Assembly (NCBI GenBank): GCA_965261065.1
Contig: OZ253444.1
Location: 4,710,381 to 4,774,380 of the forward strand
Source: Bryobacterales bacterium
GTDB taxonomy: Bacteria > Acidobacteriota > Terriglobia > Bryobacterales > UBA6623
Direction: 5' to 3'
Length of the DNA: 64,000 nt
The translations under genes were made by a program, and so were the position numbers. How positions within the stretch are numbered: position 1 is the stretch's first letter; each line of letters begins with the position of its first letter. The notes under the pieces are model-generated. The model was not told the DNA's origin. It did not search any database and saw only the letters and a program-made list of their open reading frames with translations. Positions 1 to 64,000 of this stretch are shown here, piece after piece.

Positions 1-1446
1 TCGGAAGTCGGTGTCGGCACGGTCGCCGCCGGAGTGTCGAAGGCCCACGCCGACCTGGTACTGATCAGCGGACACGATGGCGGCACCGGCGCGTCGCCAA
101 TGAGTTCGATTCGCCACGCGGGCACGCCGTGGGAATTGGGACTTTCCGAAACCCAGCAAGTGCTCGTGATGAACGACCTGCGCAGCCGCATCAAAGTGCA
201 GGTCGACGGCAAGCTGATGACCGGCCGCGACGTGGCGATCGGAGCGTTGCTCGGCGCCGAGGAGTTCGGCTTTTCGACGATGCCACTGGTATCGATGGGC
301 TGCATTATGATGCGCAAGTGCCATCTCAATACCTGCCCGGTGGGCATCGCGACGCAAGACCCCGAGCTGCGCAAGAAGTTTGAGGGCAAGCCCGAGAACG
401 TGATCAATTTCTTCTTCTTCATCGCCGAAGAACTGCGGCAGATCATGTCGGAACTGGGTTTCCGAAGGGTCGAGGAGATGGTCGGGCAGGTCGACAAGCT
501 CGACGTGAAGAAGGCAGTCGAGCACTGGAAAGCGAAAGGGCTCGACTTCAGCCGCGTTTTTTTCGATCCACCCGTCGACAAGAGCGTCCCGCGCCACTGT
601 ACGCGCGAGCAGGACCACGGCATCGATCAGCAGCTTGATAACAAGCTGATTGAGTGGAGCCAGGACGCGCTCGTGCACAAGAAGCCTGTCGAGTTCAAGT
701 TGCCGATTCGCAACATCAACCGCACGGTCGGCACGATGCTGAGTGCCGAAATCGCGCGGAAGTATGGCAAGCAAGGGTTGCCCGACGACACGATCAAGAT
801 CCACTTCACCGGCTCGGCGGGACAGAGTTTCGCCGCCTGGGCGTCGAAAGGGATGACACTGACGATCGAGGGCGACGCCAACGACTACTTCGGCAAGGGG
901 CTTTCCGGCGGCCGGTTGATCATTTCCCCGCGAGATGGCTCAAATTTTGTATTCGAAGAGAACATCATCATCGGCAACGTGACGTTCTACGGCGCGACCG
1001 ACGGCGAGGCGTTCGTTAACGGCATGGCCGGCGAGCGCTTCTGTATTCGCAACAGCGGGGCGACGGTGGTGGTCGAGGGCGTGGGCGACCACGGCTGCGA
1101 GTACATGACGAACGGGCGTGCTGTGATTTTAGGCCGCGCGGGCCGCAACTTCGGGGCCGGGATGAGCGGTGGTTTCGCGTACGTGCTCGACGAGGCGGGC
1201 GACTTCGCCGAGAAGGCGTGCAATCACTCGATGGTCGATCTGGACCCGCTCGATGATCCGAAGGACATTGCGTTCGTGAAGGGCCTAATCGAGCGGCACG
1301 TCGAGTACACCAAGAGTCCAAAGGGCCAGTGGGTGCTCGAGAATTGGGAGTCGATGTTGCCCAAGTTCATCAAGGTGTTCCCGAAGGAGTTGAAACGGGC
1401 CCTGGCCGACCGCTACGAGGCGGAAAGGTCGTTGGTGTCGGCGTAG
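1..1446 (+). CDS. gltB: glutamate synthase large subunit, C-terminal portion (5' end outside the window)
   Basis: The frame is open from nt 1; the track ORF 34..1446 only begins at an internal GTG. It shows the FMN-domain motif [15 protein letters not shown]. It also shows the C-terminal GXGXG beta-helix domain ([54 protein letters not shown]). gltD follows 4 nt later. Confidence 0.9.
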
Positions 1447-1450
1447 GTGT

Positions 1451-2914
1451 ATGGGCAAGGTAACCGGATTCATGGAATACACACGGGAGGCCCCCAAGGG
1501 CCGTCCTGTGGAGGAGCGCATCAAAGACTACCGGGAAATCTACGTTCCGACCCCCGAGGAGACCCTCAAAGTCCAGGGCGCGCGCTGCATGGACTGCGGC
1601 ATCCCCTTCTGCCATACCGGCTGCCCGCTCAACAACATCATTCCCGACTGGAACGATCTCGTCTACCAAGACCGCTGGCAGGATGCGCTGCGCCAACTGC
1701 ACTCGACCAATAACTTCCCCGAGTTCACCGGACGTATCTGCCCCGCCCCCTGCGAGGCCGCCTGCGTACTCGGCATCAACGACGACCCGGTCACCATCAA
1801 AGAGATCGAAAAGGCGATCGCCGACCGCGGCTGGGCCGAAGGCTGGACGGTCCCCGAACCGCCCTCCACCCGCAGCGGCAAGAAGGTGGCCGTGATCGGT
1901 TCCGGGCCGGCCGGCATGGCGGCCGCACAGCAACTCAACCGCGCCGGCCACCAGGTCACCGTGTACGAGAAGAACGAGGTCATCGGCGGCCTGATGGCGC
2001 TCGGCATCCCCGACTTCAAGATGGAAAAGCACCTGGTCGAGCGGCGCGTCGAGCAAATGCAAGCAGAGGGCGTCACCTTCAAGACAGGAACGCACATCGG
2101 TGTCGACATCGACGCTAAGGACCTGAAAGACGAATACGACGCACTCTTGATTGCGACCGGCGCCGAGAAACCGCGCGACCTGCCCATCCCCGGACGCGAC
2201 CTCGAAGGCGTCTACTTCGCCATGCAATTCCTGCCGCAGCAGAACCGCCGCCTCGGCGGCCGGCCGGTCGAGGCCGGCTTCGACATCACCGCCAAGGACA
2301 AGCATGTCATCATCATCGGCGGCGGCGACACGGGCGCCGATTGTCTGGGAACGTCACGCCGACAAGGGGCGAAGTCAATCCGCCAGTTCGAGCTGCTACC
2401 CAAGCCGCCCCTGACACGCGACGAACCCGGAGCGCAGCCCTGGCCGCTATGGCCGTTCACCTTCCAGGCCGAAAGCTCTCACCAGGAGGGCGACGTCCGC
2501 GACTGGGCGGTCAACACCAACGAATTCATCGGCGAGAACGGCCACGTCCGCGCCTTGCGGGGCATCCGGCTCGAGTGGCCCAATCCCGATCCCGAAACGG
2601 GCAAACGTCCTTTCAAGTATGATAAAATCCGGGGCTCCGAGTTCGAGTTTGAAGCCGACCTCGTCCTACTGGCGATGGGCTTCGAATGCCCGGTGCAAGA
2701 AGGCCTGCTGGAACAATTTGCCGTCGACAAAGACCCGCGCGGCCATGTGAAGGCTGAATACGGCGAGCACGCCACGTCGATCCGGGGCGTGTACGCGGCC
2801 GGCGACGCGCGCCGCGGCCAATCGCTCGTGGTCTGGGCCTTAGCGGAGGGTCGCAAAGCCGCCCGTGCCATCGACCTCTTCTTGATGGGCGAGAGTAGCC
2901 TGCCTGAGCACTGA
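1451..2914 (+). CDS. gltD: glutamate synthase small subunit (NADPH-dependent)
   Basis: 487 aa. Fe-S Cys clusters are present ([23 protein letters not shown]). Two dinucleotide-binding motifs are present ([25 protein letters not shown]). It lies directly downstream of gltB. Confidence 0.9.
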
Positions 2915-2946
2915 CAGCAACCACCGAGGGAGCCTATTCGACGGGC

Positions 2947-3297
2947 CTAGGCCGGTGGACGGCCATTGGAGGCGTTGTGCTGTAGGGTGTCGATCAGGCG
3001 GTTGAGCTTCTTGTCGGTGGCCTGCTGCGCTTCCGCCAGGCGGCTAAGCCGTTCTTCCGTCACCTGCTGCGCATGGGTGAGGCGCCCTTGTGCCTCTACC
3101 ACCTGCTCCAAACCATCCGCTATCGCTTTGATCTGACGGTCATGGCCGGCGATCCGACGGTCATGGCCCGCGATCCGACGGTCGTGGCCGGCGAGCAGCT
3201 TCATGCCGGCTTCGATCATGTTGAAGATTGCATCCTGGCGGACACTCATCGCCGCTTGCTGCTCGAGGATGAACTCCGTGGTCTTCTCGGGGTCCAT
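2947..3297 (-). CDS. hypothetical small helical protein containing an AGHDRRI x3 heptad repeat
   Basis: 116-aa ORF with helical/coiled-coil-like composition (LSRLAEAQQATDKKLNRLIDTL). No family was recognised. The 21-bp tandem repeat lies inside it. Confidence 0.4.
   Translation of the reverse strand: MDPEKTTEFILEQQAAMSVRQDAIFNMIEAGMKLLAGHDRRIAGHDRRIAGHDRQIKAIADGLEQVVEAQGRLTHAQQVTEERLSRLAEAQQATDKKLNRLIDTLQHNASNGRPPA
3130..3192. repeat. 3 x 21-bp tandem repeat (gatc[t/c]gacggtc[a/g]tggcc[g/c]gc)
   Basis: Units at 3130-3150, 3151-3171 and 3172-3192 differ by 1-2 nt. They are in frame and encode AGHDR(R/Q)I x3 on the minus strand. Confidence 0.9.
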
Positions 3298-3353
3298 GCC
3301 TGCATCTTAACTTGCAGTAGGAAGGATCACAAGCGTGGCGCACTCTGTGTGCG

Positions 3354-3905
3354 CTACCGCACCAGCACGACTTCAGCCAAGTCCCGGTCCAAGTGGACGC
3401 AGTAGCGGCCGTCTCGGGGGTGAATCCACAGGCCTTGTTCCGGCCCCACGTTAGGGAACGCGGAGGGGTGATCGTAGAGACGGCCACCCACATCGTCGAC
3501 CTCGGGGCTCAGCGGTCCGACGTGGATGTGAGCGTGGCACTGGGTGCGGAAGAAGTATCCGTTGGCGGCGAGTCCCCAGCGGTCGGGGTATAGCTCTTTG
3601 GCCCTCCCGATGGCCGCCTCCCAATAGCGAATGCGCGACTCGCCGGGCAGTGAGCCGTGCGTCTGCAACCCCCGGCGGTGGGCCTTGGGGAGCGCAAGAT
3701 GCCGATTGGGCTTATGAGGGTTGATGTCTTTGAGGAAGTAAAACTCGGTGGTCTGCTCTTCGGCGGTTCGGCAGAGGCCACAGACGCGTGCCTTGAGTGT
3801 CTCCGGCCGGGCGTGATCGCAGGGGCAATCGACCACCGGAGGCGCGAAGCTCCAGAGCCACAAGGTAGCGCCCAACATGCCGACAACGAGAGCCAACCGC
3901 TTCAT
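3354..3905 (-). CDS. HIT (histidine triad)-like protein with N-terminal signal-like segment
   Basis: 183 aa. The N-terminus is hydrophobic (MKRLALVVGMLGATLWLW). A histidine-triad-like motif QCHAHIHVGP lies near the C-terminal third. Confidence 0.55.
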   Translation of the reverse strand: MKRLALVVGMLGATLWLWSFAPPVVDCPCDHARPETLKARVCGLCRTAEEQTTEFYFLKDINPHKPNRHLALPKAHRRGLQTHGSLPGESRIRYWEAAIGRAKELYPDRWGLAANGYFFRTQCHAHIHVGPLSPEVDDVGGRLYDHPSAFPNVGPEQGLWIHPRDGRYCVHLDRDLAEVVLVR

Positions 3906-3950
3906 GAAGTCGAATTATAGCGGGGTCTCCGTGACCCGCTCCCGAGCAGG

Positions 3951-5090
3951 CTAGCTGTTGCCGGGCCCGGCGGGTACGTCTTCGAGAATCTCGTTTGCTT
4001 GCCGCAGCAGAAACGTGTCGGTCATGCCGGCCAGGTAATCGCACACGACCCGATGCAGCGGGTCCCGCTCGGCCTGGTCGCGATAGGACGCCGGGAGCCT
4101 TTCCGGGCGGCGCATGAAGGCCTCAAACAACGACGAGAGATTCTCGCCCGTGCTTTCCCGCACGCCGGACAGCAGCGGTGAGTCATACACCTCTCGGGAC
4201 AAGAGACGCCCCAATGCCTCCGACGCTTCCGCGGCTGCCGGCGTCAGCTTCGCTAGGCGTTCCTTGTACTGGCGCACGTCATCGACCGAAGACACGCCCG
4301 CTTCCCGGGTCGCCTCCCGGGTGCCGTCGATCAGGGCTGAAACAAGGGTATTGAGCAGACGGCGGTGCGCTTCGTTGAAGATCTGCCGAGCCGGTGCCCG
4401 TGGGAAGTCCCGTTCGGCTTCCCGCATGGCCCGGTCGAACAACTCCACCTCCCGCCTCAGCAGCGAGATGTCGAGTATCCCGGCGTCAACGGAGTCATCA
4501 AGGTCGGCGGAGTTGTAGGTCACCTCGTCGGCGAGGTCGATCAACTGGGCTTCGAGAGGCGGCTTGCGGTCGAGCAGGTACTCCGCAAGGCTGGGATGCT
4601 CGGCCTCGCTGTAGTCGCGCGAATGCTTGACGATGCCCTCCCGCACCTCGAATGTCAGATTGAGGCCGGGAAACGCCGGGTAGCGCTGTTCGAAGGTTTC
4701 GACGATCCGAAGGGCGTGCAGGTTGTGGTCGAAGCTCTCGCCATGGCGCCGCATCTCGCGATCGAGAACTTCCTCGCCGGCGTGCCCAAACGGCGGATGA
4801 CCGATGTCGTGGGACAAGGCCAGTGCCTCGACCAGGTCTTCGTTCAGTCCCAGCGCGCCTGCCACGGTACGGGCGATCTGCGACACCTCGATGGTGTGCG
4901 TGAGACGGTTTCGCGAATGGTCGGAGTCGGGGGCCGTGAATACTTGCGTCTTGTGCTCGAGCCGGCGGAAGGCCCGGCAGTGGATCACGCGGTCGCGGTC
5001 ACGTTGATAGATGTTGCGGTATGGATGGGGAGGCTCGGGGTAGCGGCGTCCACGGCTGTCGGCGGGCGAAAATCGCAATTCGGCCGGCAT
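3951..5090 (-). CDS. dGTPase-like deoxynucleoside triphosphate triphosphohydrolase (HD domain)
   Basis: 379 aa. Contains RDRDRVIHCRAFRRLEHKTQVF, RLTHTIEVSQIAR and HDIGHPPFGHAGE, the classic HD-domain dGTPase-family motifs. Confidence 0.85.
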   Translation of the reverse strand: MPAELRFSPADSRGRRYPEPPHPYRNIYQRDRDRVIHCRAFRRLEHKTQVFTAPDSDHSRNRLTHTIEVSQIARTVAGALGLNEDLVEALALSHDIGHPPFGHAGEEVLDREMRRHGESFDHNLHALRIVETFEQRYPAFPGLNLTFEVREGIVKHSRDYSEAEHPSLAEYLLDRKPPLEAQLIDLADEVTYNSADLDDSVDAGILDISLLRREVELFDRAMREAERDFPRAPARQIFNEAHRRLLNTLVSALIDGTREATREAGVSSVDDVRQYKERLAKLTPAAAEASEALGRLLSREVYDSPLLSGVRESTGENLSSLFEAFMRRPERLPASYRDQAERDPLHRVVCDYLAGMTDTFLLRQANEILEDVPAGPGNS

Positions 5091-5128
5091 CGGGAGTCCG
5101 GGTCAGGCCGCGCTCAAGGAGGCGCCTG

Positions 5129-5863
5129 CTAAGGGGTCGGCGCAGCGGTGGCACGCATCTGTTCTTGCTGGACCACGGCTAGTGCCCGAGCCGCTTGTTC
5201 CGCCCCGGCTCCACCACCCTCCTGAATCTCTCGGAGCGTCTTCGCGGCATCGTCAGGGTCGGTCTCCTTGAGGACGGTGATCAGGGCCAACTGGGCTCTT
5301 ACCTTGGGGACCATTGCCGACGGATTCTCGACCAAGTATTCGTAGTGTTTGCGCGATTCATCCAGCTTGCCTTGGTGACGCAAGAGGTCGGCCAAGCCCA
5401 TTCGGGCCAGGGCCCCAAGATCTTTGTTTGAGTCGTCGATCAGTGCCTCCAGCTTCGTCCGGCCCTCGTCGTACTCACCCATTTCGAGATCGAACATCGC
5501 GCGATACAACTCGGCGGCCCGTCCCTCGAAGCGGCCGGAGTGATCATTGATCACCTTTTCCAGCGCCTCCGTGGTACGCATCTCCTTCTCGATCGAAGTC
5601 GCGAAGGTCACCTGGCCCTCCTTCTGGTCGAGGGCAACAGTGCCATGAAACACGTTCATCGAGTCTTGGAAGGCGCGCCTGGCAGCGGCCGCTTGTTGTG
5701 CGCGGTAGCGATAGAAGCCCGACCCGCCGACGATCGCCACCACCAACAGCACGGCGAGTACGGTCACCTTGGTGCGATGCTGGCGAATGTAGCTGACCTG
5801 GTGGCCGACCTCTTCGGCGAACCGATCCTTCTTCAACTGCTTGCGAGTGATTCGTGTTGCCAC
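5129..5863 (-). CDS. membrane-anchored helical-repeat (TPR/YfgM-like) protein
   Basis: 244 aa. One N-terminal TM helix (VTVLAVLLVVAIVGG) is followed by an all-helical repeat-like region. The family assignment is not verified. Confidence 0.45.
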   Translation of the reverse strand: MATRITRKQLKKDRFAEEVGHQVSYIRQHRTKVTVLAVLLVVAIVGGSGFYRYRAQQAAAARRAFQDSMNVFHGTVALDQKEGQVTFATSIEKEMRTTEALEKVINDHSGRFEGRAAELYRAMFDLEMGEYDEGRTKLEALIDDSNKDLGALARMGLADLLRHQGKLDESRKHYEYLVENPSAMVPKVRAQLALITVLKETDPDDAAKTLREIQEGGGAGAEQAARALAVVQQEQMRATAAPTP

Positions 5864-6033
5864 AGTTGTTCCTGTCCGGCCCTATTTGTAGCCGACGCGC
5901 GACGCTGCGGCCGCCGTATTGGCCCGGCGCGGCGAAAACCGCTCTGTCGGGAGGTTGGCCGCCCCGAACTAAGGCGACCCGCACGTGAGATCAACCTATG
6001 CGATCATGCTAGCAATGCGGCGGAATCGTGTCA

Positions 6034-6051
6034 ATCGGTACAGGCAACCGC
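6034..6051. repeat. left copy of 18-bp direct repeat atcggtacaggcaaccgc (putative TSD of the IS1202-like element)
   Basis: An identical 18-mer recurs at 7649-7666, immediately outside the two inverted ends of the element. Confidence 0.7.
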
Positions 6052-7648
6052 TGTCAACGCCCAATAGAAATGTCCCCCTCGGTAGCTCGATAGAAGTGTC
6101 CCCTTGTGTTTCTTGTTCGTAGGAGAGATATCGTCGTCGTCGGGGCTGTGGAACTGTGGGAATCGCGTAGCGATTTCCAAGGGGCGGTGGGAAGGGTGGA
6201 AAACCATCCACCGCTCCTCGAACCCGGTACTGCTGCCTCGAGAGATTTTCCACGCTTTCCATCCGACCCGGCATTTCCACAGCCCTCTTATGTATTCGCA
6301 GCCCGTTTTTTCAGTAACACAGCTCGCCGCCAGGGGTGGTTCGCCGCCGGCTTGCGCCCGCCCCCCGGACGCTGCTGTGGTGCTGGCTTCGTCCGCAGCT
6401 GTGGCGTCGGCGTGGCGATCACGTCGTGCTCGATCTCGTGCCCGTCAAACCTCACCTGCAAGCTCTCATCGCGCCACTGTTGGACCGTCACCCGTGCCCC
6501 CGCCCCCACGCCCTGGTTGCGTTTCGGCTTCAACTGCAAACAACGATTCTCGAAACGCACCACCCGGTCGTTGCTCACCACGCGTTCGTACTCGCAACAG
6601 AACACCCCTCGCAGCTCGGTGCCGCGGGGGAGCGCCTGGTGAAAGTCCGCTGCCGCCGCCGGCTCACAGGCGAAGCGCTCGTTGTGCTCGGCCAGGTACT
6701 CCTCGTCGAGATAACGGTTCGCCGCCTCGTACTCGACGATCCCGCGCAGCCGCATCTTCTTGATCAGGCGGTCTTGGTGCGTGCCGTGATGGCGCTCCAC
6801 TCGGCCCTTGGCTTGCGGCGAGGAAGCCGCCATGATCGTAATGCCGAGCTTGGCACACATGCGCCCGAACTGCGTCTCGGGCTTGATGCCTGCCAGCGCT
6901 TCCCGCGACGTCGGCTGGCGCTGGTAGACGTTTTTCCAGTCGCAGTACAACGCCTTGGGAACGCCGTGTTGACGTACCCAGGCTGCGAGCAGATCGGCCG
7001 CGGCCCAGGTCGTTTCCTGGTCCGAGAAACGGCACAGCGCCACACCGGTCGCGTCATCGACGAAGTTCATCAGACAGGCTTTCGGGCCGCGTTCTTCCAG
7101 CCAGTGGTGGTGCGAACCGTCGAGTTGAATCAGCTCGCCGAAGTGCGCTTTGCGTTGGCGCCGGGTGCGATGCGGTTGGCGCTTGCGACGGCGGCTCCAC
7201 AGACCCGCGGCGAGCATCCAGCGCCGCAGTGTTTCGCGCGGCACTTCCAGGCCGTGGTCGGCTGCCAGATGTTCCGACGCCAGCGTCGGCCCGAAGCGCT
7301 CGTGCCCCTCGCCCGCATAGTTCTCGCGCACCAACTCGAGAACCTGCTGGCGTCGCTTCTGATCGGCTCGGTTCGAAGCACGGCCGACGTTACCGTGCAC
7401 CAAAGCCTTGGCCCCGCCCGCACGGTAACGCTTCTTCAGACGCTTCGCATGGCGGTAGCTGACCTCCAGCAGCTCGGCGGCTGCGGTCAACTTCAGTTCC
7501 CCTCGTTTCACTCGGCTCAGCACTTCGCCGCGCCTCAACTCCTTGGCACTCATCCATGTCCTTCCCACTCTCGGCTCCTCCTTCGGAGCCTCAGAGTAGG
7601 GGACATTTCTATTGGGCGCTCAAGGGGACATTATCATTGGGCTTCAAC
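6052..7648 (-). mobile_element. IS1202/ISNCY-like insertion sequence (~1.6 kb)
   Basis: Single rve-type transposase ORF. The ends carry duplicated ~15-bp motifs in inverted orientation. The left end has cccaatagaaatgtcccc at 6060-6077 and gatagaagtgtcccc at 6089-6103. The right end has ggggacatttctattggg at 7599-7616 and ggggacattatcattggg at 7624-7641. An 18-bp direct repeat flanks the element. Confidence 0.7.
6288..7568 (-). CDS. transposase, HTH + integrase-core (rve/DDE) type, IS1202/ISNCY-like
   Basis: 426 aa. N-terminal HTH (LKLTAAAELLEVSYRHAKRLKKRYRAGG). The central region has DDE-integrase-like blocks (LIQLDGSHHHWLE, CLMNFVDDATG, LYCDWKNVY, SPQAKGRVERHHGTHQDRL). Confidence 0.75.
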   Translation of the reverse strand: MGRTWMSAKELRRGEVLSRVKRGELKLTAAAELLEVSYRHAKRLKKRYRAGGAKALVHGNVGRASNRADQKRRQQVLELVRENYAGEGHERFGPTLASEHLAADHGLEVPRETLRRWMLAAGLWSRRRKRQPHRTRRQRKAHFGELIQLDGSHHHWLEERGPKACLMNFVDDATGVALCRFSDQETTWAAADLLAAWVRQHGVPKALYCDWKNVYQRQPTSREALAGIKPETQFGRMCAKLGITIMAASSPQAKGRVERHHGTHQDRLIKKMRLRGIVEYEAANRYLDEEYLAEHNERFACEPAAAADFHQALPRGTELRGVFCCEYERVVSNDRVVRFENRCLQLKPKRNQGVGAGARVTVQQWRDESLQVRFDGHEIEHDVIATPTPQLRTKPAPQQRPGGGRKPAANHPWRRAVLLKKRAANT

Positions 7649-7666
7649 ATCGGTACAGGCAACCGC
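7649..7666. repeat. right copy of 18-bp direct repeat atcggtacaggcaaccgc
   Basis: Identical to 6034-6051. Confidence 0.7.
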
Positions 7667-7684
7667 CCACGCCGGAGAGTACTA

Positions 7685-8778
7685 TTGAGTCCCGCATAAT
7701 ATCCCGTCACTAGAAGCAAAGAGAAGACTGTTTCCAGAAGGCCGTGATCAAACGCGGTTTGCGGTGCATGCGGCGGAGTGCCTTGCGGGCCCGCTCGTTC
7801 AGCTCGCCGTAGTCCTTCGGACAGACGTTCGGCAACTTGTGCTGCTTCCAGTAAGCCCAGATGTATTCCACCGGATTCAACTCCGGCGCATAGGGTGGCA
7901 AGTACTCGGTTGCGATGTGGCCTTCGGAGAGTTGGATGAACTCTTGCACCAGGCGGCTACGGTGCGCAGGCAGCCGGTCCCAGACGATCAGCAGCGGCCG
8001 ATCGATATGACGTACCAACGCCTTGAGAAAGTCGATCACTTGCTCTTTGCCGATCGCACCGGGATAGAGCCGAAAGTAGAAGTTACGCAGCGTCAGCCCC
8101 GCCGAGACGGAAAGCTTCTCCCAATTGAAGTTAAACTGCAGCACCGGTGTTTGGCCGCGTGGCGCCCAGGTGCGGCAGCGATGCGGCTTCTGACTCAATC
8201 CGCTTTCGTCGATGAAGACGAGCGTACGATCTTCGTTTTGGGCTTTTTTTTAATGCGCGTCCAGGTCTTGCGCTTCCAGGTGCGGATCTGCTCTTCGTTG
8301 CGCTCGCGCGCCTTTCCGACCGGGCGTTGCGGGCTCCAGTCGAGCGCTCGCAGGATCTTCCAGACGTGGCCTTCGTGGTAGTCGACCCCGAACTCGTCTC
8401 CGATCAGCCGAGCCACCCGCGGACAGCTCCACAGGGGCGTGGGGAAGCCGTGGGCTTGCGGGCCTTCCAGCAACAGCGACGTCAGGCGTTCGCATTGTGC
8501 GGCATCGAGGAGCGGCTTGCGTCCGGCGCGCCCGGCCTGGCGGAGTCCGGCCGCACCCTGCTCGCGGTATTGCCGCCGCCACGCACTGACGGTTTGGCGA
8601 GCGACTTTCAGCCGTCTTGCCGTCTCGGACTGATTGTGGCCTTGGTCGAGCAGCCGCATCGCTTCGAAACGGCGCTTCTCCAGGGCCTTGAAATCCCGCT
8701 TCACACCTTTGGGGTTGCCCATACATATATAGATGCTCCAAACTATCAAAAAGTGTCATAATAATTTGCGGGATTCAA
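7685..8778 (-). mobile_element. IS630-family insertion sequence, copy 1 (1094 bp) with TA target duplication
   Basis: Imperfect terminal inverted repeats (IRs): ttgagtcccgcataatat at 7685, with the inverted ttgaatcccgcaaattat ending at 8778. TA lies on both sides (7683-7684 and 8779-8780). It is nearly identical to the copy at 36037-37130. Confidence 0.9.
7710..8749 (-). CDS. IS630-family transposase, two overlapping ORFs joined by a -1 frameshift
   Basis: ORF A (8195..8749) is the HTH part. ORF B (7710..8198) is the DDE part (LLIVWDRLPAHRS, EYLPPYAPELNPVEYIWAY). The -1 frame opens exactly at the A8 run (forward T8 at 8244-8251; slippery A AAA AAG). The joined product reads WTRIKKKAQNEDRTLVFIDESGLSQKPHR, which restores the IS630-typical F.DES block. 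Confidence 0.85.
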
Positions 8779-8930
8779 TAAGTTGGTCCCGCATTCGTAG
8801 CCTGGGCTTAAGGGTTTTCAGGATACCGCCGATACTATAAACAGAGGGATTCACTCTAAGGTGAACACCTGAAATTTAAGGTAAACGCTTGGTAAATAAG
8901 CATTAGGGATGTATACTCGCTTTGACAAGG

Positions 8931-10485
8931 ATGCGCGATCTAGAACGTACTCCAGTCCTGTCGCGGGACGAAGTGGTCATAAGTAAGAACGTCCAACGCG
9001 ACCTCCAGAGACTGGCCACCAAGCTCTCGCCCCGCACCCAGACGGTCGAGAGGCGCTGGCGTCGCCGTCTCAAGACCGTGTTCGCCGGCGGGTTGAGTCC
9101 CAGTGGGGCGCGCGCCCTGGCTTCGATCAACCCGGGGTGCGTGGGCGGACCTGTTGGCGGCGGGCAACATCAGCGCTTTCCTTGAGCAGGTCGACTATCA
9201 TGGCCGCCGATTGGCCAAGCTCGATGTGCCGCCCAACAGTGTACTCGAGTCCCTGAAGGAATATGAGGAGGCCTTGGCGCCCGACCTTAAGAGGTTCTTT
9301 CCGGGTAACTACGGCCGATACCTCGCGGCCCTCGATCATCTCAACTTTTGCATCAAGCTCACGCTCAACAGCGCTTACTACCAAGTGCGCGACTCTGAGG
9401 CGCAGGCCTTCTACGAGGTCTTCCAGGACCAACTCCAGTCTTTGAGCGTTGACGACCTGATGGCGCGCGTCCTTGCAACCCTGATGCGCACCTTCCGCGC
9501 GCAAGGAGGGGTGATTCTGCTGCTCGAGGAGGAGTCACGGAGACTGGTCGCAAAAGCCTGGAACGGCATGGAGGAGTCCCTGGCCACGCGGTTCAACGCC
9601 GCTGTGGGCCGCGGGTTTGCCGGCAAAATCGCCGGCAGCGGCAAGCCGCTGGCTGTCACCGACGTCGCCGGCGAGCGGCTGGTACGCTCGGCCGAGATTC
9701 GCGAGGCGTTCCGCAGTATTTGGGGAGTGCCCCTCGTGGTGGATGGCGAGGTTCGAGGCGTGCTTCATCTTGGGTTTTCACGCGAGTACCACTGCCTGCC
9801 GCGCGAGATGACTCTACTCGAGGCGATCGCCGAGCGCTGCGCCATGGCGATTGACAAAGTGCGGCTGCTCGAGGATCTCCACGACCGCGAGGAGAAGATC
9901 CGCCAACTGGGCGAACACATGCTCAAGGTGGAGGAGGAGGAGCGCCGTCGCATCAGCCGTGAACTCCACGACGAGGTGGGCCAATCGATGCTGGTGATCC
10001 GGCTCTACCTCGAGATGCTGCGCGGCAACCTGCCCCCCGAGGCAAAGAACTTGGCTCCGAAGATCGAGGAGACGCAGCAGTTGACCGAGCAGACGATCCA
10101 GGAAATGCGCCGCCTGATTTCGGCGCTCAGCCCGAATGTGCTCGAGAACCTGGGCCTGCCGGCCAGCATCCGGCAGTTCGTCAGCAACTTCCGCCGAACG
10201 TTCGAGGGCGACGTTCGCCTGCAAATGTCCGGGTTGGACGACCTGCCGCAAGGCACCCAGATCATGCTCTACCGGCTGGTGCAGGAGTGCTTCAGCAACA
10301 TCATGAAGCATTCTCGTGCCGGCGCCGTGGCCTTGAGCGTGGGCCGCAAGAACGGCAAGATTCACCTTCAAGTGCGAGACGACGGCGTCGGCTTCGATCT
10401 TTCCGAGGCCGGGCGCAAGCGCGAGTCGTTCGGACTCGCGGGCATGAAGGAGTTGAGTTTTTTAGGAGTGAGTGAGGTTAACCCC
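8931..10485 (+). pseudogene. sensor histidine kinase (N-terminal sensor, GAF, HisKA_3, HATPase_c), frameshifted and 3'-degenerate
   Basis: The GAF-like region (VILLLEEESRRLVAKAWNG..WGVPLVVDGEVRGVLHLGF) is followed by the HisKA_3 H-box ERRRISRELHDEVGQ. The N-box (ECFSNIMKHSRA), G1 (VRDDGVGFD) and G2 (FGLAGMKE) follow. The rest of the ATPase lid and C-terminus and a stop codon are missing. The N-terminal sensor part starts in another frame (ATG 8931, track ORF 8922..9185) and joins near 9130-9140 at cccggggtg. Confidence 0.7.
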
Positions 10486-10756
10486 ATGGCAAGAATTCGC
10501 ATCCTTCCGCAGCCGCATCAAGTCGACCCACCGTCAGCCGCGCTTCGCCACGCTGACCCCGCGCGAGAAAGAGATCCTGAAGTTCCTCGCCGAAGGGCAG
10601 TCGGTCAAGGAGATCGCGCAGCACCTCAACATCAGCGTGAAGACTGTCGAGGCGCACAAGTTCAACTTGATGCGCAAGCTCGACATTCACAACAAGGCGC
10701 AGTTGGTGCAGTACGCGATTCAGAAGAAGATCATCAAGATTCCGATCGGACCCTGA
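10486..10756 (+). pseudogene. NarL/LuxR-type response regulator lacking its receiver domain
   Basis: ATG 10486 has an upstream GGAG/GAGG and encodes MARIRIL, a typical receiver N-terminus. The receiver domain is absent after 7 codons. The LuxR HTH (LTPREKEILKFLAEGQSVKEIAQHLNISVKTVEAHKFNLMRKLDIHNKAQLVQYA) continues in the +1 frame (track ORF 10472..10756). Confidence 0.65.
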
Positions 10757-10914
10757 CGACTGGCGGCGCCCGAGTTCGGGCGCTGACCATCACTGCCGAG
10801 CCGACCCGCCTCCTGGCGTGGCGGCTTCGGCCTGCGCGGCCGGCCGCTAGTCGGGCACGGCCGCCGGACGCTGAACTTCCTTCCAAACCCGTGGGGCCTG
10901 CTCTTGCGGCCGCG

Positions 10915-11361
10915 CTACGCTGTGGTTTCAGCTGGGCTCTCAGCGATGCAGTGCTCTTGGTAGGCCTGCTTGAGAGTCGCCGCAATCTGGTCGGGATCAC
11001 GGCCCTCGATCTCGTGGCGGTGCAGCACGTAGATGGGCTTGCCGTCCTGAAACAGTGCTGCACTGGGCGACGAGGGCGGGTAGTCGGAGAGAATCTCCCG
11101 TACGCGCGCCACCGCTTCGACATCCCCACCCGCAAACACCGTGGCGACCTTGTCCGGACGCACGGCATTTTCGAGCGAACGGATCACGCCAGGGCGGGCC
11201 GATCCCGCGGCGCAGCCACACACCGAGTTCACCACCATTAGCACGGTTCCACTGCCGGGGCGAAGCAAGTCGTCGACGGCCTCGGCCGTACGGGTTTCGA
11301 TGATCTGATGTTGCGTGAGTTCCGCGCGCATCGGCGCGATGAATTGTTCTGGGTAGGTCAA
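10915..11361 (-). CDS. bacilliredoxin-like (YphP/YqiW, DUF1094-type) thiol-disulfide protein
   Basis: 148 aa with the characteristic VNSVCGCAAG (CGC) motif and the size expected for this family. Confidence 0.7.
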   Translation of the reverse strand: MTYPEQFIAPMRAELTQHQIIETRTAEAVDDLLRPGSGTVLMVVNSVCGCAAGSARPGVIRSLENAVRPDKVATVFAGGDVEAVARVREILSDYPPSSPSAALFQDGKPIYVLHRHEIEGRDPDQIAATLKQAYQEHCIAESPAETTA

Positions 11362-11469
11362 GGCGTCTGTCTCCTGTAGCTAGTTTAGCAAGCAACTTGC
11401 ACGCGATCCCGCCGGGAGTAGCATGCGTAGCAAGAGCCACACCCCTGCGCATGCCGGCCCGACATCCAC

Positions 11470-12654
11470 TCAAACACTCAGAGACCACCTCGCCTGCCTT
11501 AGCACGGCGCGCGGCGAACCCTTCATCACCTCGTACCAAACCGTTACCAGCGTTCCATCATCAAGCTGCGCCGTCGAAGGGTACCCGAGGTCACTCCCCA
11601 TCCCGTCGCTCGAGATCGTCACCGGGTCCGACCAAGTCTTGCCGTGGTCCGCGCTCACCCGCGCCAGGTTCCCGAACGGCTCCCGCCGATGCCCGTACGT
11701 CATCAGCAAGCGCCCGTCGAGCAGCCGCGCCAAATGAGACGGCAATCCCCACACCCCGATCGAATGCGGCATTGACCAGGTGCGCCCGCCGTCGCTCGAC
11801 TCGGTCTGCAGCGTCTCCCGCTCGTGGGATTTGTTGTGGTTGCGGATATGGCAGATCAGGTCGCCGTTCGAGGCCTCGCCGATGTGCAACTCGTGGTAAT
11901 CGGTGAAGTCGTCTCCCTCGCGCGTCGGGATCTCGGCGAGCCAGCGCCAAGTCTGGCCGTCATCGTGCGAATCGGCAACACCGATGCGCTTGTTCGTTCG
12001 CCACAGGCGCTTTCCGGCGTAGATCACTCGGCCGTCAGAAAGCTGAATCGGCCCATGAGGGCTGTTGACGGGCACGCGGTACGGGGCGGACCACGTCGCG
12101 CCGCTGTCGGTGGAGCGCTGCATCCAGGTACCCAGCATGTTCTCTCGTTCGGCCGCGGGCGTTCGCCGGTGGGCCGCCTGCCAGCGCTTGAGACCGTCGC
12201 CGGTCCAGTCGGTGAAGCGTCCTTTCGTGCCGGCCTTCGCCTTCGCCATGTAGTCGATGTAGGCGAGCGAGGTGAAGGTGGTCACGAGCAGCGACCCGTG
12301 GGCGGTTTCGCACACGCCGGCGTCACGGTCGTCGATGGCGGTGTCCATCAGCACTTGGGGCCATCCCCAGGTCTTTCCACCGTCTTTGGAGCGCATCATC
12401 TCGACCCACCCGAACGGGCAGACGTGCGACTCGCGGCCACCGGAGCAAACGACCAGCAATTCACCGTCGCCCCTCCGGGCCAGAGTAGGCCAGCCGTGGT
12501 AGAGGTGTGGCCGCATGCTGATCACATCCGTCGAAAGAATGCGCGCCTTCGCGGCGACCGCGCTTCTCGGGCGCAACGCCAGGGCGTAGCCTGCGCTTAC
12601 GATTGCGCCGGTGCGAAGCAGCCTCCGGCGGGGGATTGGTTGCGTGTCGGGCAT
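11470..12654 (-). CDS. BNR/Asp-box repeat sialidase-like glycosidase, Tat-type signal
   Basis: Start re-assigned to ATG 12654 (MPDTQPIPRRRLLRTGAIVSAGYALA, twin-arginine-like). Five Asp-box motifs are present: SKDGGKTW, STDSGATW, SHDDGQTW, SSDGGRTW, SADHGKTW. The upstream 120 codons of the track ORF look non-coding. Confidence 0.8.
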   Translation of the reverse strand: MPDTQPIPRRRLLRTGAIVSAGYALALRPRSAVAAKARILSTDVISMRPHLYHGWPTLARRGDGELLVVCSGGRESHVCPFGWVEMMRSKDGGKTWGWPQVLMDTAIDDRDAGVCETAHGSLLVTTFTSLAYIDYMAKAKAGTKGRFTDWTGDGLKRWQAAHRRTPAAERENMLGTWMQRSTDSGATWSAPYRVPVNSPHGPIQLSDGRVIYAGKRLWRTNKRIGVADSHDDGQTWRWLAEIPTREGDDFTDYHELHIGEASNGDLICHIRNHNKSHERETLQTESSDGGRTWSMPHSIGVWGLPSHLARLLDGRLLMTYGHRREPFGNLARVSADHGKTWSDPVTISSDGMGSDLGYPSTAQLDDGTLVTVWYEVMKGSPRAVLRQARWSLSV

Positions 12655-13045
12655 TGCTGTCCTCTCTGGTTGCAACTGATGAAGCCAATCTATCCTAGCG
12701 CAGGCGCCCAAGACCTTCAGCCGAGCACGGGTTGGGGACAGCGATTTCGCAAAGCGGTCACGGCAGAACCTGAAGGTGATTGATTCGGCGGCGTTTGGGG
12801 TGGGGATGGAGCCGGAGCCCTGTTTTGCACGGCCCTCGACCGCCCGCGCAGGGCTGATTGTGGAGACCGACGACAAGGCTCCGGGCGCCTGCGGGGCAGG
12901 TGCTGGGCCGGCGTGGAGCCTGCGACGAACGGCCCTGGAATCAACTCGAATCCAGCAGCTCCACCACCAACCCGTAGGCCAGTTGGCGTGCCACCGCACC
13001 AAAACCCGGTGCACGCCGACCCTCCCGAGGCCGCACTTGACGGTG

Positions 13046-14131
13046 CTAGAACACTGGCGTCAGCAAGTACGCCAGCAAACGAATCATCGTCAGCACCACC
13101 AGCGCTTGCGGATGGCTCTGGTGCACCGACGGCTGCTTGAGATGGGCCTCGGTCGTCATCGTCTGAAACAGACTCGTCTCGATCGACCAGCGGCTGCGAC
13201 CGATCTGATGGATGAACCAGGGCGGGATGGCCCCCCACTCGATGTTGCTGGCGTAAAAGTCGGTGCTTTCTTTTTGCTCGGCTTGCTTGACCGGTTGCTG
13301 CTCGACGATCGTGACGCGCCGCCGGGTCTGCTTGCGCTTGCACTCGACGACGCCCACCGTCCGGTTCGCCACCGGCCACGCCACGGCCGGCTCATGCCAC
13401 AGCCAGAGTTGCTCCTCGGCGCTATCTTCGCGCAGATCCTCCCCCCGAGCGGTGCGCCGCTCGGCCTCGGCCAACAGCCGGGGCTGGTTGTCTTTGAGGT
13501 TGATCACCCACTCCAGCCCCAACGCTTCCAGGGCCGTGACGAAGGGGGTTTCCAAGTACAGCGCATCGGCCACCAACACGTCGAAAAAACGGCGGCCTAA
13601 GCGTTGCACCAACTCTTCGACCAGCGCCAGCCCGCACGCCACTTCCCCTTCGCCGGGTTTTTGAAAACGCAGGCCCAAGGGAACCGCGAAGCTTGAGCTG
13701 ACCACCGAGACGACGACCACGCGATGGTAGTACTGCGTGCACTCGATGGTTTCGCCGCGAACTTTGCGTTCGACCGTTCGTGCCGAACAGCGCGAGCAGC
13801 AACGGCGATAGGAGCGAGCGATCTCGATGCCGTCGAGCGCGGCGACGACCCGACCGCGGGCCCACGTCGACCCCAACACACCATTCCGTTTCAGCCGCCG
13901 CGCCAGCCGACAGCCCAGCTCGAACAGCGCCGCCGGGTCCTGGCGCTCGAGGGTGTAACGCAGCGCGTCTTCGGAGAGCGGACCGATGCGTTTCCACAGC
14001 GCCCCCTGACGGCATTCGGCCTCGATCGCATGCAGACCGGGCCACTGGCAGGCGCAACCCAAAAACACGGCATCCAAGAGGCGCGACAGGGCAAGGCGCG
14101 GCGCCGAACGTCCGTCGGGCAAAGCCGCCAC
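13046..14131 (-). CDS. DDE transposase (IS4/IS701-like superfamily; exact family not assigned)
   Basis: 361 aa from a GTG, with the frame open further upstream. It has a zinc-ribbon-like CCSRCSARTV and transposase-like blocks (FDVLVADALY, IGRSRWSIETSLFQTMT). It follows the small Cys-motif ORF as in the 43.2-44.9 kb module. Confidence 0.6.
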   Translation of the reverse strand: MAALPDGRSAPRLALSRLLDAVFLGCACQWPGLHAIEAECRQGALWKRIGPLSEDALRYTLERQDPAALFELGCRLARRLKRNGVLGSTWARGRVVAALDGIEIARSYRRCCSRCSARTVERKVRGETIECTQYYHRVVVVSVVSSSFAVPLGLRFQKPGEGEVACGLALVEELVQRLGRRFFDVLVADALYLETPFVTALEALGLEWVINLKDNQPRLLAEAERRTARGEDLREDSAEEQLWLWHEPAVAWPVANRTVGVVECKRKQTRRRVTIVEQQPVKQAEQKESTDFYASNIEWGAIPPWFIHQIGRSRWSIETSLFQTMTTEAHLKQPSVHQSHPQALVVLTMIRLLAYLLTPVF

Positions 14132-14189
14132 GGCGGCACGGAAGTCAAAGACCTTGTCGAGATAGGCCTCGAAGCGGCGGCGGCGCAGG

Positions 14190-14531
14190 CTAGGAGGTCT
14201 CCTTGTCGCGCAGCCAGCGGCGCAGATTCAGTTCGCAGATGCTGTCGGCGATCTGGCGCAAGCGGTGCCGCAGCGAGACGCGGCGACGCACCGACTCGAC
14301 CATCGCGGCGGGAATATGGAAGGTGCGCGGTTTGCCTTCGAAGCGTACCGAGAGCAGGAACTCGTGATGGAGTTGTTGGCCGTCGGCACAACGGCAGGTG
14401 GGCTTGCCGCAGCGGCGGCGGCGTTCGACGAACGAGCCGGGCAGCATCTCCCGCAGGGCGGAGAGGCTGCGCATGAGGCGGCCGCGGCGGGCCAGATCGG
14501 GGTGGGAGGCCAGGGGTTCCTTATCTGCCAC
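14190..14531 (-). CDS. small IS-associated protein with the CGKPxCRC motif (resembles the family I recall as DUF6788; unverified)
   Basis: 113 aa containing RRRCGKPTCRCADGQQLH. A paralogous motif (RRCGKPGCRCAQPDSPPHGP) occurs in the ORF at 44427..44843, which also sits directly upstream of a transposase. Confidence 0.55.
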   Translation of the reverse strand: MADKEPLASHPDLARRGRLMRSLSALREMLPGSFVERRRRCGKPTCRCADGQQLHHEFLLSVRFEGKPRTFHIPAAMVESVRRRVSLRHRLRQIADSICELNLRRWLRDKETS

Positions 14532-14640
14532 TTATTATAGTGGCAGAAAGAGCGAAAGTCAAGCCCGTTGAAAGTTTTGCAAAAATGATCCCGCTAGGGC
14601 GAACCCCGCAAGCTCTACCAAACCAGCCGCTTACCTAGCC

Positions 14641-16335
<1,695 letters not shown>

Positions 16336-16651
16336 AATTACACCATACGGTCCCCACAAGACGTTTGTTTCCTCGTTCTTGGCTGGGACTCAGCTTCCTG
16401 CGTTTCTTGGTCGGCAAGAACGGGAGCGAACCAAGCCCTACCTGCGGTTGAATCCGGCCGTGATGTAGGAGGCAGATCCCGGCCTGTCGGCCAGTGTAAA
16501 GCCAAACGCCACCAGAAGAGCGCGTAACGCGCTACCCGCAGAACTGGCAGCCCGTCCTGCCGGTTCCGGCGGCTGCCCTCCACACCACTCCCCGGGCAAG
16601 AAGTCCAGCCAGCCCTGGAAGAACAAATTGATGAGATAGGATAGCAACAAG

Positions 16652-17522
16652 ATGCCGAAGCCGATCTTAAATGACGAGCAGGTCAATCAGTACAAAGAAG
16701 AGGGATATTGTGTTTACTCCCGGTTCCTGAGCGAGAGCGAACTTGCGGCCTTGCTCCAAGAGACGACCGCGGCATCCGCGGGCGCCAGTTTGGCCCATCA
16801 CGACAGCACCCGCATGGAGATGGAGCCTGCCCAGCCGCCGGAGGGTACCAGGGTGCGGCGGCTCTACGAACCCTGCGAGTATTACGCCCGTTGCCGTGCG
16901 CTGTCAGAATCCGGCAAGCTGCTGGATGTGGTGGAACAATTGCTTGGTCCCAACTTGAGGTTCCACTACAGCAAGCTCAACATGAAACCGCCCGAGATCG
17001 GCTCGGTGGTGGAGTGGCATCAAGACCTCGCCTACTACCCTCTGACGAATCGCGACTCGCTGGCCATTCTGTTTTACCTGGATGACGCGGACGTGACAAA
17101 CGGCTGCCTCAAGGTTCTTCCGGGCATGCACCTGGGGCGCGTCCTCGATCACACTCGCGATGGGTATTTCCAGGGCAGGGTTACCCGAGCCGACTGACGA
17201 ATCCAAAGCGGTAGCGGCGCCGGGCCCTGCCGGCACGGCCATATTCATGAACGGCATGACACCCCACTCTTCGGCGCCGAATAGCTCCGACCGAGCAAGG
17301 CGGACATTGATTCTGAGTTACCGGGCCGCGGATGCCTACCTGATCTACTTTGGCGAGAACACGCCGGTCGCGGAAGCCGTTGCGCGGCATGTACGCGGCG
17401 AACCCTTTCCTCCGGTTCGGTTTTTCGCGGAGCCGATTCCGGTTCCTCGCCAGCGACAGCAGTCCAAGTCGCTTTACGAGTTGCAGGAATCTTCCCGCCG
17501 GCAAGAAAAGGCGGCTTCTTGA
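16652..17522 (+). pseudogene. phytanoyl-CoA dioxygenase (PhyH)-family Fe(II)/2OG oxygenase, frameshifted
   Basis: The N-terminal part (16652..17197) contains WHQDLAYYP. The C-terminal part (17160..17522, +1 frame) contains GTAIFMNGMTPHSSAPNSSDRARRTLILSY. The frames switch near 17185-17195 (gttacccgagcc). Confidence 0.65.
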
Positions 17523-17808
17523 GCGTTGACGGGCGTTCGGCGCCGGGAGCTGCTTTCCTTTAGCGCGCTCCTCTCGCGATGCTTCCGCCATCAACTGTTG
17601 GCAACCCAGTCTTAACTCCTGTACCTGCCAGGATTTGAGGCTCAATTCCGGAGCGAGCAGTCCTGCGGTCGACCGCTCCAGGAGCGATGAACAGTCTCCG
17701 CTGCGCAAACAGGGACTGCCCGCTGGCGGGAAGTCCGCCATCGCGCGCGTCAAGGTAATCGCCTTGTCCCTTGCGCTTTTGGCTGGATCGACAAGAGAGT
17801 GACCGAGC

Positions 17809-17821
17809 GGGGGGGGGGGGG
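17809..17821. repeat. G13 homopolymer (C13 on the minus strand)
   Basis: 13 consecutive G read directly. It lies inside a minus-strand reading frame where it encodes a poly-Pro stretch and shifts the frame. Confidence 0.95.
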
Positions 17822-17941
17822 CAGTGTGAATCGTATTTCGCCCTGGGCGTCCAGGCGATCGGGGATCTCCTGCGACGATTCCGGAAAAACGCGCTCGACA
17901 CGATAAAACTGTGCCGCCTCCAGTCCAACGGTACCATTAAG

Positions 17942-19606
17942 CCCGCATTTTCAATTTGATGTTTGACATCCCGACCTTCCAGCGGCCTTGAGCGTCTTTA
18001 TTCATAGGGGCTAGCGCCCGATGAGGACGCCATGGAGGCCAACACCCAATGGGTGAAAAACAAACCAAGCCATTCCAGCTAAGTTTCAATGGACTTCTCA
18101 AAGTCGATTTCCAGGGATCGCACGTCACTTCCGACGGTGGCCTGATTTTGGTTCGCGAACTGGACGAACGGCTCGGTCTCGGAGAACTGATTGACGAGCA
18201 TCTCAGCGACTCCCGGCAAGGCACAAACAAGCAGTTCACGCTCGCTGATCTGTTGCGGCAGTCGGTTTACAGCCGACTCGCCGGCTACGAGGACCTCAAC
18301 GACGCCGAGCGGGTTTCGATCGATCCGACGTTTCGGCTGATCGGTTCGCAGAAGATCTGGGATCGCGGTGCGGCCTTGACCTCGACGCTGCACGGCTTCG
18401 AGACGGAGATGCTGGCGAGCGAAGAGAACCTGCTGGGGCTGATGGCGCTGAACCGAGAGCTGGTCGGGCAAGCGGAAGCGTTCGACGACGCCGAGCGGGT
18501 CGTTCTGGACCTGGACTCCACCGAGAGTCCGGTCCATGGCCAACAGGAAGGCAGTGCCTACAACGGACACTTCGAGTCGGTCTGCTACCACCCGTTGCTT
18601 TTGTTCAACGGTCATGGTGATTGCCTCGCTGCCAAGCTGCGTCCAGGCAACGTGCACAGCGCCGAGAACTGGGATGAGCTCTTGTTGCCGGAGATCGAGC
18701 GCCAACAGGCTGCGGGCAAGCAGGTCGCCTTCCGGGGCGATGCGGCCTTTGCGAAGCCGGAAGTTTATGAGGCTTCGGAGGAACGCGGAGTACAGTACGC
18801 CATTCGCATTCCGGCCAACAAGAGCTTGGAGCTGGAGATCGAAGACATCCTGTTTCGCCCGCCGGGAAGGCCTTCCCGCAAGCCCTTGGTGCGCTACAAG
18901 AGTTTTCGCTATCAGGCGGAGAGTTGGTCGCAGGCGAGGCGGATCGTCGCTAAGGTCGAGCATCACCAGGGCGAGCTGTTCCCGCGCGTCGGATTCATCG
19001 TGACGAGCATGAGCTTGCCGAGTCGCTCGGTGGTGCGCTTCTACAACAAGCGCGGCACGGCGGAACAGTGGATCAAGGAAGGCAAGCAGGCGACGCACTG
19101 GACGCGATTGTCGTGCCATCGATTTCGGGCCAACGAAGTGCGGTTGCAACTGAGCGTGCTGGCCTACAACCTGGGCAATCTTTGGCGGCGGCTGGGGCTT
19201 CCGCAGCGAATCAAGAGTTGGTCGCTGACGAGCTTGCAACACAGGTTGATGAAGACCGGCGGTCGGCTGGTCAAGCACGCGCGGTATTACTGGCTCTTAT
19301 TGGCGGAGGGACATCTGAACCGGCGGCTGTTCGGCGACATGCTGCACAAGATCTGGGCGCTGCCGCTGCCGAGTGGGTAGCATTGCCGGAGTGAGGATCA
19401 ACAGCTTTTGGCTCCAAAAGGTTTCGCAAGGAGCAGTGTCGGCCGGAGCGCCGTTCAAGCCGCTCAATCAACGACTGTGAGCGGTCGAACCAGCTCTGGC
19501 GACTACCAGCAGAGGTGATGTGCAGGGTTCAGCGTGAAAGGACGTGCTGTTCGGAGCGGAGCGGGTGTATACTGTGGCCGTGCCAGGGCCAAAATGGAAA
19601 TCCTGG
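17942..19606 (+). mobile_element. IS1380-family insertion sequence, copy 1 (1665 bp) with TTAAG target duplication
   Basis: The ends are cccgcattttcaatttg (left) and the inverted ccaggatttccattttg (right), with about 12/17 matching. TTAAG lies at 17937-17941 and 19607-19611. It is near-identical to the copy at 37135-38799. Confidence 0.9.
18049..19380 (+). CDS. IS1380-family DDE transposase
   Basis: 443 aa. The N-terminus is of the type FQGSHVTSDGGLILVRELDERLGL. Also contains VLDLDSTESPVHGQQEGSAYNGHF and RFYNKRGTAEQWIKEGK, typical of IS1380 transposases. Confidence 0.85.
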   Translation: MGEKQTKPFQLSFNGLLKVDFQGSHVTSDGGLILVRELDERLGLGELIDEHLSDSRQGTNKQFTLADLLRQSVYSRLAGYEDLNDAERVSIDPTFRLIGSQKIWDRGAALTSTLHGFETEMLASEENLLGLMALNRELVGQAEAFDDAERVVLDLDSTESPVHGQQEGSAYNGHFESVCYHPLLLFNGHGDCLAAKLRPGNVHSAENWDELLLPEIERQQAAGKQVAFRGDAAFAKPEVYEASEERGVQYAIRIPANKSLELEIEDILFRPPGRPSRKPLVRYKSFRYQAESWSQARRIVAKVEHHQGELFPRVGFIVTSMSLPSRSVVRFYNKRGTAEQWIKEGKQATHWTRLSCHRFRANEVRLQLSVLAYNLGNLWRRLGLPQRIKSWSLTSLQHRLMKTGGRLVKHARYYWLLLAEGHLNRRLFGDMLHKIWALPLPSG

Positions 19607-19611
19607 TTAAG

Positions 19612-19718
19612 TCCGATTCGTCGAGATGCTCTCGGGTCGAGGCGACGTAAGGATCCCACATGTCCATCGCGACGGCCTCGACTCGGGCGAGTTGCTCTGC
19701 GCTCAACGTCTTCCAAAA
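19612..19718 (-). pseudogene. ISL3-family transposase internal fragment (~36 codons)
   Basis: The minus frame reads FWKTLSAEQLARVEAVAMDMWDPYVASTREHLDESD. The VEAVAMDMW.PY block is characteristic of ISL3 transposases. It is cut by IS1380 copy 1 on one side and abuts a GNAT fragment on the other. Confidence 0.5.
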
Positions 19719-19727
19719 GCCGTCCAT

Positions 19728-19961
19728 TGGGGCAAAGGCTACGCAACCGACGCGTCCAAGGCCGTGCTGAAGCGCGCTTTCGAGGTACACAAGCTCGAAC
19801 GGGTGCTGGCCATCACGGACTTTCCAAACAAAGCGTCGATCCGGGTGATGGAGCGGCTGGGAATGCAGTTTGTCGAGCGGTCGATGGCGAGCGGCCCCGA
19901 CACGCTGACCTACGCGATCTCCCGGAAGCAGTTCGCCCAGGCGGGCTCTTACAACGAGTAG
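19728..19961 (+). pseudogene. GNAT N-acetyltransferase, C-terminal fragment only
   Basis: WGKGYATDASKAVLKRAFEVHKLERVLAITDFPNKASIRVMERLGMQFVE matches the acetyl-CoA-binding end of RimJ/RimL-type GNATs. The N-terminal half is absent. Confidence 0.6.
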
Positions 19962-20014
19962 AAGTGTCTGTTGCTCTGGGGACTCAGCCCCTGGAGACAG
20001 TTCCCGGCGCGCCT

Positions 20015-20551
20015 CTACCCGCCCTCGGGACGCCGGTCGGGCGGATTGTGTTCGCTGTGAGGAGGAACGTTTAGAACTTCCGAAGGGAAGAACGACACGA
20101 TATAGCTCACGACATCGCGCATGATCACCAGTCCCACCGGACCTCCCGCCGAATCGATCAGGGGGATGTGCCGGTAGCCTCCCTGGACCATGCGATTCAG
20201 GGCGGAAGCGATCGAGTCATGGGGTGCCAGGCATTCCGGGTTGGGAGTCATGAATTCGCGCACGGGCCGGTCGACACTGCCGCCTTCGTAAAGGCGCCGA
20301 ATCAACAAATCGCGCTCGGCTAAAATGCCGACGACCTTGCCGTCTTCAACGATGAGAACAGCTCCAATGCGCCTGCCGGCCATCGTGTCGAGCACGTTGC
20401 CCAGCCGCTCGTCAGGCCCGAAACAAACCGGCGATTTCGGGTAGTTCATGTAACTCACCGGCTGCAGCAGCGCGCGGTTGTCGAGCTGCTTCCGCTTTGG
20501 ACCCTGAGCCTCTTCGTACATCGCCAGATCTTCTTCGTAGCCGTCACTCAT
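20015..20551 (-). CDS. CBS-domain pair protein
   Basis: Start re-assigned to ATG 20551, preceded by GGGAGGTAACG. Two CBS-like repeats are present (RIGAVLIVEDGKVVGILAERDLL; GYRHIPLIDSAGGPVGLVIMRDVVSYI). Confidence 0.75.
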   Translation of the reverse strand: MSDGYEEDLAMYEEAQGPKRKQLDNRALLQPVSYMNYPKSPVCFGPDERLGNVLDTMAGRRIGAVLIVEDGKVVGILAERDLLIRRLYEGGSVDRPVREFMTPNPECLAPHDSIASALNRMVQGGYRHIPLIDSAGGPVGLVIMRDVVSYIVSFFPSEVLNVPPHSEHNPPDRRPEGG

Positions 20552-20714
20552 CGTTACCTCCCATGAAGGCTGACGTGGCGCACGTATTCTTGCGTGCCGT
20601 GTCGCCATTCCTGGCGACATCGTGGCGCGAACACTCCTGTCCGCGCAGCATGGCGAGCATTCGCTCCCCGCCCCGGGACCAACCGAGCGATCCCGTAGAC
20701 ACCGCCGCCATCAA

Positions 20715-21767
20715 CTAATCAACTTCCCAAGTATCGCCCTCCCGCAACAAAGCGTCCAGGTCCTTGACGGTTGCCGCCTGGCCAGCTTCCTGGATCTGAC
20801 GATGAACCGCCCCCTCATAAGTCTCCTGCCGCACCTCCCGAAACACACCAACCGGGGTAGGTAAATCAGGCGGGCCAAGCTGGCTCAAAAGATAGGCCAG
20901 TGAGGGATTCGCAGTCTTCTCGTCGTGGTGCAGCAACTCTTCCTCTGGCACGCCCTTCTCGCCGACAGCGGTCACGACTGGTTCGAGGTTCTTGTCGAGC
21001 CGGATCCCCTTATCGCGGTCTGCCCCGAACACAAGCGGCTTGCCGTGTTCCAAATCGACCTTGTGCTCGGCGGCGCTCTTGCGGTCGGTCACGTCCGCGA
21101 AAGCCCCGTCGTTGAAGATGTTGCAGTTTTGCAGAATCTCTACGAAAGCAGACCCGCGGTGAGCCGCGGCGCGCCCGATGATTTCGCGCAGGTGCGCGCC
21201 GTGAACGTCAACGCCGCGAGCGACGAACGTCGCCTCGGCCGCCAACGCGATCGACACTGGCTGCACGGGACGATCTATTGATCCGTACGGCGAGGTTTTC
21301 GTTTTCTTCCCCACCTCCGACGTCGGCGAGTACTGCCCCTTCGTCAGGCCGTAGATACGGTTGTTGAACAGCAGCACCTTGAGGTCGATGTTTCGCCGCA
21401 TGGCGTGGAGCAGATGATTCCCGCCGATCGAGAGGCCGTCGCCGTCCCCGGTCACGACCCAAACCGAGAGGTCGGGACGGGCGACCTTGAGCCCGGTGGC
21501 AAAGGCCGGCGCGCGTCCGTGGATCGTGTGGAACCCGTAGGTGTTCATGTAATACGGGAAGCGGCTGGCGCAGCCGATTCCCGAGATCACCACCATGTTC
21601 TCGCGCGCAATCCCAAGTTTCGCGAACGACTTCTGCACAGCGTCGAGAATGGCGTAGTCGCCGCATCCCGGACACCACCGCACGGTCTGGTTCGAGACGA
21701 AATCCTTCTTCGCATACTTGGGCGGCTCGGCTATCGTCTGAAGATTGCCGTTCGTCGTCACGCTCAT
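20715..21767 (-). CDS. korB: 2-oxoglutarate:ferredoxin oxidoreductase, beta (TPP-binding) subunit
   Basis: 350 aa containing WCPGCGDYAILDAV, GIGCASRFPYY and VVTGDGDGLSIGGNH. It overlaps the alpha-subunit stop by 4 nt. Confidence 0.85.
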   Translation of the reverse strand: MSVTTNGNLQTIAEPPKYAKKDFVSNQTVRWCPGCGDYAILDAVQKSFAKLGIARENMVVISGIGCASRFPYYMNTYGFHTIHGRAPAFATGLKVARPDLSVWVVTGDGDGLSIGGNHLLHAMRRNIDLKVLLFNNRIYGLTKGQYSPTSEVGKKTKTSPYGSIDRPVQPVSIALAAEATFVARGVDVHGAHLREIIGRAAAHRGSAFVEILQNCNIFNDGAFADVTDRKSAAEHKVDLEHGKPLVFGADRDKGIRLDKNLEPVVTAVGEKGVPEEELLHHDEKTANPSLAYLLSQLGPPDLPTPVGVFREVRQETYEGAVHRQIQEAGQAATVKDLDALLREGDTWEVD

Positions 21768-23161
21768 TGTTGAATACCTTGGACACCGTTCTCGATCGCC
21801 GCGAGAACTTCACTCACGATGAAGGGCTGCCCTTCCACCTTATTGAGACTTAGTGTGTCGATCAGAAAGCGGGCACGCACGAGCATATCGAGCTGCCCCA
21901 TGTTGAGTTCCGCGACCAGAACCTTCGCAAAACGCCCCAGCACGTCCTCCAGGTTCGCCGGAAACGGGTTTAGGTGACGCAAGTGCAGGTGCGAAACCTT
22001 CATCCCGTTCTTTCGCGCGGCTCGGGTCGCCGCGTACAGCGCCCCGTAGGTTCCGCCCCAGCCCAACACCAGCAAATCGCCGGAGTCGTCACCGTAGGGT
22101 ATTGCCGGCGGGATCTTTCTTGCGATGCGGGCCACTTTCTCGGCGCGCAGATTTGTCATGCTCTGGTGATTGGCGGGATCGTAGGAGACATTCCCCTCTC
22201 CGTCGGTGTGCTCGAGACCGCCGATGCGGTGCTCCAGCCCTGGGGTTCCCGGCCGTACCCAAGGCCGGGCAAGCGTGTCCGGATCGCGGACGAACGGGTG
22301 GAAGCCCTCCGGATCGGTCCGGAACCTCACCGGAGTTTCCGGAATATCGGCCGCGCTCGGCACTTTCCAGGGCTCAGATCCGTTCGCAATATACCCGTCG
22401 GAAAGCAGCACCACCGGCAGCATGTGTTCGGTCGCGATCCGCACCGCTTCCAAAGCGGTGTCGAAACAGTCAGCGGCGCTGCACGCGGCAACTACCGCGA
22501 TCGGCGACTCTCCATTGCGGCCAAAGAGGGCTTGCAGCAAGTCGGCTTGCTCCGTTTTCGTGGGCAGGCCCGTGCTGGGACCCCCTCGCTGAACATCCAC
22601 TACGACGATCGGCAGCTCTGTTGTGATCGCCAATCCCATGGCTTCGGCCTTGAGAGCCAGCCCCGGGCCACTTGTCATCGTTAGGCCGATGTGGCCTCCA
22701 AACGCAGCGCCAATCGCCGCGCACACGGCGGCCATTTCGTCCTCCGCCTGCACGGTGACGACACCTTGCGGCTTCAATCGCGCCAGCTCGGCCAGAATGT
22801 CCGAAGCCGGCGTGATGGGATAGGACGCCACGAACAACGGCACGCCGGTCTTCACGGATGCGGCGTAGAACCCGAGCGCCAAGGCCTTGCTGCCCGTAAT
22901 GCTGCGATAGAACCCGCGCTCCTGCGGGGCGGCGGGAACTTCGTATTGCGTTTGGAAAAGCTCGCTCGCCTGTGCGTAGGCGTAGCCGGCGTGAAGCGCC
23001 GTCAGGTTGGCCTCGACCACATCGGGGATTTTCGCAAACTGCTTCCGGATCCAGCGCTCGGTGGCGTCCATCGGCCGTGAGTAGAGCCAATACATGATGC
23101 CCAGCGCGTAGAAATTCTTGGAACGCTGCTTCGCCCGGTTCTGCAGGGGCGAGTCTTTCAG
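21764..23161 (-). pseudogene. korA: 2-oxoglutarate:ferredoxin oxidoreductase alpha subunit, 5'-truncated by IS1380 copy 2
   Basis: KorA-like sequence starts at ..KDSPLQNRAKQRSKNFYALGIMYWLY.. immediately at the IS end (23162). I estimate roughly 150-200 N-terminal codons are missing. They are not found on the other side of the IS. The first ~30 residues of the track ORF are IS-end read-through. Confidence 0.8.
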
Positions 23162-24827
23162 CCAGGATTTCCATTTTGGCCCTGGCACGGTCACAGGATA
23201 CACCCCCGCTGCGCCGAATACCACGTCTTTTCGCGCTGAACCCTGCACATCACCTCCGCCGGTAGGCGCCAGGGCTCGTCCGTCCGCTCACAGACGTTGA
23301 TTGAGCGGACTGAACGGCGCTCCGGCCGACACTGCTCCCTGCGAAACCTTTTTGGAGCCAAAAACTGTTGATCCTCGCCCGGGCAACGCTACCCACCCGG
23401 CACAGGCAGCGCCCAGATCCTATGCAGCATGTCACCGAACAGCCGCCGGTTCAGATGCCCCTCCGCCAGCAGCAACCAGTAGTAGCGAGCATGCTTGACC
23501 AGCCGACCGCCGGTCTTCATCAACCTGTGTTGCAAACTCGTTAGCGACCAGCTTTTGATTCGCTGCGGCAGCCCTAGCCGCCGCCACAGGTTGCCCAGGT
23601 TGTAGGCCAGCACGCTGAGTTGCAGCCGTACCTCGTTGGCTCGGAAGCGGTGACACGACAAGCGGGTCCAGTGCGTGGCCTGTTTGCCTTCTTTGATCCA
23701 CTGCTCCGCCGTGCCGCGCTTGTTGTAGAACCGCACGACCGAGCGGCTCGGCAAGCTCATGCTCGTCACGACAAATCCGACGCGCGGGAATAGTTCGCCC
23801 TGGTGATGCTCGACCTTGGCGACAACTCGCCTTGCCTTCGACCAGCTCTCGGCCTGATAGCGAAAACTCTTGTAGCGCACTAGGGGCTTGGCGTTCGGCC
23901 TGCCCGGTGGCCGAAACAGGATGTCCTCGATCTCCAGCTCCAGGCTCTTGTTCGCCGGGATGCGAATCACGTAGTCCACGCCGCGCTCCTCCATCGCCTC
24001 GTAGATCTCGGGCTTGGCGAAGGCGGCGTCGGCGCGGAACGTCACCTGTTTGCCCTCCGCCTGTTGTCGTTCGATCTCCGGCAGTAGCAGCTCGTCCCAG
24101 TCCTCGGCGCTGTGCACGTTGCCGGGACGCAGCTTCGCGCCTAGGCAGTCGCCGTGCTGGTTGAACAGCAACAGCGGGTGATAGCAGAGGGACTCAAAAT
24201 GGCCGTTGTAGGCACTGCCTTCCTGTTGGCCGTGGACGGGGCTCTCCGTGGAGTCCATGTCGAGCACCACGCGGTCTGAACCGTCGGGAGCTTCGGCTTG
24301 CGCGACCAGCTCCCGGTTCACTGCCATCAGCCCCAGCAAGTTCTCTTCGCTCGCCAGCATCTCCGTCTCGAAGCCATGCAGCGTCGAGGTCAAGGCTGCT
24401 CCGCGATCCCAGTTCCTCTTCGAGCCGATCAAGCGAAAGGTCGGATCGGCGGATACTCGAACGGCGTCATTGAGGTCCTCGTAGCCAGCGAGTCGGCTGT
24501 AGACCGACTGCCGCAGCAGATCGGCCAGCGCGAACTTCTTGTTCAAGCCTTGTCGCGAGTCGCTGAGATGCTCGTCGATCAGCTTCCCGAGTCCGAGTCG
24601 TTCATCCAGTTCGCGAACGAGAATCAGACCGCCATCCGAGGTGACTCGCGATCCTTGGAAATCGACTTTGAGAAATCCATTGAACGTGAGCTGAAACGGC
24701 TTGTTTTCTTTTTCACCCATCGGGTGTTGACCTCCATGGCATCCTTATCGGGCTCTAGCCCCTATCAATAAAGACGCTGAAGGTCGCTGGATGGTCTGAA
24801 GCTTATACATCAAATTGAAAATGCGGG
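23162..24827 (-). mobile_element. IS1380-family insertion sequence, copy 2 (1666 bp, divergent, inverted)
   Basis: Same terminal motifs as copies 1 and 3. The transposase is about 90% identical to them by eye. The flanking pentamers differ (ttcag at 23157-23161, ttaag at 24828-24832), and the flanking genes are unrelated truncated genes. Confidence 0.85.
23389..24720 (-). CDS. IS1380-family DDE transposase (divergent copy)
   Basis: 443 aa, collinear with 18049..19380 with scattered substitutions. Confidence 0.85.
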   Translation of the reverse strand: MGEKENKPFQLTFNGFLKVDFQGSRVTSDGGLILVRELDERLGLGKLIDEHLSDSRQGLNKKFALADLLRQSVYSRLAGYEDLNDAVRVSADPTFRLIGSKRNWDRGAALTSTLHGFETEMLASEENLLGLMAVNRELVAQAEAPDGSDRVVLDMDSTESPVHGQQEGSAYNGHFESLCYHPLLLFNQHGDCLGAKLRPGNVHSAEDWDELLLPEIERQQAEGKQVTFRADAAFAKPEIYEAMEERGVDYVIRIPANKSLELEIEDILFRPPGRPNAKPLVRYKSFRYQAESWSKARRVVAKVEHHQGELFPRVGFVVTSMSLPSRSVVRFYNKRGTAEQWIKEGKQATHWTRLSCHRFRANEVRLQLSVLAYNLGNLWRRLGLPQRIKSWSLTSLQHRLMKTGGRLVKHARYYWLLLAEGHLNRRLFGDMLHRIWALPVPGG

Positions 24828-26047
24828 TTAAGAGGTATGGCGGCTTGGGCCTCTTTCTCATGGGAATTGAACACGAAAGCGAACCCACGTCCGTCTTCAC
24901 CTAAACGAAGATAGCTGTCACACCACTCCTCCCCCCGCTTGTAAGACGAAAAGGTAGCTCGTTCGGTATCATTACCGCCTACCGCTATGGAGCGGGCCAC
25001 TGGCCAGTCCGGTAAGAAGATCGCCTGCCGCTGCATCAGGCTTCCATGTTTTCGGGCCCAATCATACCAGTGCCGAACACGCCTTCGCTCGTCCGGCGTG
25101 CGCCCAATGCCATAGACAATATGCGTGTTGGAAACGGCAAGCGCACTGAGCATCAGGTAGTCGGGATCGTCTTTCCCAGGCCGAAAATAAAGCTGGTCCA
25201 AGTAGCTTGGAACGAAATGGTAGAAGTGGCGGATGCGAGAGCGGTAGCGAATGTCATCACCTGTTTCACAAGCGTTCTCACTCAACGTGAACACACTGTC
25301 CACGTATCGCGCATCCCATATCCCCGCGTCCATGTTGGGCCGAGCCGCTTCCAAGTGGAAATCCGGTCCGAATTCTTTGCGCAGGGTTTGGAACAGTTGC
25401 CTGCGGGCGACGAAATATCCATAGCCGGCGTCGCCGGGCAAATGATCGTGTCCCTCCGCGTCACAGGGCAGCCCGGTGCGCGGGTACGGAGGGCCTTCAT
25501 CGAGAGCGTAGCCTCCGTACCCGTCCCGCCGCACAAGCGCAACCAGCAGACGGGTGAACCACTCCATGAAGGGTCGATTGGCGGGGCAGTTGTATTCCAC
25601 ATCTTCGTGGCGCCCCCACCAAACCTCGTGTTTGGGACAGTAACGATGAAGCCCCTGCCACGGGCAAATCCCCTTGATCGGGGCCTAGGTGTGCATGCCA
25701 ATGCGGTTCTGTTTCGCCCAAGCGAGCATTTCACGCTGTCGCGGCGAAGCAGGCGGCTCGGTCTGCTCCGGACCGACTGCGGGCATGTCGTACCCCAAGC
25801 CTCCCCACGGGATCGTCGTGTTCGAATAAAACTCCCCGAATTGCTCTTTCGCCAGCCGTAGGACCTTCTTGTCCTGCTCTACATCTTCCGGGCCGGCGCC
25901 TTTGCCGTAGCCTTTCTTGGAGAGTCCGCCCATCCAAGAGTTGTAGTTGATCGTGACGGCATGGGACCGCGGCTTCGTCAGCCGCAAAACCATCTCGAGC
26001 ATCGCCTGGGACTCTCCCAAGTCGGGCGGCAGGGCCGAATTCCGGCA

Positions 26048-27078
26048 GCTGAGTATCCACTTGACTCAGGTGACCCCAAGATGTAGTGTAGGGCTTGGTG
26101 GAGGATTACCCGCGCGACCAACTCGAATTCGAGTCTCACTTTGCGAGCGAGGAGGCTTGCCGCGACTATCTGTTCGCCTTGCGCTGGCCAGAGGGTTTCC
26201 GCTGTCCAAGGTGTGGGCATGAGCGCGCTTGGCCGGTGCGCAAAGTGTGGTTCGAATGCGCTCGCTGCGGGCGGCAAACCTCCGTCACCGCCGGCACGAT
26301 CTTTCAAGACACACGCAAGCCGCTGCGGCTGTGGTTCCGGGCGATGTGGACCATCACCACGCAGAAGAATGGGGCCAGCGCCCTGGGCCTACAGCGCGTT
26401 CTGGGACTGGGCAGTTACCAAACCGCCTGGCCTTGGATGCACAAGCTGAGGCGAGCGATGGTGCGCCCGGGGCGGGAGCGATTGACGGGCCTCGTCGAGG
26501 TCGATGAGACCTACTGGGGCGCTGAAGAAGAAGGGGTAATCGGCCGGCAGACCGAGCGTAAAGCGTTGATTGCAGTCGCCGCGGAAGAGAGAGGCACCGG
26601 GCTGGGGCGCATCCGCATGCAGCGCGTTCAGAACGCCTCGGCGGCCAGTTTGATGCCCTTCGTCGAGGAGTCGGTCGAGCCGGGCAGCGTGGTTGTTACC
26701 GACAACTGGTCGGGCTACGATCCGCTCAAGAAGAAGGACTACCAGCGTCGTATCATCTCGATTAACAACCGCCGCGAGCAGGCCTCGCAGCTACTGCCGA
26801 GGGTGCACTTGGCGATCTCGCTACTCAAGCGCTGGATGCTGGGCACGCATCAGGGGGCGGTCAGCCACGAGCATCTGGACTACTATCTCGACGAGTTCGT
26901 GTTCCGCTTCAATCGGCGCAGATCACGCAGTCGGGGCAAGCTCTTCTACCGCCTTGTGCAGCAGGCCATGGCGGTGGAGCCGACGCCGTACCGCTCGATC
27001 GTCGCCGATTGGGACGCTAAGACGCTGTGAGCCCAACTACAAGATGTTGGGGTCACCTGAGTCAAGTGGATACCCTGC
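26048..27078 (+). mobile_element. IS1595-family (ISXO2-like) insertion sequence, copy A (1031 bp) with 8-bp TSD ttccggca
   Basis: The ends are gctgagtatccacttgactcaggtgaccccaa (left) and the inverted gcagggtatccacttgactcaggtgaccccaa (right). ttccggca lies at 26040-26047 and 27079-27086. Confidence 0.9.
26095..27030 (+). CDS. IS1595-family transposase
   Basis: 311 aa. The N-terminal zinc ribbon (RCPRCGHERAWPVRKVWFECARCGRQTS) and the block EVDETYWG..VVTDNWSGY are typical of ISXO2-like/IS1595 transposases. Confidence 0.85.
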   Translation: MVEDYPRDQLEFESHFASEEACRDYLFALRWPEGFRCPRCGHERAWPVRKVWFECARCGRQTSVTAGTIFQDTRKPLRLWFRAMWTITTQKNGASALGLQRVLGLGSYQTAWPWMHKLRRAMVRPGRERLTGLVEVDETYWGAEEEGVIGRQTERKALIAVAAEERGTGLGRIRMQRVQNASAASLMPFVEESVEPGSVVVTDNWSGYDPLKKKDYQRRIISINNRREQASQLLPRVHLAISLLKRWMLGTHQGAVSHEHLDYYLDEFVFRFNRRRSRSRGKLFYRLVQQAMAVEPTPYRSIVADWDAKTL

Positions 27079-28112
27079 TTCCGGCATTCATCGAAATATT
27101 CGGGAACCTGTGGTGCCAGCTTCCCCGTGCGCCGGTAGACACCCCAGAAGGCGGGCTCGGCCGTGTACGCCTCGCTGCCCCGGTAGCGATAGTTCACCGG
27201 GTAGTCAAGCTGAATCGAGCCGTCCGGATCAGCAACGTCCACTTCCAGGGGCACTTGCACACCGAAGAAGAAGCCTCCCTTCGCACGGCGTACAAAATTG
27301 GTGACGCTACGGCCGTGGTGGAAGGGCAACAGCTCCCGCGGACGCGAGGAAAAGCGAAACTGCTGAACCGAAACGCGCCGCAGTAAGTACGGCTCGACGA
27401 AGCCAGGCTCAAAACGAACGCTCTTCTGAAAAAAATGCTCGTTCGCCCCCAGGCTGTATTCGACAGTCACGCGTCCGGACTCGCAACGGTAGTGCAAGGT
27501 TCGCACGTCGCTAGGCCCGGCTGACCGGTTTTGTTTCGCAGTCCCCGGCGTGCAGTCACGAGCGTCGATGATGGTCGCCGGCTCGGCCCCAACGAGACTC
27601 GTGAGCCGCTGCTTTTCGGTGAGCTTGACTAGCTCCAAGCGGAATGAGGATTCCGGAACCAGATCAAGGCGTTCCTTGGTCCGCCGGTTGACGATTTCCC
27701 GGGGCTCATGCGTCTTGGCATCAAATCGGACTTCGAGCTTGCTGGAAGCCATGACGCCTGGGATCGGCGGGCTCTCCTCCGCTGCCGGCGCGCTAGCCGC
27801 AGCCAGCAGGAACATTGCCCCAAAGGTAAAGGTTCGTTTCACTCGCTATCTCCGAGCCATTCCCTCTGGACCGTGAGGAAATGCAATCTGCTGATCATCT
27901 TCGGGTCTTCGCAAAGAGATCTATTCCGGCCGGGGCGCCGCAGACGACCATCCAGATCACATTCTACGCCGACGTCCAGTTACGGCGCGCCACCATCCAG
28001 GAACAGTGGCGAGCGCGGTCAATCTCCGAGATTCCGGCTACATGGCCACGTGGACGAGCTGGTTCGACGCTACGCCGTCAGGGAGTCGACCCGCGGTGAT
28101 CTTTCACCGGTC

Positions 28113-29150
28113 TCATTGTGACCACACCGCACATGCGATGCGCCACACACCTCGCTGATCTTGGGACGTGCCGTCGCACGCCTCGTAGAACATGCGAAAA
28201 CCGGCGGCATGGCTGTCCGGATTCCAAACGACACACATCTCAGAACACTTGGCCGCGTCCCAGGCTCTCGACCCCGGCGAATGAACCGGTTCCAGGACCT
28301 TCTCCCAGCTCAAGCCATCCCGAGACACGGCCGTGAGGATGTCGGCTCGCTTCGAGTCGCGGTATCCCGCGTAGTACATGCGATAGGTGCGATCGGGCAG
28401 CCGAATGATTTCGGGCGCGAATGCCGTCAACTTGTCATGACGAGTGCCCGGGGCGACACGGATGCCGGTGTCCAACTCGAAGGCGAGACCGTCTTCGGAC
28501 ACGGCGCTGATGATCCCGCGGCCACTCTCATGGCAGTACAAACGACAACGTCCATCATCGAGGAAGACGCTGCGCGGGGCCGACACGTTGTGTCCGCTTC
28601 GCTTCAGCCGCTTGCCCGGCTCGACGGCCCAATCCAGCCCATCGTCGGACACGGCGCTACGGATGGAGTTTTGCTGCGACTGGGTTCCGTTGCAGCATTC
28701 GTAGTACATGCGGAGCCGCCCATTGCCCTCGAGCACGGGAACAACTTCGGACGACACGATGCGAAAGTCCCCGGCGCCGCCCTGCCGCGGTGAAAGGCGC
28801 ACGCCGGGTTCGGGTTCCCAGGTCACGCCATCGGACGAAGTCGCGCTGAGGATTCGCGATGTGGCGTTGTCGTAATCATTCGCGCCGGCCGCGAACCCGG
28901 CACGAGGCAGGATCTGCGTGTAGTACATTCGATACGCACCGTCAGGCAATGCAACAACGCGTGGGGAGACGGCCCCGCATAATCCGCTGCGCGCCGCTTC
29001 TGCCGGCCACCGCGCATCAGGCAACGGATCGCTGTCGCTGTCGGGCGGAGCGTCGATGGCAATGGACTCGCTGGTCCAGTTCACGCCTGGATCAGTCGGA
29101 GCGGTGTGCACCAGCGGGGATGCTGTGGCGGATTGTGTCAGGTCGATCAT
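28113..29150 (-). CDS. five-bladed beta-propeller glycosidase-like protein (GH32/43/130-like fold; family not assigned)
   Basis: 345 aa with repeated blade motifs: SSDGVTWEPEPG, SDDGLDWAVEPG, SEDGLAFELD, SRDGLSWEKV. R(M/L)YY is recurrent. Confidence 0.5.
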   Translation of the reverse strand: MIDLTQSATASPLVHTAPTDPGVNWTSESIAIDAPPDSDSDPLPDARWPAEAARSGLCGAVSPRVVALPDGAYRMYYTQILPRAGFAAGANDYDNATSRILSATSSDGVTWEPEPGVRLSPRQGGAGDFRIVSSEVVPVLEGNGRLRMYYECCNGTQSQQNSIRSAVSDDGLDWAVEPGKRLKRSGHNVSAPRSVFLDDGRCRLYCHESGRGIISAVSEDGLAFELDTGIRVAPGTRHDKLTAFAPEIIRLPDRTYRMYYAGYRDSKRADILTAVSRDGLSWEKVLEPVHSPGSRAWDAAKCSEMCVVWNPDSHAAGFRMFYEACDGTSQDQRGVWRIACAVWSQ

Positions 29151-29671
29151 GATTTCCAGGAAGCTGTCGTTCGCAATTCGTGGCTACGCTCACCAGAGCG
29201 CGGAGTGTTCGCACCGGACCGTCCGGCGACCGCAGCTACCGACTTGGCGGCGAGTCAACAAACTGGAACGCGAAGAGACTCGCCTGGCGCATTCGAAATC
29301 GGAGTCGAATCGGAATTGTAACGCCAACCGAGAAGCATCCATCATGAAACACTTCGTGAAAATCGCCTTGAGTCTGACAGCGTTTTGCCTCACCGAGGGC
29401 GCGGGAGCATACATTGCGGAGCCATGAGGACGGAAACAGGACGACACATTCCGTCTGGTCGGCAATCCGGGACAAGTGTCGCTCTCGCCGTGACGCCCTA
29501 ACCGATTTCTGGAGCGTCTTTCAACTACGAAGTGCGGCTAAATCCTCCCTTGCCGTTAGTGCCGTATCGGGGCTGCCTCGGAGCACGAAGGTTGGAGAGA
29601 AGGCGAGGAAGCCGGGGCCGAGGCAGTTTCGATAGGGCGACTTGAAGGAAGCCGCTGGGCGGGGCGGGCGG

Positions 29672-30787
29672 CTATGGAGCTACGAACCACCTCAGGCGGT
29701 GCTTGGAGCCGCCGCAAGCATCGCGGGGATGACCGAGAAGCCGCTTCGAAGCGAGTGCGGAGATCAGATTGGCGGTCGGCGGGAGTTGAAACACTGCGAC
29801 AAAAGGGGGTTTGCGCTTGGTTTTGGCGGCACAGACACACGGCCGCGTCGGCGTACGGTTGCACGTCCTTGCGCCAAAAAGTAGCTGCATTGGAAAGCGA
29901 GTTGGGCCGGCCCATGCGGGCTTGTGTAGTCTGCGCGAACGTTCGATGTGCGCTGTACTGGAAACCGCGAGTTGATCCAACGGATTCGCCGCCGCCTGCA
30001 AGTGCTTCTGGGAAAGGTGTAGGTAGACCGTCGTGGCCTCGATATCCACGTGCCCCATGAGCAGTTGAATGGTTCGCAGATCAGCGCCGGATTCGAGCAG
30101 GTGCGTGGCGTAACAATGCCGCAGCGTGTGAGGGGTAACACGCTTGTGGATCCCGGCGCGTTCGGTCGCCTCGCGGACCGCCATCCAGACGACCTTCGGC
30201 GTGATGGGCTTGTCAACGCGCCAGTTGTTGATCGTGCCGGGGAACAAATACGTTTTGGGCCGTATCCAGCGGTAATGCTCGCGCAGCGTCTCAAGAAGCT
30301 TCTGGCTCAGGGGCACTTCGCGATCCACGCCACCCTTGCCGCGTTCGACGCGCAGCATCATTCGTTGGCTGTCGATGTCGGCAACTTTGAGGCGGCATAG
30401 CTCGCTACGGCGCAATCCCGCCGAGTACAGCGTCATCAGCATCGCGCGGTGGAATAGCGTCCGCGCCGAGTCGATCAGGAGCGCCGCCTCGTCGGGACTC
30501 AGAATGGTCGGCAGGCGTTTGCGATGCTTCGGATAGGGTAGCTCCTGCTTCATGTCGCGCCGCCCGAGCACCTTGACGTAGAGGAACCGCAGCGCACTGA
30601 CCTGCAGGACGACCGTGCCGACGGCGAGTTTCTTGTTCTCGAGCAGGTACGCCTGGTAGCGGCGCATATCGTCCGGACCGAGATGATCGAGCCTCTTTCG
30701 AGCGTATTCTCGAAACTGCTCGACGGATAGTAGATAGGTGCGAATGGTTGTTTCAGCGTAGTTGCGGCGTACGAGCTCTTCTCGCAT
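29672..30787 (-). CDS. tyrosine recombinase/integrase of the type that accompanies IS91-family elements
   Basis: Start re-assigned to ATG 30787 (MREELVRRNYAETTIRTY). Catalytic blocks are present: LYSAGLRRSEL, ..GKGGVDREVPL.., HTLRHCYATHLLESGADLRTIQLLMGH, TTVYLH. The last ~90 codons after ..ANPLDQL look like read-through, not integrase. Confidence 0.8.
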   Translation of the reverse strand: MREELVRRNYAETTIRTYLLSVEQFREYARKRLDHLGPDDMRRYQAYLLENKKLAVGTVVLQVSALRFLYVKVLGRRDMKQELPYPKHRKRLPTILSPDEAALLIDSARTLFHRAMLMTLYSAGLRRSELCRLKVADIDSQRMMLRVERGKGGVDREVPLSQKLLETLREHYRWIRPKTYLFPGTINNWRVDKPITPKVVWMAVREATERAGIHKRVTPHTLRHCYATHLLESGADLRTIQLLMGHVDIEATTVYLHLSQKHLQAAANPLDQLAVSSTAHIERSRRLHKPAWAGPTRFPMQLLFGARTCNRTPTRPCVCAAKTKRKPPFVAVFQLPPTANLISALASKRLLGHPRDACGGSKHRLRWFVAP

Positions 30788-31102
30788 CCGCTGGGTGAGT
30801 ATCGTCACAGAGAAGCTCCTTCTCTGCGACCGACTGTACTCTTCCCTTGCCACCCACGCCGCAGGCGTCCGCCGCGCCCAGCGGCTTCGTTCAAGTCGGC
30901 CAGGGTTGATCCAGCCACCTGATCAAGGCGTGGCTGTAAGGATCTGGTCGCTTGTGGACACAGTGATACCTCACAAGCAGGGGTGCGACATCGTCGGACG
31001 ACTCCCCGGTTCCTACGGTTAGCCCGCTATAGCGTCCACGGGTCAAGTGTCATAGAATTTTGAGAGCTGCTTGTCGGACCGAGCGCCTACGGGGAACAAA
31101 TT

Positions 31103-31498
31103 ATGTCGATCGAGCTTCAAGTCGTTGACGAAACCACATCCGGCTCAGAGACCTCCCGGATCAGCCTCGAAGTCGAATCCACCCAGCTAACGCTCCGAGA
31201 CCTGATCCGCGAACGCGTCCGCCAAGAGGTCGCTGTCTACAACGAGAACCAACCCGAGATCTACTACGACCTAGTCCAACCCGAGAACTCCGAGAAGATG
31301 CTCAACGGCTACCGTGTGAAAACACGGAACCCGCTCGACTGGCAACGGCAGTTCGAAGCGGCTGTGCGAAGTTTTGAGCAGAACGGTATCTTCGTCCTCC
31401 TCGACGGCAAAGCCATCGGGTCACTTGATGACAGCATCGAACTTCAACCGGGAACGGAGGTCCGATTCCTCCGCCTTGTCCCCTTGATGGGCGGCTGA
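31103..31498 (+). CDS. hypothetical 131-aa protein ending in Gly-Gly (possible beta-grasp/ubiquitin-like)
   Basis: The ORF ends ..LQPGTEVRFLRLVPLMGG-stop. Its stop is 3 nt before the ATG of the next gene. No family was recognised by eye. Confidence 0.5.
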   Translation: MSIELQVVDETTSGSETSRISLEVESTQLTLRDLIRERVRQEVAVYNENQPEIYYDLVQPENSEKMLNGYRVKTRNPLDWQRQFEAAVRSFEQNGIFVLLDGKAIGSLDDSIELQPGTEVRFLRLVPLMGG

Positions 31499-31501
31499 AG
31501 C

Positions 31502-33887
31502 ATGAGTACGATCGACTTCACTGTTGCGGCGATCATCCAAGAGGCCTTCAATGACAGGGGTGCCTCTTCGGAGCCCCGGAACTTCTTCGAGTTGATCGAG
31601 TCATCATTCCGGCGGCTCAACGAACAAAACACCGAACTCGCGGCGCGTGCCCGGAATCTTTCTCCGGAACAGCAGGTGCAATTAGTTCTCGAAGTGGCTC
31701 GCAAAGGGGCCCAGCGTGAGGACGCCTCGTACGCCCTGCAGCCGCTGATCAGTTCGGTACTGCGACGCAAGTTGGCGTTCCCGGAATCCCAGATTCTCGA
31801 TCTGCTTGCCTCCCTCCAGCAGTGGAGATTCGGCGGACCGTTGCTGCCCGTCCTAAGGATGGTTGGTCGGCATCCCATCACGCCGGACACCGCCGCGGCC
31901 CTTCGCCGGCTTCGCTCCCATTCCTGGCTCCGAAGCGGATACGCCGATGTCCGTGAAATCAACCAGCGCCTCGACCAAATGTTGGAGTTGGGTGTGGTCG
32001 ACGACACTTTCGACCCAGCGGGCTCATGGAGCAAGCACGTCCAACAATGCCTTTGCGATAACCCGGCCAAGCAAGCCGTCACGCACTTGCTGGCTACAGG
32101 AAAGGATATCCGTGATTCTTCGGCCTCCAAGAAGTAGAGAGCCACAGCCCAACGTATCGTCGAGCAAGTCGGGCGTGACGAGTTCCGCTGCCTCGCGCTC
32201 GGTTGGCTCGCCGCAGGCCCCGACCCCACCGTGCGCGGCTTTCAGATCGAATCCACCGAGGCGGACTACCAGCGCGCTCTGCTTTGGTCGTTGACTGACT
32301 ACTCAGACCGCGAAATCTGTGCCGCCGTCGCGAGGTTCGCCGAGCAGTGCCGCAAGAAGATTCCCGGCCTCGGTCCCGTCTCACAGAAAGCGGGCAATGC
32401 CTGCGTCAATGTCCTGGCGAACATGTCGGGCAGCGAGCCGTTAGGCCAACTTGTTCGTCTCGGTATGCGGATCAAGTATCAAACCGCACAGCGCCTCATC
32501 GCCCGCGCCATCGAGGAAGCCGCCGAACGCGCCGGTCTTTCACGCGAAGAGTTGGAGGAGATCACCGTTCCCGACTTTGCGCTGGATGGGTCAGGGATGT
32601 GTAGCGAACCCATTGGCGGTTATCAGGTGGAACTCCGCACATGCGACACCACCGTCCGTTTCCGGAATCCCGAAGGAAAGTCGGTGAAGTCGCTCCCGCG
32701 CGCGATCCGCGAAGAGCACTCGGAGGCCGTCAAGCGCATCCGACGCGCCGCCAAAGACAACGATAAAATGCTCACCGCGCAGCGCCTCCGCATCGAGCGA
32801 CTGCTCATGACGGACCGCGCGATCGCGTTCGCGACTTGGCGCAAGCATTACCTCGAACACCCGCTCCTGCAGGACCTGACCCGGCGACTGATCTGGCAGT
32901 TTCGCTGGACCGGCGACGAGCGCACTGCCATCCCGAGCCAAAAGGGCCTCATCGAGTGGAACGGGCAGCCCGTCGATCCCCCGGCCGAATCACAGGTTCA
33001 GCTCTGGCACCCCATCGAATCCGACGTGCAGAGCACCTTCAGTTGGCGCTGTTGGCTCGAAGACAACCACGTCCAGCAACCCTTCAAGCAGGCCCATCGC
33101 GAAGTCTACGTCCTCACCGGCGCTGAACGTGAGACCGGACTTCACGAACCGCTTCGCCGCCCACATCCTGCGGCAGCACCAGTTTGCGGCTCTGGCGCGG
33201 GCGCGCGGCTGGCTATTCTCACTCATGGGCATGTGGGACTCTCATAACACGCCCTACCTCGATCTGCCACGAGCAGGCCTGCAAGTCGAATTCTATTTGG
33301 AAGCAGGCGGCATGGAGGACCACAGCGTCCACGGCATCTACCTCTACAGCATCAGCGATCAGGTGCGCTTCGTAGAGACCGAGAGTCACCAGCCGGCGCC
33401 ACTCGTCGAGATTCCGCCCCGGCTGTTCAGCGAAGTGATGCGCGATGTCGATCTTCTTGTCAGCGTCACCAGCGTCGGCAGCGATCCCAATTGGACACCC
33501 GGACGCAACCAACAGCTCGACCACTACTGGGAGTCCTTCTCCTTCGGCGAGTTGTCCGTCTCGGTCCAGAGCCACCGCGAGACCATCGAACGCCTGCTTC
33601 CAAGACTGCCGATTCGCGACCGCTGCCACGTCGAAGACCGTTTTCTCGTCGTCTCCGGGCAGCGTGCAACCTACAAGATCCATCTCGGCAGCGGCAATGT
33701 GCTGATGGAACCCGGCAGCCGTTATCTCGGTATCGTCCGCGGTCCGTCGAAGGGAAAGACGCCCGGCCGCGTCTTCCTGCCCTTTGAGGGCGACAACACG
33801 CTATCGCTGATCCTCAGCAAAGCCTTCCTCCTTATCGACGACGCAACGATGAAAGACCCCACCATCCTTCAGCAGCTACCGAACTAA
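31502..33887 (+). pseudogene. DUF4132-family large protein with an in-frame TAG and a frameshift
   Basis: Three track ORFs (31502..32137, 32231..33247, 33129..33887) form one gene. The first two are in the same frame, separated by TAG at 32135-32137. The last two switch frame near 33125-33135 (gagaccggacttc). DUF4132-type blocks are present: QPFKQAHREVYVLTGAERET and NRFAAHILRQHQFAALARARGW. Confidence 0.7.
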
Positions 33888-34010
33888 CCACCGCCCTCTC
33901 ACGTTCCAGCACAAGGCGTACCACTCCCTGAGACCAGGGCAGGGCGCCATGGGTGCCGTTTACATCCTCCCCGGTCCGCATCGGTTGATCCAGGGGTCTG
34001 GATCGCCTGG

Positions 34011-34622
34011 ATGATCGACCCTGTTGGGCCCGCCGGTCAGCGACCTGACGCCGCTCGGTCGTCCTACGAAGCCATCCGATCTTGGCGCCGGAAGTTTGGA
34101 CCGGATTACGCCCGAACTCTGCGGCGGCGACAAGGTTGTCTCGGTGACATCTGGCACGTGGGCGAGTTGTTCATCACCATCCGCGGCGAGCGACGTTATC
34201 TTTGGAGAGCCGTGGATCAGGACGGCGATGTCCTCGATCTCCTGGTCACGCGCCACCGAGACAAGAACGCTGCCGACGCTTCTTTCGCAAGGTCTTGAAA
34301 AACCAGGGCAGGCCACCTTTGCAACTAGTCACCGACAAGCTGCGAAGCTATCCGGCTGCGCACCGAGAGGTCTTCCCATCGGTCACACATCGAACTGGTC
34401 AATACGAAAACAACCGAGCTGAAGTCTCGCACCAGCACACCCGCGAGCAGGAACGTCAGATGCGTCGATTCAAATCAGCGGCACAGGTTCAACGATTTCT
34501 CTCGGTCCACGGCGCGATTCACAACCTGTCCAAGTTGCACGTCATCATCTCGAAGCGATCCATCATCGACTGCTCAGGGGCCGAGGCTTCTCTGACTGGA
34601 AGACGGCGACGTGTGCCTTCTG
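34011..34622 (+). pseudogene. IS6-family transposase, 5'-truncated with at least two frameshifts
   Basis: IS6 blocks are spread over three frames: IRSWRRKFGPDYARTLRRRQG, RYLWRAVDQDGDVLDLLVTRHRDKNAA, LVTDKLRSYPAAHREVF, NNRAEVSHQHTREQERQMRRFKS, then RHHLEAIHHRLLRGRGFSDWKTAT. The expected catalytic D in W.(L/V)DE reads G (WHVGELF). Confidence 0.7.
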
Positions 34623-34670
34623 AAGGGGAGAAACCTCGGACGATCCTAAGGTCAAAACCGCCTTCGCGTC

Positions 34671-34687
34671 GTTAACTTGACAATGCC
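34671..34687. repeat. IS6-like terminal inverted repeat gttaacttgacaatgcc (right end)
   Basis: Lies 49 nt after the decayed IS6 transposase stop. Its reverse complement ggcattgtcaagttaac resembles the GGCACTGTTGCAAA-type IS6 ends. An exact inverted copy is at 43178-43194. Confidence 0.65.
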
Positions 34688-34800
34688 TACAGGTCTCTTG
34701 CGCAAGATTACTTACGACTTATGACCCAGTACCAAAGTTGGACCCAGAAAGTTACCTGCGGGCCATTTCGAATTGAGGTACGAAGAGTAACAATTAGAGC

Positions 34801-35054
34801 ATGAACACTGCATTGCACTCCTGCGATGCCTGGCAAAGGACACTCTTGGCCAGGACATCGTCGAATACGCGATCTTTGTGGGGTTCATAGCGCTTGTAGC
34901 GGCCCTCTACCTGCCTGGCGCCGCTGACAGCGTTCGCACAGTGTTTTTGAATACGGAAACGGTACTAGCGGAGGCGACTCATAACAAAGGCAACTGCCGC
35001 AGCCCCAACCCCGGAAACAAAGGAGGACGAAGTCCTTGCGCCCCGTCCCAATAA
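34801..35054 (+). pseudogene. Flp/Fap-type pilin-like small ORF (not in the ORF track), apparently frameshifted after its ATG
   Basis: The frame 34791..35054 reads ..LLRCLAKDTLGQDIVEYAIFVGFIALVAALYLPG.., which fits the Flp motif G-x-x-x-x-EY plus a hydrophobic helix. It has no ATG/GTG/TTG upstream of the motif. An ATG at 34801 is in the neighbouring frame. Confidence 0.45.
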
Positions 35055-35231
35055 GCGAATCTCTGCCCGTACAGCCCTCCGCGTTCCCCCTACCTATGCC
35101 GGTGGAGTCGGGAACTGGCACGGTGGCCCGTCAGGACGCTCGCCCAACGCCATACGACAATCTTGGCGGCACTTGTTCTTGACTTTTCAGCAGCCTTCCG
35201 GGGGTGATCGATCAGAGCTACGATGGTGAGA

Positions 35232-36036
35232 TCAGGTGACCCAAGACATCCCTGATCCCACGGAACGAAAGCTCTGTTCAACGAGCTGCAGCGTTACTGC
35301 TTCCTCCAAATTTAGCTCGGATGCTGCACGACCGACAAGCTTCTCGATGTCTGACTCGGAATTGGCTTCGCTGAGGCTGGCGACGACATTCACGGGGCAA
35401 AGGGCTCCTCCCTCTCTCTCATGTGTCCCATGGTGAGCGCCGATAGCCCTAGACAGGACCGCTGGAACCTTCCACTGATCGCACATCCATGTAGCGACAA
35501 GAGCGTGATCCCAGTCGTATTTTTTCCGTTCCAGCAGGGCCAAGTCCTCACCGCCACGATGCCAATCTTCGAGGAGGTCACCGTAAGAGTTATCTCGATG
35601 GTGCGCCAACACCGGTATAGCCATATCCTGCAACAACGCAGCCGTAAAACATTGCGACTGAATGGCCGGCTCAACCCGCTCCGCCAGTGCCTGGGCGAGA
35701 GCAGCACGCCGCGATGCCGTCATCCAGAAGCGTTTAGGGTCAAAGCCTCTTGCCGGCTTGCTCGGCAAGCCGCGACCGACAGCGCTGGCTATCAGGAGCG
35801 ACTCAAGCTCGTTGCGCCCAAGGAGACTCACCGCCTGCTGAACGCTCTCGACTGTGCGCTGGATGGCGTAGGCTGCCGAGTTGACCGTTTGTAATAGCCG
35901 AACGGAAGTAGCTGGGTCAGAGGCCACGACCGCCGCAATCTGAGCGGCCGTGGAATCGTCGTCTCGAATGAGTTCCAACGCCTGGGCTGTGACAGTCGGG
36001 AAAGATGGTAGTTCATGATTGCCAGCGACAGCCTTA
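35232..36036 (-). pseudogene. HDOD-domain protein, 3' portion (codon 15 onward), separated from its start by nested IS630/IS1380
   Basis: ELPSFPTVTAQALELIRDDDSTAAQIAAVVASDPATSVRLLQTVNSAAY is a canonical HDOD N-terminus. The frame continues to the IS630 boundary at 36036. Confidence 0.8.
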
Positions 36037-37130
36037 TTGAGTCCCGCATAATATCACGTCACTCGAAGCAAAGAGAAGACTGTTTCCAGAAGGCCGTGAT
36101 CAAACGCGGTTTGCGGTGCATGCGGCGGAGTGCCTTGCGGGCCCGCTCGTTCAGCTCGCCGTAGTCCTTCGGACAGACGTTCGGCAACTCGTGCTGCTTC
36201 CAGTAAGCCCAGATGTATTCCACCGGATTCAACTCCGGCGCATAGGGTGGCAAGTACTCGGTTGCGATGTGGCCTTCGGAGAGTTGGATGAACTCTTGCA
36301 CCAGGCGGCTACGGTGCGCCGGCAGCCGGTCCCAGACGATCAGCAGCGGCCGATCGATATGACGTACCAACGCCTTGAGAAAGTCGATCACTTGCTCTTT
36401 GCCGATCGCACCGGGATAGAGCCGAAAGTAGAAGTTACGCAGCGTCAGCCCCGCCGAGACGGAAAGCTTCTCCCAATTGAAGTTAAACTGCAGCACCGGT
36501 GTTTGGCCGCGTGGCGCCCAGGTGCGGCAGCGATGCGGCTTCTGACTCAATCCGCTTTCGTCGATGAAGACGAGCGTACGGCCTTCGTTTTGGGCTTTTT
36601 TTTAATGCGCGTCCAGGTCTTGCGCTTCCAGGTGCGGATCTGCTCTTCGTTGCGCTCGCGCGCCTTTCCGACCGGGCGTTGCGGGCTCCAGTCGAGCGCT
36701 CGCAGGATCTTCCAGACGTGGCCTTCGTGGTAGTCGACCCCGAACTCGTCTCCGATCAGCCGAGCCACCCGCGGACAGCTCCACAGGGGCGTGGGGAAGC
36801 CGTGGGCTTGCGGGCCTTCCAGCAACAGCGACGTCAGGCGTTCGCGTTGTGCGGCATCGAGGAGCGGCTTGCGTCCGGCGCGCCCGGCCTGGCGGAGTCC
36901 GGCCGCACCCTGCTCGCGGTATTGCCGCCGCCACGCACTGACGGTTTGGCGAGCGACTTTCAGCCGTCTTGCCGTCTCGGACTGATTGTGGCCTTGGTCG
37001 AGCAGCCGCATCGCTTCGAAACGGCGCTTCTCCAGGGCCTTGAAACCCCGCTTCACACCTTTGGGGTTGCCCATACATATATAGATGCTCCAAACTATCA
37101 AAAAGTGTCATAATAATTTGCGGGATTCAA
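36037..37130 (-). mobile_element. IS630-family insertion sequence, copy 2 (1094 bp), inserted in the TTAAG duplication of IS1380 copy 3
   Basis: Same ends as copy 1. TA lies at 36035-36036 and 37131-37132. Removing it restores cc-TTAAG-cccgc, the left junction of IS1380 copy 3. Confidence 0.9.
36059..37101 (-). CDS. IS630-family transposase (two ORFs, same A8 -1 frameshift site as copy 1)
   Basis: ORFs 36547..37101 and 36059..36550. The T8 run is at 36596-36603. There are a few substitutions relative to copy 1. Confidence 0.85.
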
Positions 37131-37134
37131 TAAG

Positions 37135-38799
37135 CCCGCATTTTCAATTTGATGTTTGACATCCCGACCTTCCAGCGGCCTGGAGCGTCTTTATTCATAG
37201 GGGCTAGAACCCGATGAGGACGCCATGGAGGCCAACACCCAATGGGTGAAAAACAAACCAAGCCATTCCAGCTAAGTTTCAATGGACTTCTCAAAGTCGA
37301 TTTCCAGGGATCGCACGTCACTTCCGACGGTGGCCTGATTTTGGTTCGCGAACTGGACGAACGGCTCGGTCTCGGAGAACTGATTGACGAGCATCTCAGC
37401 GACTCCCGGCAAGGCACAAACAAGCAGTTCACGCTCGCTGATCTGTTGCGGCAGTCGGTTTACAGCCGACTCGCCGGCTACGAGGACCTCAACGACGCCG
37501 AGCGGGTTTCGATCGATCCGACGTTTCGGCTGATCGGTTCGCAGAAGATCTGGGATCGCGGTGCGGCCTTGACCTCGACGCTGCACGGCTTCGAGACGGA
37601 GATGCTGGCGAGCGAAGAGAACCTGCTGGGGCTGATGGCGCTGAACCGAGAGCTGGTCGGGCAAGCGGAAGCGTTCGACGACGCCGAGCGGGTCGTTCTG
37701 GACCTGGACTCCACCGAGAGTCCGGTCCATGGCCAACAGGAAGGCAGTGCCTACAACGGACACTTCGAGTCGGTCTGCTACCACCCGTTGCTTTTGTTCA
37801 ACGGTCATGGTGATTGCCTCGCTGCCAAGCTGCGTCCAGGCAACGTGCACAGCGCCGAGGACTGGGATGAGCTCTTGTTGCCGGAGATCGAGCGCCAACA
37901 GGCTGCGGGCAAGCAGGTCGCCTTCCGGGGCGATGCGGCCTTTGCGAAGCCGGAAGTTTATGAGGCTTCGGAGGAACGCGGAGTACAGTACGCCATTCGC
38001 ATTCCGGCCAACAAGAGCTTGGAGCTGGAGATCGAAGACATCCTGTTTCGCCCGCCGGGAAGGCCTTCCCGCAAGCCCTTGGTGCGCTACAAGAGTTTTC
38101 GCTATCAGGCGGAGAGTTGGTCGCAGGCGAGGCGGATCGTCGCTAAGGTCGAGCATCACCAGGGCGAGCTGTTCCCGCGCGTCGGATTCATCGTGACGAG
38201 CATGAGCTTGCCGAGCCGCTCGGTGGTGCGCTTCTACAACAAGCGCGGCACGGCGGAACAGTGGATCAAGGAAGGCAAGCAGGCGACGCACTGGACGCGA
38301 TTGTCGTGCCATCGATTTCGGGCCAACGAAGTGCGGTTGCAACTGAGCGTGCTGGCCTACAACCTGGGCAATCTTTGGCGGCGGCTGGGGCTTCCGCAGC
38401 GAATCAAGAGTTGGTCGCTGACGAGCTTGCAACACAGGTTGATGAAGACCGGCGGTCGGCTGGTCAAGCACGCGCGGTATTACTGGCTCTTATTGGCGGA
38501 GGGACATCTGAACCGGCGGCTGTTCGGCGACATGCTGCACAAGATCTGGGCGCTGCCGCTGCCGAGTGGGTAGCATTGCCGGAGTGAGGATCAACAGCTT
38601 TTGGCTCCAAAAGGTTTCGCAAGGAGCAGTGTCGGCCGGAGCGCCGTTCAAGCCGCTCAATCAACGACTGTGAGCGGTCGAACCAGCTCTGGCGACTACC
38701 AGCAGAGGTGATGTGCAGGGTTCAGCGTGAAAGGACGTGCTGTTCGGAGCGGAGCGGGTGTATACTGTGGCCGTGCCAGGGCCAAAATGGAAATCCTGG
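37135..38799 (+). mobile_element. IS1380-family insertion sequence, copy 3 (1665 bp) with TTAAG target duplication
   Basis: Near-identical to copy 1. The right TSD is at 38800-38804. The left TSD is split by IS630 (tta at 36034-36036 plus ag at 37133-37134). Confidence 0.9.
37242..38573 (+). CDS. IS1380-family DDE transposase
   Basis: 443 aa, with one visible substitution relative to 18049..19380 (SAEDWDE versus SAENWDE). Confidence 0.85.
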   Translation: MGEKQTKPFQLSFNGLLKVDFQGSHVTSDGGLILVRELDERLGLGELIDEHLSDSRQGTNKQFTLADLLRQSVYSRLAGYEDLNDAERVSIDPTFRLIGSQKIWDRGAALTSTLHGFETEMLASEENLLGLMALNRELVGQAEAFDDAERVVLDLDSTESPVHGQQEGSAYNGHFESVCYHPLLLFNGHGDCLAAKLRPGNVHSAEDWDELLLPEIERQQAAGKQVAFRGDAAFAKPEVYEASEERGVQYAIRIPANKSLELEIEDILFRPPGRPSRKPLVRYKSFRYQAESWSQARRIVAKVEHHQGELFPRVGFIVTSMSLPSRSVVRFYNKRGTAEQWIKEGKQATHWTRLSCHRFRANEVRLQLSVLAYNLGNLWRRLGLPQRIKSWSLTSLQHRLMKTGGRLVKHARYYWLLLAEGHLNRRLFGDMLHKIWALPLPSG

Positions 38800-38804
38800 T
38801 TAAG

Positions 38805-38846
38805 ACTAGCGTGAGGGTCACCACGGACCCAGCTCGGTAGTTTCAT
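38805..38846 (-). pseudogene. first 14 codons of the interrupted HDOD gene
   Basis: ATG 38846 lies 11 nt after the stop of the upstream channel gene and encodes MKLPSWVRGDPHAS. With one TTAAG copy it reads on in frame into 36036 (..HAS-LK-AVAGNHELPSFP..). Confidence 0.75.
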
Positions 38847-38857
38847 GAAACACCTTG

Positions 38858-39888
38858 CTAGTCAGCTCGACGTGCCATTTTGTTCGCAAAGATGCTTAGC
38901 AGGCCCCCCAGCATTACGTACCCGAGAAAAACTTCAGCGATTGCCACCAGCTGGCCGGGAGCCGATACAGGAAGTACATCACCGTAACCCAGCGTCGTGA
39001 AAGTCACAACACTGTAGTAGACCGAAGAGAGGGCAGTAGGATGGTTGCCCCAATCGACTTCTACGATCTCGAAAGCGGCCGCAAAGACTAGGATGATGAG
39101 TCCTATGCAACCGGCCCATCGACTGATGCTACGTCCGCAGTCCGATGTGGCCCACCAGATCCAATAGACGATCGAGTTGCCCCTGCTGTAGTTGCGAAAC
39201 TCGTGAAGGTAGTTCTGATCTGCAATGGTGCGGCGTGCCAAGTACCCTCCGCGGAAGTCCGCGTCTCGCACGTCGGCGCCAATCCAATCAGCTTCCACAT
39301 AGCCGCCGATGGCGCTCAGCCGTGAGCACCGCAGATCACACTCTCCGAACCGCGCCCGGGCCACGCTGGCATTGGTAAGGTCTGCCCCTCGGAGGTCCGC
39401 ACGGCAAAGGTCAGCGTCCGTCAAGTCAACGTCACAAAGCCTCGCTTCCTGCAGGCAGACTGCCCGAAGGTCGGCATGATCCAGGGTGGAGCGCGATAGG
39501 GTTGCCCCTTTCAGATTGCTGCCAAAGAGGATTGCCCGACTGAAGTTGACCCCCCCCCGAATTCGGCTCCTACCGCCTCACACTCTGATAGATCGGCTCC
39601 GGCAAGGTTGGCACCAAGAAACTGTGCATTGTGAAGAGTAGTTCCAGACAGGTTCGCACCTGCGAGGTTAGCTCCCAAGAGATCTGCGTTGGAAAGATCC
39701 GAGCCGCTTAGGTCCACTCCCGCCAGGTCTCGTCCCGAGAGCCGGGCGCCGCGTAAGTCTTGCCCCGATGGTACTGCCATTGTCGGGTGACAGGAGGGAT
39801 CCGGCTCTCCCACTGACACATCCGGCCGGGAATCTATTGAAAGCTTGGTTTCAGGTTGACTGGGCAGCGTGTCCGAATCATGGCCCAT
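38858..39888 (-). pseudogene. pentapeptide-repeat protein fused to a K+-channel pore (TxGYGD), frameshifted at a homopolymer
   Basis: The N-terminal ORF (39511..39888) and the C-terminal ORF (38858..39424, extendable upstream) both carry A(D/N)LxG-type pentapeptide repeats. The C-terminus has two TM helices and the selectivity filter TTLGYGD. The frames are reconciled by adding one nt to the 9-nt run at 39550-39558. Confidence 0.75.
39550..39558. repeat. C9 homopolymer (G9 on the coding strand)
   Basis: Read directly. With 10 nt the product reads ..GAEFGGGVNFSRAILFGSNLKGATLSRSTLDHADL.. without interruption. Confidence 0.95.
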
Positions 39889-40044
39889 TCCGACGTTACC
39901 TCGACTGACCTAGGATCCGAGTCCTCAAGCAACGGGATCTAGAAACTAAATCCAGGGCTGCCCCGGCCGTGACAAAACGCCACTCTCTTCCAGCCAGGTA
40001 GCGGAAGCCCTCTCCAGTAGAATCGGCTACAGGCCGCAGGGATT

Positions 40045-41587
40045 CTAGCCTATGTCCCTCACGAGCGGGCCGTCGACGCAAGCGAATCGGAGTCGAGCTT
40101 CGCAGCGGTTTCGCCCATTCTGCTTGGCTTGATAGAGGCGCTCGTCCGCCGCTTTGATCAACGCCTGGCCATCCGCTTGCGAGTTGACGCTCTCGAGAAT
40201 CGCGCCGCCGATGCTGACGGTCACCCGCAGGGTCTTCCCCTCGAACTCCACCGCCGTTTCTTCGATCTTTTTTCGCACTCGTTCCGCCAGGGTTTTGACG
40301 GCAACCGGCTTGGCCGATGGCATCAGCACACAGAACTCCTCTCCCCCATAGCGCGCCGGCAACTCGGATTCACGGCAAACCGACTCCATCGCCTTCCCCA
40401 CAGCCTTGAGGACTTCATCGCCGGCCAAGTGCCCGTGAGTATCATTGAATTGCTTAAAGCGATCGACGTCGATCAGCAGCAACCCGAGGACGCCTGGTAC
40501 TCGACCGGTCATGCGGCGAACGAGGCATTGCGCCAGCGCCTCATCAAAGCTGGCGCGGTTGGCAATGCCCGTCAACTGATCGGTCTGCGCTTTCGTGCGC
40601 CACTGTTGATTGCTGGACTCCAGTTGGCTTGCTCTCTCTTCGGCCTGGTGCGCTTGGACGGCCACACTGAGGCTCGCGTGGAGCAGCCGGACCTGAGCTT
40701 GCTGCAGGATCGAGGTCATGTCGAGCGAGTCGCCGAGCTTGACGTCGAAGATTTCCGCGGTGTGCAGCACCTCCTTTTCGACCTCCAGCAGGAACTCGTC
40801 GAGTGCCTCGCCCTCGAGTCCGGCCGGGCCCGCCTTCACACGCAGGGCATCCAGAGCGGCGATTCTATCATCGCCGCAGACGAGTTCTTCGCATGCCGCC
40901 GCGAATCGCATGATGGGGGCGAGGCGGGCGACGCTTTCGTCAGACTCGTCCGGGTCCCGGCGGATGCTCGCGATGATCGCCCGCGTCAGGATGGGCATGC
41001 CCCAGCTCTCCAACAGGACAAGGCCGACTTCGTCGCTATCGCATCCAAGAATGCTGCGCTCCAAATCCGCGGAAGGCCATGACCCTTTCGCGGCCTCGAT
41101 CACCTGGTCGTATTCGGTGCCGGCGCACTCGGCGAGGACAAGCTGGCCGATCCGCGAGAGCAGGCCCGCTAGGAAGGCTTCGTCGCTCAGGTAGCGCTGC
41201 CGACGAGCGGCGCGCGCGCGCGCTGAGGAAGCGCATACCAGGCTGCGCTTCCAATACTGGTCGTAGTCGAACCCGCCCTTTCGATGCCCGCCCAGGGCAG
41301 TGGCCAGCGAGAAGCTCAAGGACATCAGCCGAACCGTTTTCAGCCCGAGGATCATGCACGCCCGGTTTAGAGCCGTGACCTCTCTCCCAACTCCAAACAG
41401 CGCGGAGTTCGAGACTTTGAGAATCTTGACCGCCAGCGCGGGGTCGCGCGAGATGGTGGCGGCGAGGTCGTCGATCGTGACGTCTTCGTTCTCGGTCAGC
41501 CGGAGCAACTCGATGGCGACGCCGGGGGGGAGAGGGAAGGTTATCCGCGCCCTTGAGAATGGCGGGAAGCTCAAGCGTAGTGGTCAT
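40045..41587 (-). CDS. HDOD + GGDEF diguanylate cyclase (N-terminus frameshifted at a homopolymer)
   Basis: The HDOD part contains ISRDPALAVKILKVSNSALFG. The GGDEF part contains RYGGEEFCVLMP. ATG 41587 gives MTTTLELPAILKGADNLPSPP, which runs out of frame at the 7-nt run 41524-41530. With 6 nt it continues GVAIELLRL.., the main frame. Confidence 0.8.
41524..41530. repeat. G7 homopolymer (C7 on the coding strand) at the frameshift in the HDOD-GGDEF gene
   Basis: Read directly. Confidence 0.95.
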
Positions 41588-41936
41588 GGGTTCTACGGGC
41601 CGACAGCCCACAGGAACCATATCGGCGGATTCTGCGGGGGGCCCGAATTAGCCAACTGTACAGGAGGCGGCTCCCGCCACGATCGCGCTCCTTTCGGCCG
41701 CAAGAAATGCCGGTCACTCGAAGCCCCCCCACGGATGACACGAATAGTTCCGCGACCGCGGGCAGGACTAAGTCTCACACGACAAAGGACTTAGGGTCTT
41801 CCTGTACGATACCCATTGATATATCTCGATCGCACTCGCTTACGCCCACTGAAGCGCGCCAGAACGTCGTCGGAGAGTCGCAAACCATCGTGGGACAGAC
41901 TGTCCCTATCGTAAATTCAGTACGCGTTGAAAAGAT

Positions 41937-41952
41937 TGAACTTAACAATGCC
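41937..41952. repeat. IS6-like terminal repeat variant tgaacttaacaatgcc
   Basis: 14 of 17 positions match gttaacttgacaatgcc (34671-34687), including the terminal acaatgcc. Confidence 0.45.
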
Positions 41953-42017
41953 TCGATGGCGGAAGCACCACCCATTCGTTGCTTCGGGCCGCTAACTCTG
42001 GAACCTGAGCAGCTCCT

Positions 42018-42877
42018 TCAAGCCCGTGTCCATCTGGGCAGCTTCCTCTCCTCAGGGCCTTCCCCTTCAAGACAGTGCAGGCCGGCCCGGCACACCGCTT
42101 GAAGGAGTCGAAGCCCGTCTTCCTGTGAGCCTTTGTTGAAGTCCTCTCCTTCAAGGTCGACAGCATTCGTCACATGAGCGACCACTCCCACCGTACCCCG
42201 GCGAGCCTCGGCAAACGCGAAAAGGGAAGCCGCTTGCATCTCGACAGCTAGCACGCCGCCCCGCGCGTGTCGGTTGAGCTGCTGCTCCGTCTCGCGGTAG
42301 GGCGCATCGGTAGTCCAGACCTGACCTGGCCTGACCGGGAGGTCGAGTTGCTTGAGTTCCCGGACGAGGAATTCAACCGGTTCTGCGGGAGCATCAACGG
42401 TTGGCGCAGGCTTTAAGTAGTGGTACGAGGTGCCTTCATCGCGCACGGCGCTTGTCGCAACTACCAACGACGGAACGGCCAGGCTGGGTTGGACTCTGCC
42501 TGCCGTGGTGAGGCCGAGCACCACTCGCGCGCCCGACGCGAAGAGCTGTTCTGCAATCAAAACCGCGTACGAACCGCCGATCGTACGCGGGATCACGCCG
42601 CATCGGGTGCCATCCACTTCCAACTCAAACACGGTTGTGTGAAAGCAAGCCACGCCAGGCACGGAGCCACGAGCTTCTGCTCCAGCAGCCAGTCGGTCAA
42701 GTCGCCATCAAACTCGAGCACGCAGACGGCGGGAACGGGATTGGCCTTGAGCCCACGCTCCTCACGCACGGAGGCAATTAGGCTGTCGGGTGAAAACGCG
42801 CTCGGCTGGTGTAGGAAATGGTTTAGGAGCGGAATCCTTGACTTATGTGACATTAGGCTGTCGTGGTGTCCAAACAC
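42018..42877 (-). pseudogene. nucleoside phosphorylase-family (PNP_UDP_1-like) protein, frameshifted
   Basis: The N-terminal ORF (42593..42877: ..VCVLEFDGDLTDWLLEQKLVAP) and the C-terminal ORF (42018..42662: GVACFHTTVFELEVDG..VRDEGTSYHY..VLAVEMQAASLFAF) are contiguous in sequence but in different frames near 42660-42670. Confidence 0.6.
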
Positions 42878-43177
42878 GCGAACCTGTTCTCTTGTTGGAA
42901 GTCTGGGCTCGCACGAGAGACGTTTGATCGGGTCGCCGCCGTGTCAACCAGCACTCCATGCAGCAGGTTCTGGATCCGTTCCGGTCCGTTCTCGTCGTCC
43001 TGGCGGGGTGCGTCAACCAGCTGCAACCGTAACACTTCTTCCTAGCTTCCATGCTCTTGGGTGCCGAGAAGCAACCGCCCCTGCCGAGGCCTCCGAGCTT
43101 TGGTCTCAACACATGGCGTTCTCGGCCTGCACAAGGCCCCTGATGTAGCCGTGCGTAAAGCTGGGCTCCGCGTCAGG

Positions 43178-43194
43178 GGCATTGTCAAGTTAAC
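43178..43194. repeat. IS6-like terminal inverted repeat ggcattgtcaagttaac (left-end orientation)
   Basis: Exact reverse complement of 34671-34687. Confidence 0.65.
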
Positions 43195-44412
43195 TCGTAG
43201 ACGAAAGTCGCAGTCCCGTACAAGGTCTCCCAGCCACGACATCTATCGGAATGAGCCGATGGAATTTTTGGACGGCACGGGAAGCCACTCCCGTGCCCCG
43301 AGACCGGCATCTGGCCAAGCCGAGTCGCCATTCCTTGCCCGCCGAACCCGGCCTTGCAGCCCAGGATTCCTGTTATCTCCGGCGAGATGACATTCGCCGC
43401 TTCGCTCGCCAGCCGACGAGCCAGATCGGGCTGCGGCGCAGCGATACCTCGGAGTTCCGCAACCAACCCCTCGATCTGGCCCTGATCGAGTTGGCGTAGC
43501 CGTTTCTTCGCCCAGCGCCGCCGGCCTGGCTCGTCGTCGGGCCACAGCGGCGCCGCCAACTCCCACAGATGCTGGCGGGCATGGTAGAGGTCGACGATCT
43601 CGATGGCGCCGGCGAAGTATGGATGGGAGAGGTTCCAGATTCAGGCGGCTCCGTCGCCGATCACCACCTTGTTGTTCGCCCGCCCCCAGCCGCGCTCCCA
43701 GGCCTGCTGCCAGAGGCGCCGCCTAGACTGCTCGGCGCCCTCGATCGCTCCCGCTATAGCTCGTCGACGCTTCCTCACGCACCGGCCGTCCGTCTTGCTC
43801 GCACTCCGGTTGCGTGAACATACAGCCGAGCTTGACCTCCCGCGTGCGGGCGCGCTCGCTGTCGTTCTTGCCGGCTCGTCCCGCGGTCTTGGCCGCCACC
43901 ATCGGCACCCCGGTGCCGTCCATCTCGATGTAGAGAACGGGAATGTCGGCGCCGGCCCCCTGGAGCAGCGGCAGTTGCACCGCCCGTTGGATCTGTTGTT
44001 GTTCGCGGGCGGCGAGGTCGACCCCGATCGCCTCGGCCCCGCGCTCGACGGCTTTGGCGGTGACGTCCAGACCGGCTAACGGCTGCAGTTGCGCGCGCCT
44101 GCTTTCGAACGACGACTCGCTGCCCACCGGCGCGATCCTGCGGCGCACCCCGGGGGAGTAGTGCGTATTTTCGACGTCGAGTTCGCGGTCGAAGGGGAGC
44201 TGTCCCTGGTGGCAAGCCGGGCAGAGGTAATAGGACCGTTCGATCTCGACCGCGCCGAGCACGGTCAGCAGGATCTTGGGCGCGGCCTCCACGGGCGCCG
44301 TGAGCAGTTGCTCGAGCAACGTCGCGCCGGCGTGGTGCAGCGCGGCTCGGGTGGCCGTCTCCAGCGCTTCGAGGTCCCAGCGCTGATGCTTGCGCCGGGC
44401 GGCGAAGATCAC
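43195..44412 (-). pseudogene. ISKra4-like DDE transposase, decayed (frameshifts, in-frame TGA, degenerate 3' end)
   Basis: Segments lie in different frames: ..CPACHQG.. zinc motif and IEMDGTGVPM (43723..44412); then ..RRLWQQAWERGWGRANNKVVIGDGAA-TGA-IWNLSHPYFAGAIEIVDLYHARQHLWELA.. (TGA at 43641-43643). The 3' 200-300 nt may instead be an IS6 remnant. Confidence 0.55.
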
Positions 44413-44426
44413 CCTCAGTAACTGTT

Positions 44427-44843
44427 CTACTTCTTGGACAACTTCTTGTTGGATCGCCGCGGCCGTTTTTTTTCCCGCGGCGTGAGGGACGCCGCTGGTT
44501 CCTGCTCTTGCCCGACGGGACGCAAGCGGCAGATCTTCTCGTTGACTTCGACAAAGCTACGGCAGAGTTCCCGGAACTTGTGGTGTGCGGCGACTTCGCG
44601 CTGGGCTTTGTGCAAGGCGGCGGGCGAGGAGAAGGATTCCGAGACGTATTTGCCGTTGACATAGCGTGTCAAGCGGTAGTTAGGGCCATGAGGCGGGCTG
44701 TCAGGCTGGGCGCAACGGCAGCCGGGTTTGCCACAACGTCGAGTGAGGGTGGTGATGGAGCCGCGGCGCTGATCGCCGAGTTGGGAGATCTGTTGCAGCA
44801 GCTGCGCTTTTTGCTTTTCCAGAGCGGGCAGAGTGTCGGGCAT
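44427..44843 (-). CDS. small IS-associated protein with the CGKPxCRC motif (paralog of 14190..14531)
   Basis: Start re-assigned to ATG 44843 (MPDTLPALEKQKAQLLQQI). Contains RRCGKPGCRCAQPDSPPHGPNYRLTRYVNGK. It sits directly upstream of the ISKra4-like transposase. Confidence 0.55.
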   Translation of the reverse strand: MPDTLPALEKQKAQLLQQISQLGDQRRGSITTLTRRCGKPGCRCAQPDSPPHGPNYRLTRYVNGKYVSESFSSPAALHKAQREVAAHHKFRELCRSFVEVNEKICRLRPVGQEQEPAASLTPREKKRPRRSNKKLSKK

Positions 44844-45266
44844 GGGGACATCTCTTTCTGAACCTTGTACAATGTTCAGAAACAGTATACCCCCAAACCT
44901 CTCGATCAACAAGCACCTTCATGTCGCGCCCCCCAAGATCTTTGAGCGCTTGACAAAGTGCAACCAAGGGGCGTACACGGGAAGAGTTCTCAGGTCTGTA
45001 GATTTGGGCAAGGGCCCCCATTCCTCATGGGTGCCATAGCCCAGAGGAGCATATAGCCCCAACAGTCGATTCTGTTCGACACTTCGCCGGACGGCAATGG
45101 AAAGGGGCTAACACTGGGGCACCAGAGCAAGTGTGAGCTGACGGAGCAAGTTCTCCTAGTGGTCCAGCTCAGAACCAGAAGGTAGCTTTCAACGGCCCCT
45201 GCGCCCTCTCTCTTCGCGGCCGTCTCGCAGGAAAGCCGCCGTTTACGGCTTCAACGAGGTGTCGCG

Positions 45267-46100
45267 GTGCGACACCTTTGCCTCAGTACGATCCCTCTAA
45301 CGTTAGTTTGTCTGCTTGCCTCAGCGCAAGTTCCGACCCCTGCTGACAAGGGCCAACTTTCGCGAGAGCAAGCCCAGAAGGCTGCTGAAAAGCAGGCGGC
45401 TTCCGGTTTCGACATACGGCAGCGACAGCGGGCGCACACCTCGCAGGCCGAGCAGGGATTGAAGGCCCAGGACCGGGCACTGGTTCGACAACGGAAAGCG
45501 AAGCTGTAAGCCTACCGGGCGTCGGTTACGGCTGAAGGCGTGGCCCAATCCTTAACACAGGCTGATATTGTTCAGCAAAGCTCGCCCCGCGGGCGTGTCG
45601 GGAACCGCGCAGTACAGCCCGCGCGGCCATCAGCAACCAGAGGTCGAGCATGGAACCTCCGATTAAGCATCAATTCGTTCGGGTTGCCGAAGTCGCTGTC
45701 CAATGCGGTCGAACCTCTCAGGGCCCCCGCGACGGACAATCCGGTCGAGGTCGCCAAGGGTTTTCTTCGAACCCGCGAGGACCTGTTCAGGTTGAGTGAC
45801 GGAGACCTCGAAGGCCCGAGGCTGGTCAGCAAAGACGCCTCTTCTAGTGGCCTCGTATTCCTCCATTTCACTCAATCGGTAGGCGGCATCGATGTCTACC
45901 AAGGCTACGTAAAGGTCACTCTGAACAAGGCGGGCCAGGTGATCCAAGCAGGTGTGGGAGACATCATTCCACGACTCCAGTTGACCGCCAAACCAGAACT
46001 GTCTCCGCGGGACGCGGTGCAGACAGCCTTCAGGCTGTTAGGTGCCACGTTCGTGCGACCGAGAACCCCTCCAGGTCCAGCAGTATTCTCAACAACTTAG
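45267..46100 (+). pseudogene. secreted metalloprotease propeptide region (FTP + PepSY-like) only, with an in-frame TAA; catalytic domain absent
   Basis: A signal-like N-terminus (LCLSTIPLTLVCLLASAQ) and the ORF 45540..46100 are in the same frame, separated by TAA at 45507-45509. The FTP-like block is GLVFLHFTQSVGGIDVYQGYVKVTLNKAGQVIQAG. No peptidase domain follows. Confidence 0.5.
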
Positions 46101-46618
46101 CTTCGGGTGTTTCGGCCAGGCCAGCACCATCTCCACACGATTGTCCTCACGCAACTTAATTCCGTACTGCTTTTGCGGCTCGCGGACCGCCTCTCAGCAC
46201 TGTTGGCTCCCCGCCTCGTTGGTCCTTCGGTCCGGGTTCATTGTCGTCCTGTAAGGTGCCCCGCGAACCACCTGGCTGTCGCCGTGACCGTCACCGAATC
46301 ACCCCGCGACCGAGCGAGCCCTGTCTACCGCCTGGTGTGAGCTCGTCTGGGAGCCAGCAGAGTGGGCCCTGCTCACCGTGCTGACCCGGAGCCGGAGCGA
46401 AGCCCTACCGCGTGCGTTGATCCCGTGGCAAACTCTGTAGGCGGTTCGCCCCTTTGTCTCACAGCAAGCCCCCAGCCCCATCCCGGGCAGACCCCAGCTC
46501 GACCTCGCCGCCGGATTTCCTAAGTTTTCAGGCTTATCAGAATCCAGTCTGTGTCGCCATCCGCCGCCGGCGATGTGCCGACCCTACTGGGGACCATTAA
46601 GCCTGCTGGCCCCGGTGA

Positions 46619-47899
46619 TCAGACCCGCACCCAACGCATCGCCTTGGCCTCAAACCGCGGCAGTTCCCCTCGCTCGACGCAACTCACCGAAAACCGCAAT
46701 CCGAAAGCCCTGTAAAGCCCGTCCGCCAGCCGCTTTGTGAGCCTCTCCGTGTTGTCTTCCTTGGCCGAAGGCTCGATCAAAAGACTTATCTCAGCCATTC
46801 CCCGTTCCACCTTGATCTCCACCCGGAATTCGCCGACGCCCCCATCCGAACGCAGAACCTCTTCCACCGCACTGGGATAAAGATTCGTCCCTCGCACGCA
46901 TACCATGTCGTCGAGGCGGCTCAAAATTCCGCCCTCGAGTGCCAGTTCCTCGCTGCCGCATTCACAAGCGGTCGCTTCAGCCCGCCGCACGATATCCCGC
47001 GTCCGATAACGAATCACCGGCGACCCGGTGCGCCCCAGATTCGTCAGCACCAGCTCCCCGGTCCCCGCCGGACCCACCGCCTTCAAGGTCGCTGCGTCAA
47101 TGACTTCAGGGAAGTAAGCCTGTTCCATCACATGCAGCACGCCCGGGCGTCGCGGACACGCGTACGACACCGGACCCACCTCCGTCATGCCGTGGTGATC
47201 GTAGATCCGCGCGCCGGGCCACAGCTTCTCGATCAGCTCGCGGGTCGCCGGAACGCTCCCGCCCGGCTCACCCGCAACGATGATCGCCCGCACTCTTCCG
47301 GCTGACAGGTCGATGTTCTCCTCGACCGCTGTCTCACCCATCCGAATCGCATACGTCGGTGTCGCGCACACCACCGTCGCCTCATTCTCGAGAATCATCC
47401 GCAGCCGCCCGGCCGTCCGGACGCCACCGCTCGGGATCGCGAGCCGCCCGGCTCGCGTCGCTGCTTCGAACGCCGTCCAAAAGCCAAGGAACGGCCCGAA
47501 AGAAAACGGGAAGAACAACCGGTCTTCGTCGCCCACACCCGCCGCCTCGAAGATGCGGTCCCAACAGTCCAGCATCCACGACCAACTCTCCGGCGTATCA
47601 AGCCAGCGAATCGGCGTCGAGGCGCTCCCACTCGTCTGATGAAAACGGGAGTAGTTCGTCAGCGGATACGTCAGGTTCGACCCATATGGCGGATTCTGAT
47701 GCTGATCGTCAACCAACTCCTGCTTCAACGTGAACGGGACGCGCGCCACGAAATCATCGAGCCCGTCCAACTCCGTACTCACCCCGGCCGCGCCCAGCTT
47801 CGCCGAGTAAAACCGGTTGCCTGCGAGTGTCGCCTTGAGAAGTGTTCGCAGTTTATCGAGTTGGACCGACGCAAGCGCCTCACGGTTAAGAGAGCTCAT
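46619..47899 (-). CDS. phenylacetate-CoA ligase-like / coenzyme F390 synthetase-like adenylate-forming enzyme
   Basis: 426 aa. The N-terminus is LNREALASVQLDKLRTLL. Adenylation-type blocks are present: SGSASTPIRW, YDHHGMTEVGP, RYRTRDI. Confidence 0.7.
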   Translation of the reverse strand: MSSLNREALASVQLDKLRTLLKATLAGNRFYSAKLGAAGVSTELDGLDDFVARVPFTLKQELVDDQHQNPPYGSNLTYPLTNYSRFHQTSGSASTPIRWLDTPESWSWMLDCWDRIFEAAGVGDEDRLFFPFSFGPFLGFWTAFEAATRAGRLAIPSGGVRTAGRLRMILENEATVVCATPTYAIRMGETAVEENIDLSAGRVRAIIVAGEPGGSVPATRELIEKLWPGARIYDHHGMTEVGPVSYACPRRPGVLHVMEQAYFPEVIDAATLKAVGPAGTGELVLTNLGRTGSPVIRYRTRDIVRRAEATACECGSEELALEGGILSRLDDMVCVRGTNLYPSAVEEVLRSDGGVGEFRVEIKVERGMAEISLLIEPSAKEDNTERLTKRLADGLYRAFGLRFSVSCVERGELPRFEAKAMRWVRV

Positions 47900-47902
47900 C
47901 TC

Positions 47903-49192
47903 TTATGAAACGCTCACTTCGGAGGTCACTATAGGCTCCCTGCCGGTCTCAACCAGGGGCCCACCGTGCGGCAACGCCTCGGGAACGTCAGCAAACTCCG
48001 CCACCGCTCTAAACAACGGCTCAAAATCGCGCGAAAGATTGCCAATCAAGCAATCCGTCAAGTCAGGCCCTAGCTCCGGGTGTTCTTTCAGCAGCTTCGC
48101 AAAACTGAAATCCCGATCGTAGAACGCATACACGAGCCGCCGCATTGCCTCGATCCCGCTGCGCATTTCCTCGCTGTACACCGTGAACCGCGACGCTGAA
48201 ACATCTCTCGCCGTCAGCGCCTCGTCCACCGCTTGCCCTGCTAACTCGCCGCTACGCAGCGCAAAAAAAAGCCCCGAAGAAAACACCGGATCCAAGAACC
48301 CAAACGCATCCCCGGCCAGAACCAAGCCGTCCGCCGCGCAGTATCGCGAGCGATACGAGAACTCTCCCGTCACCCGAAAGGGCTCGGTGCGTTCACCGGG
48401 CGCCAGGTGCCCTCGAACCCAGGCGTTTTCGCCAAGCTCGCGAAGAAATATCCCCTCCAGATCGCGCGTGCCTCGATACAGATAATCCTTTTCCGCCACG
48501 ATCCCCACGCTCACCGAGTCTCGCGGCAGCGGGATATACCAGAACCAACCCCGCTCCGGCACCGACGCTATCGTCGTTGCGCCTGCGTCCAATCCCGGGT
48601 CCCGTACCGCGCCCGTATAGTAGGTCCAAATCGCAATCTTGTTCAGCTTCGCATCGCGGATCCGCCAGCCGTTGCGCAGCATCGACAGCGAATCGCGGCC
48701 CGTCGCATCAATCGTCATCGGCGCGCGGAACTCCAGCTTCCGGCCGTCCTTCGTTACTGCCTCCACGCCCACCGTCACCCCGCCGTCTTGAATGGTGTTG
48801 GTGACAGTGGTTTCTTCCCGTACCTCCGCCCCCTTCTCCCGCGCGTTTTCCATCAGCATCTGGTCGAACTCACTCCGTAGGACCTGCCAGGTGCAGGACG
48901 CTTCATGCTTCATGTGGTCAGAGAAATAGAACGGCTGCGATTGTTGCCCGCTCCGACTCACGAACTGTACGCTGTACTTGCTCGGGAAGTGCGACTTCTT
49001 CAACCGCTCGATCACCCCGATGCGCTGCAGCGAAAAGTACGTGTAGGGAATCAGCGACTCGCCGATGTGATAGCGCGGAAACTTTTCGCGCTCCAGCACC
49101 AGCGTCCGCCGGCCTTTCATCGCCAGCACCGCCGCCGCCGCCGAGCCCGCCGGACCGGCTCCAATGACGATCGCGTCGTAGTGGGTATTCAC
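47903..49192 (-). CDS. FAD-dependent oxidoreductase of the flavin-dependent halogenase-like family
   Basis: 429 aa containing YDAIVIGAGPAGSAAA, GESLIP, the WxWxIP-type motif GWFWYIPL, and FLDPVFSSGLFFA. Confidence 0.65.
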   Translation of the reverse strand: MNTHYDAIVIGAGPAGSAAAAVLAMKGRRTLVLEREKFPRYHIGESLIPYTYFSLQRIGVIERLKKSHFPSKYSVQFVSRSGQQSQPFYFSDHMKHEASCTWQVLRSEFDQMLMENAREKGAEVREETTVTNTIQDGGVTVGVEAVTKDGRKLEFRAPMTIDATGRDSLSMLRNGWRIRDAKLNKIAIWTYYTGAVRDPGLDAGATTIASVPERGWFWYIPLPRDSVSVGIVAEKDYLYRGTRDLEGIFLRELGENAWVRGHLAPGERTEPFRVTGEFSYRSRYCAADGLVLAGDAFGFLDPVFSSGLFFALRSGELAGQAVDEALTARDVSASRFTVYSEEMRSGIEAMRRLVYAFYDRDFSFAKLLKEHPELGPDLTDCLIGNLSRDFEPLFRAVAEFADVPEALPHGGPLVETGREPIVTSEVSVS

Positions 49193-49207
49193 AGCTCTCT
49201 CGATCGC

Positions 49208-50530
49208 CTACGCAGCGTTGGCGACTCGATGTTCAGGAAGGAAAAACTGGTGCAACCCCTCATCCACGCGCAGCAGCCCATCGCGCGTCAACCGCACGTT
49301 CTCGGCGTCCGTCGTCAGGAACCCGTCGCCCGCCAACTCCTCGAATTGGCACGCAAAGCGCTCCTGCAACGCCACGCCGTACTTGTCCTCGAAGTACCGT
49401 GTGTTCACTCGCCCCTTTTTCATCTGTAGGATGAACTCACGGATCATCCGCTCTTCAGCGGTCGTCTTCAGTGCGCGATAAATCGGCAGCTCGCCCTTTT
49501 CGAGCGCGGCCTCGTACTCCTCGATCCGGCTCTGGTTCTGGAAATGAACACCCTGGAGGTGGGAAAACGACGCCACACCGAGCGCCAACAAGTCCGCGCC
49601 GGCCCACAACAAGTCGCGGTACAAGAACGTGGCGGTCTTCGGGTCTTTGACGGCCGTATAGCCGCTGGTCAACGTATACCCGGCCTTCTCGAATTCCGAG
49701 AACGCGTACTTCGCCCAAGCCCGTTTCACCGGCCAATCCGCCACCGGTGCAGACTCTTGCCCGTGCGCCCGCATTTCCTTTGAGATGACGGTGTTCGGCG
49801 GCAACTCCATCTGGTAGACGGTCACACTGTCGGGGTCCAGCGCAATCGTCTTGCTCACGCACGCTCGCCAGTTTTCGTCCGTCTCGCCAACCATGCCCGC
49901 GATCAAGTCGATGTTGATCTGCGGGAAGCCAACCTCGCGGGCCAGTTGGTAAACCTTGTCGATGTCCGCCGCGTTGTGGGCGCGTCCGTTCAACTCGAGG
50001 ATCGTGTCGGCGAAGTTCTCGACGCCCAGGCTCAGGCGCGTGACGCCGATCTCTCGCAGGATATCGAGCTTGGATTTCGAAACTGTCCCCGGCTCGCACT
50101 CGAATGTGATCTCCTCCGCCTCGTCCCAGGGAAACAAAGGCCGGATCCCGTCGACGAGACGCCGCAACTGCTGCGTTGAAATGTACGACGGGGTGCCGCC
50201 GCCGAAGTAGACGAACTTGGGCTTCCGGCCGGCGGCGGCGGCCTTGCGAGCGTAGAGCGTCAGCTCGTCGATCAGCCCGTCGATATAGCGGTTGATCTCG
50301 GCCGAGTCCTTGTCAGTATATACCTTGAAGTAGCAGAACCGGCAGCGCTTCCGGCAGAACGGGATATGAAAGTACAGACCGAGCGGCACCTTGTCCATCG
50401 GCGGGCGGTCCAGCGCCGCGACCGCCTCCCCCACTTGCCCAGGGGTCCAAAACGAGTAGGGAGGGTAATTGGAAACGAAGTAGCTCCCAACAGCCGTCTT
50501 CTCGCTCGCGCCCGCCGTAGCCTGGGTCAT
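49208..50530 (-). CDS. HemN-like radical SAM enzyme (oxygen-independent coproporphyrinogen oxidase family)
   Basis: 440 aa. The CxxxCxxC cluster motif is in GLYFHIPFCRKRCRFCYF. Also contains YFGGGTPS and a HemN_C-like C-terminus. Confidence 0.75.
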   Translation of the reverse strand: MTQATAGASEKTAVGSYFVSNYPPYSFWTPGQVGEAVAALDRPPMDKVPLGLYFHIPFCRKRCRFCYFKVYTDKDSAEINRYIDGLIDELTLYARKAAAAGRKPKFVYFGGGTPSYISTQQLRRLVDGIRPLFPWDEAEEITFECEPGTVSKSKLDILREIGVTRLSLGVENFADTILELNGRAHNAADIDKVYQLAREVGFPQINIDLIAGMVGETDENWRACVSKTIALDPDSVTVYQMELPPNTVISKEMRAHGQESAPVADWPVKRAWAKYAFSEFEKAGYTLTSGYTAVKDPKTATFLYRDLLWAGADLLALGVASFSHLQGVHFQNQSRIEEYEAALEKGELPIYRALKTTAEERMIREFILQMKKGRVNTRYFEDKYGVALQERFACQFEELAGDGFLTTDAENVRLTRDGLLRVDEGLHQFFLPEHRVANAA

Positions 50531-50801
50531 GTGATGCCCTTTCTCTCCAACACTTGACTTTCATTCTAGACCCTGACCGCCGCCACCGCCGTCACGTGAC
50601 GTGGCGCAGCGCCTGAACTGCCTCCCGTCGGGCAGACCGTATGAGTCTCACGACCGGGACTCGGTCGACCGCCAGCCTCATTGAATCACGACCGTCACGA
50701 CGTTGGCGACGACGCCGTCCACATCGATGACAATCTCCACTTCGCCGCGCCCGATTAGATCTCGTGAAATCGGACCGAGGTTAAACTGATCGAGCCTAAG
50801 T

Positions 50802-51335
50802 CCGCTTGCCCGACCAGCTCTCGGTTCAGCGCCATCAGCCCCAGCAGGTTCTCTTCGCTCGCCAGCATCTCCGTCTCGAAGCCGTGCAGCGTCGAGGTCA
50901 AGGCCGCACCGCGATCCCAGATCTTCTGCGAACCGATCAGCCGAAACGTCGGATCGATCGAAACCCGCTCGGCGTCGTTGAGGTCCTCGTAGCCGGCGAG
51001 TCGGCTGTAAACCGACTGCCGCAACAGATCAGCGAGCGTGAACTGCTTGTTTGTGCCTTGCCGGGAGTCGCTGAGATGCTCGTCAATCAGTTCTCCGAGA
51101 CCGAGCCGTTCGTCCAGTTCGCGAACCAAAATCAGGCCACCGTCGGAAGTGACGTGCGATCCCTGGAAATCGACTTTGAGAAGTCCATTGAAACTTAGCT
51201 GGAATGGCTTGGTTTGTTTTTCACCCATTGGGTGTTGGCCTCCATGGCGTTCTCATCGGGCTCTAGCCCCTATGAATAAAGACGCTCAAGACCGCTGGAA
51301 GGTCGGGATGTCAAACATCAAATTGAAAATGCGGG
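50802..51335 (-). mobile_element. IS1380 fragment (left end plus first ~144 codons of the transposase)
   Basis: Collinear with copy 1 from the end cccgcattttcaatttg (inverted at 51319-51335) to ..LMALNRELVGQA. Homology stops abruptly near 50802. Confidence 0.85.
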
Positions 51336-51912
51336 CTAAGAAGAAGCCCTGGTCTCCCGCAAACAGAACGGGGATCTCTCGTCCGTCGATCGTCGCCCGT
51401 ACTGCGGAGAGATCCGAGCGGCCCCGGACACCCGTGGCGAACAACACCAGAAACACCTCGCTCCCTCGATCCAGGCGGTGGCGCTCAGAGTGGTAAACAA
51501 CGAGGTCGCCACAACGAGCGAGGGGTCATCGAGCGCGAGGACGGTCGCCGCCAGGCGGTCGCAGTAGTCGCCGTCCGGCTGTGTGATACAGGCATCGAAC
51601 GCCGGATCACGCTCGACCGCGTTACCCTGCTCGTCTCGAACCCCCTGGGTCACCACGAGCAGGTAACGCCGATGCTGCAGGGGCAAAGCGGCATCGCTGG
51701 CACGGCTGCAACCCTCCACCTTCGCTCAGTCGTCACGCTCGCAGATCCGTCGGCGTTGGCGCATGAGTCGACCCTGGTGTGTGGGCGGACGCACCGACAC
51801 CTGCGCCGCACGCCAATGGCAACTCATGGTCATCAAGTCACGTACAGAACGATTGAATTTTGGGACAATACGGGGTTGGGAGAGTCCTCTGCATTCTGAA
51901 AACGCGCTGACA

Positions 51913-54531
51913 ATGGCTGCCCCACTCCGCGTTCCTTGGAAGATCGTAGCTCTATTGTCGACGAGCCTCTCTGCGTTTCCTCAAGTAAATCCGGACATCG
52001 CCGGAGTCGCGCACACGGTGCTGGCGGAACACTGCCTGTCCTGCCACGGCTCGGCGAAAACATCAGGACTGGATCTTCGAAGCCGCGAGGCGTTGCTGCG
52101 CGGTGGTGTCCGCGGGCCGGCTGTGACTTCCGGCCAGATTGAGTCAAGCTTGCTCTACCAAGCGGCGGCTCACTTGGGAGATCTAAAGATGCCGCCGGGG
52201 AGCGCCGATCCGCTGCCTGTCGATCAGCTCGGCATCCTTCGACGCTGGCTTGACGCGGGCTTTCCGTACCCAACCCCGGATGGGCAGCCCGGATCGAGTG
52301 CGGACGAAAAATGGTGGTCCTTCAAACCTCCCCGACGCCCCAAAGTGCCCCAAGTGAAGCATGCTGATCTGCCGAACCCGATCGACGCTTTTGTGTTCGA
52401 AAAGTGGGAGCATGCGGGACTGCACCATGCTGCGCCGGCAAGCAAACAGGTGTTGGTGCGGCGAGCCTACTTTGACTTGGTCGGTCTGCCTCCCAGCCCA
52501 GCGGAGATCATCCAATTCACAAAGGACGAATCGCCCGACGCCTACGAGGAGCTGATCGACCGGCTTCTCGAGTCAAAGCGATACGGCGAGCGCTGGGGTC
52601 GGCACTGGCTCGACGTCGTGCGCTATGCCGACAGTGGTGGTTTCGAGACCGACGAGTTCTACCCCGACGCATGGCGGTATCGCGACTACGTGATCAAGTC
52701 GTTCAACTAAGACAAACCCTACGATCGGTTCGTCCAAGAGCAAATCGGCGCGGACGAGCTGTGGCCGAACAACCTGGATCTCTACGACAGCAGCTACGCA
52801 ATCCGCCCCGAGAAGGTGGAACATCTGGAGGCGCGCGTGGGCACGGGTCTCTACACGTTCGGCACGGCTATAGGCGAGTCGTATCTTGAAACGCCGCAGC
52901 TACTGTATGAACGCTTTACGGATTGGGTAGACACGACCGGGGCCGCCTTCATGGGCCTCACGGTGGGGTGCGCCCGGTGCCACGATCACAAGTTTGATCC
53001 GATCACTCAGGAGGAGTACTTCCGACTGCAGGCAGTGTTTGCCGCGAGCCAACCCGTGAGCCTCTCCGTCGTCACAAAGATGACGGAGTTTCACCGGAAC
53101 GAGGCGTACCCCCGCTACGTCGCGCTTGATGAGAGCCGCAATGCCTACGAGCTGTTTCTCGATCGCGTCAAGCAGCGTCTCGTCAACGAAAAGAAGACTG
53201 AGTTTGAAGCGGATATCGTTGGGGCGTTCGAGGTGCCTGAGGACGAGCAAACAGATGAGCAGAAGAAGCTTGCCGAACCTCTCGTCGAGGCGGTGGCGAA
53301 GATCAATCCTGAAGAACACTTCACGGCTGAGGAAACGATCGAGAAGACAAAGTTACAGCTCGCGATCGCCGAGGCTGTGATCGCGGTTCCAAGACAGGAT
53401 GCCTCGCACGGCGTTCGCTTCGACGCTTTGTTCGACATCCCCTCGGCAACGGTGCTGGGCCCTGTCGCGCCGGAGCTGATTCCCGCGATCCATGTTCTTG
53501 ACCGCGGAGACCTACAAAGCCACAAGGCCAGGGTGGGGCCCGGTTTTCCCTCTGCTCTCAGCCGTGGGGATGAGTTCGAGACCCGCGATCCGAACGGCCA
53601 TCGTTATCGAAAAAAGCTCGCTCTTTGGCTCACCAGTCCCGACCACCCACTCACCGCTCGCGTGATGGTCAATCGCCTTTGGCAGTGGCATTTCGGGCGT
53701 GGGATAGTCGGCAGTTCCAATGACTTCGGTCGGCAAGGCCAACCGCCGACTCATCCGAAACTGCTTGACTGGCTGGCCACTGAATTCGTCGCTCGCGGCT
53801 GGAGTCTCAAATCGATGCACCGGCTCATCATGACGTCGTACGCCTACAAGATGTCGAGCCAATTCTCACACAGAGACAACCTTGCGATCAACCAAGACAA
53901 CCGTTACCTTTGGCGCGCCAACCGGCGGCGACTGGAAGCAGAAACGGTTTGGGATGCGATCCACTCGGCGGCGGGCACGCTGAATCTGAAGATGGGCGGG
54001 CGGCCCTTTGTGCCCCCGCTCTCCGATGCCGAGCTTGCGCCCCTGCGTAACAAGTGGTGGTGGACGGTGCCGGCCGATCCGGCGGATCATTCGCGGCGGG
54101 GTGTGTACATGCTGGCCCGTCGTACTTTCCTGTTCCCGATGTTTGACAAGTTCGACACGCCGGATCCGGCCGTGAGCAGCCCGAGCAGAGAAGTGACCAC
54201 GGTCGCTCCCCAGTCACTGTTTCTGCTCAACAATCCGATTGTCTTCCGACAGGCGCTGGCGTTTGCTGGACGACTGGTGCAAGAAACGGGCGAAGACCCT
54301 GCCAAATGGGTCGATCTTGCTTGGCGCATCAGTTTCGCGAGGGCTCCGACGGCTGCGGAAGCGAGGGAAGCGCTTGAACTCCTGGAATCCGCTTCCGGTG
54401 AAGGCGGCTGGGAGAAGGCCCCCGAGAATCTCCCGAAAGCCTTGGTAGGTATCGATCCAGCAAGAGCACGGGCGTTGACGGAGCTGTGTCTGGCGATCTT
54501 TAATTTGAATGAGTTTCTCTTCGTCGACTGA
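51913..54531 (+). pseudogene. PSCyt (CxxCH) + DUF1549 + DUF1553 protein with an in-frame TAA
   Basis: Start at ATG 51913 ([22 protein letters not shown]). The heme-type motif is CLSCHG. The DUF1549 block is [21 protein letters not shown]. The two track ORFs share a frame and are separated by TAA at 52708-52710 inside ..[26 protein letters not shown]... DUF1553 blocks follow (CARCHDHKFDP..). Confidence 0.75.
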
Positions 54532-54536
54532 GTCCA

Positions 54537-55991
54537 ATGTCTATCTCAGCCTCCAGCGGTGAGTTCGTCCGCTCGCGCCGACAGTTTCTGCGCAAGTCCG
54601 CTTTTGGCTTTGGATCGCTTGCGCTGGGTCACCTGCTCGACCGAGATGGCGGCACGTTCGCTGCCGAAACGGCATCGAGCCGTGGGAACCCTCTGCACTC
54701 CAAACAGCCTCATTTCCCCGCCAAGGCGAAAAGCGTCATCTTCATCTTCCTGCAAGGAGGCCTAAGCCAAGTCGACAGCTTCGACCCGAAGCCGGCCTTG
54801 GCTCAGTGGGACGGCAAGTTGCTCCCGGCGGACTTCGGGGGCGGTAGGCTGTTGCTCGCGCAAATCAACGCCTTCGAAGCAAAGTTCATGCAGACCCGCC
54901 GGACATTCAAGAGGCGCGGCGAGTCCGGCATCGAGATTTCTGATCTTTTCGCGCACACGGCGGAGATGGCTGATGACTTAGCCGTCATCCGGTCTTGCTA
55001 CCACGAATCCTTCATTCACGGACCCGCCCTCAGCGTGTTGAACACCGGCTCGTTGCGGTTGGGTGCACCGAGTTTGGGGGCGTGGACCTTGTACGGTCTG
55101 GGGAGCGAGACCGACAGCCTACCGGCCTACGTCGTGATGACGGACAACTATCTGCGGTCGAGCAAATCGCTTTACGGCACCGGTTTTCTACCTGCCACTT
55201 ATCAGGGCACTCTCGTTTCAACTAGCGGACCCGCCTTCGAGAATCTGAATCCACCGCCGCAGATCGGTGCCGGACGACAGCGAAGGATACTCAATCAACT
55301 GCACCATTGGAACCGAAGACACCTCGAAACGCGCGAGGACGACACGAGGCTTGACGCCCGCATGAGCAACTACGAGTTGGCTTTTCGCATGCAGATGGCC
55401 GCGCCCGAACTCATGGATCTGTCAAAGGAGCCTGTGCACATTCGGGAACTCTATGGGCTCGAGGGGAAGGAGACGGGTAAGTTCGGCGGCATGTGTCTGC
55501 TTGCGCGGCGCATGGTCGAAAGAGGCGTACGCTTCGTTCAGCTCTATAGCAGCGGTTGGGACGGCCACAGCGAGTGCGACAAAGGCCACCTTAAGGTAGC
55601 TGCCAAGATGGATAAGCCCGTCGCCGGACTACTCAAAGACCTGAAGCAGCAGGGATTGCTCGACAGTACGCTTGTCGTTTCTGTAGGCGAGTTTGGACGA
55701 ACCCCCATCATGCAAGGGATAGACGGCCGTGACCACAATCCCTACGGGTTCAGCGCATGGATGGCCGGTGGCGGCATTCGAGGCGGCAAGGTTATTGGCG
55801 CGACCGACGAGTTCGGTTTCGCCGCGGTGGAAGACAAGATTCATGTAAACGATCTTCACGCGACAATCCTTGAACTTCTTGGCCTCGATCACATGAAGCT
55901 GACCTACTTTTTCGAGGGCCTCGAGAGGAGGGCCACGGGCGTGGGCGACTCGGGGCACAATAGTATCGCGTCACGTGTACTAGAGGGATGA
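54537..55991 (+). CDS. DUF1501 (sulfatase-fold) protein with twin-arginine signal
   Basis: 484 aa. SRRQFLRKSAFGFGSLALG is Tat-like. The C-terminal block GEFGRTP..GRDHNPYGFSAWMAGGG is typical of DUF1501. It is the standard partner downstream of a DUF1549/1553 gene. Confidence 0.8.
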   Translation: MSISASSGEFVRSRRQFLRKSAFGFGSLALGHLLDRDGGTFAAETASSRGNPLHSKQPHFPAKAKSVIFIFLQGGLSQVDSFDPKPALAQWDGKLLPADFGGGRLLLAQINAFEAKFMQTRRTFKRRGESGIEISDLFAHTAEMADDLAVIRSCYHESFIHGPALSVLNTGSLRLGAPSLGAWTLYGLGSETDSLPAYVVMTDNYLRSSKSLYGTGFLPATYQGTLVSTSGPAFENLNPPPQIGAGRQRRILNQLHHWNRRHLETREDDTRLDARMSNYELAFRMQMAAPELMDLSKEPVHIRELYGLEGKETGKFGGMCLLARRMVERGVRFVQLYSSGWDGHSECDKGHLKVAAKMDKPVAGLLKDLKQQGLLDSTLVVSVGEFGRTPIMQGIDGRDHNPYGFSAWMAGGGIRGGKVIGATDEFGFAAVEDKIHVNDLHATILELLGLDHMKLTYFFEGLERRATGVGDSGHNSIASRVLEG

Positions 55992-56527
55992 AACACATTC
56001 AACTCCCACTCCTTCGCCTGGTGCTGGCTGGGCTGGTCGCAAGTTGTGTCCTGCCGGCGGATGAGTCTGGGCCTTCGATCGCGGAGCCCGCATTCGAAAA
56101 CGTGATTCGCCTGCCTCAGGACTTGTATACGCGTGATGGTCAGTCGCTTCCACAAGATCCCTACCGCGTTCGGGTGCGGTTCGACCACGGCGGCCCGGCG
56201 CTGGTTTTCGAAAGCCCCGACCAAGCCAAAACGGTAATCGAGGGGAAGCAGACGGACCGGATTCAAGAGGGTGCCCCCGGCATTCCCATCGCGGGCACGA
56301 TGTTCCTCCGCTCAACCGATGACCCAATCGGCACCGACGCGGAGCGGCACCATAGCAAGACCGGACATCCCCAATATCAGGAAACAGAACGATACTGGAA
56401 GGCCACGCTCCGCATGTACCGCCATGCGGACGCCAAGCAGAAGGATGTCTTGCTCCTCTTTCAAAGACGGTTGCCCGGTGCGCGCTGGGAATCAACAGAG
56501 TTCTGGGTTCAATCGAAGAAACCGTAA
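55988..56527 (+). CDS. hypothetical lipoprotein
   Basis: 179 aa. Its ATG overlaps the DUF1501 stop (ATGA). The signal is lipobox-like (LVLAGLVASC). No family was recognised. Confidence 0.45.
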   Translation: MKHIQLPLLRLVLAGLVASCVLPADESGPSIAEPAFENVIRLPQDLYTRDGQSLPQDPYRVRVRFDHGGPALVFESPDQAKTVIEGKQTDRIQEGAPGIPIAGTMFLRSTDDPIGTDAERHHSKTGHPQYQETERYWKATLRMYRHADAKQKDVLLLFQRRLPGARWESTEFWVQSKKP

Positions 56528-56533
56528 CCCTTG

Positions 56534-57652
56534 CTAGTCCAAGGGGGCTGTGTCCCTGACAGCCGCGTTCAGCGCCGGCATCAATTCGCGAGCGAATAAC
56601 TCCATACTGTGAAGCCAGCTCTCCTTGTCATCCCAGTCGTAGCTCATCAGGATCAGGGTTCCGAACGGGCCCGTTTCGTCGCGCATCTTGAGTAGGCGGC
56701 GAAGAACTTCATCGACGTCGCCGGCGATGATCTGCTCGGTCATGAGGAAGTCGAGGTTGCAATCCGCGTCGCTCATATCGAGGTCGCGCTTGTAGATCTT
56801 GCGTCCGAGCCCTTTGTCGAAGAGCCTGCCGATGTACTCGTAGTTCTGTCCCAGAGAGTTACTTCGCGCTTTCTGCTCGGCTTCCTTCGTTGTGTCGGTC
56901 AAGAAGATGGATCTCGCAATTTTGAATTGGGAACGGTCGGCGACGCGACCTGCTTCGCCCGCGCCGGCTTCGTAGGAGTTCCACATGTCGGCCAAGACGT
57001 TCGCAGTCACAAGGCAGTGTCCGAAAGGCTGGAATCCCCTGCGACCGGCCTCTCTCATGGAAGAGGAATTCCGGCTCATGCCCGGCATGGCAATCGGAGG
57101 ATGCGGCCTCTGGTAGGGCTTGTGAATGTATCCGATGCCGGTCTCTTCGTCGACCGTATCCTTCAACCGAATGTTCCAGTGCTTGCCTTCGATCACGTAG
57201 GGAGGATCGGATTCCCACAAGCGAAGAATCATGTCGATCGCTTCGCTCACCATGGATGAAGCGTCTTTGGGGTCCACATCGTACAGCTCCTGATCGGCGG
57301 TCACGCTGCCGGGTCCGAAGCACAAGTTGAGTCGCCCTTTTGACAGATGGTCAAGGAACGCGAGGCGTCCGGCGACGTGAGCCGGGTGGTGTTGCTGAAG
57401 GCAGACCGGCGCTGGGCCCATGCGAATCGTTTTGGTCTCGCCAAGAGCTCGGGCAATGAAGATCTCGGGCATCACGATGTTCTCGTACTTCATCGTGTGA
57501 TGCTCGCCGATCCAAAACTCCGAGAAGCCGAACTCCTCCGCGCGAACGATGAGTTCGAGATCTTCGTCGTAACACTGCGCCAACGGTTTCCGCGGCGGGT
57601 GAAACGGCATGATGAACATGCCGTAGCTGATGTTCTGGGTTTCCTCGTTCAT
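56534..57652 (-). CDS. LLM-class (luciferase-like) flavin-dependent oxidoreductase
   Basis: 372 aa. The N-terminus is YGMFIMPFHPP..ELIVRAEEFGFSEFWIGEHH, with TIM-barrel LLM-like organisation. Confidence 0.7.
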   Translation of the reverse strand: MNEETQNISYGMFIMPFHPPRKPLAQCYDEDLELIVRAEEFGFSEFWIGEHHTMKYENIVMPEIFIARALGETKTIRMGPAPVCLQQHHPAHVAGRLAFLDHLSKGRLNLCFGPGSVTADQELYDVDPKDASSMVSEAIDMILRLWESDPPYVIEGKHWNIRLKDTVDEETGIGYIHKPYQRPHPPIAMPGMSRNSSSMREAGRRGFQPFGHCLVTANVLADMWNSYEAGAGEAGRVADRSQFKIARSIFLTDTTKEAEQKARSNSLGQNYEYIGRLFDKGLGRKIYKRDLDMSDADCNLDFLMTEQIIAGDVDEVLRRLLKMRDETGPFGTLILMSYDWDDKESWLHSMELFARELMPALNAAVRDTAPLD

Positions 57653-57805
57653 GGGCAGAAACTAGGGACTCTGGTCGGCGACAATCTCTCACATTCTAGA
57701 CAAGTTATGGACGACTCCAGAAGACTCCATAGAGCGGAATCCCGCTACTCGAGTCTTCTTGCGGGTTGAAGCCCTGGTCGGCTTCCAGTACGATTGTGCT
57801 GACGC

Positions 57806-59170
57806 ATGGCTGCCGGCACAACACCTGATCCCTATCTGCTCACCTCAGATAGTGTGGAAGTTGCCCCCACTCGGGCCTTCGAGACCTTGAAGCGAATCGG
57901 CCCTGGGCTGGTGACGGCGAGCGCGGTCGTGGGTACCGGCGAGTTGATCGCAACCCCGGTCCTCGGAGCAGAGAACGGCTACTCGCTGTTGTGGCTCGTC
58001 ATCTTAAGCTGCGGGATCAAGGTCGTAGTTCAGAACGAGTTGGGCCGATACACCATCGGCACCGGCGAGACCGGGCTGGAGGCGCTGAATCGTCTACCGG
58101 GACCCCGCTTCCGTGTTTCGTGGGTCCTATGGCTGTGGCTGTGCATGTATACCACGACGCTGATGACCCAGAGCAGCATGCTGGCCGGCATCGCCGAGGT
58201 GATGAATCGCATCTTTCCATCGATATCGATTCCGGTGTGGGTATGGACGGTGACGATAGGAACGATCGTCTTGTTGGTTGTCGGCCGCTATGGGTTCATC
58301 GAGAAGGTCTCGATCAGTCTGGTCGTCTGCTTTACGCTCGTCACTGTTGGCGCCGCGCACGTTCTGATGCTGAGGCCTGAGTACTTCTCGTGGGAGAGTG
58401 TGGCCGACGGACTCTCGTTTCACTTGCCGCAAGGTGGGTTGGTAACGGCAGCGGCAGTATTTGGAATCACAGGGGTTGGGTCGGCGGACCTCATCAACTA
58501 CCCGTATTGGTGCATTGAGAAGGGGTACGCTCGTTACACGGGTCCGCGCGACGAAACCCCGGCTTGGGTCAGCCGGGCGCGGGGGTGGATTCGCGTCATG
58601 GGAGTGGATGTCGGCACGTCGGCCGTTGTCTACACGTTCGCGACCATTGCGTTCTATCTGCTGGGCGCGGGCATCCTACATGGGCTCGGAGTCGTGCCTG
58701 AGGGGACTGAGACCATTCGTGCCCTTTCGAACATTTACACCGAGACATTGGGCGGCTGGTCAAACTACCTTTTCCTTGCCGGCGCCATCGCTGTTTTGTA
58801 TTCGTCTCTCTTTGCCGGGACGGCGGCCGCCGCCCGGCCCTATGCTGACTTCGTGCGTCTACTCGGTGGTTACGATCGACATGACTCTGTGGCGCGTTTC
58901 CGTTACATTCAGGTCTTCTCCGTGGTCTTACTCTTGATCCCGGTACTCTACTACGTCCTCTTGCGGGAGCCGGTGTTGATGGTGAAGATCGGTGGCGTAG
59001 CCCAAGCCCTCATGCTCCCCATCATCGGAGCAGCGACGTTGTACTTGCGGTATGTTCACCTACCGGGGAAGATTCTGCCCAAAGGCTGGATTACTCTGGC
59101 GCTTTGGATCACGACCGCCGTGACCGCCGTGATGATGGGGTACTCGCTTTTGCGGCAACTGGGTTTCTGA
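57806..59170 (+). CDS. Nramp-family divalent metal transporter
   Basis: 454 aa and about 11 hydrophobic segments. The N-terminal block is LKRIGPGLVTASAVVGTGELIATPVLGAENGYSLLWLVIL. Confidence 0.75.
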   Translation: MAAGTTPDPYLLTSDSVEVAPTRAFETLKRIGPGLVTASAVVGTGELIATPVLGAENGYSLLWLVILSCGIKVVVQNELGRYTIGTGETGLEALNRLPGPRFRVSWVLWLWLCMYTTTLMTQSSMLAGIAEVMNRIFPSISIPVWVWTVTIGTIVLLVVGRYGFIEKVSISLVVCFTLVTVGAAHVLMLRPEYFSWESVADGLSFHLPQGGLVTAAAVFGITGVGSADLINYPYWCIEKGYARYTGPRDETPAWVSRARGWIRVMGVDVGTSAVVYTFATIAFYLLGAGILHGLGVVPEGTETIRALSNIYTETLGGWSNYLFLAGAIAVLYSSLFAGTAAAARPYADFVRLLGGYDRHDSVARFRYIQVFSVVLLLIPVLYYVLLREPVLMVKIGGVAQALMLPIIGAATLYLRYVHLPGKILPKGWITLALWITTAVTAVMMGYSLLRQLGF

Positions 59171-60167
59171 CGAGTTCGCCGGCGGACACCAAAGCAATGC
59201 CGAAAGCCTGGTATCCACTTGACTCAGGTGACCCCAACATCTTGTAGTTGGGCTCACAGCGTCTTAGCGTCCCAATCGGCGTCGGCTCCACCGCCATGGC
59301 CTGCTGCACAAGGCGGTAGAAGAGCTTGCCCCGACTGCGTGATCTGCGCCGATTGAAGCGGAACACGAACTCGTCGAGATAGTAGTCCAGATGCTCGTGG
59401 CTGACCGCCCCCTGATGCGTGCCCAGCATCCAGCGCTTGAGTAGCGAGATCGCCAAGTGCACCCTCGGCAGTAGCTGCGAGGCCTGCTCGCGGCGGTTGT
59501 TAATCGAGATGATACGACGCTGGTAGTCCTTCTTCTTGAGCGGATCGTAGCCCGACCAGTTGTCGGTAACAACCACGCTGCCCGGCTCGACCGACTCCTC
59601 GACGAAGGGCATCAAACTGGCCGCCGAGGCGTTCTGAACGCGCTGCATGCGGATGCGCCCCAGCCCGGTGCCTCTCTCTTCCGCGGCGACTGCAATCAAC
59701 GCTTTACGCTCGGTCTGCCGGCCGATTACCCCTTCTTCTTCAGCGCCCCAGTAGGTCTCATCGACCTCGACGAGGCCCGTCAATCGCTCCCGCCCCGGGC
59801 GCACCATCGCTCGCCTCAGCTTGTGCATCCAAGGCCAGGCGGTTTGGTAACTGCTCAGTCCCAGAACGCGCTGTAGACCCAGGGCGCTGGCCCCATTCTT
59901 CTGCGTGGTGATGGTCCACATCGCCCGGAACCACAGCCGCAGCGGCTTGCGTGTGTCTTGAAAGATCGTGCCGGCGGTGACGGAGGTTTGCCGCCCGCAG
60001 CGAGCGCATTCGAACCACACTTTGCGCACCGGCCAAGCGCGCTCATGCCCACACCTTGGACAGCGGAAACCCTCTGGCCAGCGCAAGGCGAACAGATAGT
60101 CGCGGCAAGCCTCCTCGCTCGCAAAGTGAGACTCGAATTCGAGTTGGTCGCGCGGGTAATCCTCCAC
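59109..60167 (-). pseudogene. IS1595-family transposase, copy B, with a 19-bp deletion near the 3' end
   Basis: Identical to copy A except for a few substitutions and the loss of taccgctcgatcgtcgccg (between cgccg repeats, junction near 59277). This shifts the frame, so the ORF reads out of the element (..AVEPTPIGTLRRCEPNYKML..). Confidence 0.8.
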
Positions 60168-60217
60168 CAGGCCCTACACTACATCTTGGGGTCACCTGAG
60201 TCAAGTGGATACCCAGC
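59206..60217 (-). mobile_element. IS1595-family insertion sequence, copy B (1012 bp) with 8-bp TSD tgccgaaa
   Basis: Same terminal IRs as copy A. tgccgaaa lies at 59198-59205 and 60218-60225. It is inserted in the 64-bp spacer between the Nramp gene and the TPP-enzyme gene. Confidence 0.9.
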
Positions 60218-60234
60218 TGCCGAAATTCAAGAGC

Positions 60235-62004
60235 ATGTCGGTTGTTGAGGCGCTAGCAGCGTTCCTGGTCGAGAACGGGATTCGGTATGCCTTCGGAATC
60301 GGCGGCCATGGCAACACGCCTTTGCTAGAAGCGTTCATGCCCTACCACAAGAAAAACAAACTCCGGGTCGTGGATGTCCAACACGAAGCCGTCGCCGCGC
60401 ACGCAGCGACCGCGCTGAAGTGGATGCATGGGATCGACTCTGTCGTTTTCACTTCGATCGGACCGGGCTGGTTCAACACACTGATCGGACAGTCTACCGC
60501 CATGAGCGACGGGTATGGATATCTCGTGCTGGCGGGCGATAAGACCACGGCCTACGAAGGGCCGAACATGCAGCAGATCATGCGCGACGGACAGTTCGGA
60601 TTCGTTCACGCCGCCAACGCCGTTGCCAAGCAGGGCTATACCATCATTGACCCGCGTAACCTTTACACCGTACTTCCGGAGGCTCTAGCCAAGACGCGGG
60701 AGCCTGGTTCGGCGGGCCCGGTCAATGTTTTCCTGCCCATGAACCTGCAATCACAAGAGTACGAATACAACACGCAGATGCTGCTTCGACCTATGCGGCC
60801 AAACACCCTCTCGGTGCGGCCGGACAAAGCGCAGGTCGCAGCGGCGGCTACGGAGATTCGCAGGCATCGCAAAATCGCGATCCGGGTCGGCGGCGGAGCG
60901 GTCGGGGCGGGTGAAGTCATCAAGTCTCTGGCGAAGAGAATAGGCGCGGCCGTCATCATGGGGCCCGTCGCGATGGACGTGATCGAATCGGACTTTTCGC
61001 TGAACGTCGGCCCCGCGGGTTCAAAAGGTTCCATTGCAGGCAACTATGCCGCCGAACACGCGACCCTGGTCATCAACATCGGCGGACGGGGTGTTTGTCA
61101 GTCCGACTCCTCCGGCACTTTGTATCGGCGTGCCAAGGCATTCATCAACGTCAACCTCAATGCAGTCGAAGCTCAGCGCTATCAGGGCATCGCTGTGGTT
61201 GGCGATGCGCGAGCGGCAGTTGAGGAGATGCTCATCGAGCTTCGCAAAGGGCCGCGCATCGAGCCTGATTCGAAGTGGCAAGCAGCCCTCGGTCGAGCCA
61301 AGAAGAAGTGGGACACGTATCTTCAGAGCTTCTTTGACCATCCGGTGATCAACGGTAAGCTGACGCAACCGGCGGCGATCAAGGCGATTGACGACTATGT
61401 GAACGGGATCGGGGGCATCAAGATCTTTGATGCGGGCGACGTCCAAGCTCACGGTTTCCAGATCTGCCGTCACGAACAGCCTAAGACGTACCTGAATGAG
61501 ACGGGCAACTCGTGCATGGGCTTCGGTATTTGTGCCGCGTTCGGACTCGGTCTCGTCCGCGGAGGTCGTTATCCAACCGCGATCATTGGAGACGGTTCGT
61601 TCCTTATGCAGGCGCAGGCGATCCGCGATATGGTCAAGCACAAGTCCAACTGTACGATTGTTGTTTTGGACAATCAGGCGATGGGGGCGATTACTGCTCT
61701 GCAGTGGGCCCAAGAATACAAGGGCTTCGCCACGGTGGATCCAACGCGGCTTCAGCCGGTGGATTACGCAATGCTCGCCCGATCGATGGGCTGTCGAGCT
61801 TATGCTCCTCGGGCAAGCACCGACTCCCTCACCGACGCGCTCGACCAGGCGTTCCGTCAAGAGGGCCCGGCGGTTATAGACGTGAAAGTGCATCTCGGCC
61901 CGGAGGAATACGCTGCACTGGGAGCGTTTGGCCGCTGGAACGTTGGTCCCTGGTCGGAGCAAGTCGAGAAGATCTGGGAAGGCAAAGCGAAGCCCGAATC
62001 GTGA
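60235..62004 (+). CDS. thiamine-pyrophosphate-dependent enzyme (acetolactate synthase / IolD-like)
   Basis: Start re-assigned to ATG 60235 (MSVVEALAAFLVENGIRYAFGIGG); the track start lies inside the IS. The TPP-binding motif is IIGDGSFLMQ..VVLDNQAMG. Confidence 0.75.
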   Translation: MSVVEALAAFLVENGIRYAFGIGGHGNTPLLEAFMPYHKKNKLRVVDVQHEAVAAHAATALKWMHGIDSVVFTSIGPGWFNTLIGQSTAMSDGYGYLVLAGDKTTAYEGPNMQQIMRDGQFGFVHAANAVAKQGYTIIDPRNLYTVLPEALAKTREPGSAGPVNVFLPMNLQSQEYEYNTQMLLRPMRPNTLSVRPDKAQVAAAATEIRRHRKIAIRVGGGAVGAGEVIKSLAKRIGAAVIMGPVAMDVIESDFSLNVGPAGSKGSIAGNYAAEHATLVINIGGRGVCQSDSSGTLYRRAKAFINVNLNAVEAQRYQGIAVVGDARAAVEEMLIELRKGPRIEPDSKWQAALGRAKKKWDTYLQSFFDHPVINGKLTQPAAIKAIDDYVNGIGGIKIFDAGDVQAHGFQICRHEQPKTYLNETGNSCMGFGICAAFGLGLVRGGRYPTAIIGDGSFLMQAQAIRDMVKHKSNCTIVVLDNQAMGAITALQWAQEYKGFATVDPTRLQPVDYAMLARSMGCRAYAPRASTDSLTDALDQAFRQEGPAVIDVKVHLGPEEYAALGAFGRWNVGPWSEQVEKIWEGKAKPES

Positions 62005-63016
62005 GGCTCCAACCGAACGTGTCCACCCTTAGCGAAAGATTGATTCTGCTTTCCCGCAGCCGCCGTTGGCGTCCATTGCTGGCGCTGCTTACTTTGGCCC
62101 TAACGTGTTCCTGCGAACAGCCCCATAAGACGCGAATCGGCGTTGTCCCGAAAGCGATCTCTCTGGTCTTCTGGCAAAGTGTCCATGCGGGCGCGGTTGC
62201 GGCAGGTCGGGAAGAGGATATCGATGTCGATTGGAACGGCCCTACAACTGAGACCGACTTCTCACGGCAGATCGAAATCGTCGACTCCATGATCAACGCG
62301 AGGGTCGATGGCATCGTCGTTGCTCCCTCGGAAGCCACCGCGTTGGTGGGGGTCGTCGAGCGGGCGGCTCGGGAAGGTATACCCGTCACGATCTTCGACA
62401 CGGGCATCAATACGGAAGAGTATGTGTCTTTCGTCTCCACCAACAACTATGAGGCGGGCGTTATTGGTGCCAGGACGTTGGCCGGTGCGCTCGGGGGCAA
62501 GGGGAAAGTCGCCGTGATTCGCATGGTTCCGGGCAGCGCCTCCACGACGGCTCGAGAGGATGGCTTCGCTGATACGATCAAGCAGGAATTCCCGGAGATC
62601 GAAATCTGGCGGAGCAGTATTGCATGGCGGACCCCGCGAAGGCATTGGCTGTGGCCGAGAACATCCTAACCGCTCATCCTGACTTGAGTGGCATGTTCGC
62701 GTCGGCGGAACCTGCCACCGTAGGACCGGTTCAAGCCCTCAAGGCTCGTGGCCTTGTGGGAAAGGTGAAGCTTGTCGGCTTCGATTTTGGCGATACGATT
62801 GAGCAGGCTTTGAAGGACGGTGTCCTGGTCGCCGCCGTTGTGCAAGACCCTTTCAATATCGGCTACACAGCGGTTAAGACCATGGCCGCAAAGCTGAGGG
62901 GCGAGACGCCGGAGAGACGAATCGACTCGCTTGTGAAGGTTGTCACCGGCGAAAATCTATCCGACCTTGAAGTCGACCGATTTGTCCATCCCGATTTGGC
63001 AGGGTATCTAAACTAG
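62001..63016 (+). pseudogene. periplasmic sugar-binding protein (ABC substrate-binding, ribose/LacI-type fold), frameshifted
   Basis: The signal/lipobox-like LLALLTLALTCSC is followed by IGVVPKAISLVFWQSVHAGA..VDGIVVAP..VAVIRMVPGSASTTAREDGF. The frame switches near 62605-62625 (gaaatctggcgg) into track ORF 62624..63016 (..AENILTAHPDL..KLVGFDFGD..VVQDPFNIGY). Confidence 0.65.
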
Positions 63017-63036
63017 CCGATTCAGACGCGTAAGTC

Positions 63037-64000
63037 ATGCAGCCACCACAGATAGCTGTCGGCATGGTCGGCCTCGGGCTAGCGGCTTCCGCTCACATCG
63101 AGGGCTACGAGCGCCACACGCAAGCGAAAGTGGTGGCCGTCTGTGATGCTGACGAAGATCGAGCCCGGTCGTGGGCCGCTTGCCATAACATTTCCAGAAT
63201 CTATGGCGACTACGAGACAATGCTGGCCGACTCTGAGATCAGTCTCGTCGACATTGCCACGCCCACATATCTCCACGCCCCGATGACGCTGATGGCCGCT
63301 GAGGCCGGCAAGCACGTCCATTGTGAGAAACCTTTCTGCTGCAGCGTTGTCGAGGGCCTCGCTGCATGTGACGCCGTCCGGCGAAGCGGAACGAAGCTCG
63401 TGGTCGGTGAGACGTACGTTTTTCTCACGTCGCATGTGAAGGCCCGCGAGTTGATTGCCGCGGGCGAGATCGGGCGGCCCATGCAAGTGCGGTTGCGGCA
63501 CGGCGGTTGGCGCGAGCGGCCGCGGCCCCGCATCGACACCGGCCCGGCGGATCGTACGTGGCGGGTCGACCCGGAAAGCTCTGGTGGCGGAAAGTATCCT
63601 TGGCTCTTCGACCACGCGGTTCACTTTTTCGCTAGCGCCGAGTACTTCATGCTCGACACACCGATCTCGGAAATCTACGCGGTTCGTGGCGGTTCGGTCC
63701 GCCGCTCGGAGCGTGCAGGAGCCGCGCACGATCCCTACACATCCGCGGAAGTCGACGTCCCGATCATCACTTGGCGCTATGTCGACGAGGAACGGCAGGG
63801 TGTCTGGATGCGCGCCGAACGCCTGAATCACAAATACGACTATGCGAATGGTTTCAGAACGACAATCATTGGGGAAACGGGCGTGATCGAGGTCCTCGGG
63901 GAAGGCGGTGGACAGCTATTCGAGAACGGTGAACCACAGCACCTCGTGCTCCACCGGCAGGGCAAGCCAACGCTTTGTTTCCGCTTCGAGGAAGGCGACG
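63037..64000 (+). CDS. Gfo/Idh/MocA-family oxidoreductase (3' end outside the window; absent from the ORF track)
   Basis: ATG 63037 opens a frame that stays open to nt 64000. It reads MQPPQIAVGMVGLGLAASAHIEGY..VVAVCDADEDRA..LVDIATPTYLHAPMTLMAAEAGKHVHCEKPF, i.e. Rossmann plus the EKP motif. The long minus-strand ORFs here are antisense shadows. Confidence 0.8.
   Translation, partial: MQPPQIAVGMVGLGLAASAHIEGYERHTQAKVVAVCDADEDRARSWAACHNISRIYGDYETMLADSEISLVDIATPTYLHAPMTLMAAEAGKHVHCEKPFCCSVVEGLAACDAVRRSGTKLVVGETYVFLTSHVKARELIAAGEIGRPMQVRLRHGGWRERPRPRIDTGPADRTWRVDPESSGGGKYPWLFDHAVHFFASAEYFMLDTPISEIYAVRGGSVRRSERAGAAHDPYTSAEVDVPIITWRYVDEERQGVWMRAERLNHKYDYANGFRTTIIGETGVIEVLGEGGGQLFENGEPQHLVLHRQGKPTLCFRFEEGD

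What the first reader, a model, noticed from the sequence alone, without database searches (positions are those of the whole stretch)
6034..60225. About a quarter of the window is IS DNA from at least nine families, and most accessory genes around it are broken
These elements can be read directly from ends, TSDs and transposase motifs: an IS1202-like element (6052-7648); IS630 x2; IS1380 x3 plus a fragment; IS1595 x2; two small-Cys-ORF+DDE modules (13.0-14.5 kb, 43.2-44.9 kb); and IS6, ISL3 and integrase/IS91-like remnants. Together they total roughly 16-17 kb of 64 kb. Housekeeping-looking genes (gltBD, the dGTPase-like gene, korB, the radical-SAM operon, Nramp) are intact. Sensors, secreted enzymes and transport genes are frameshifted, stopped or truncated. 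IS expansion together with pseudogene accumulation is the classical signature of relaxed selection or a recent bottleneck. It is not commonly described for the lineage suggested by the gene content.
Basis: partly seen in the sequence, partly recalled or inferred. Interest (0 to 1): 0.6.

Follow-up and report, generated by a model that had tools for sequence, protein, structure and literature searches.

The report
IS-riddled decaying stretch, acidobacterial chromosome
A quarter of this 64-kb piece of a roughly 9-Mb soil acidobacterial (Bryobacterales) chromosome is insertion sequences from eight families, lying among about fifteen broken accessory genes; near-identical genomes show the elements are still jumping, which makes this a known kind of genome erosion that is unusually well documented rather than a new phenomenon.

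Summary
Thirteen IS copies or remnants from eight DDE families (IS1202/ISNCY, IS630, IS1380, IS1595, an unassigned IS4-like element, ISKra4, IS6, ISL3) cover 15.9 kb, or 24.8% of the window. There is also an inverted-repeat-flanked Xer-like integrase. No IS91 was found. About 15 of about 37 non-IS genes are broken by nonsense codons, frameshifts, a 0.5-kb deletion or IS truncation.

Most lesions recur in independent near-identical assemblies, so they are not noise. Two frameshifts lie in C9/G7 runs and remain doubtful.

The lineage is Bryobacterales (Acidobacteriota), not Planctomycetes.

Contigs 99.7-99.96% identical to the window lack three features: the IS1202-family element (17-bp target duplication), IS1380_A, and a 5.2-kb ISEcp1-like transposition unit. 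That unit is IS1380_C plus a korA'-korB-CBS cargo copied from a plasmid-like element. They also carry TGG where the window has a TGA stop in a PQQ-propeller gene.

So korB is cargo, not a native housekeeping gene.

Related genomes show similar IS clustering, 10-27% repeated DNA around IS1380 copies.

Best reading: an IS-accretion zone of dispensable, paralogous genes in an IS-active lineage. A genome-wide bottleneck is untested. A 30:2 GC-to-AT excess on the window's branch keeps that reading alive.

The parts
6052..7649 (-). IS1202-family (ISNCY) element of the ISTde1 subgroup, intact. The 17-bp target duplication TCGGTACAGGCAACCGC lies at 6035-6051 and 7650-7666.
   Evidence: Transposase scores NF033594 at 395 bits against a cut-off of 250. 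The inverted repeats start with TGT. The empty site holds a single copy of the target in L091 (99.96% identical flanks) and in L040. A 15-17 bp direct repeat and TGT ends define the ISTde1 subgroup (bioRxiv 10.1101/2022.12.17.520857).
7685..8778 (-). IS630_A, flanked by TA. It has two ORFs overlapping at an A8 run (8244-8251), with orfB in the -1 frame, so probably a programmed frameshift.
   Evidence: NF033545 scores 122 and 102 bits for the two halves against a cut-off of 100. The A8 run is present in both copies. The site is empty in L040. Relatives also call two ORFs.
9103..10759 (+). GAF-HisKA_3 histidine kinase that has lost the end of HATPase_c, fused to a NarL-type response regulator that has lost its receiver domain. 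The cause is a deletion of about 0.5 kb at 10451-10504.
   Evidence: HATPase_c matches profile positions 3-82 of 111 only. Translation shows 'MARIRIL' followed by only the LuxR HTH. Syntenic L040 has 539 bp where the window has 53 bp, with an intact 537-aa HK and 227-aa RR. The lesion is shared with L091.
12739..14667 (-). IS4-like element, not assignable by NCBIfam. It carries a DUF6788 small ORF (14190-14531) and a DDE_Tnp_1 transposase (13046-14131), has 16-bp terminal inverted repeats CAGCGATTTCGCAAAG, and has no target duplication here.
   Evidence: Family scores are (IS4 model 43 bits, below the 115 cut-off). Boundaries come from 97.3% identical copies in L081-L086. More than 1,400 homologues exist, and the two-gene module is conserved.
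14641..16389 (-). Membrane-anchored PQQ-like beta-propeller pseudogene. It has a TGA stop at 15838-15840, and its last 8 codons are supplied by the IS4-like element.
   Evidence: The L031 homologue is continuous and has W at the stop position. L091 has TGG and a 566-aa gene.
16640..17522 (+). PhyH dioxygenase pseudogene with a frameshift at 17160-17197 that is not in a homopolymer.
   Evidence: Pfam profile positions 1-160 fall in one frame and 176-212 in another. There is no run of 4 or more bases in the bracket. L091 has the same 181-aa call.
17942..19606 (+). IS1380_A, intact (443-aa transposase), with the 5-bp duplication TTAAG at 17937-17941 and 19607-19611. It is absent from L091.
   Evidence: NF033539 scores 365 bits. 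The empty site is shown.
19612..24827 (-). ISEcp1-like transposition unit. It consists of IS1380_C (23162-24827, outer end IRL) plus 3,550 bp of adjacent DNA: korA' (N-terminally cut), korB, a CBS protein, a GNAT fragment and a 115-bp ISL3 fragment (19612-19726). It is flanked by TTAAG at 19607-19611 and 24828-24832, and it splits a 373-aa gene (17555-17941 plus 24828-25567).
   Evidence: The unit is absent from L091, which has a single TTAAG. It is 99.96% identical over 5,222 bp to L095, where IS1380_C sits in korA with the duplication TTCAG. korA is intact (622 aa) in L093 and L094, and the donor neighbours are RepA_C, MazE/PIN and T2SSE. The window's korA matches the model only from position 118 of 561. 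The ISL3 identity rests.
26037..27088 (+). IS1595_A with an intact transposase and no 8-bp target duplication. It replaces the 3' end of the 298-aa ORF at 26946-27842.
   Evidence: NF033547 scores 204 bits. The ORF tail matches IS ends in L056 and L023.
29635..30901 (-). Xer/integron-like tyrosine recombinase gene bracketed by 39-nt inverted repeats (29635-29673 and 30863-30901). Its stop codon is lost, so the product is 378 aa against 298 aa in the canonical form.
   Evidence: Pfam and NCBIfam hits are. The inverted repeats are (0 matches expected by chance). The stop loss is shown against cluster members. No IS91 transposase lies nearby.
31502..33887 (+). DUF4132/DUF7737 pseudogene (about 795 aa when repaired), with a TAG stop at 32135-32137 and a frameshift near 33190.
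   Evidence: The 211-aa N-terminal ORF aligns to residues 1-203 of 773-1031-aa proteins.
34020..34690 (+). IS6 remnant, N-terminally truncated and frameshifted.
   Evidence: PF13610 matches profile positions 42-138 of 139. NF033587 scores 61 bits, below the 125 cut-off, and covers model positions 109-202. The two frames are shown.
36037..37130 (-). IS630_B. It is 99% identical to copy A, is flanked by TA, and probably truncates the HDOD fragment at 35232-35978.
   Evidence: The HDOD match covers profile positions 13-194 of 196, with no GGDEF domain.
37135..38799 (+). IS1380_B. It differs from copy A by four changes (five bases) and is inserted at the very end of IS630_B, with flanks ATAAG and TTAAG.
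38858..39888 (-). Pentapeptide-repeat/K+-channel gene whose two halves join exactly across a C9 run (39550-39558). This is a frameshift that could be real, phase-variable, or a consensus error.
43185..44918 (-). ISKra4 remnant. The transposase is in at least two pieces, and the upstream DUF6788-like small ORF (44427-44912) survives.
   Evidence: NF033572 scores 73 and 38 bits, below the 205 cut-off. An intact two-ORF relative in L002 scores 322 bits. The small ORFs are homologous at E = 1e-12.
46613..50604 (-). Intact operon of HemN-like radical-SAM protein, FAD halogenase-like protein and PaaK-like ligase. It is the only block syntenic with the 95%-identical relatives L087 and L088, and both flanks differ.
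50801..51337 (-). IS1380 fragment: the IRL end, 537 bp.
   Evidence: It is shared with L092.
51763..54531 (+). PSCyt1-PSCyt2-PSD1 pseudogene with an in-frame TAA at 52708-52710.
   Evidence: PSCyt2 profile positions 1-110 lie before the stop and 112-207 after it. The paralogue in L034 is continuous. The stop is shared with L092.
59196..60228 (-). IS1595_B. It is 97.4% identical to copy A, carries a 19-bp deletion near the 3' end of the transposase gene, and has no target duplication. It abuts the start of the TPP-enzyme gene.
62019..63016 (+). Periplasmic sugar-binding protein pseudogene with a frameshift at 62624-62669.
   Evidence: Peripla_BP_4 profile positions 1-156 and 164-257 fall in different frames. 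L092 shows the same split.

Best explanation
The window is an IS-accretion and gene-decay zone in the chromosome of a large-genome (about 9 Mb) Bryobacterales bacterium whose lineage carries several active IS families.

Shown:
- Thirteen IS copies or remnants from eight families make up 24.8% of the DNA.
- Several are simple, recent insertions with perfect target duplications.
- Three insertion events and one nonsense mutation separate the window from contigs that are 99.7-99.96% identical to it.
- One of those events is an ISEcp1-type one-ended transposition. IS1380_C used its IRL and a weakly related surrogate end to carry 3.55 kb of plasmid-like DNA (korA'-korB-CBS-GNAT'-ISL3') into a chromosomal TTAAG.
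- IS1380_A hit the same pentanucleotide.

Inferred:
- Insertions pile up here for two reasons. IS1380 and IS630 target AT-rich sites (5-bp duplications average about 31% G+C in a 61% G+C genome; IS630 uses TA), and such sites are concentrated in spacers and in the ends of earlier IS. Also, the genes here are dispensable members of large paralogous families (PSCyt/PSD1-DUF1501 pairs, PQQ propellers, two-component and c-di-GMP sensors, binding proteins), so hits are tolerated.
- Once silenced, genes collect point lesions and deletions.
- IS copies without target duplications, and very short synteny blocks, show that the IS copies also act as recombination substrates.
- Essential-looking genes between the IS stay intact because selection still works on them.
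For: - IS census and family scores.
- Target duplications and empty sites for the IS1202-like element, IS630_A, IS1380_A and the transposition unit.
- Donor locus, 99.96% identical over 5.2 kb, next to a RepA_C gene with 1,097 plasmid homologues.
- The ISEcp1/ISEc9 precedent, with a 5-bp direct repeat, IRL plus a weakly related IRR sharing 3-12 identical bases: PMC12116815. The surrogate end here matches 4 of 14 bases of IRR and 7 of 14 of IRL.
- Thirteen of 24 IS1380 copies in relatives have perfect 5-bp AT-rich duplications.
- The same TPR|HK spacer was hit independently by IS630 plus a nested IS1380 in another species (L040).
- Lesions are shared by independent assemblies.
- IS copies differ only by substitutions and one 19-bp indel, with no 1-bp indels.
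- Substitutions run at 1.82 per kb in pseudogenes against 0.72 per kb in intact genes, p = 0.007.
- Relatives show 10-27% repeated DNA around IS1380 copies and the same long-ORF coverage as the window, 0.72 against a median of 0.71.
- In a related genome (its IS1380 transposase is about 99.8% identical to the window's), the IS4-like copies sit singly among intact housekeeping genes, and their flanks are permuted in a 3-cycle, a sign of IS-mediated rearrangement.
- Synteny with a 95%-identical relative is limited to one 4-kb operon.
Against: - No genome-wide census was possible. The source contig's DNA could not be fetched, so 'local zone' against 'genome-wide expansion' is not settled.
- L092 shows further IS (an IS1595 fragment and IS3) just beyond the window.
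- The loci used for comparison were chosen because they contain IS1380, so their IS density is biased upward.
- The 30:2 GC-to-AT asymmetry and the 7:5 nonsynonymous to synonymous ratio in intact genes point to a long, weakly filtered branch for the window's lineage. That fits a bottleneck or a mutator better than steady state.
- Two frameshifts lie in homopolymers (C9 and G7), and the PQQ stop is a single window-specific base, so these may be consensus errors.
- The target-preference explanation for clustering is an inference, not a test.
Confidence: 0.62

Rival explanations
1. The whole genome is undergoing an IS expansion with pseudogene accumulation because selection has been relaxed by a recent bottleneck, a niche restriction, or a mutator state. 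On this view the window is simply a typical sample.
For: - Three new insertions and a new nonsense codon separate the window from 99.7-99.96% identical contigs, with none in the opposite direction.
- Outside IS elements, the window has A/T where relatives have G/C at 30 sites, against 2 in the reverse direction. The binomial p for the full 41:4 count is 9e-9.
- Changes in intact genes are 7 nonsynonymous to 5 synonymous.
- More IS lie beyond the window edge in L092.
- There are hundreds of IS1380 copies across Bryobacterales genomes (567 or more stretches; at least 23 in OZ250179.1).
Against: - Intact genes carry 2.5 times fewer substitutions than pseudogenes, so selection is acting.
- Most lesions and IS are older than the split from L091 and L092.
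- The genome is about 9 Mb, not reduced.
- In a related genome, IS copies sit singly among intact genes.
- The branch asymmetry could be an effect of comparing a clonal lineage with population-consensus assemblies.
- No genome-wide data are available.
Confidence: 0.25
2. The 6-60 kb stretch is a decaying horizontally acquired island, such as an integrated plasmid, ICE or prophage remnant, and not native chromosome. That would explain both the mobile DNA and the dispensability.
For: - A recombinase gene lies at 29.7-30.8 kb.
- 5.2 kb demonstrably came from a plasmid-like element carrying RepA_C, a toxin-antitoxin pair and a T2SSE ATPase.
- Synteny with relatives is patchy.
Against: - G+C content is uniform at 0.58-0.67 across the window.
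- There is no tRNA or other RNA gene that could serve as an attachment site.
- There are no conjugation, replication or phage structural genes in the window.
- The left part (2947-12654) is collinear with another species' chromosome (L040).
- Conserved chromosomal genes (gltBD, the HemN-like operon, Nramp) are interspersed.
Confidence: 0.1
3. The stops, frameshifts and IS junctions are artefacts of long-read metagenome assembly, such as consensus errors or chimeric joins at repeats.
For: - The relatives are long-read MAGs (record names).
- Two frameshifts sit exactly in C9 and G7 runs.
- The PQQ TGA differs from L091 by one base.
- A G13 run differs in length between assemblies.
Against: - The PhyH and PBP frameshifts, the HK/RR deletion and the PSCyt TAA recur in assemblies from other samples.
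- The other frameshifts are not in homopolymers.
- IS copies show no 1-bp indels.
- Insertions have perfect 5-bp and 17-bp duplications with matching empty sites.
- Differences are concentrated in pseudogenes, which random error would not produce.
Confidence: 0.03

Closest known systems
ISEcp1/ISEc9 transposition units (IS1380 family) that mobilise adjacent DNA such as blaCTX-M
   Same: - An IS1380-family transposase (NF033539).
- A 5-bp direct repeat.
- One genuine end (IRL) plus a weakly related surrogate end downstream, so that flanking DNA moves with the IS.
- Plasmid-to-chromosome movement.
The surrogate-end identity here (4-7 of 14 bases) falls within the 3-12 range reported (PMC12116815).
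   Different: - The host is a soil acidobacterium.
- The cargo is a truncated 2-oxoacid:ferredoxin oxidoreductase operon plus IS debris, with no obvious selective value.
- The surrogate end begins with T, not the conserved terminal base.
- Transposition is inferred from donor, empty-site and filled-site comparison, not assayed.
IS expansion with genome degradation in recently host-restricted bacteria, e.g. Shigella (PMC7373316)
   Same: - Multiple IS families are active at once.
- There is strain-to-strain insertion polymorphism.
- IS-interrupted and point-mutated accessory genes occur together.
- IS-mediated rearrangement and deletion are seen.
   Different: - This is a free-living-type lineage with a large genome of about 9 Mb.
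- Only a 64-kb sample was examined.
- Local evidence shows purifying selection still acting.
- Genome-wide copy numbers and pseudogene fraction are unknown.
Mobile-element load of Ca. Solibacter usitatus Ellin6076 and other Acidobacteria (PMC3469429, PMC5900883)
   Same: - The same order-level lineage.
- Many transposases and Xer-like integrases with 90-100% identical copies, implying recent duplication.
- No intact prophage.
- Large paralogous gene families.
   Different: - The families reported there are IS3, ISL3, IS66 and IS110. The dominant ones here are IS1380, IS630, IS1595, IS1202 and an IS4-like element.
- The local density here (about 12 transposase genes in 64 kb) is far above Ellin6076's 59 transposases in 9.9 Mb.
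- Pseudogenisation and event-level reconstruction were not described there.
ISTde1 subgroup of the IS1202 family (bioRxiv 10.1101/2022.12.17.520857)
   Same: - Transposase family.
- 5'-TGT termini.
- A direct repeat of 15-17 bp (here 17 bp).
- The subgroup has been reported from Acidobacteria.
   Different: Nothing tested differs. This is a new copy of a known subgroup, with its empty site documented.

Membership tests
IS1202 family, ISTde1 subgroup | ISNCY/IS1202-type DDE transposase | tested here: met
   NF033594 scores 395 bits against a cut-off of 250.
IS1202 family, ISTde1 subgroup | Terminal inverted repeats beginning 5'-TGT and a direct repeat of 15-17 bp | tested here: met
   TGTCAACGCCCAAT... 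and TGTTGAAGCCCAAT... ends, with a 17-bp duplication. The target is present once in L091 and L040.
IS1380 family | IS1380-type DDE transposase (DDE_Tnp_1_4) | tested here: met
   NF033539 scores 365 bits against a cut-off of 180, and PF13701 scores 399 bits.
IS1380 family | Target duplication of 4-5 bp | tested here: met
   TTAAG flanks IS1380_A. There are 13 perfect 5-bp duplications among 24 relatives' copies, and TTCAG in the donor L095.
ISEcp1-like transposition unit | A unit bounded by IRL and a surrogate IRR, flanked by a 5-bp duplication, with identifiable donor and empty site | tested here: met
   The unit is 19612-24827, with TTAAG on both sides. The empty site is in L091 and the donor in L095 at 99.96% identity. 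The surrogate end matches 4-7 of 14 bases.
ISEcp1-like transposition unit | Transposase-dependent mobilisation demonstrated | not testable with these tools
   This needs a transposition assay.
IS630 family | IS630 DDE_3 transposase and TA target duplication | tested here: met
   NF033545 scores 122 and 102 bits against a cut-off of 100. TA lies on both sides of both copies, and the site is empty in L040.
IS1595 family | IS1595 transposase with an N-terminal zinc ribbon | tested here: met
   NF033547 scores 204 bits against a cut-off of 75. PF12760 and PF12762 also match.
IS1595 family | 8-bp target duplication | tested here: not met
   Neither copy has matching flanks, and an inversion between the two copies does not restore them. 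This fits later rearrangement and does not contradict membership.
IS4 family | Transposase reaching the family model's cut-off | tested here: not met
   NF033592 scores 43 bits against a cut-off of 115, and NF033540 (IS701) scores 32 bits against 150. Only the generic PF01609 passes. The element is therefore filed as 'IS4-like, unassigned'.
ISKra4 family | Full-length ISKra4 transposase | tested here: not met
   The window's pieces score 73 and 38 bits against a cut-off of 205. An 81-88% identical intact copy in L002 scores 322 bits. The window copy is a degraded member.
IS6 family | Full-length IS6 transposase | tested here: not met
   NF033587 scores 61 bits against a cut-off of 125 and covers model positions 109-202 only, across two frames. 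This is a remnant.
ISL3 family | ISL3 transposase | tested here: inconclusive
   Only 115 bp survive (19612-19726). They are 99% identical to the interior of a 1.3-kb element whose transposase scores NF033550 at 292 bits against a cut-off of 180.
IS91 family | HUH Y2 transposase (Y2_Tnp / Zn_Tnp_IS91) | tested here: not met
   There is no hit in any ORF or in six-frame translations of the unassigned stretches, including 29170-29690 next to the integrase.
Bottleneck-type IS expansion with genome degradation | Genome-wide IS copy number and pseudogene fraction well above those of close relatives | not testable with these tools
   The source chromosome could not be fetched. Only 38.5 kb could be compared with near-identical contigs.
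Bottleneck-type IS expansion with genome degradation | Relaxed purifying selection | tested here: inconclusive
   There is a 30:2 AT-ward excess on the window's branch and a 7:5 nonsynonymous to synonymous ratio. Against that, intact genes carry 2.5 times fewer substitutions than pseudogenes.

The most novel reading that the evidence does not exclude
The window's strain is a recently bottlenecked or hypermutating clone of a free-living, large-genome soil acidobacterium, caught at the onset of IS-driven genome erosion. Relative to near-identical genomes it has gained three insertions and a nonsense mutation. It also carries about fifteen times more derived GC-to-AT substitutions than they do. 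If that holds genome-wide, the early phase of reductive evolution could be studied outside a host-associated setting.
Probability: 0.2. Interest if true: 0.6.

Novelty: new member of a known kind. Interest (0 to 1): 0.35.

Why it matters
It gives an event-by-event record of how IS reshape the chromosome of an abundant but poorly studied soil lineage. Filled sites, empty sites and a donor site are all available.

It shows that ISEcp1-style one-ended transposition, best known from clinical resistance genes, also moves plasmid DNA into chromosomes in Acidobacteria.

It warns annotators on two points. A 'housekeeping' korB here is transposon cargo, and PSCyt/PSD1/DUF1501 genes do not imply Planctomycetes.

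It does not establish a new mechanism or a genome-wide syndrome.

Tried and rejected
- **Planctomycete origin.** PSD1, PSCyt and DUF1501 genes suggested it. Record titles of relatives and synteny rejected it.
- **Plasmid origin of IS1380.** There was no match in PLSDB.
- **Exact-protein look-ups.** Seven window or cluster proteins found nothing, so the 31-46.5 kb middle of the window has no near-identical comparator.
- **IS91 and further IS in unassigned DNA.** Six-frame Pfam scans of eight stretches gave nothing.
- **Excising IS1380_A to restore the GNAT gene.** It does not. The GNAT piece was already a fragment in the donor.
- **Composite-transposon model** (IS1380_A plus cargo plus IS1380_C moving together). 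Rejected because the inner junction carries a third TTAAG that is absent from the donor's ISL3 sequence (TTTTC|TCCGATT). Two hits at one pentanucleotide explain all three copies.
- **Inversion between the two inverted IS1595 copies.** No reciprocal flanks were found.
- **Homopolymer-error explanation for all frameshifts.** It holds only for the C9 and G7 runs.
- **In-frame stops at 31496 and near 25.6 kb as lesions.** These are gene boundaries.
- **tRNA or other RNA landmarks.** None were found.
- **IS630_A and IS1595_A differences from L091 as new mutations.** They match other IS copies, so they look like copy conversion. They were left out of the 30:2 count.

Full report
**Origin of the window**

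The window has 58-67% G+C throughout. Its PSCyt/PSD1/DUF1501 genes suggest Planctomycetes. The IS1380 transposase, however, retrieves 567 or more related stretches, and essentially all of the best 80 are in Bryobacterales (Acidobacteriota) long-read MAGs. Homologues of the radical-SAM gene are named Bryobacteraceae or Bryobacterales. The left 10 kb is collinear with a Bryobacterales contig (L040).

Exact-protein look-ups found two contigs from other samples that are nearly identical to the window:
- L091 covers window 1431-31011 at 99.7-99.96% identity.
- L092 covers 46528-64000 at 99.82% identity.

Cluster data point to an 8,957,806-bp contig as the probable source.

**IS census**

Self-BLAST, family scans and boundaries taken from other copies give thirteen IS elements or remnants. 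Together they cover 15,853 bp, or 24.8% of the window.

| Element | Coordinates | Notes |
|---|---|---|
| IS1202-family | 6052-7649 | TGT ends, 17-bp duplication; ISTde1 subgroup by the criteria |
| IS630_A | 7685-8778 | TA duplication; two ORFs overlapping at an A8 run with orfB in the -1 frame; probably a programmed frameshift (inference) |
| IS630_B | 36037-37130 | as IS630_A |
| IS1380_A | 17942-19606 | intact |
| IS1380_B | 37135-38799 | intact |
| IS1380_C | 23162-24827 | 85% identical to copies A and B |
| IS1380 fragment | 50801-51337 | 537 bp |
| IS1595_A | 26037-27088 | no target duplication |
| IS1595_B | 59196-60228 | no target duplication |
| IS4-like element | 12739-14667 | 1,929 bp, 16-bp inverted repeats; DUF6788 ORF plus a DDE transposase that no NCBIfam IS model accepts |
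| ISKra4 remnant | 43185-44918 | degraded |
| IS6 remnant | about 34020-34690 | degraded |
| ISL3 fragment | 19612-19726 | 115 bp, 99% identical to a 1.3-kb ISL3 in relatives |

A Xer/integron-like recombinase gene at 29672-30808 is bracketed by 39-nt inverted repeats. No IS91 transposase was found.

**Broken genes**

About fifteen of roughly 37 non-IS genes are damaged:
- The HK/RR pair has lost about 0.5 kb. L040 has 539 bp where the window has 53 bp, and intact 537-aa and 227-aa genes.
- The PQQ propeller has a TGA where the L031 homologue has Trp. Its 3' end is replaced by the IS4-like element.
- PhyH and the periplasmic binding protein are frameshifted outside homopolymers.
- The PSCyt1-PSCyt2-PSD1 gene has a TAA in the middle of the PSCyt2 domain.
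- The DUF4132 gene has a TAG and a frameshift. Homologues are 773-1031 aa, and the window's 211-aa ORF matches only their N-terminus.
- A GNAT fragment, a second HDOD fragment, a PNP fragment and a protease reduced to its propeptide also remain.

Two frameshifts do lie in homopolymers. One is a C9 run that splits the pentapeptide/K+-channel gene. The other is a G7 run at about codon 20 of the HDOD-GGDEF gene. These could be errors or slipped-strand variants.

Intact genes are gltD, the dGTPase-like gene, the TPR gene, a disulphide isomerase, the BNR gene at 11470-12654 (it starts at a Tat signal), the radical-SAM operon, DUF1501, a luciferase-like gene, Nramp, a TPP enzyme and a GFO-family oxidoreductase.

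**Are the lesions real?**

- The PhyH frameshift and the HK/RR deletion recur in L091. The PSCyt stop, the PBP frameshift, the IS1380 fragment and IS1595_B recur in L092.
- Pairwise comparison of 3.8 kb of IS copies shows only substitutions and one 19-bp indel, with no single-base indels.
- Insertions carry perfect duplications with matching empty sites.
- Of the 47 substitutions that separate the window from L091 and L092, pseudogenes carry 1.82 per kb and intact genes 0.72 per kb (p = 0.007). Random consensus error would not produce that difference.

**What happened since the split from the near-identical genomes**

L091 lacks the IS1202-like element and has one copy of its 17-bp target. It also lacks everything from 17942 to 24827, and has one TTAAG there.

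The window has three TTAAG copies, at 17937-17941, 19607-19611 and 24828-24832.

The segment 19612-24833 is 99.96% identical to L095. There, IS1380_C sits inside korA with its own duplication TTCAG, and the ISL3 sequence runs on uninterrupted as TTTTC|TCCGATT. L093 and L094 have an intact 622-aa korA. Next to this donor locus lie RepA_C (37-43% identical to plasmid RepA in 1,097 PLSDB records), MazE/PIN, a T2SSE ATPase and a nuclease. One carrying contig is 115 kb.

The simplest history has two events at one pentanucleotide:
1. An ISEcp1-like unit (IS1380_C's IRL, then IS1380_C, then 3.55 kb of adjacent DNA ending at a surrogate end) transposed from the plasmid-like element into TTAAG inside a 373-aa chromosomal gene.
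2. IS1380_A inserted into one of the resulting TTAAG copies. The order of the two events may be the reverse.

One-ended transposition with a 5-bp repeat and a weakly related IRR is established for ISEcp1/ISEc9 of this family (PMC12116815). A composite-transposon model fails because the inner TTAAG is not donor sequence.

Consequently korB, the CBS gene and korA' are cargo, not native genes. The PQQ stop is also new: L091 has TGG at that position.

**Direction of point changes**

Outside IS elements, the window has A or T where L091 or L092 has G or C at 30 sites. The reverse holds at 2 sites. With the IS elements included the counts are 41 and 4, p = 9e-9.

Differences inside IS630_A and IS1595_A match other IS copies. 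They look like copy conversion and were excluded from the 30:2 count.

In intact genes the changes are 7 nonsynonymous and 5 synonymous.

The window's branch is therefore much longer than the relatives' branches and is only weakly filtered by selection. This could reflect a clonal, bottlenecked or mutator lineage. It could also arise from comparing a clone with population-consensus assemblies. Reads and whole genomes are needed to decide.

**Context in relatives**

- The 80 loci around IS1380 copies hold 123 IS1380, about 30 IS630 and 12 IS1595 transposase matches.
- Within-genome repeated DNA is 10-27% of these neighbourhoods, and 26% for the complete chromosome OZ250179.1.
- Their long-ORF coverage has a median of 0.71, against 0.72 for the window.
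- Thirteen of 24 IS1380 copies there have perfect 5-bp duplications. By my count these average about 31% G+C.
- In another species (L040), the same TPR|HK spacer carries an independently inserted IS630 with an IS1380 nested in it. The window's own IS1202 and IS630_A sites are empty there.
Their flanks of about 10 bp are permuted in a 3-cycle, the footprint of recombination between IS copies.
- Synteny between the window and relatives about 95% identical in DNA sequence (L087, L088) is confined to the 4-kb radical-SAM operon.

**Interpretation**

The evidence best fits a zone where insertions are both likely and tolerated. They are likely because IS1380 and IS630 prefer AT-rich targets, which spacers and the ends of earlier IS supply. 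They are tolerated because the genes here are redundant accessory paralogues. The lineage's IS are currently active, and they also drive deletions and rearrangements.

It is a genome-wide claim that these tools could not test, and local evidence shows that selection is still acting.

IS and integrase abundance in Acidobacteria is already published (PMC3469429, PMC5900883). IS expansions as transient 'punctuations' are a known pattern (PMC4072520).

The finding is a well-resolved new example of known processes, including a new host range for ISEcp1-type transposition units. It is not a new kind of system.

Noticed in passing
window 29635-30901: A Xer/integron-like recombinase gene is bracketed exactly by 39-nt inverted repeats (0 matches expected by chance). 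The window copy has lost its stop codon, giving 378 aa against 298 aa in the canonical form. Homologues 70-76% identical lie on many metagenome contigs of only 1.0-1.4 kb, with up to 123 member sequences. This looks like a multi-copy, roughly 1.2-kb tyrosine-recombinase mobile element.
   Followed up: partly
window 14190-14531 and 44427-44912 (both on the - strand): The small ORFs upstream of two unrelated DDE transposases (IS4-like and ISKra4) are homologous to each other: 33% identity, E = 1e-12, with a shared CGKPxCRC motif. One is Pfam DUF6788. No paper in the library mentions DUF6788. This may be a shared IS accessory protein.
   Followed up: partly
window against L091 and L092 (38.5 kb compared): Outside IS elements, the window has A/T where the near-identical contigs have G/C at 30 sites. 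The reverse holds at 2 sites. This points to a long, AT-biased, weakly filtered branch for the window's lineage, or to a clone-versus-consensus effect.
   Followed up: partly
window 39550-39558 (C9) and 41524-41530 (G7): The only two frameshifts that coincide with homopolymers lie in a pentapeptide/K+-channel gene and at about codon 20 of an HDOD-GGDEF gene. They could be slipped-strand (phase) variation or consensus error.
   Followed up: partly
L082, L083, L084 (ERZ25766727), flanks of the IS4-like element: The roughly 10-bp flanks of three identical IS copies are permuted in a 3-cycle: the right flank of L083 equals the left flank of L082, the right of L082 equals the left of L084, and the right of L084 approximately equals the left of L083. 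This implies successive recombinations between IS copies in that genome, or assembly joins at the repeat.
   Followed up: no
window 6035-8840 against L040 8842-11703: The same spacer of about 100 bp between the TPR gene and the histidine kinase was hit independently in another species. There it carries IS630 in the opposite orientation, about 60 bp away, with an IS1380 nested 54 bp inside it.
   Followed up: yes
window 7685-8778 and 26037-27088 against L091: The IS630 and IS1595 copies at orthologous sites differ between the two genomes at exactly the positions where the window's own two copies differ from each other. That suggests gene conversion between IS copies and not new mutation.
   Followed up: partly
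window 31103-31498: A 131-aa ORF ending ...LVPLMGG (a di-glycine C-terminus) lies 4 nt upstream of the DUF4132 gene. It has no significant Pfam family. It may be a ubiquitin-like partner of the DUF4132 protein.
   Followed up: no
window about 46-52 kb; L089 14054-21323: Cumulative GC skew reaches its minimum near 51 kb, and gene orientation switches there. In a relative whose radical-SAM protein is 88% identical to the window's, the radical-SAM operon lies about 3 kb from gyrB-dnaN-dnaA. The window has no dnaA.
   Followed up: no
window 20570-20620: A 51-bp stretch at the start of the CBS gene in the cargo is 98% identical to sequences in two other genomes (L025 and L011). Its nature is unknown.
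   Followed up: no
window 17809-17821: A G13 run inside the disrupted 373-aa gene differs by 5 nt from L091.
   Followed up: no
L092 1-1731 (beyond the right end of the window): The near-identical contig continues with an IS1595 fragment and an IS3 element within 4 kb of the window's end, so the IS-rich zone extends past 64 kb.
   Followed up: no
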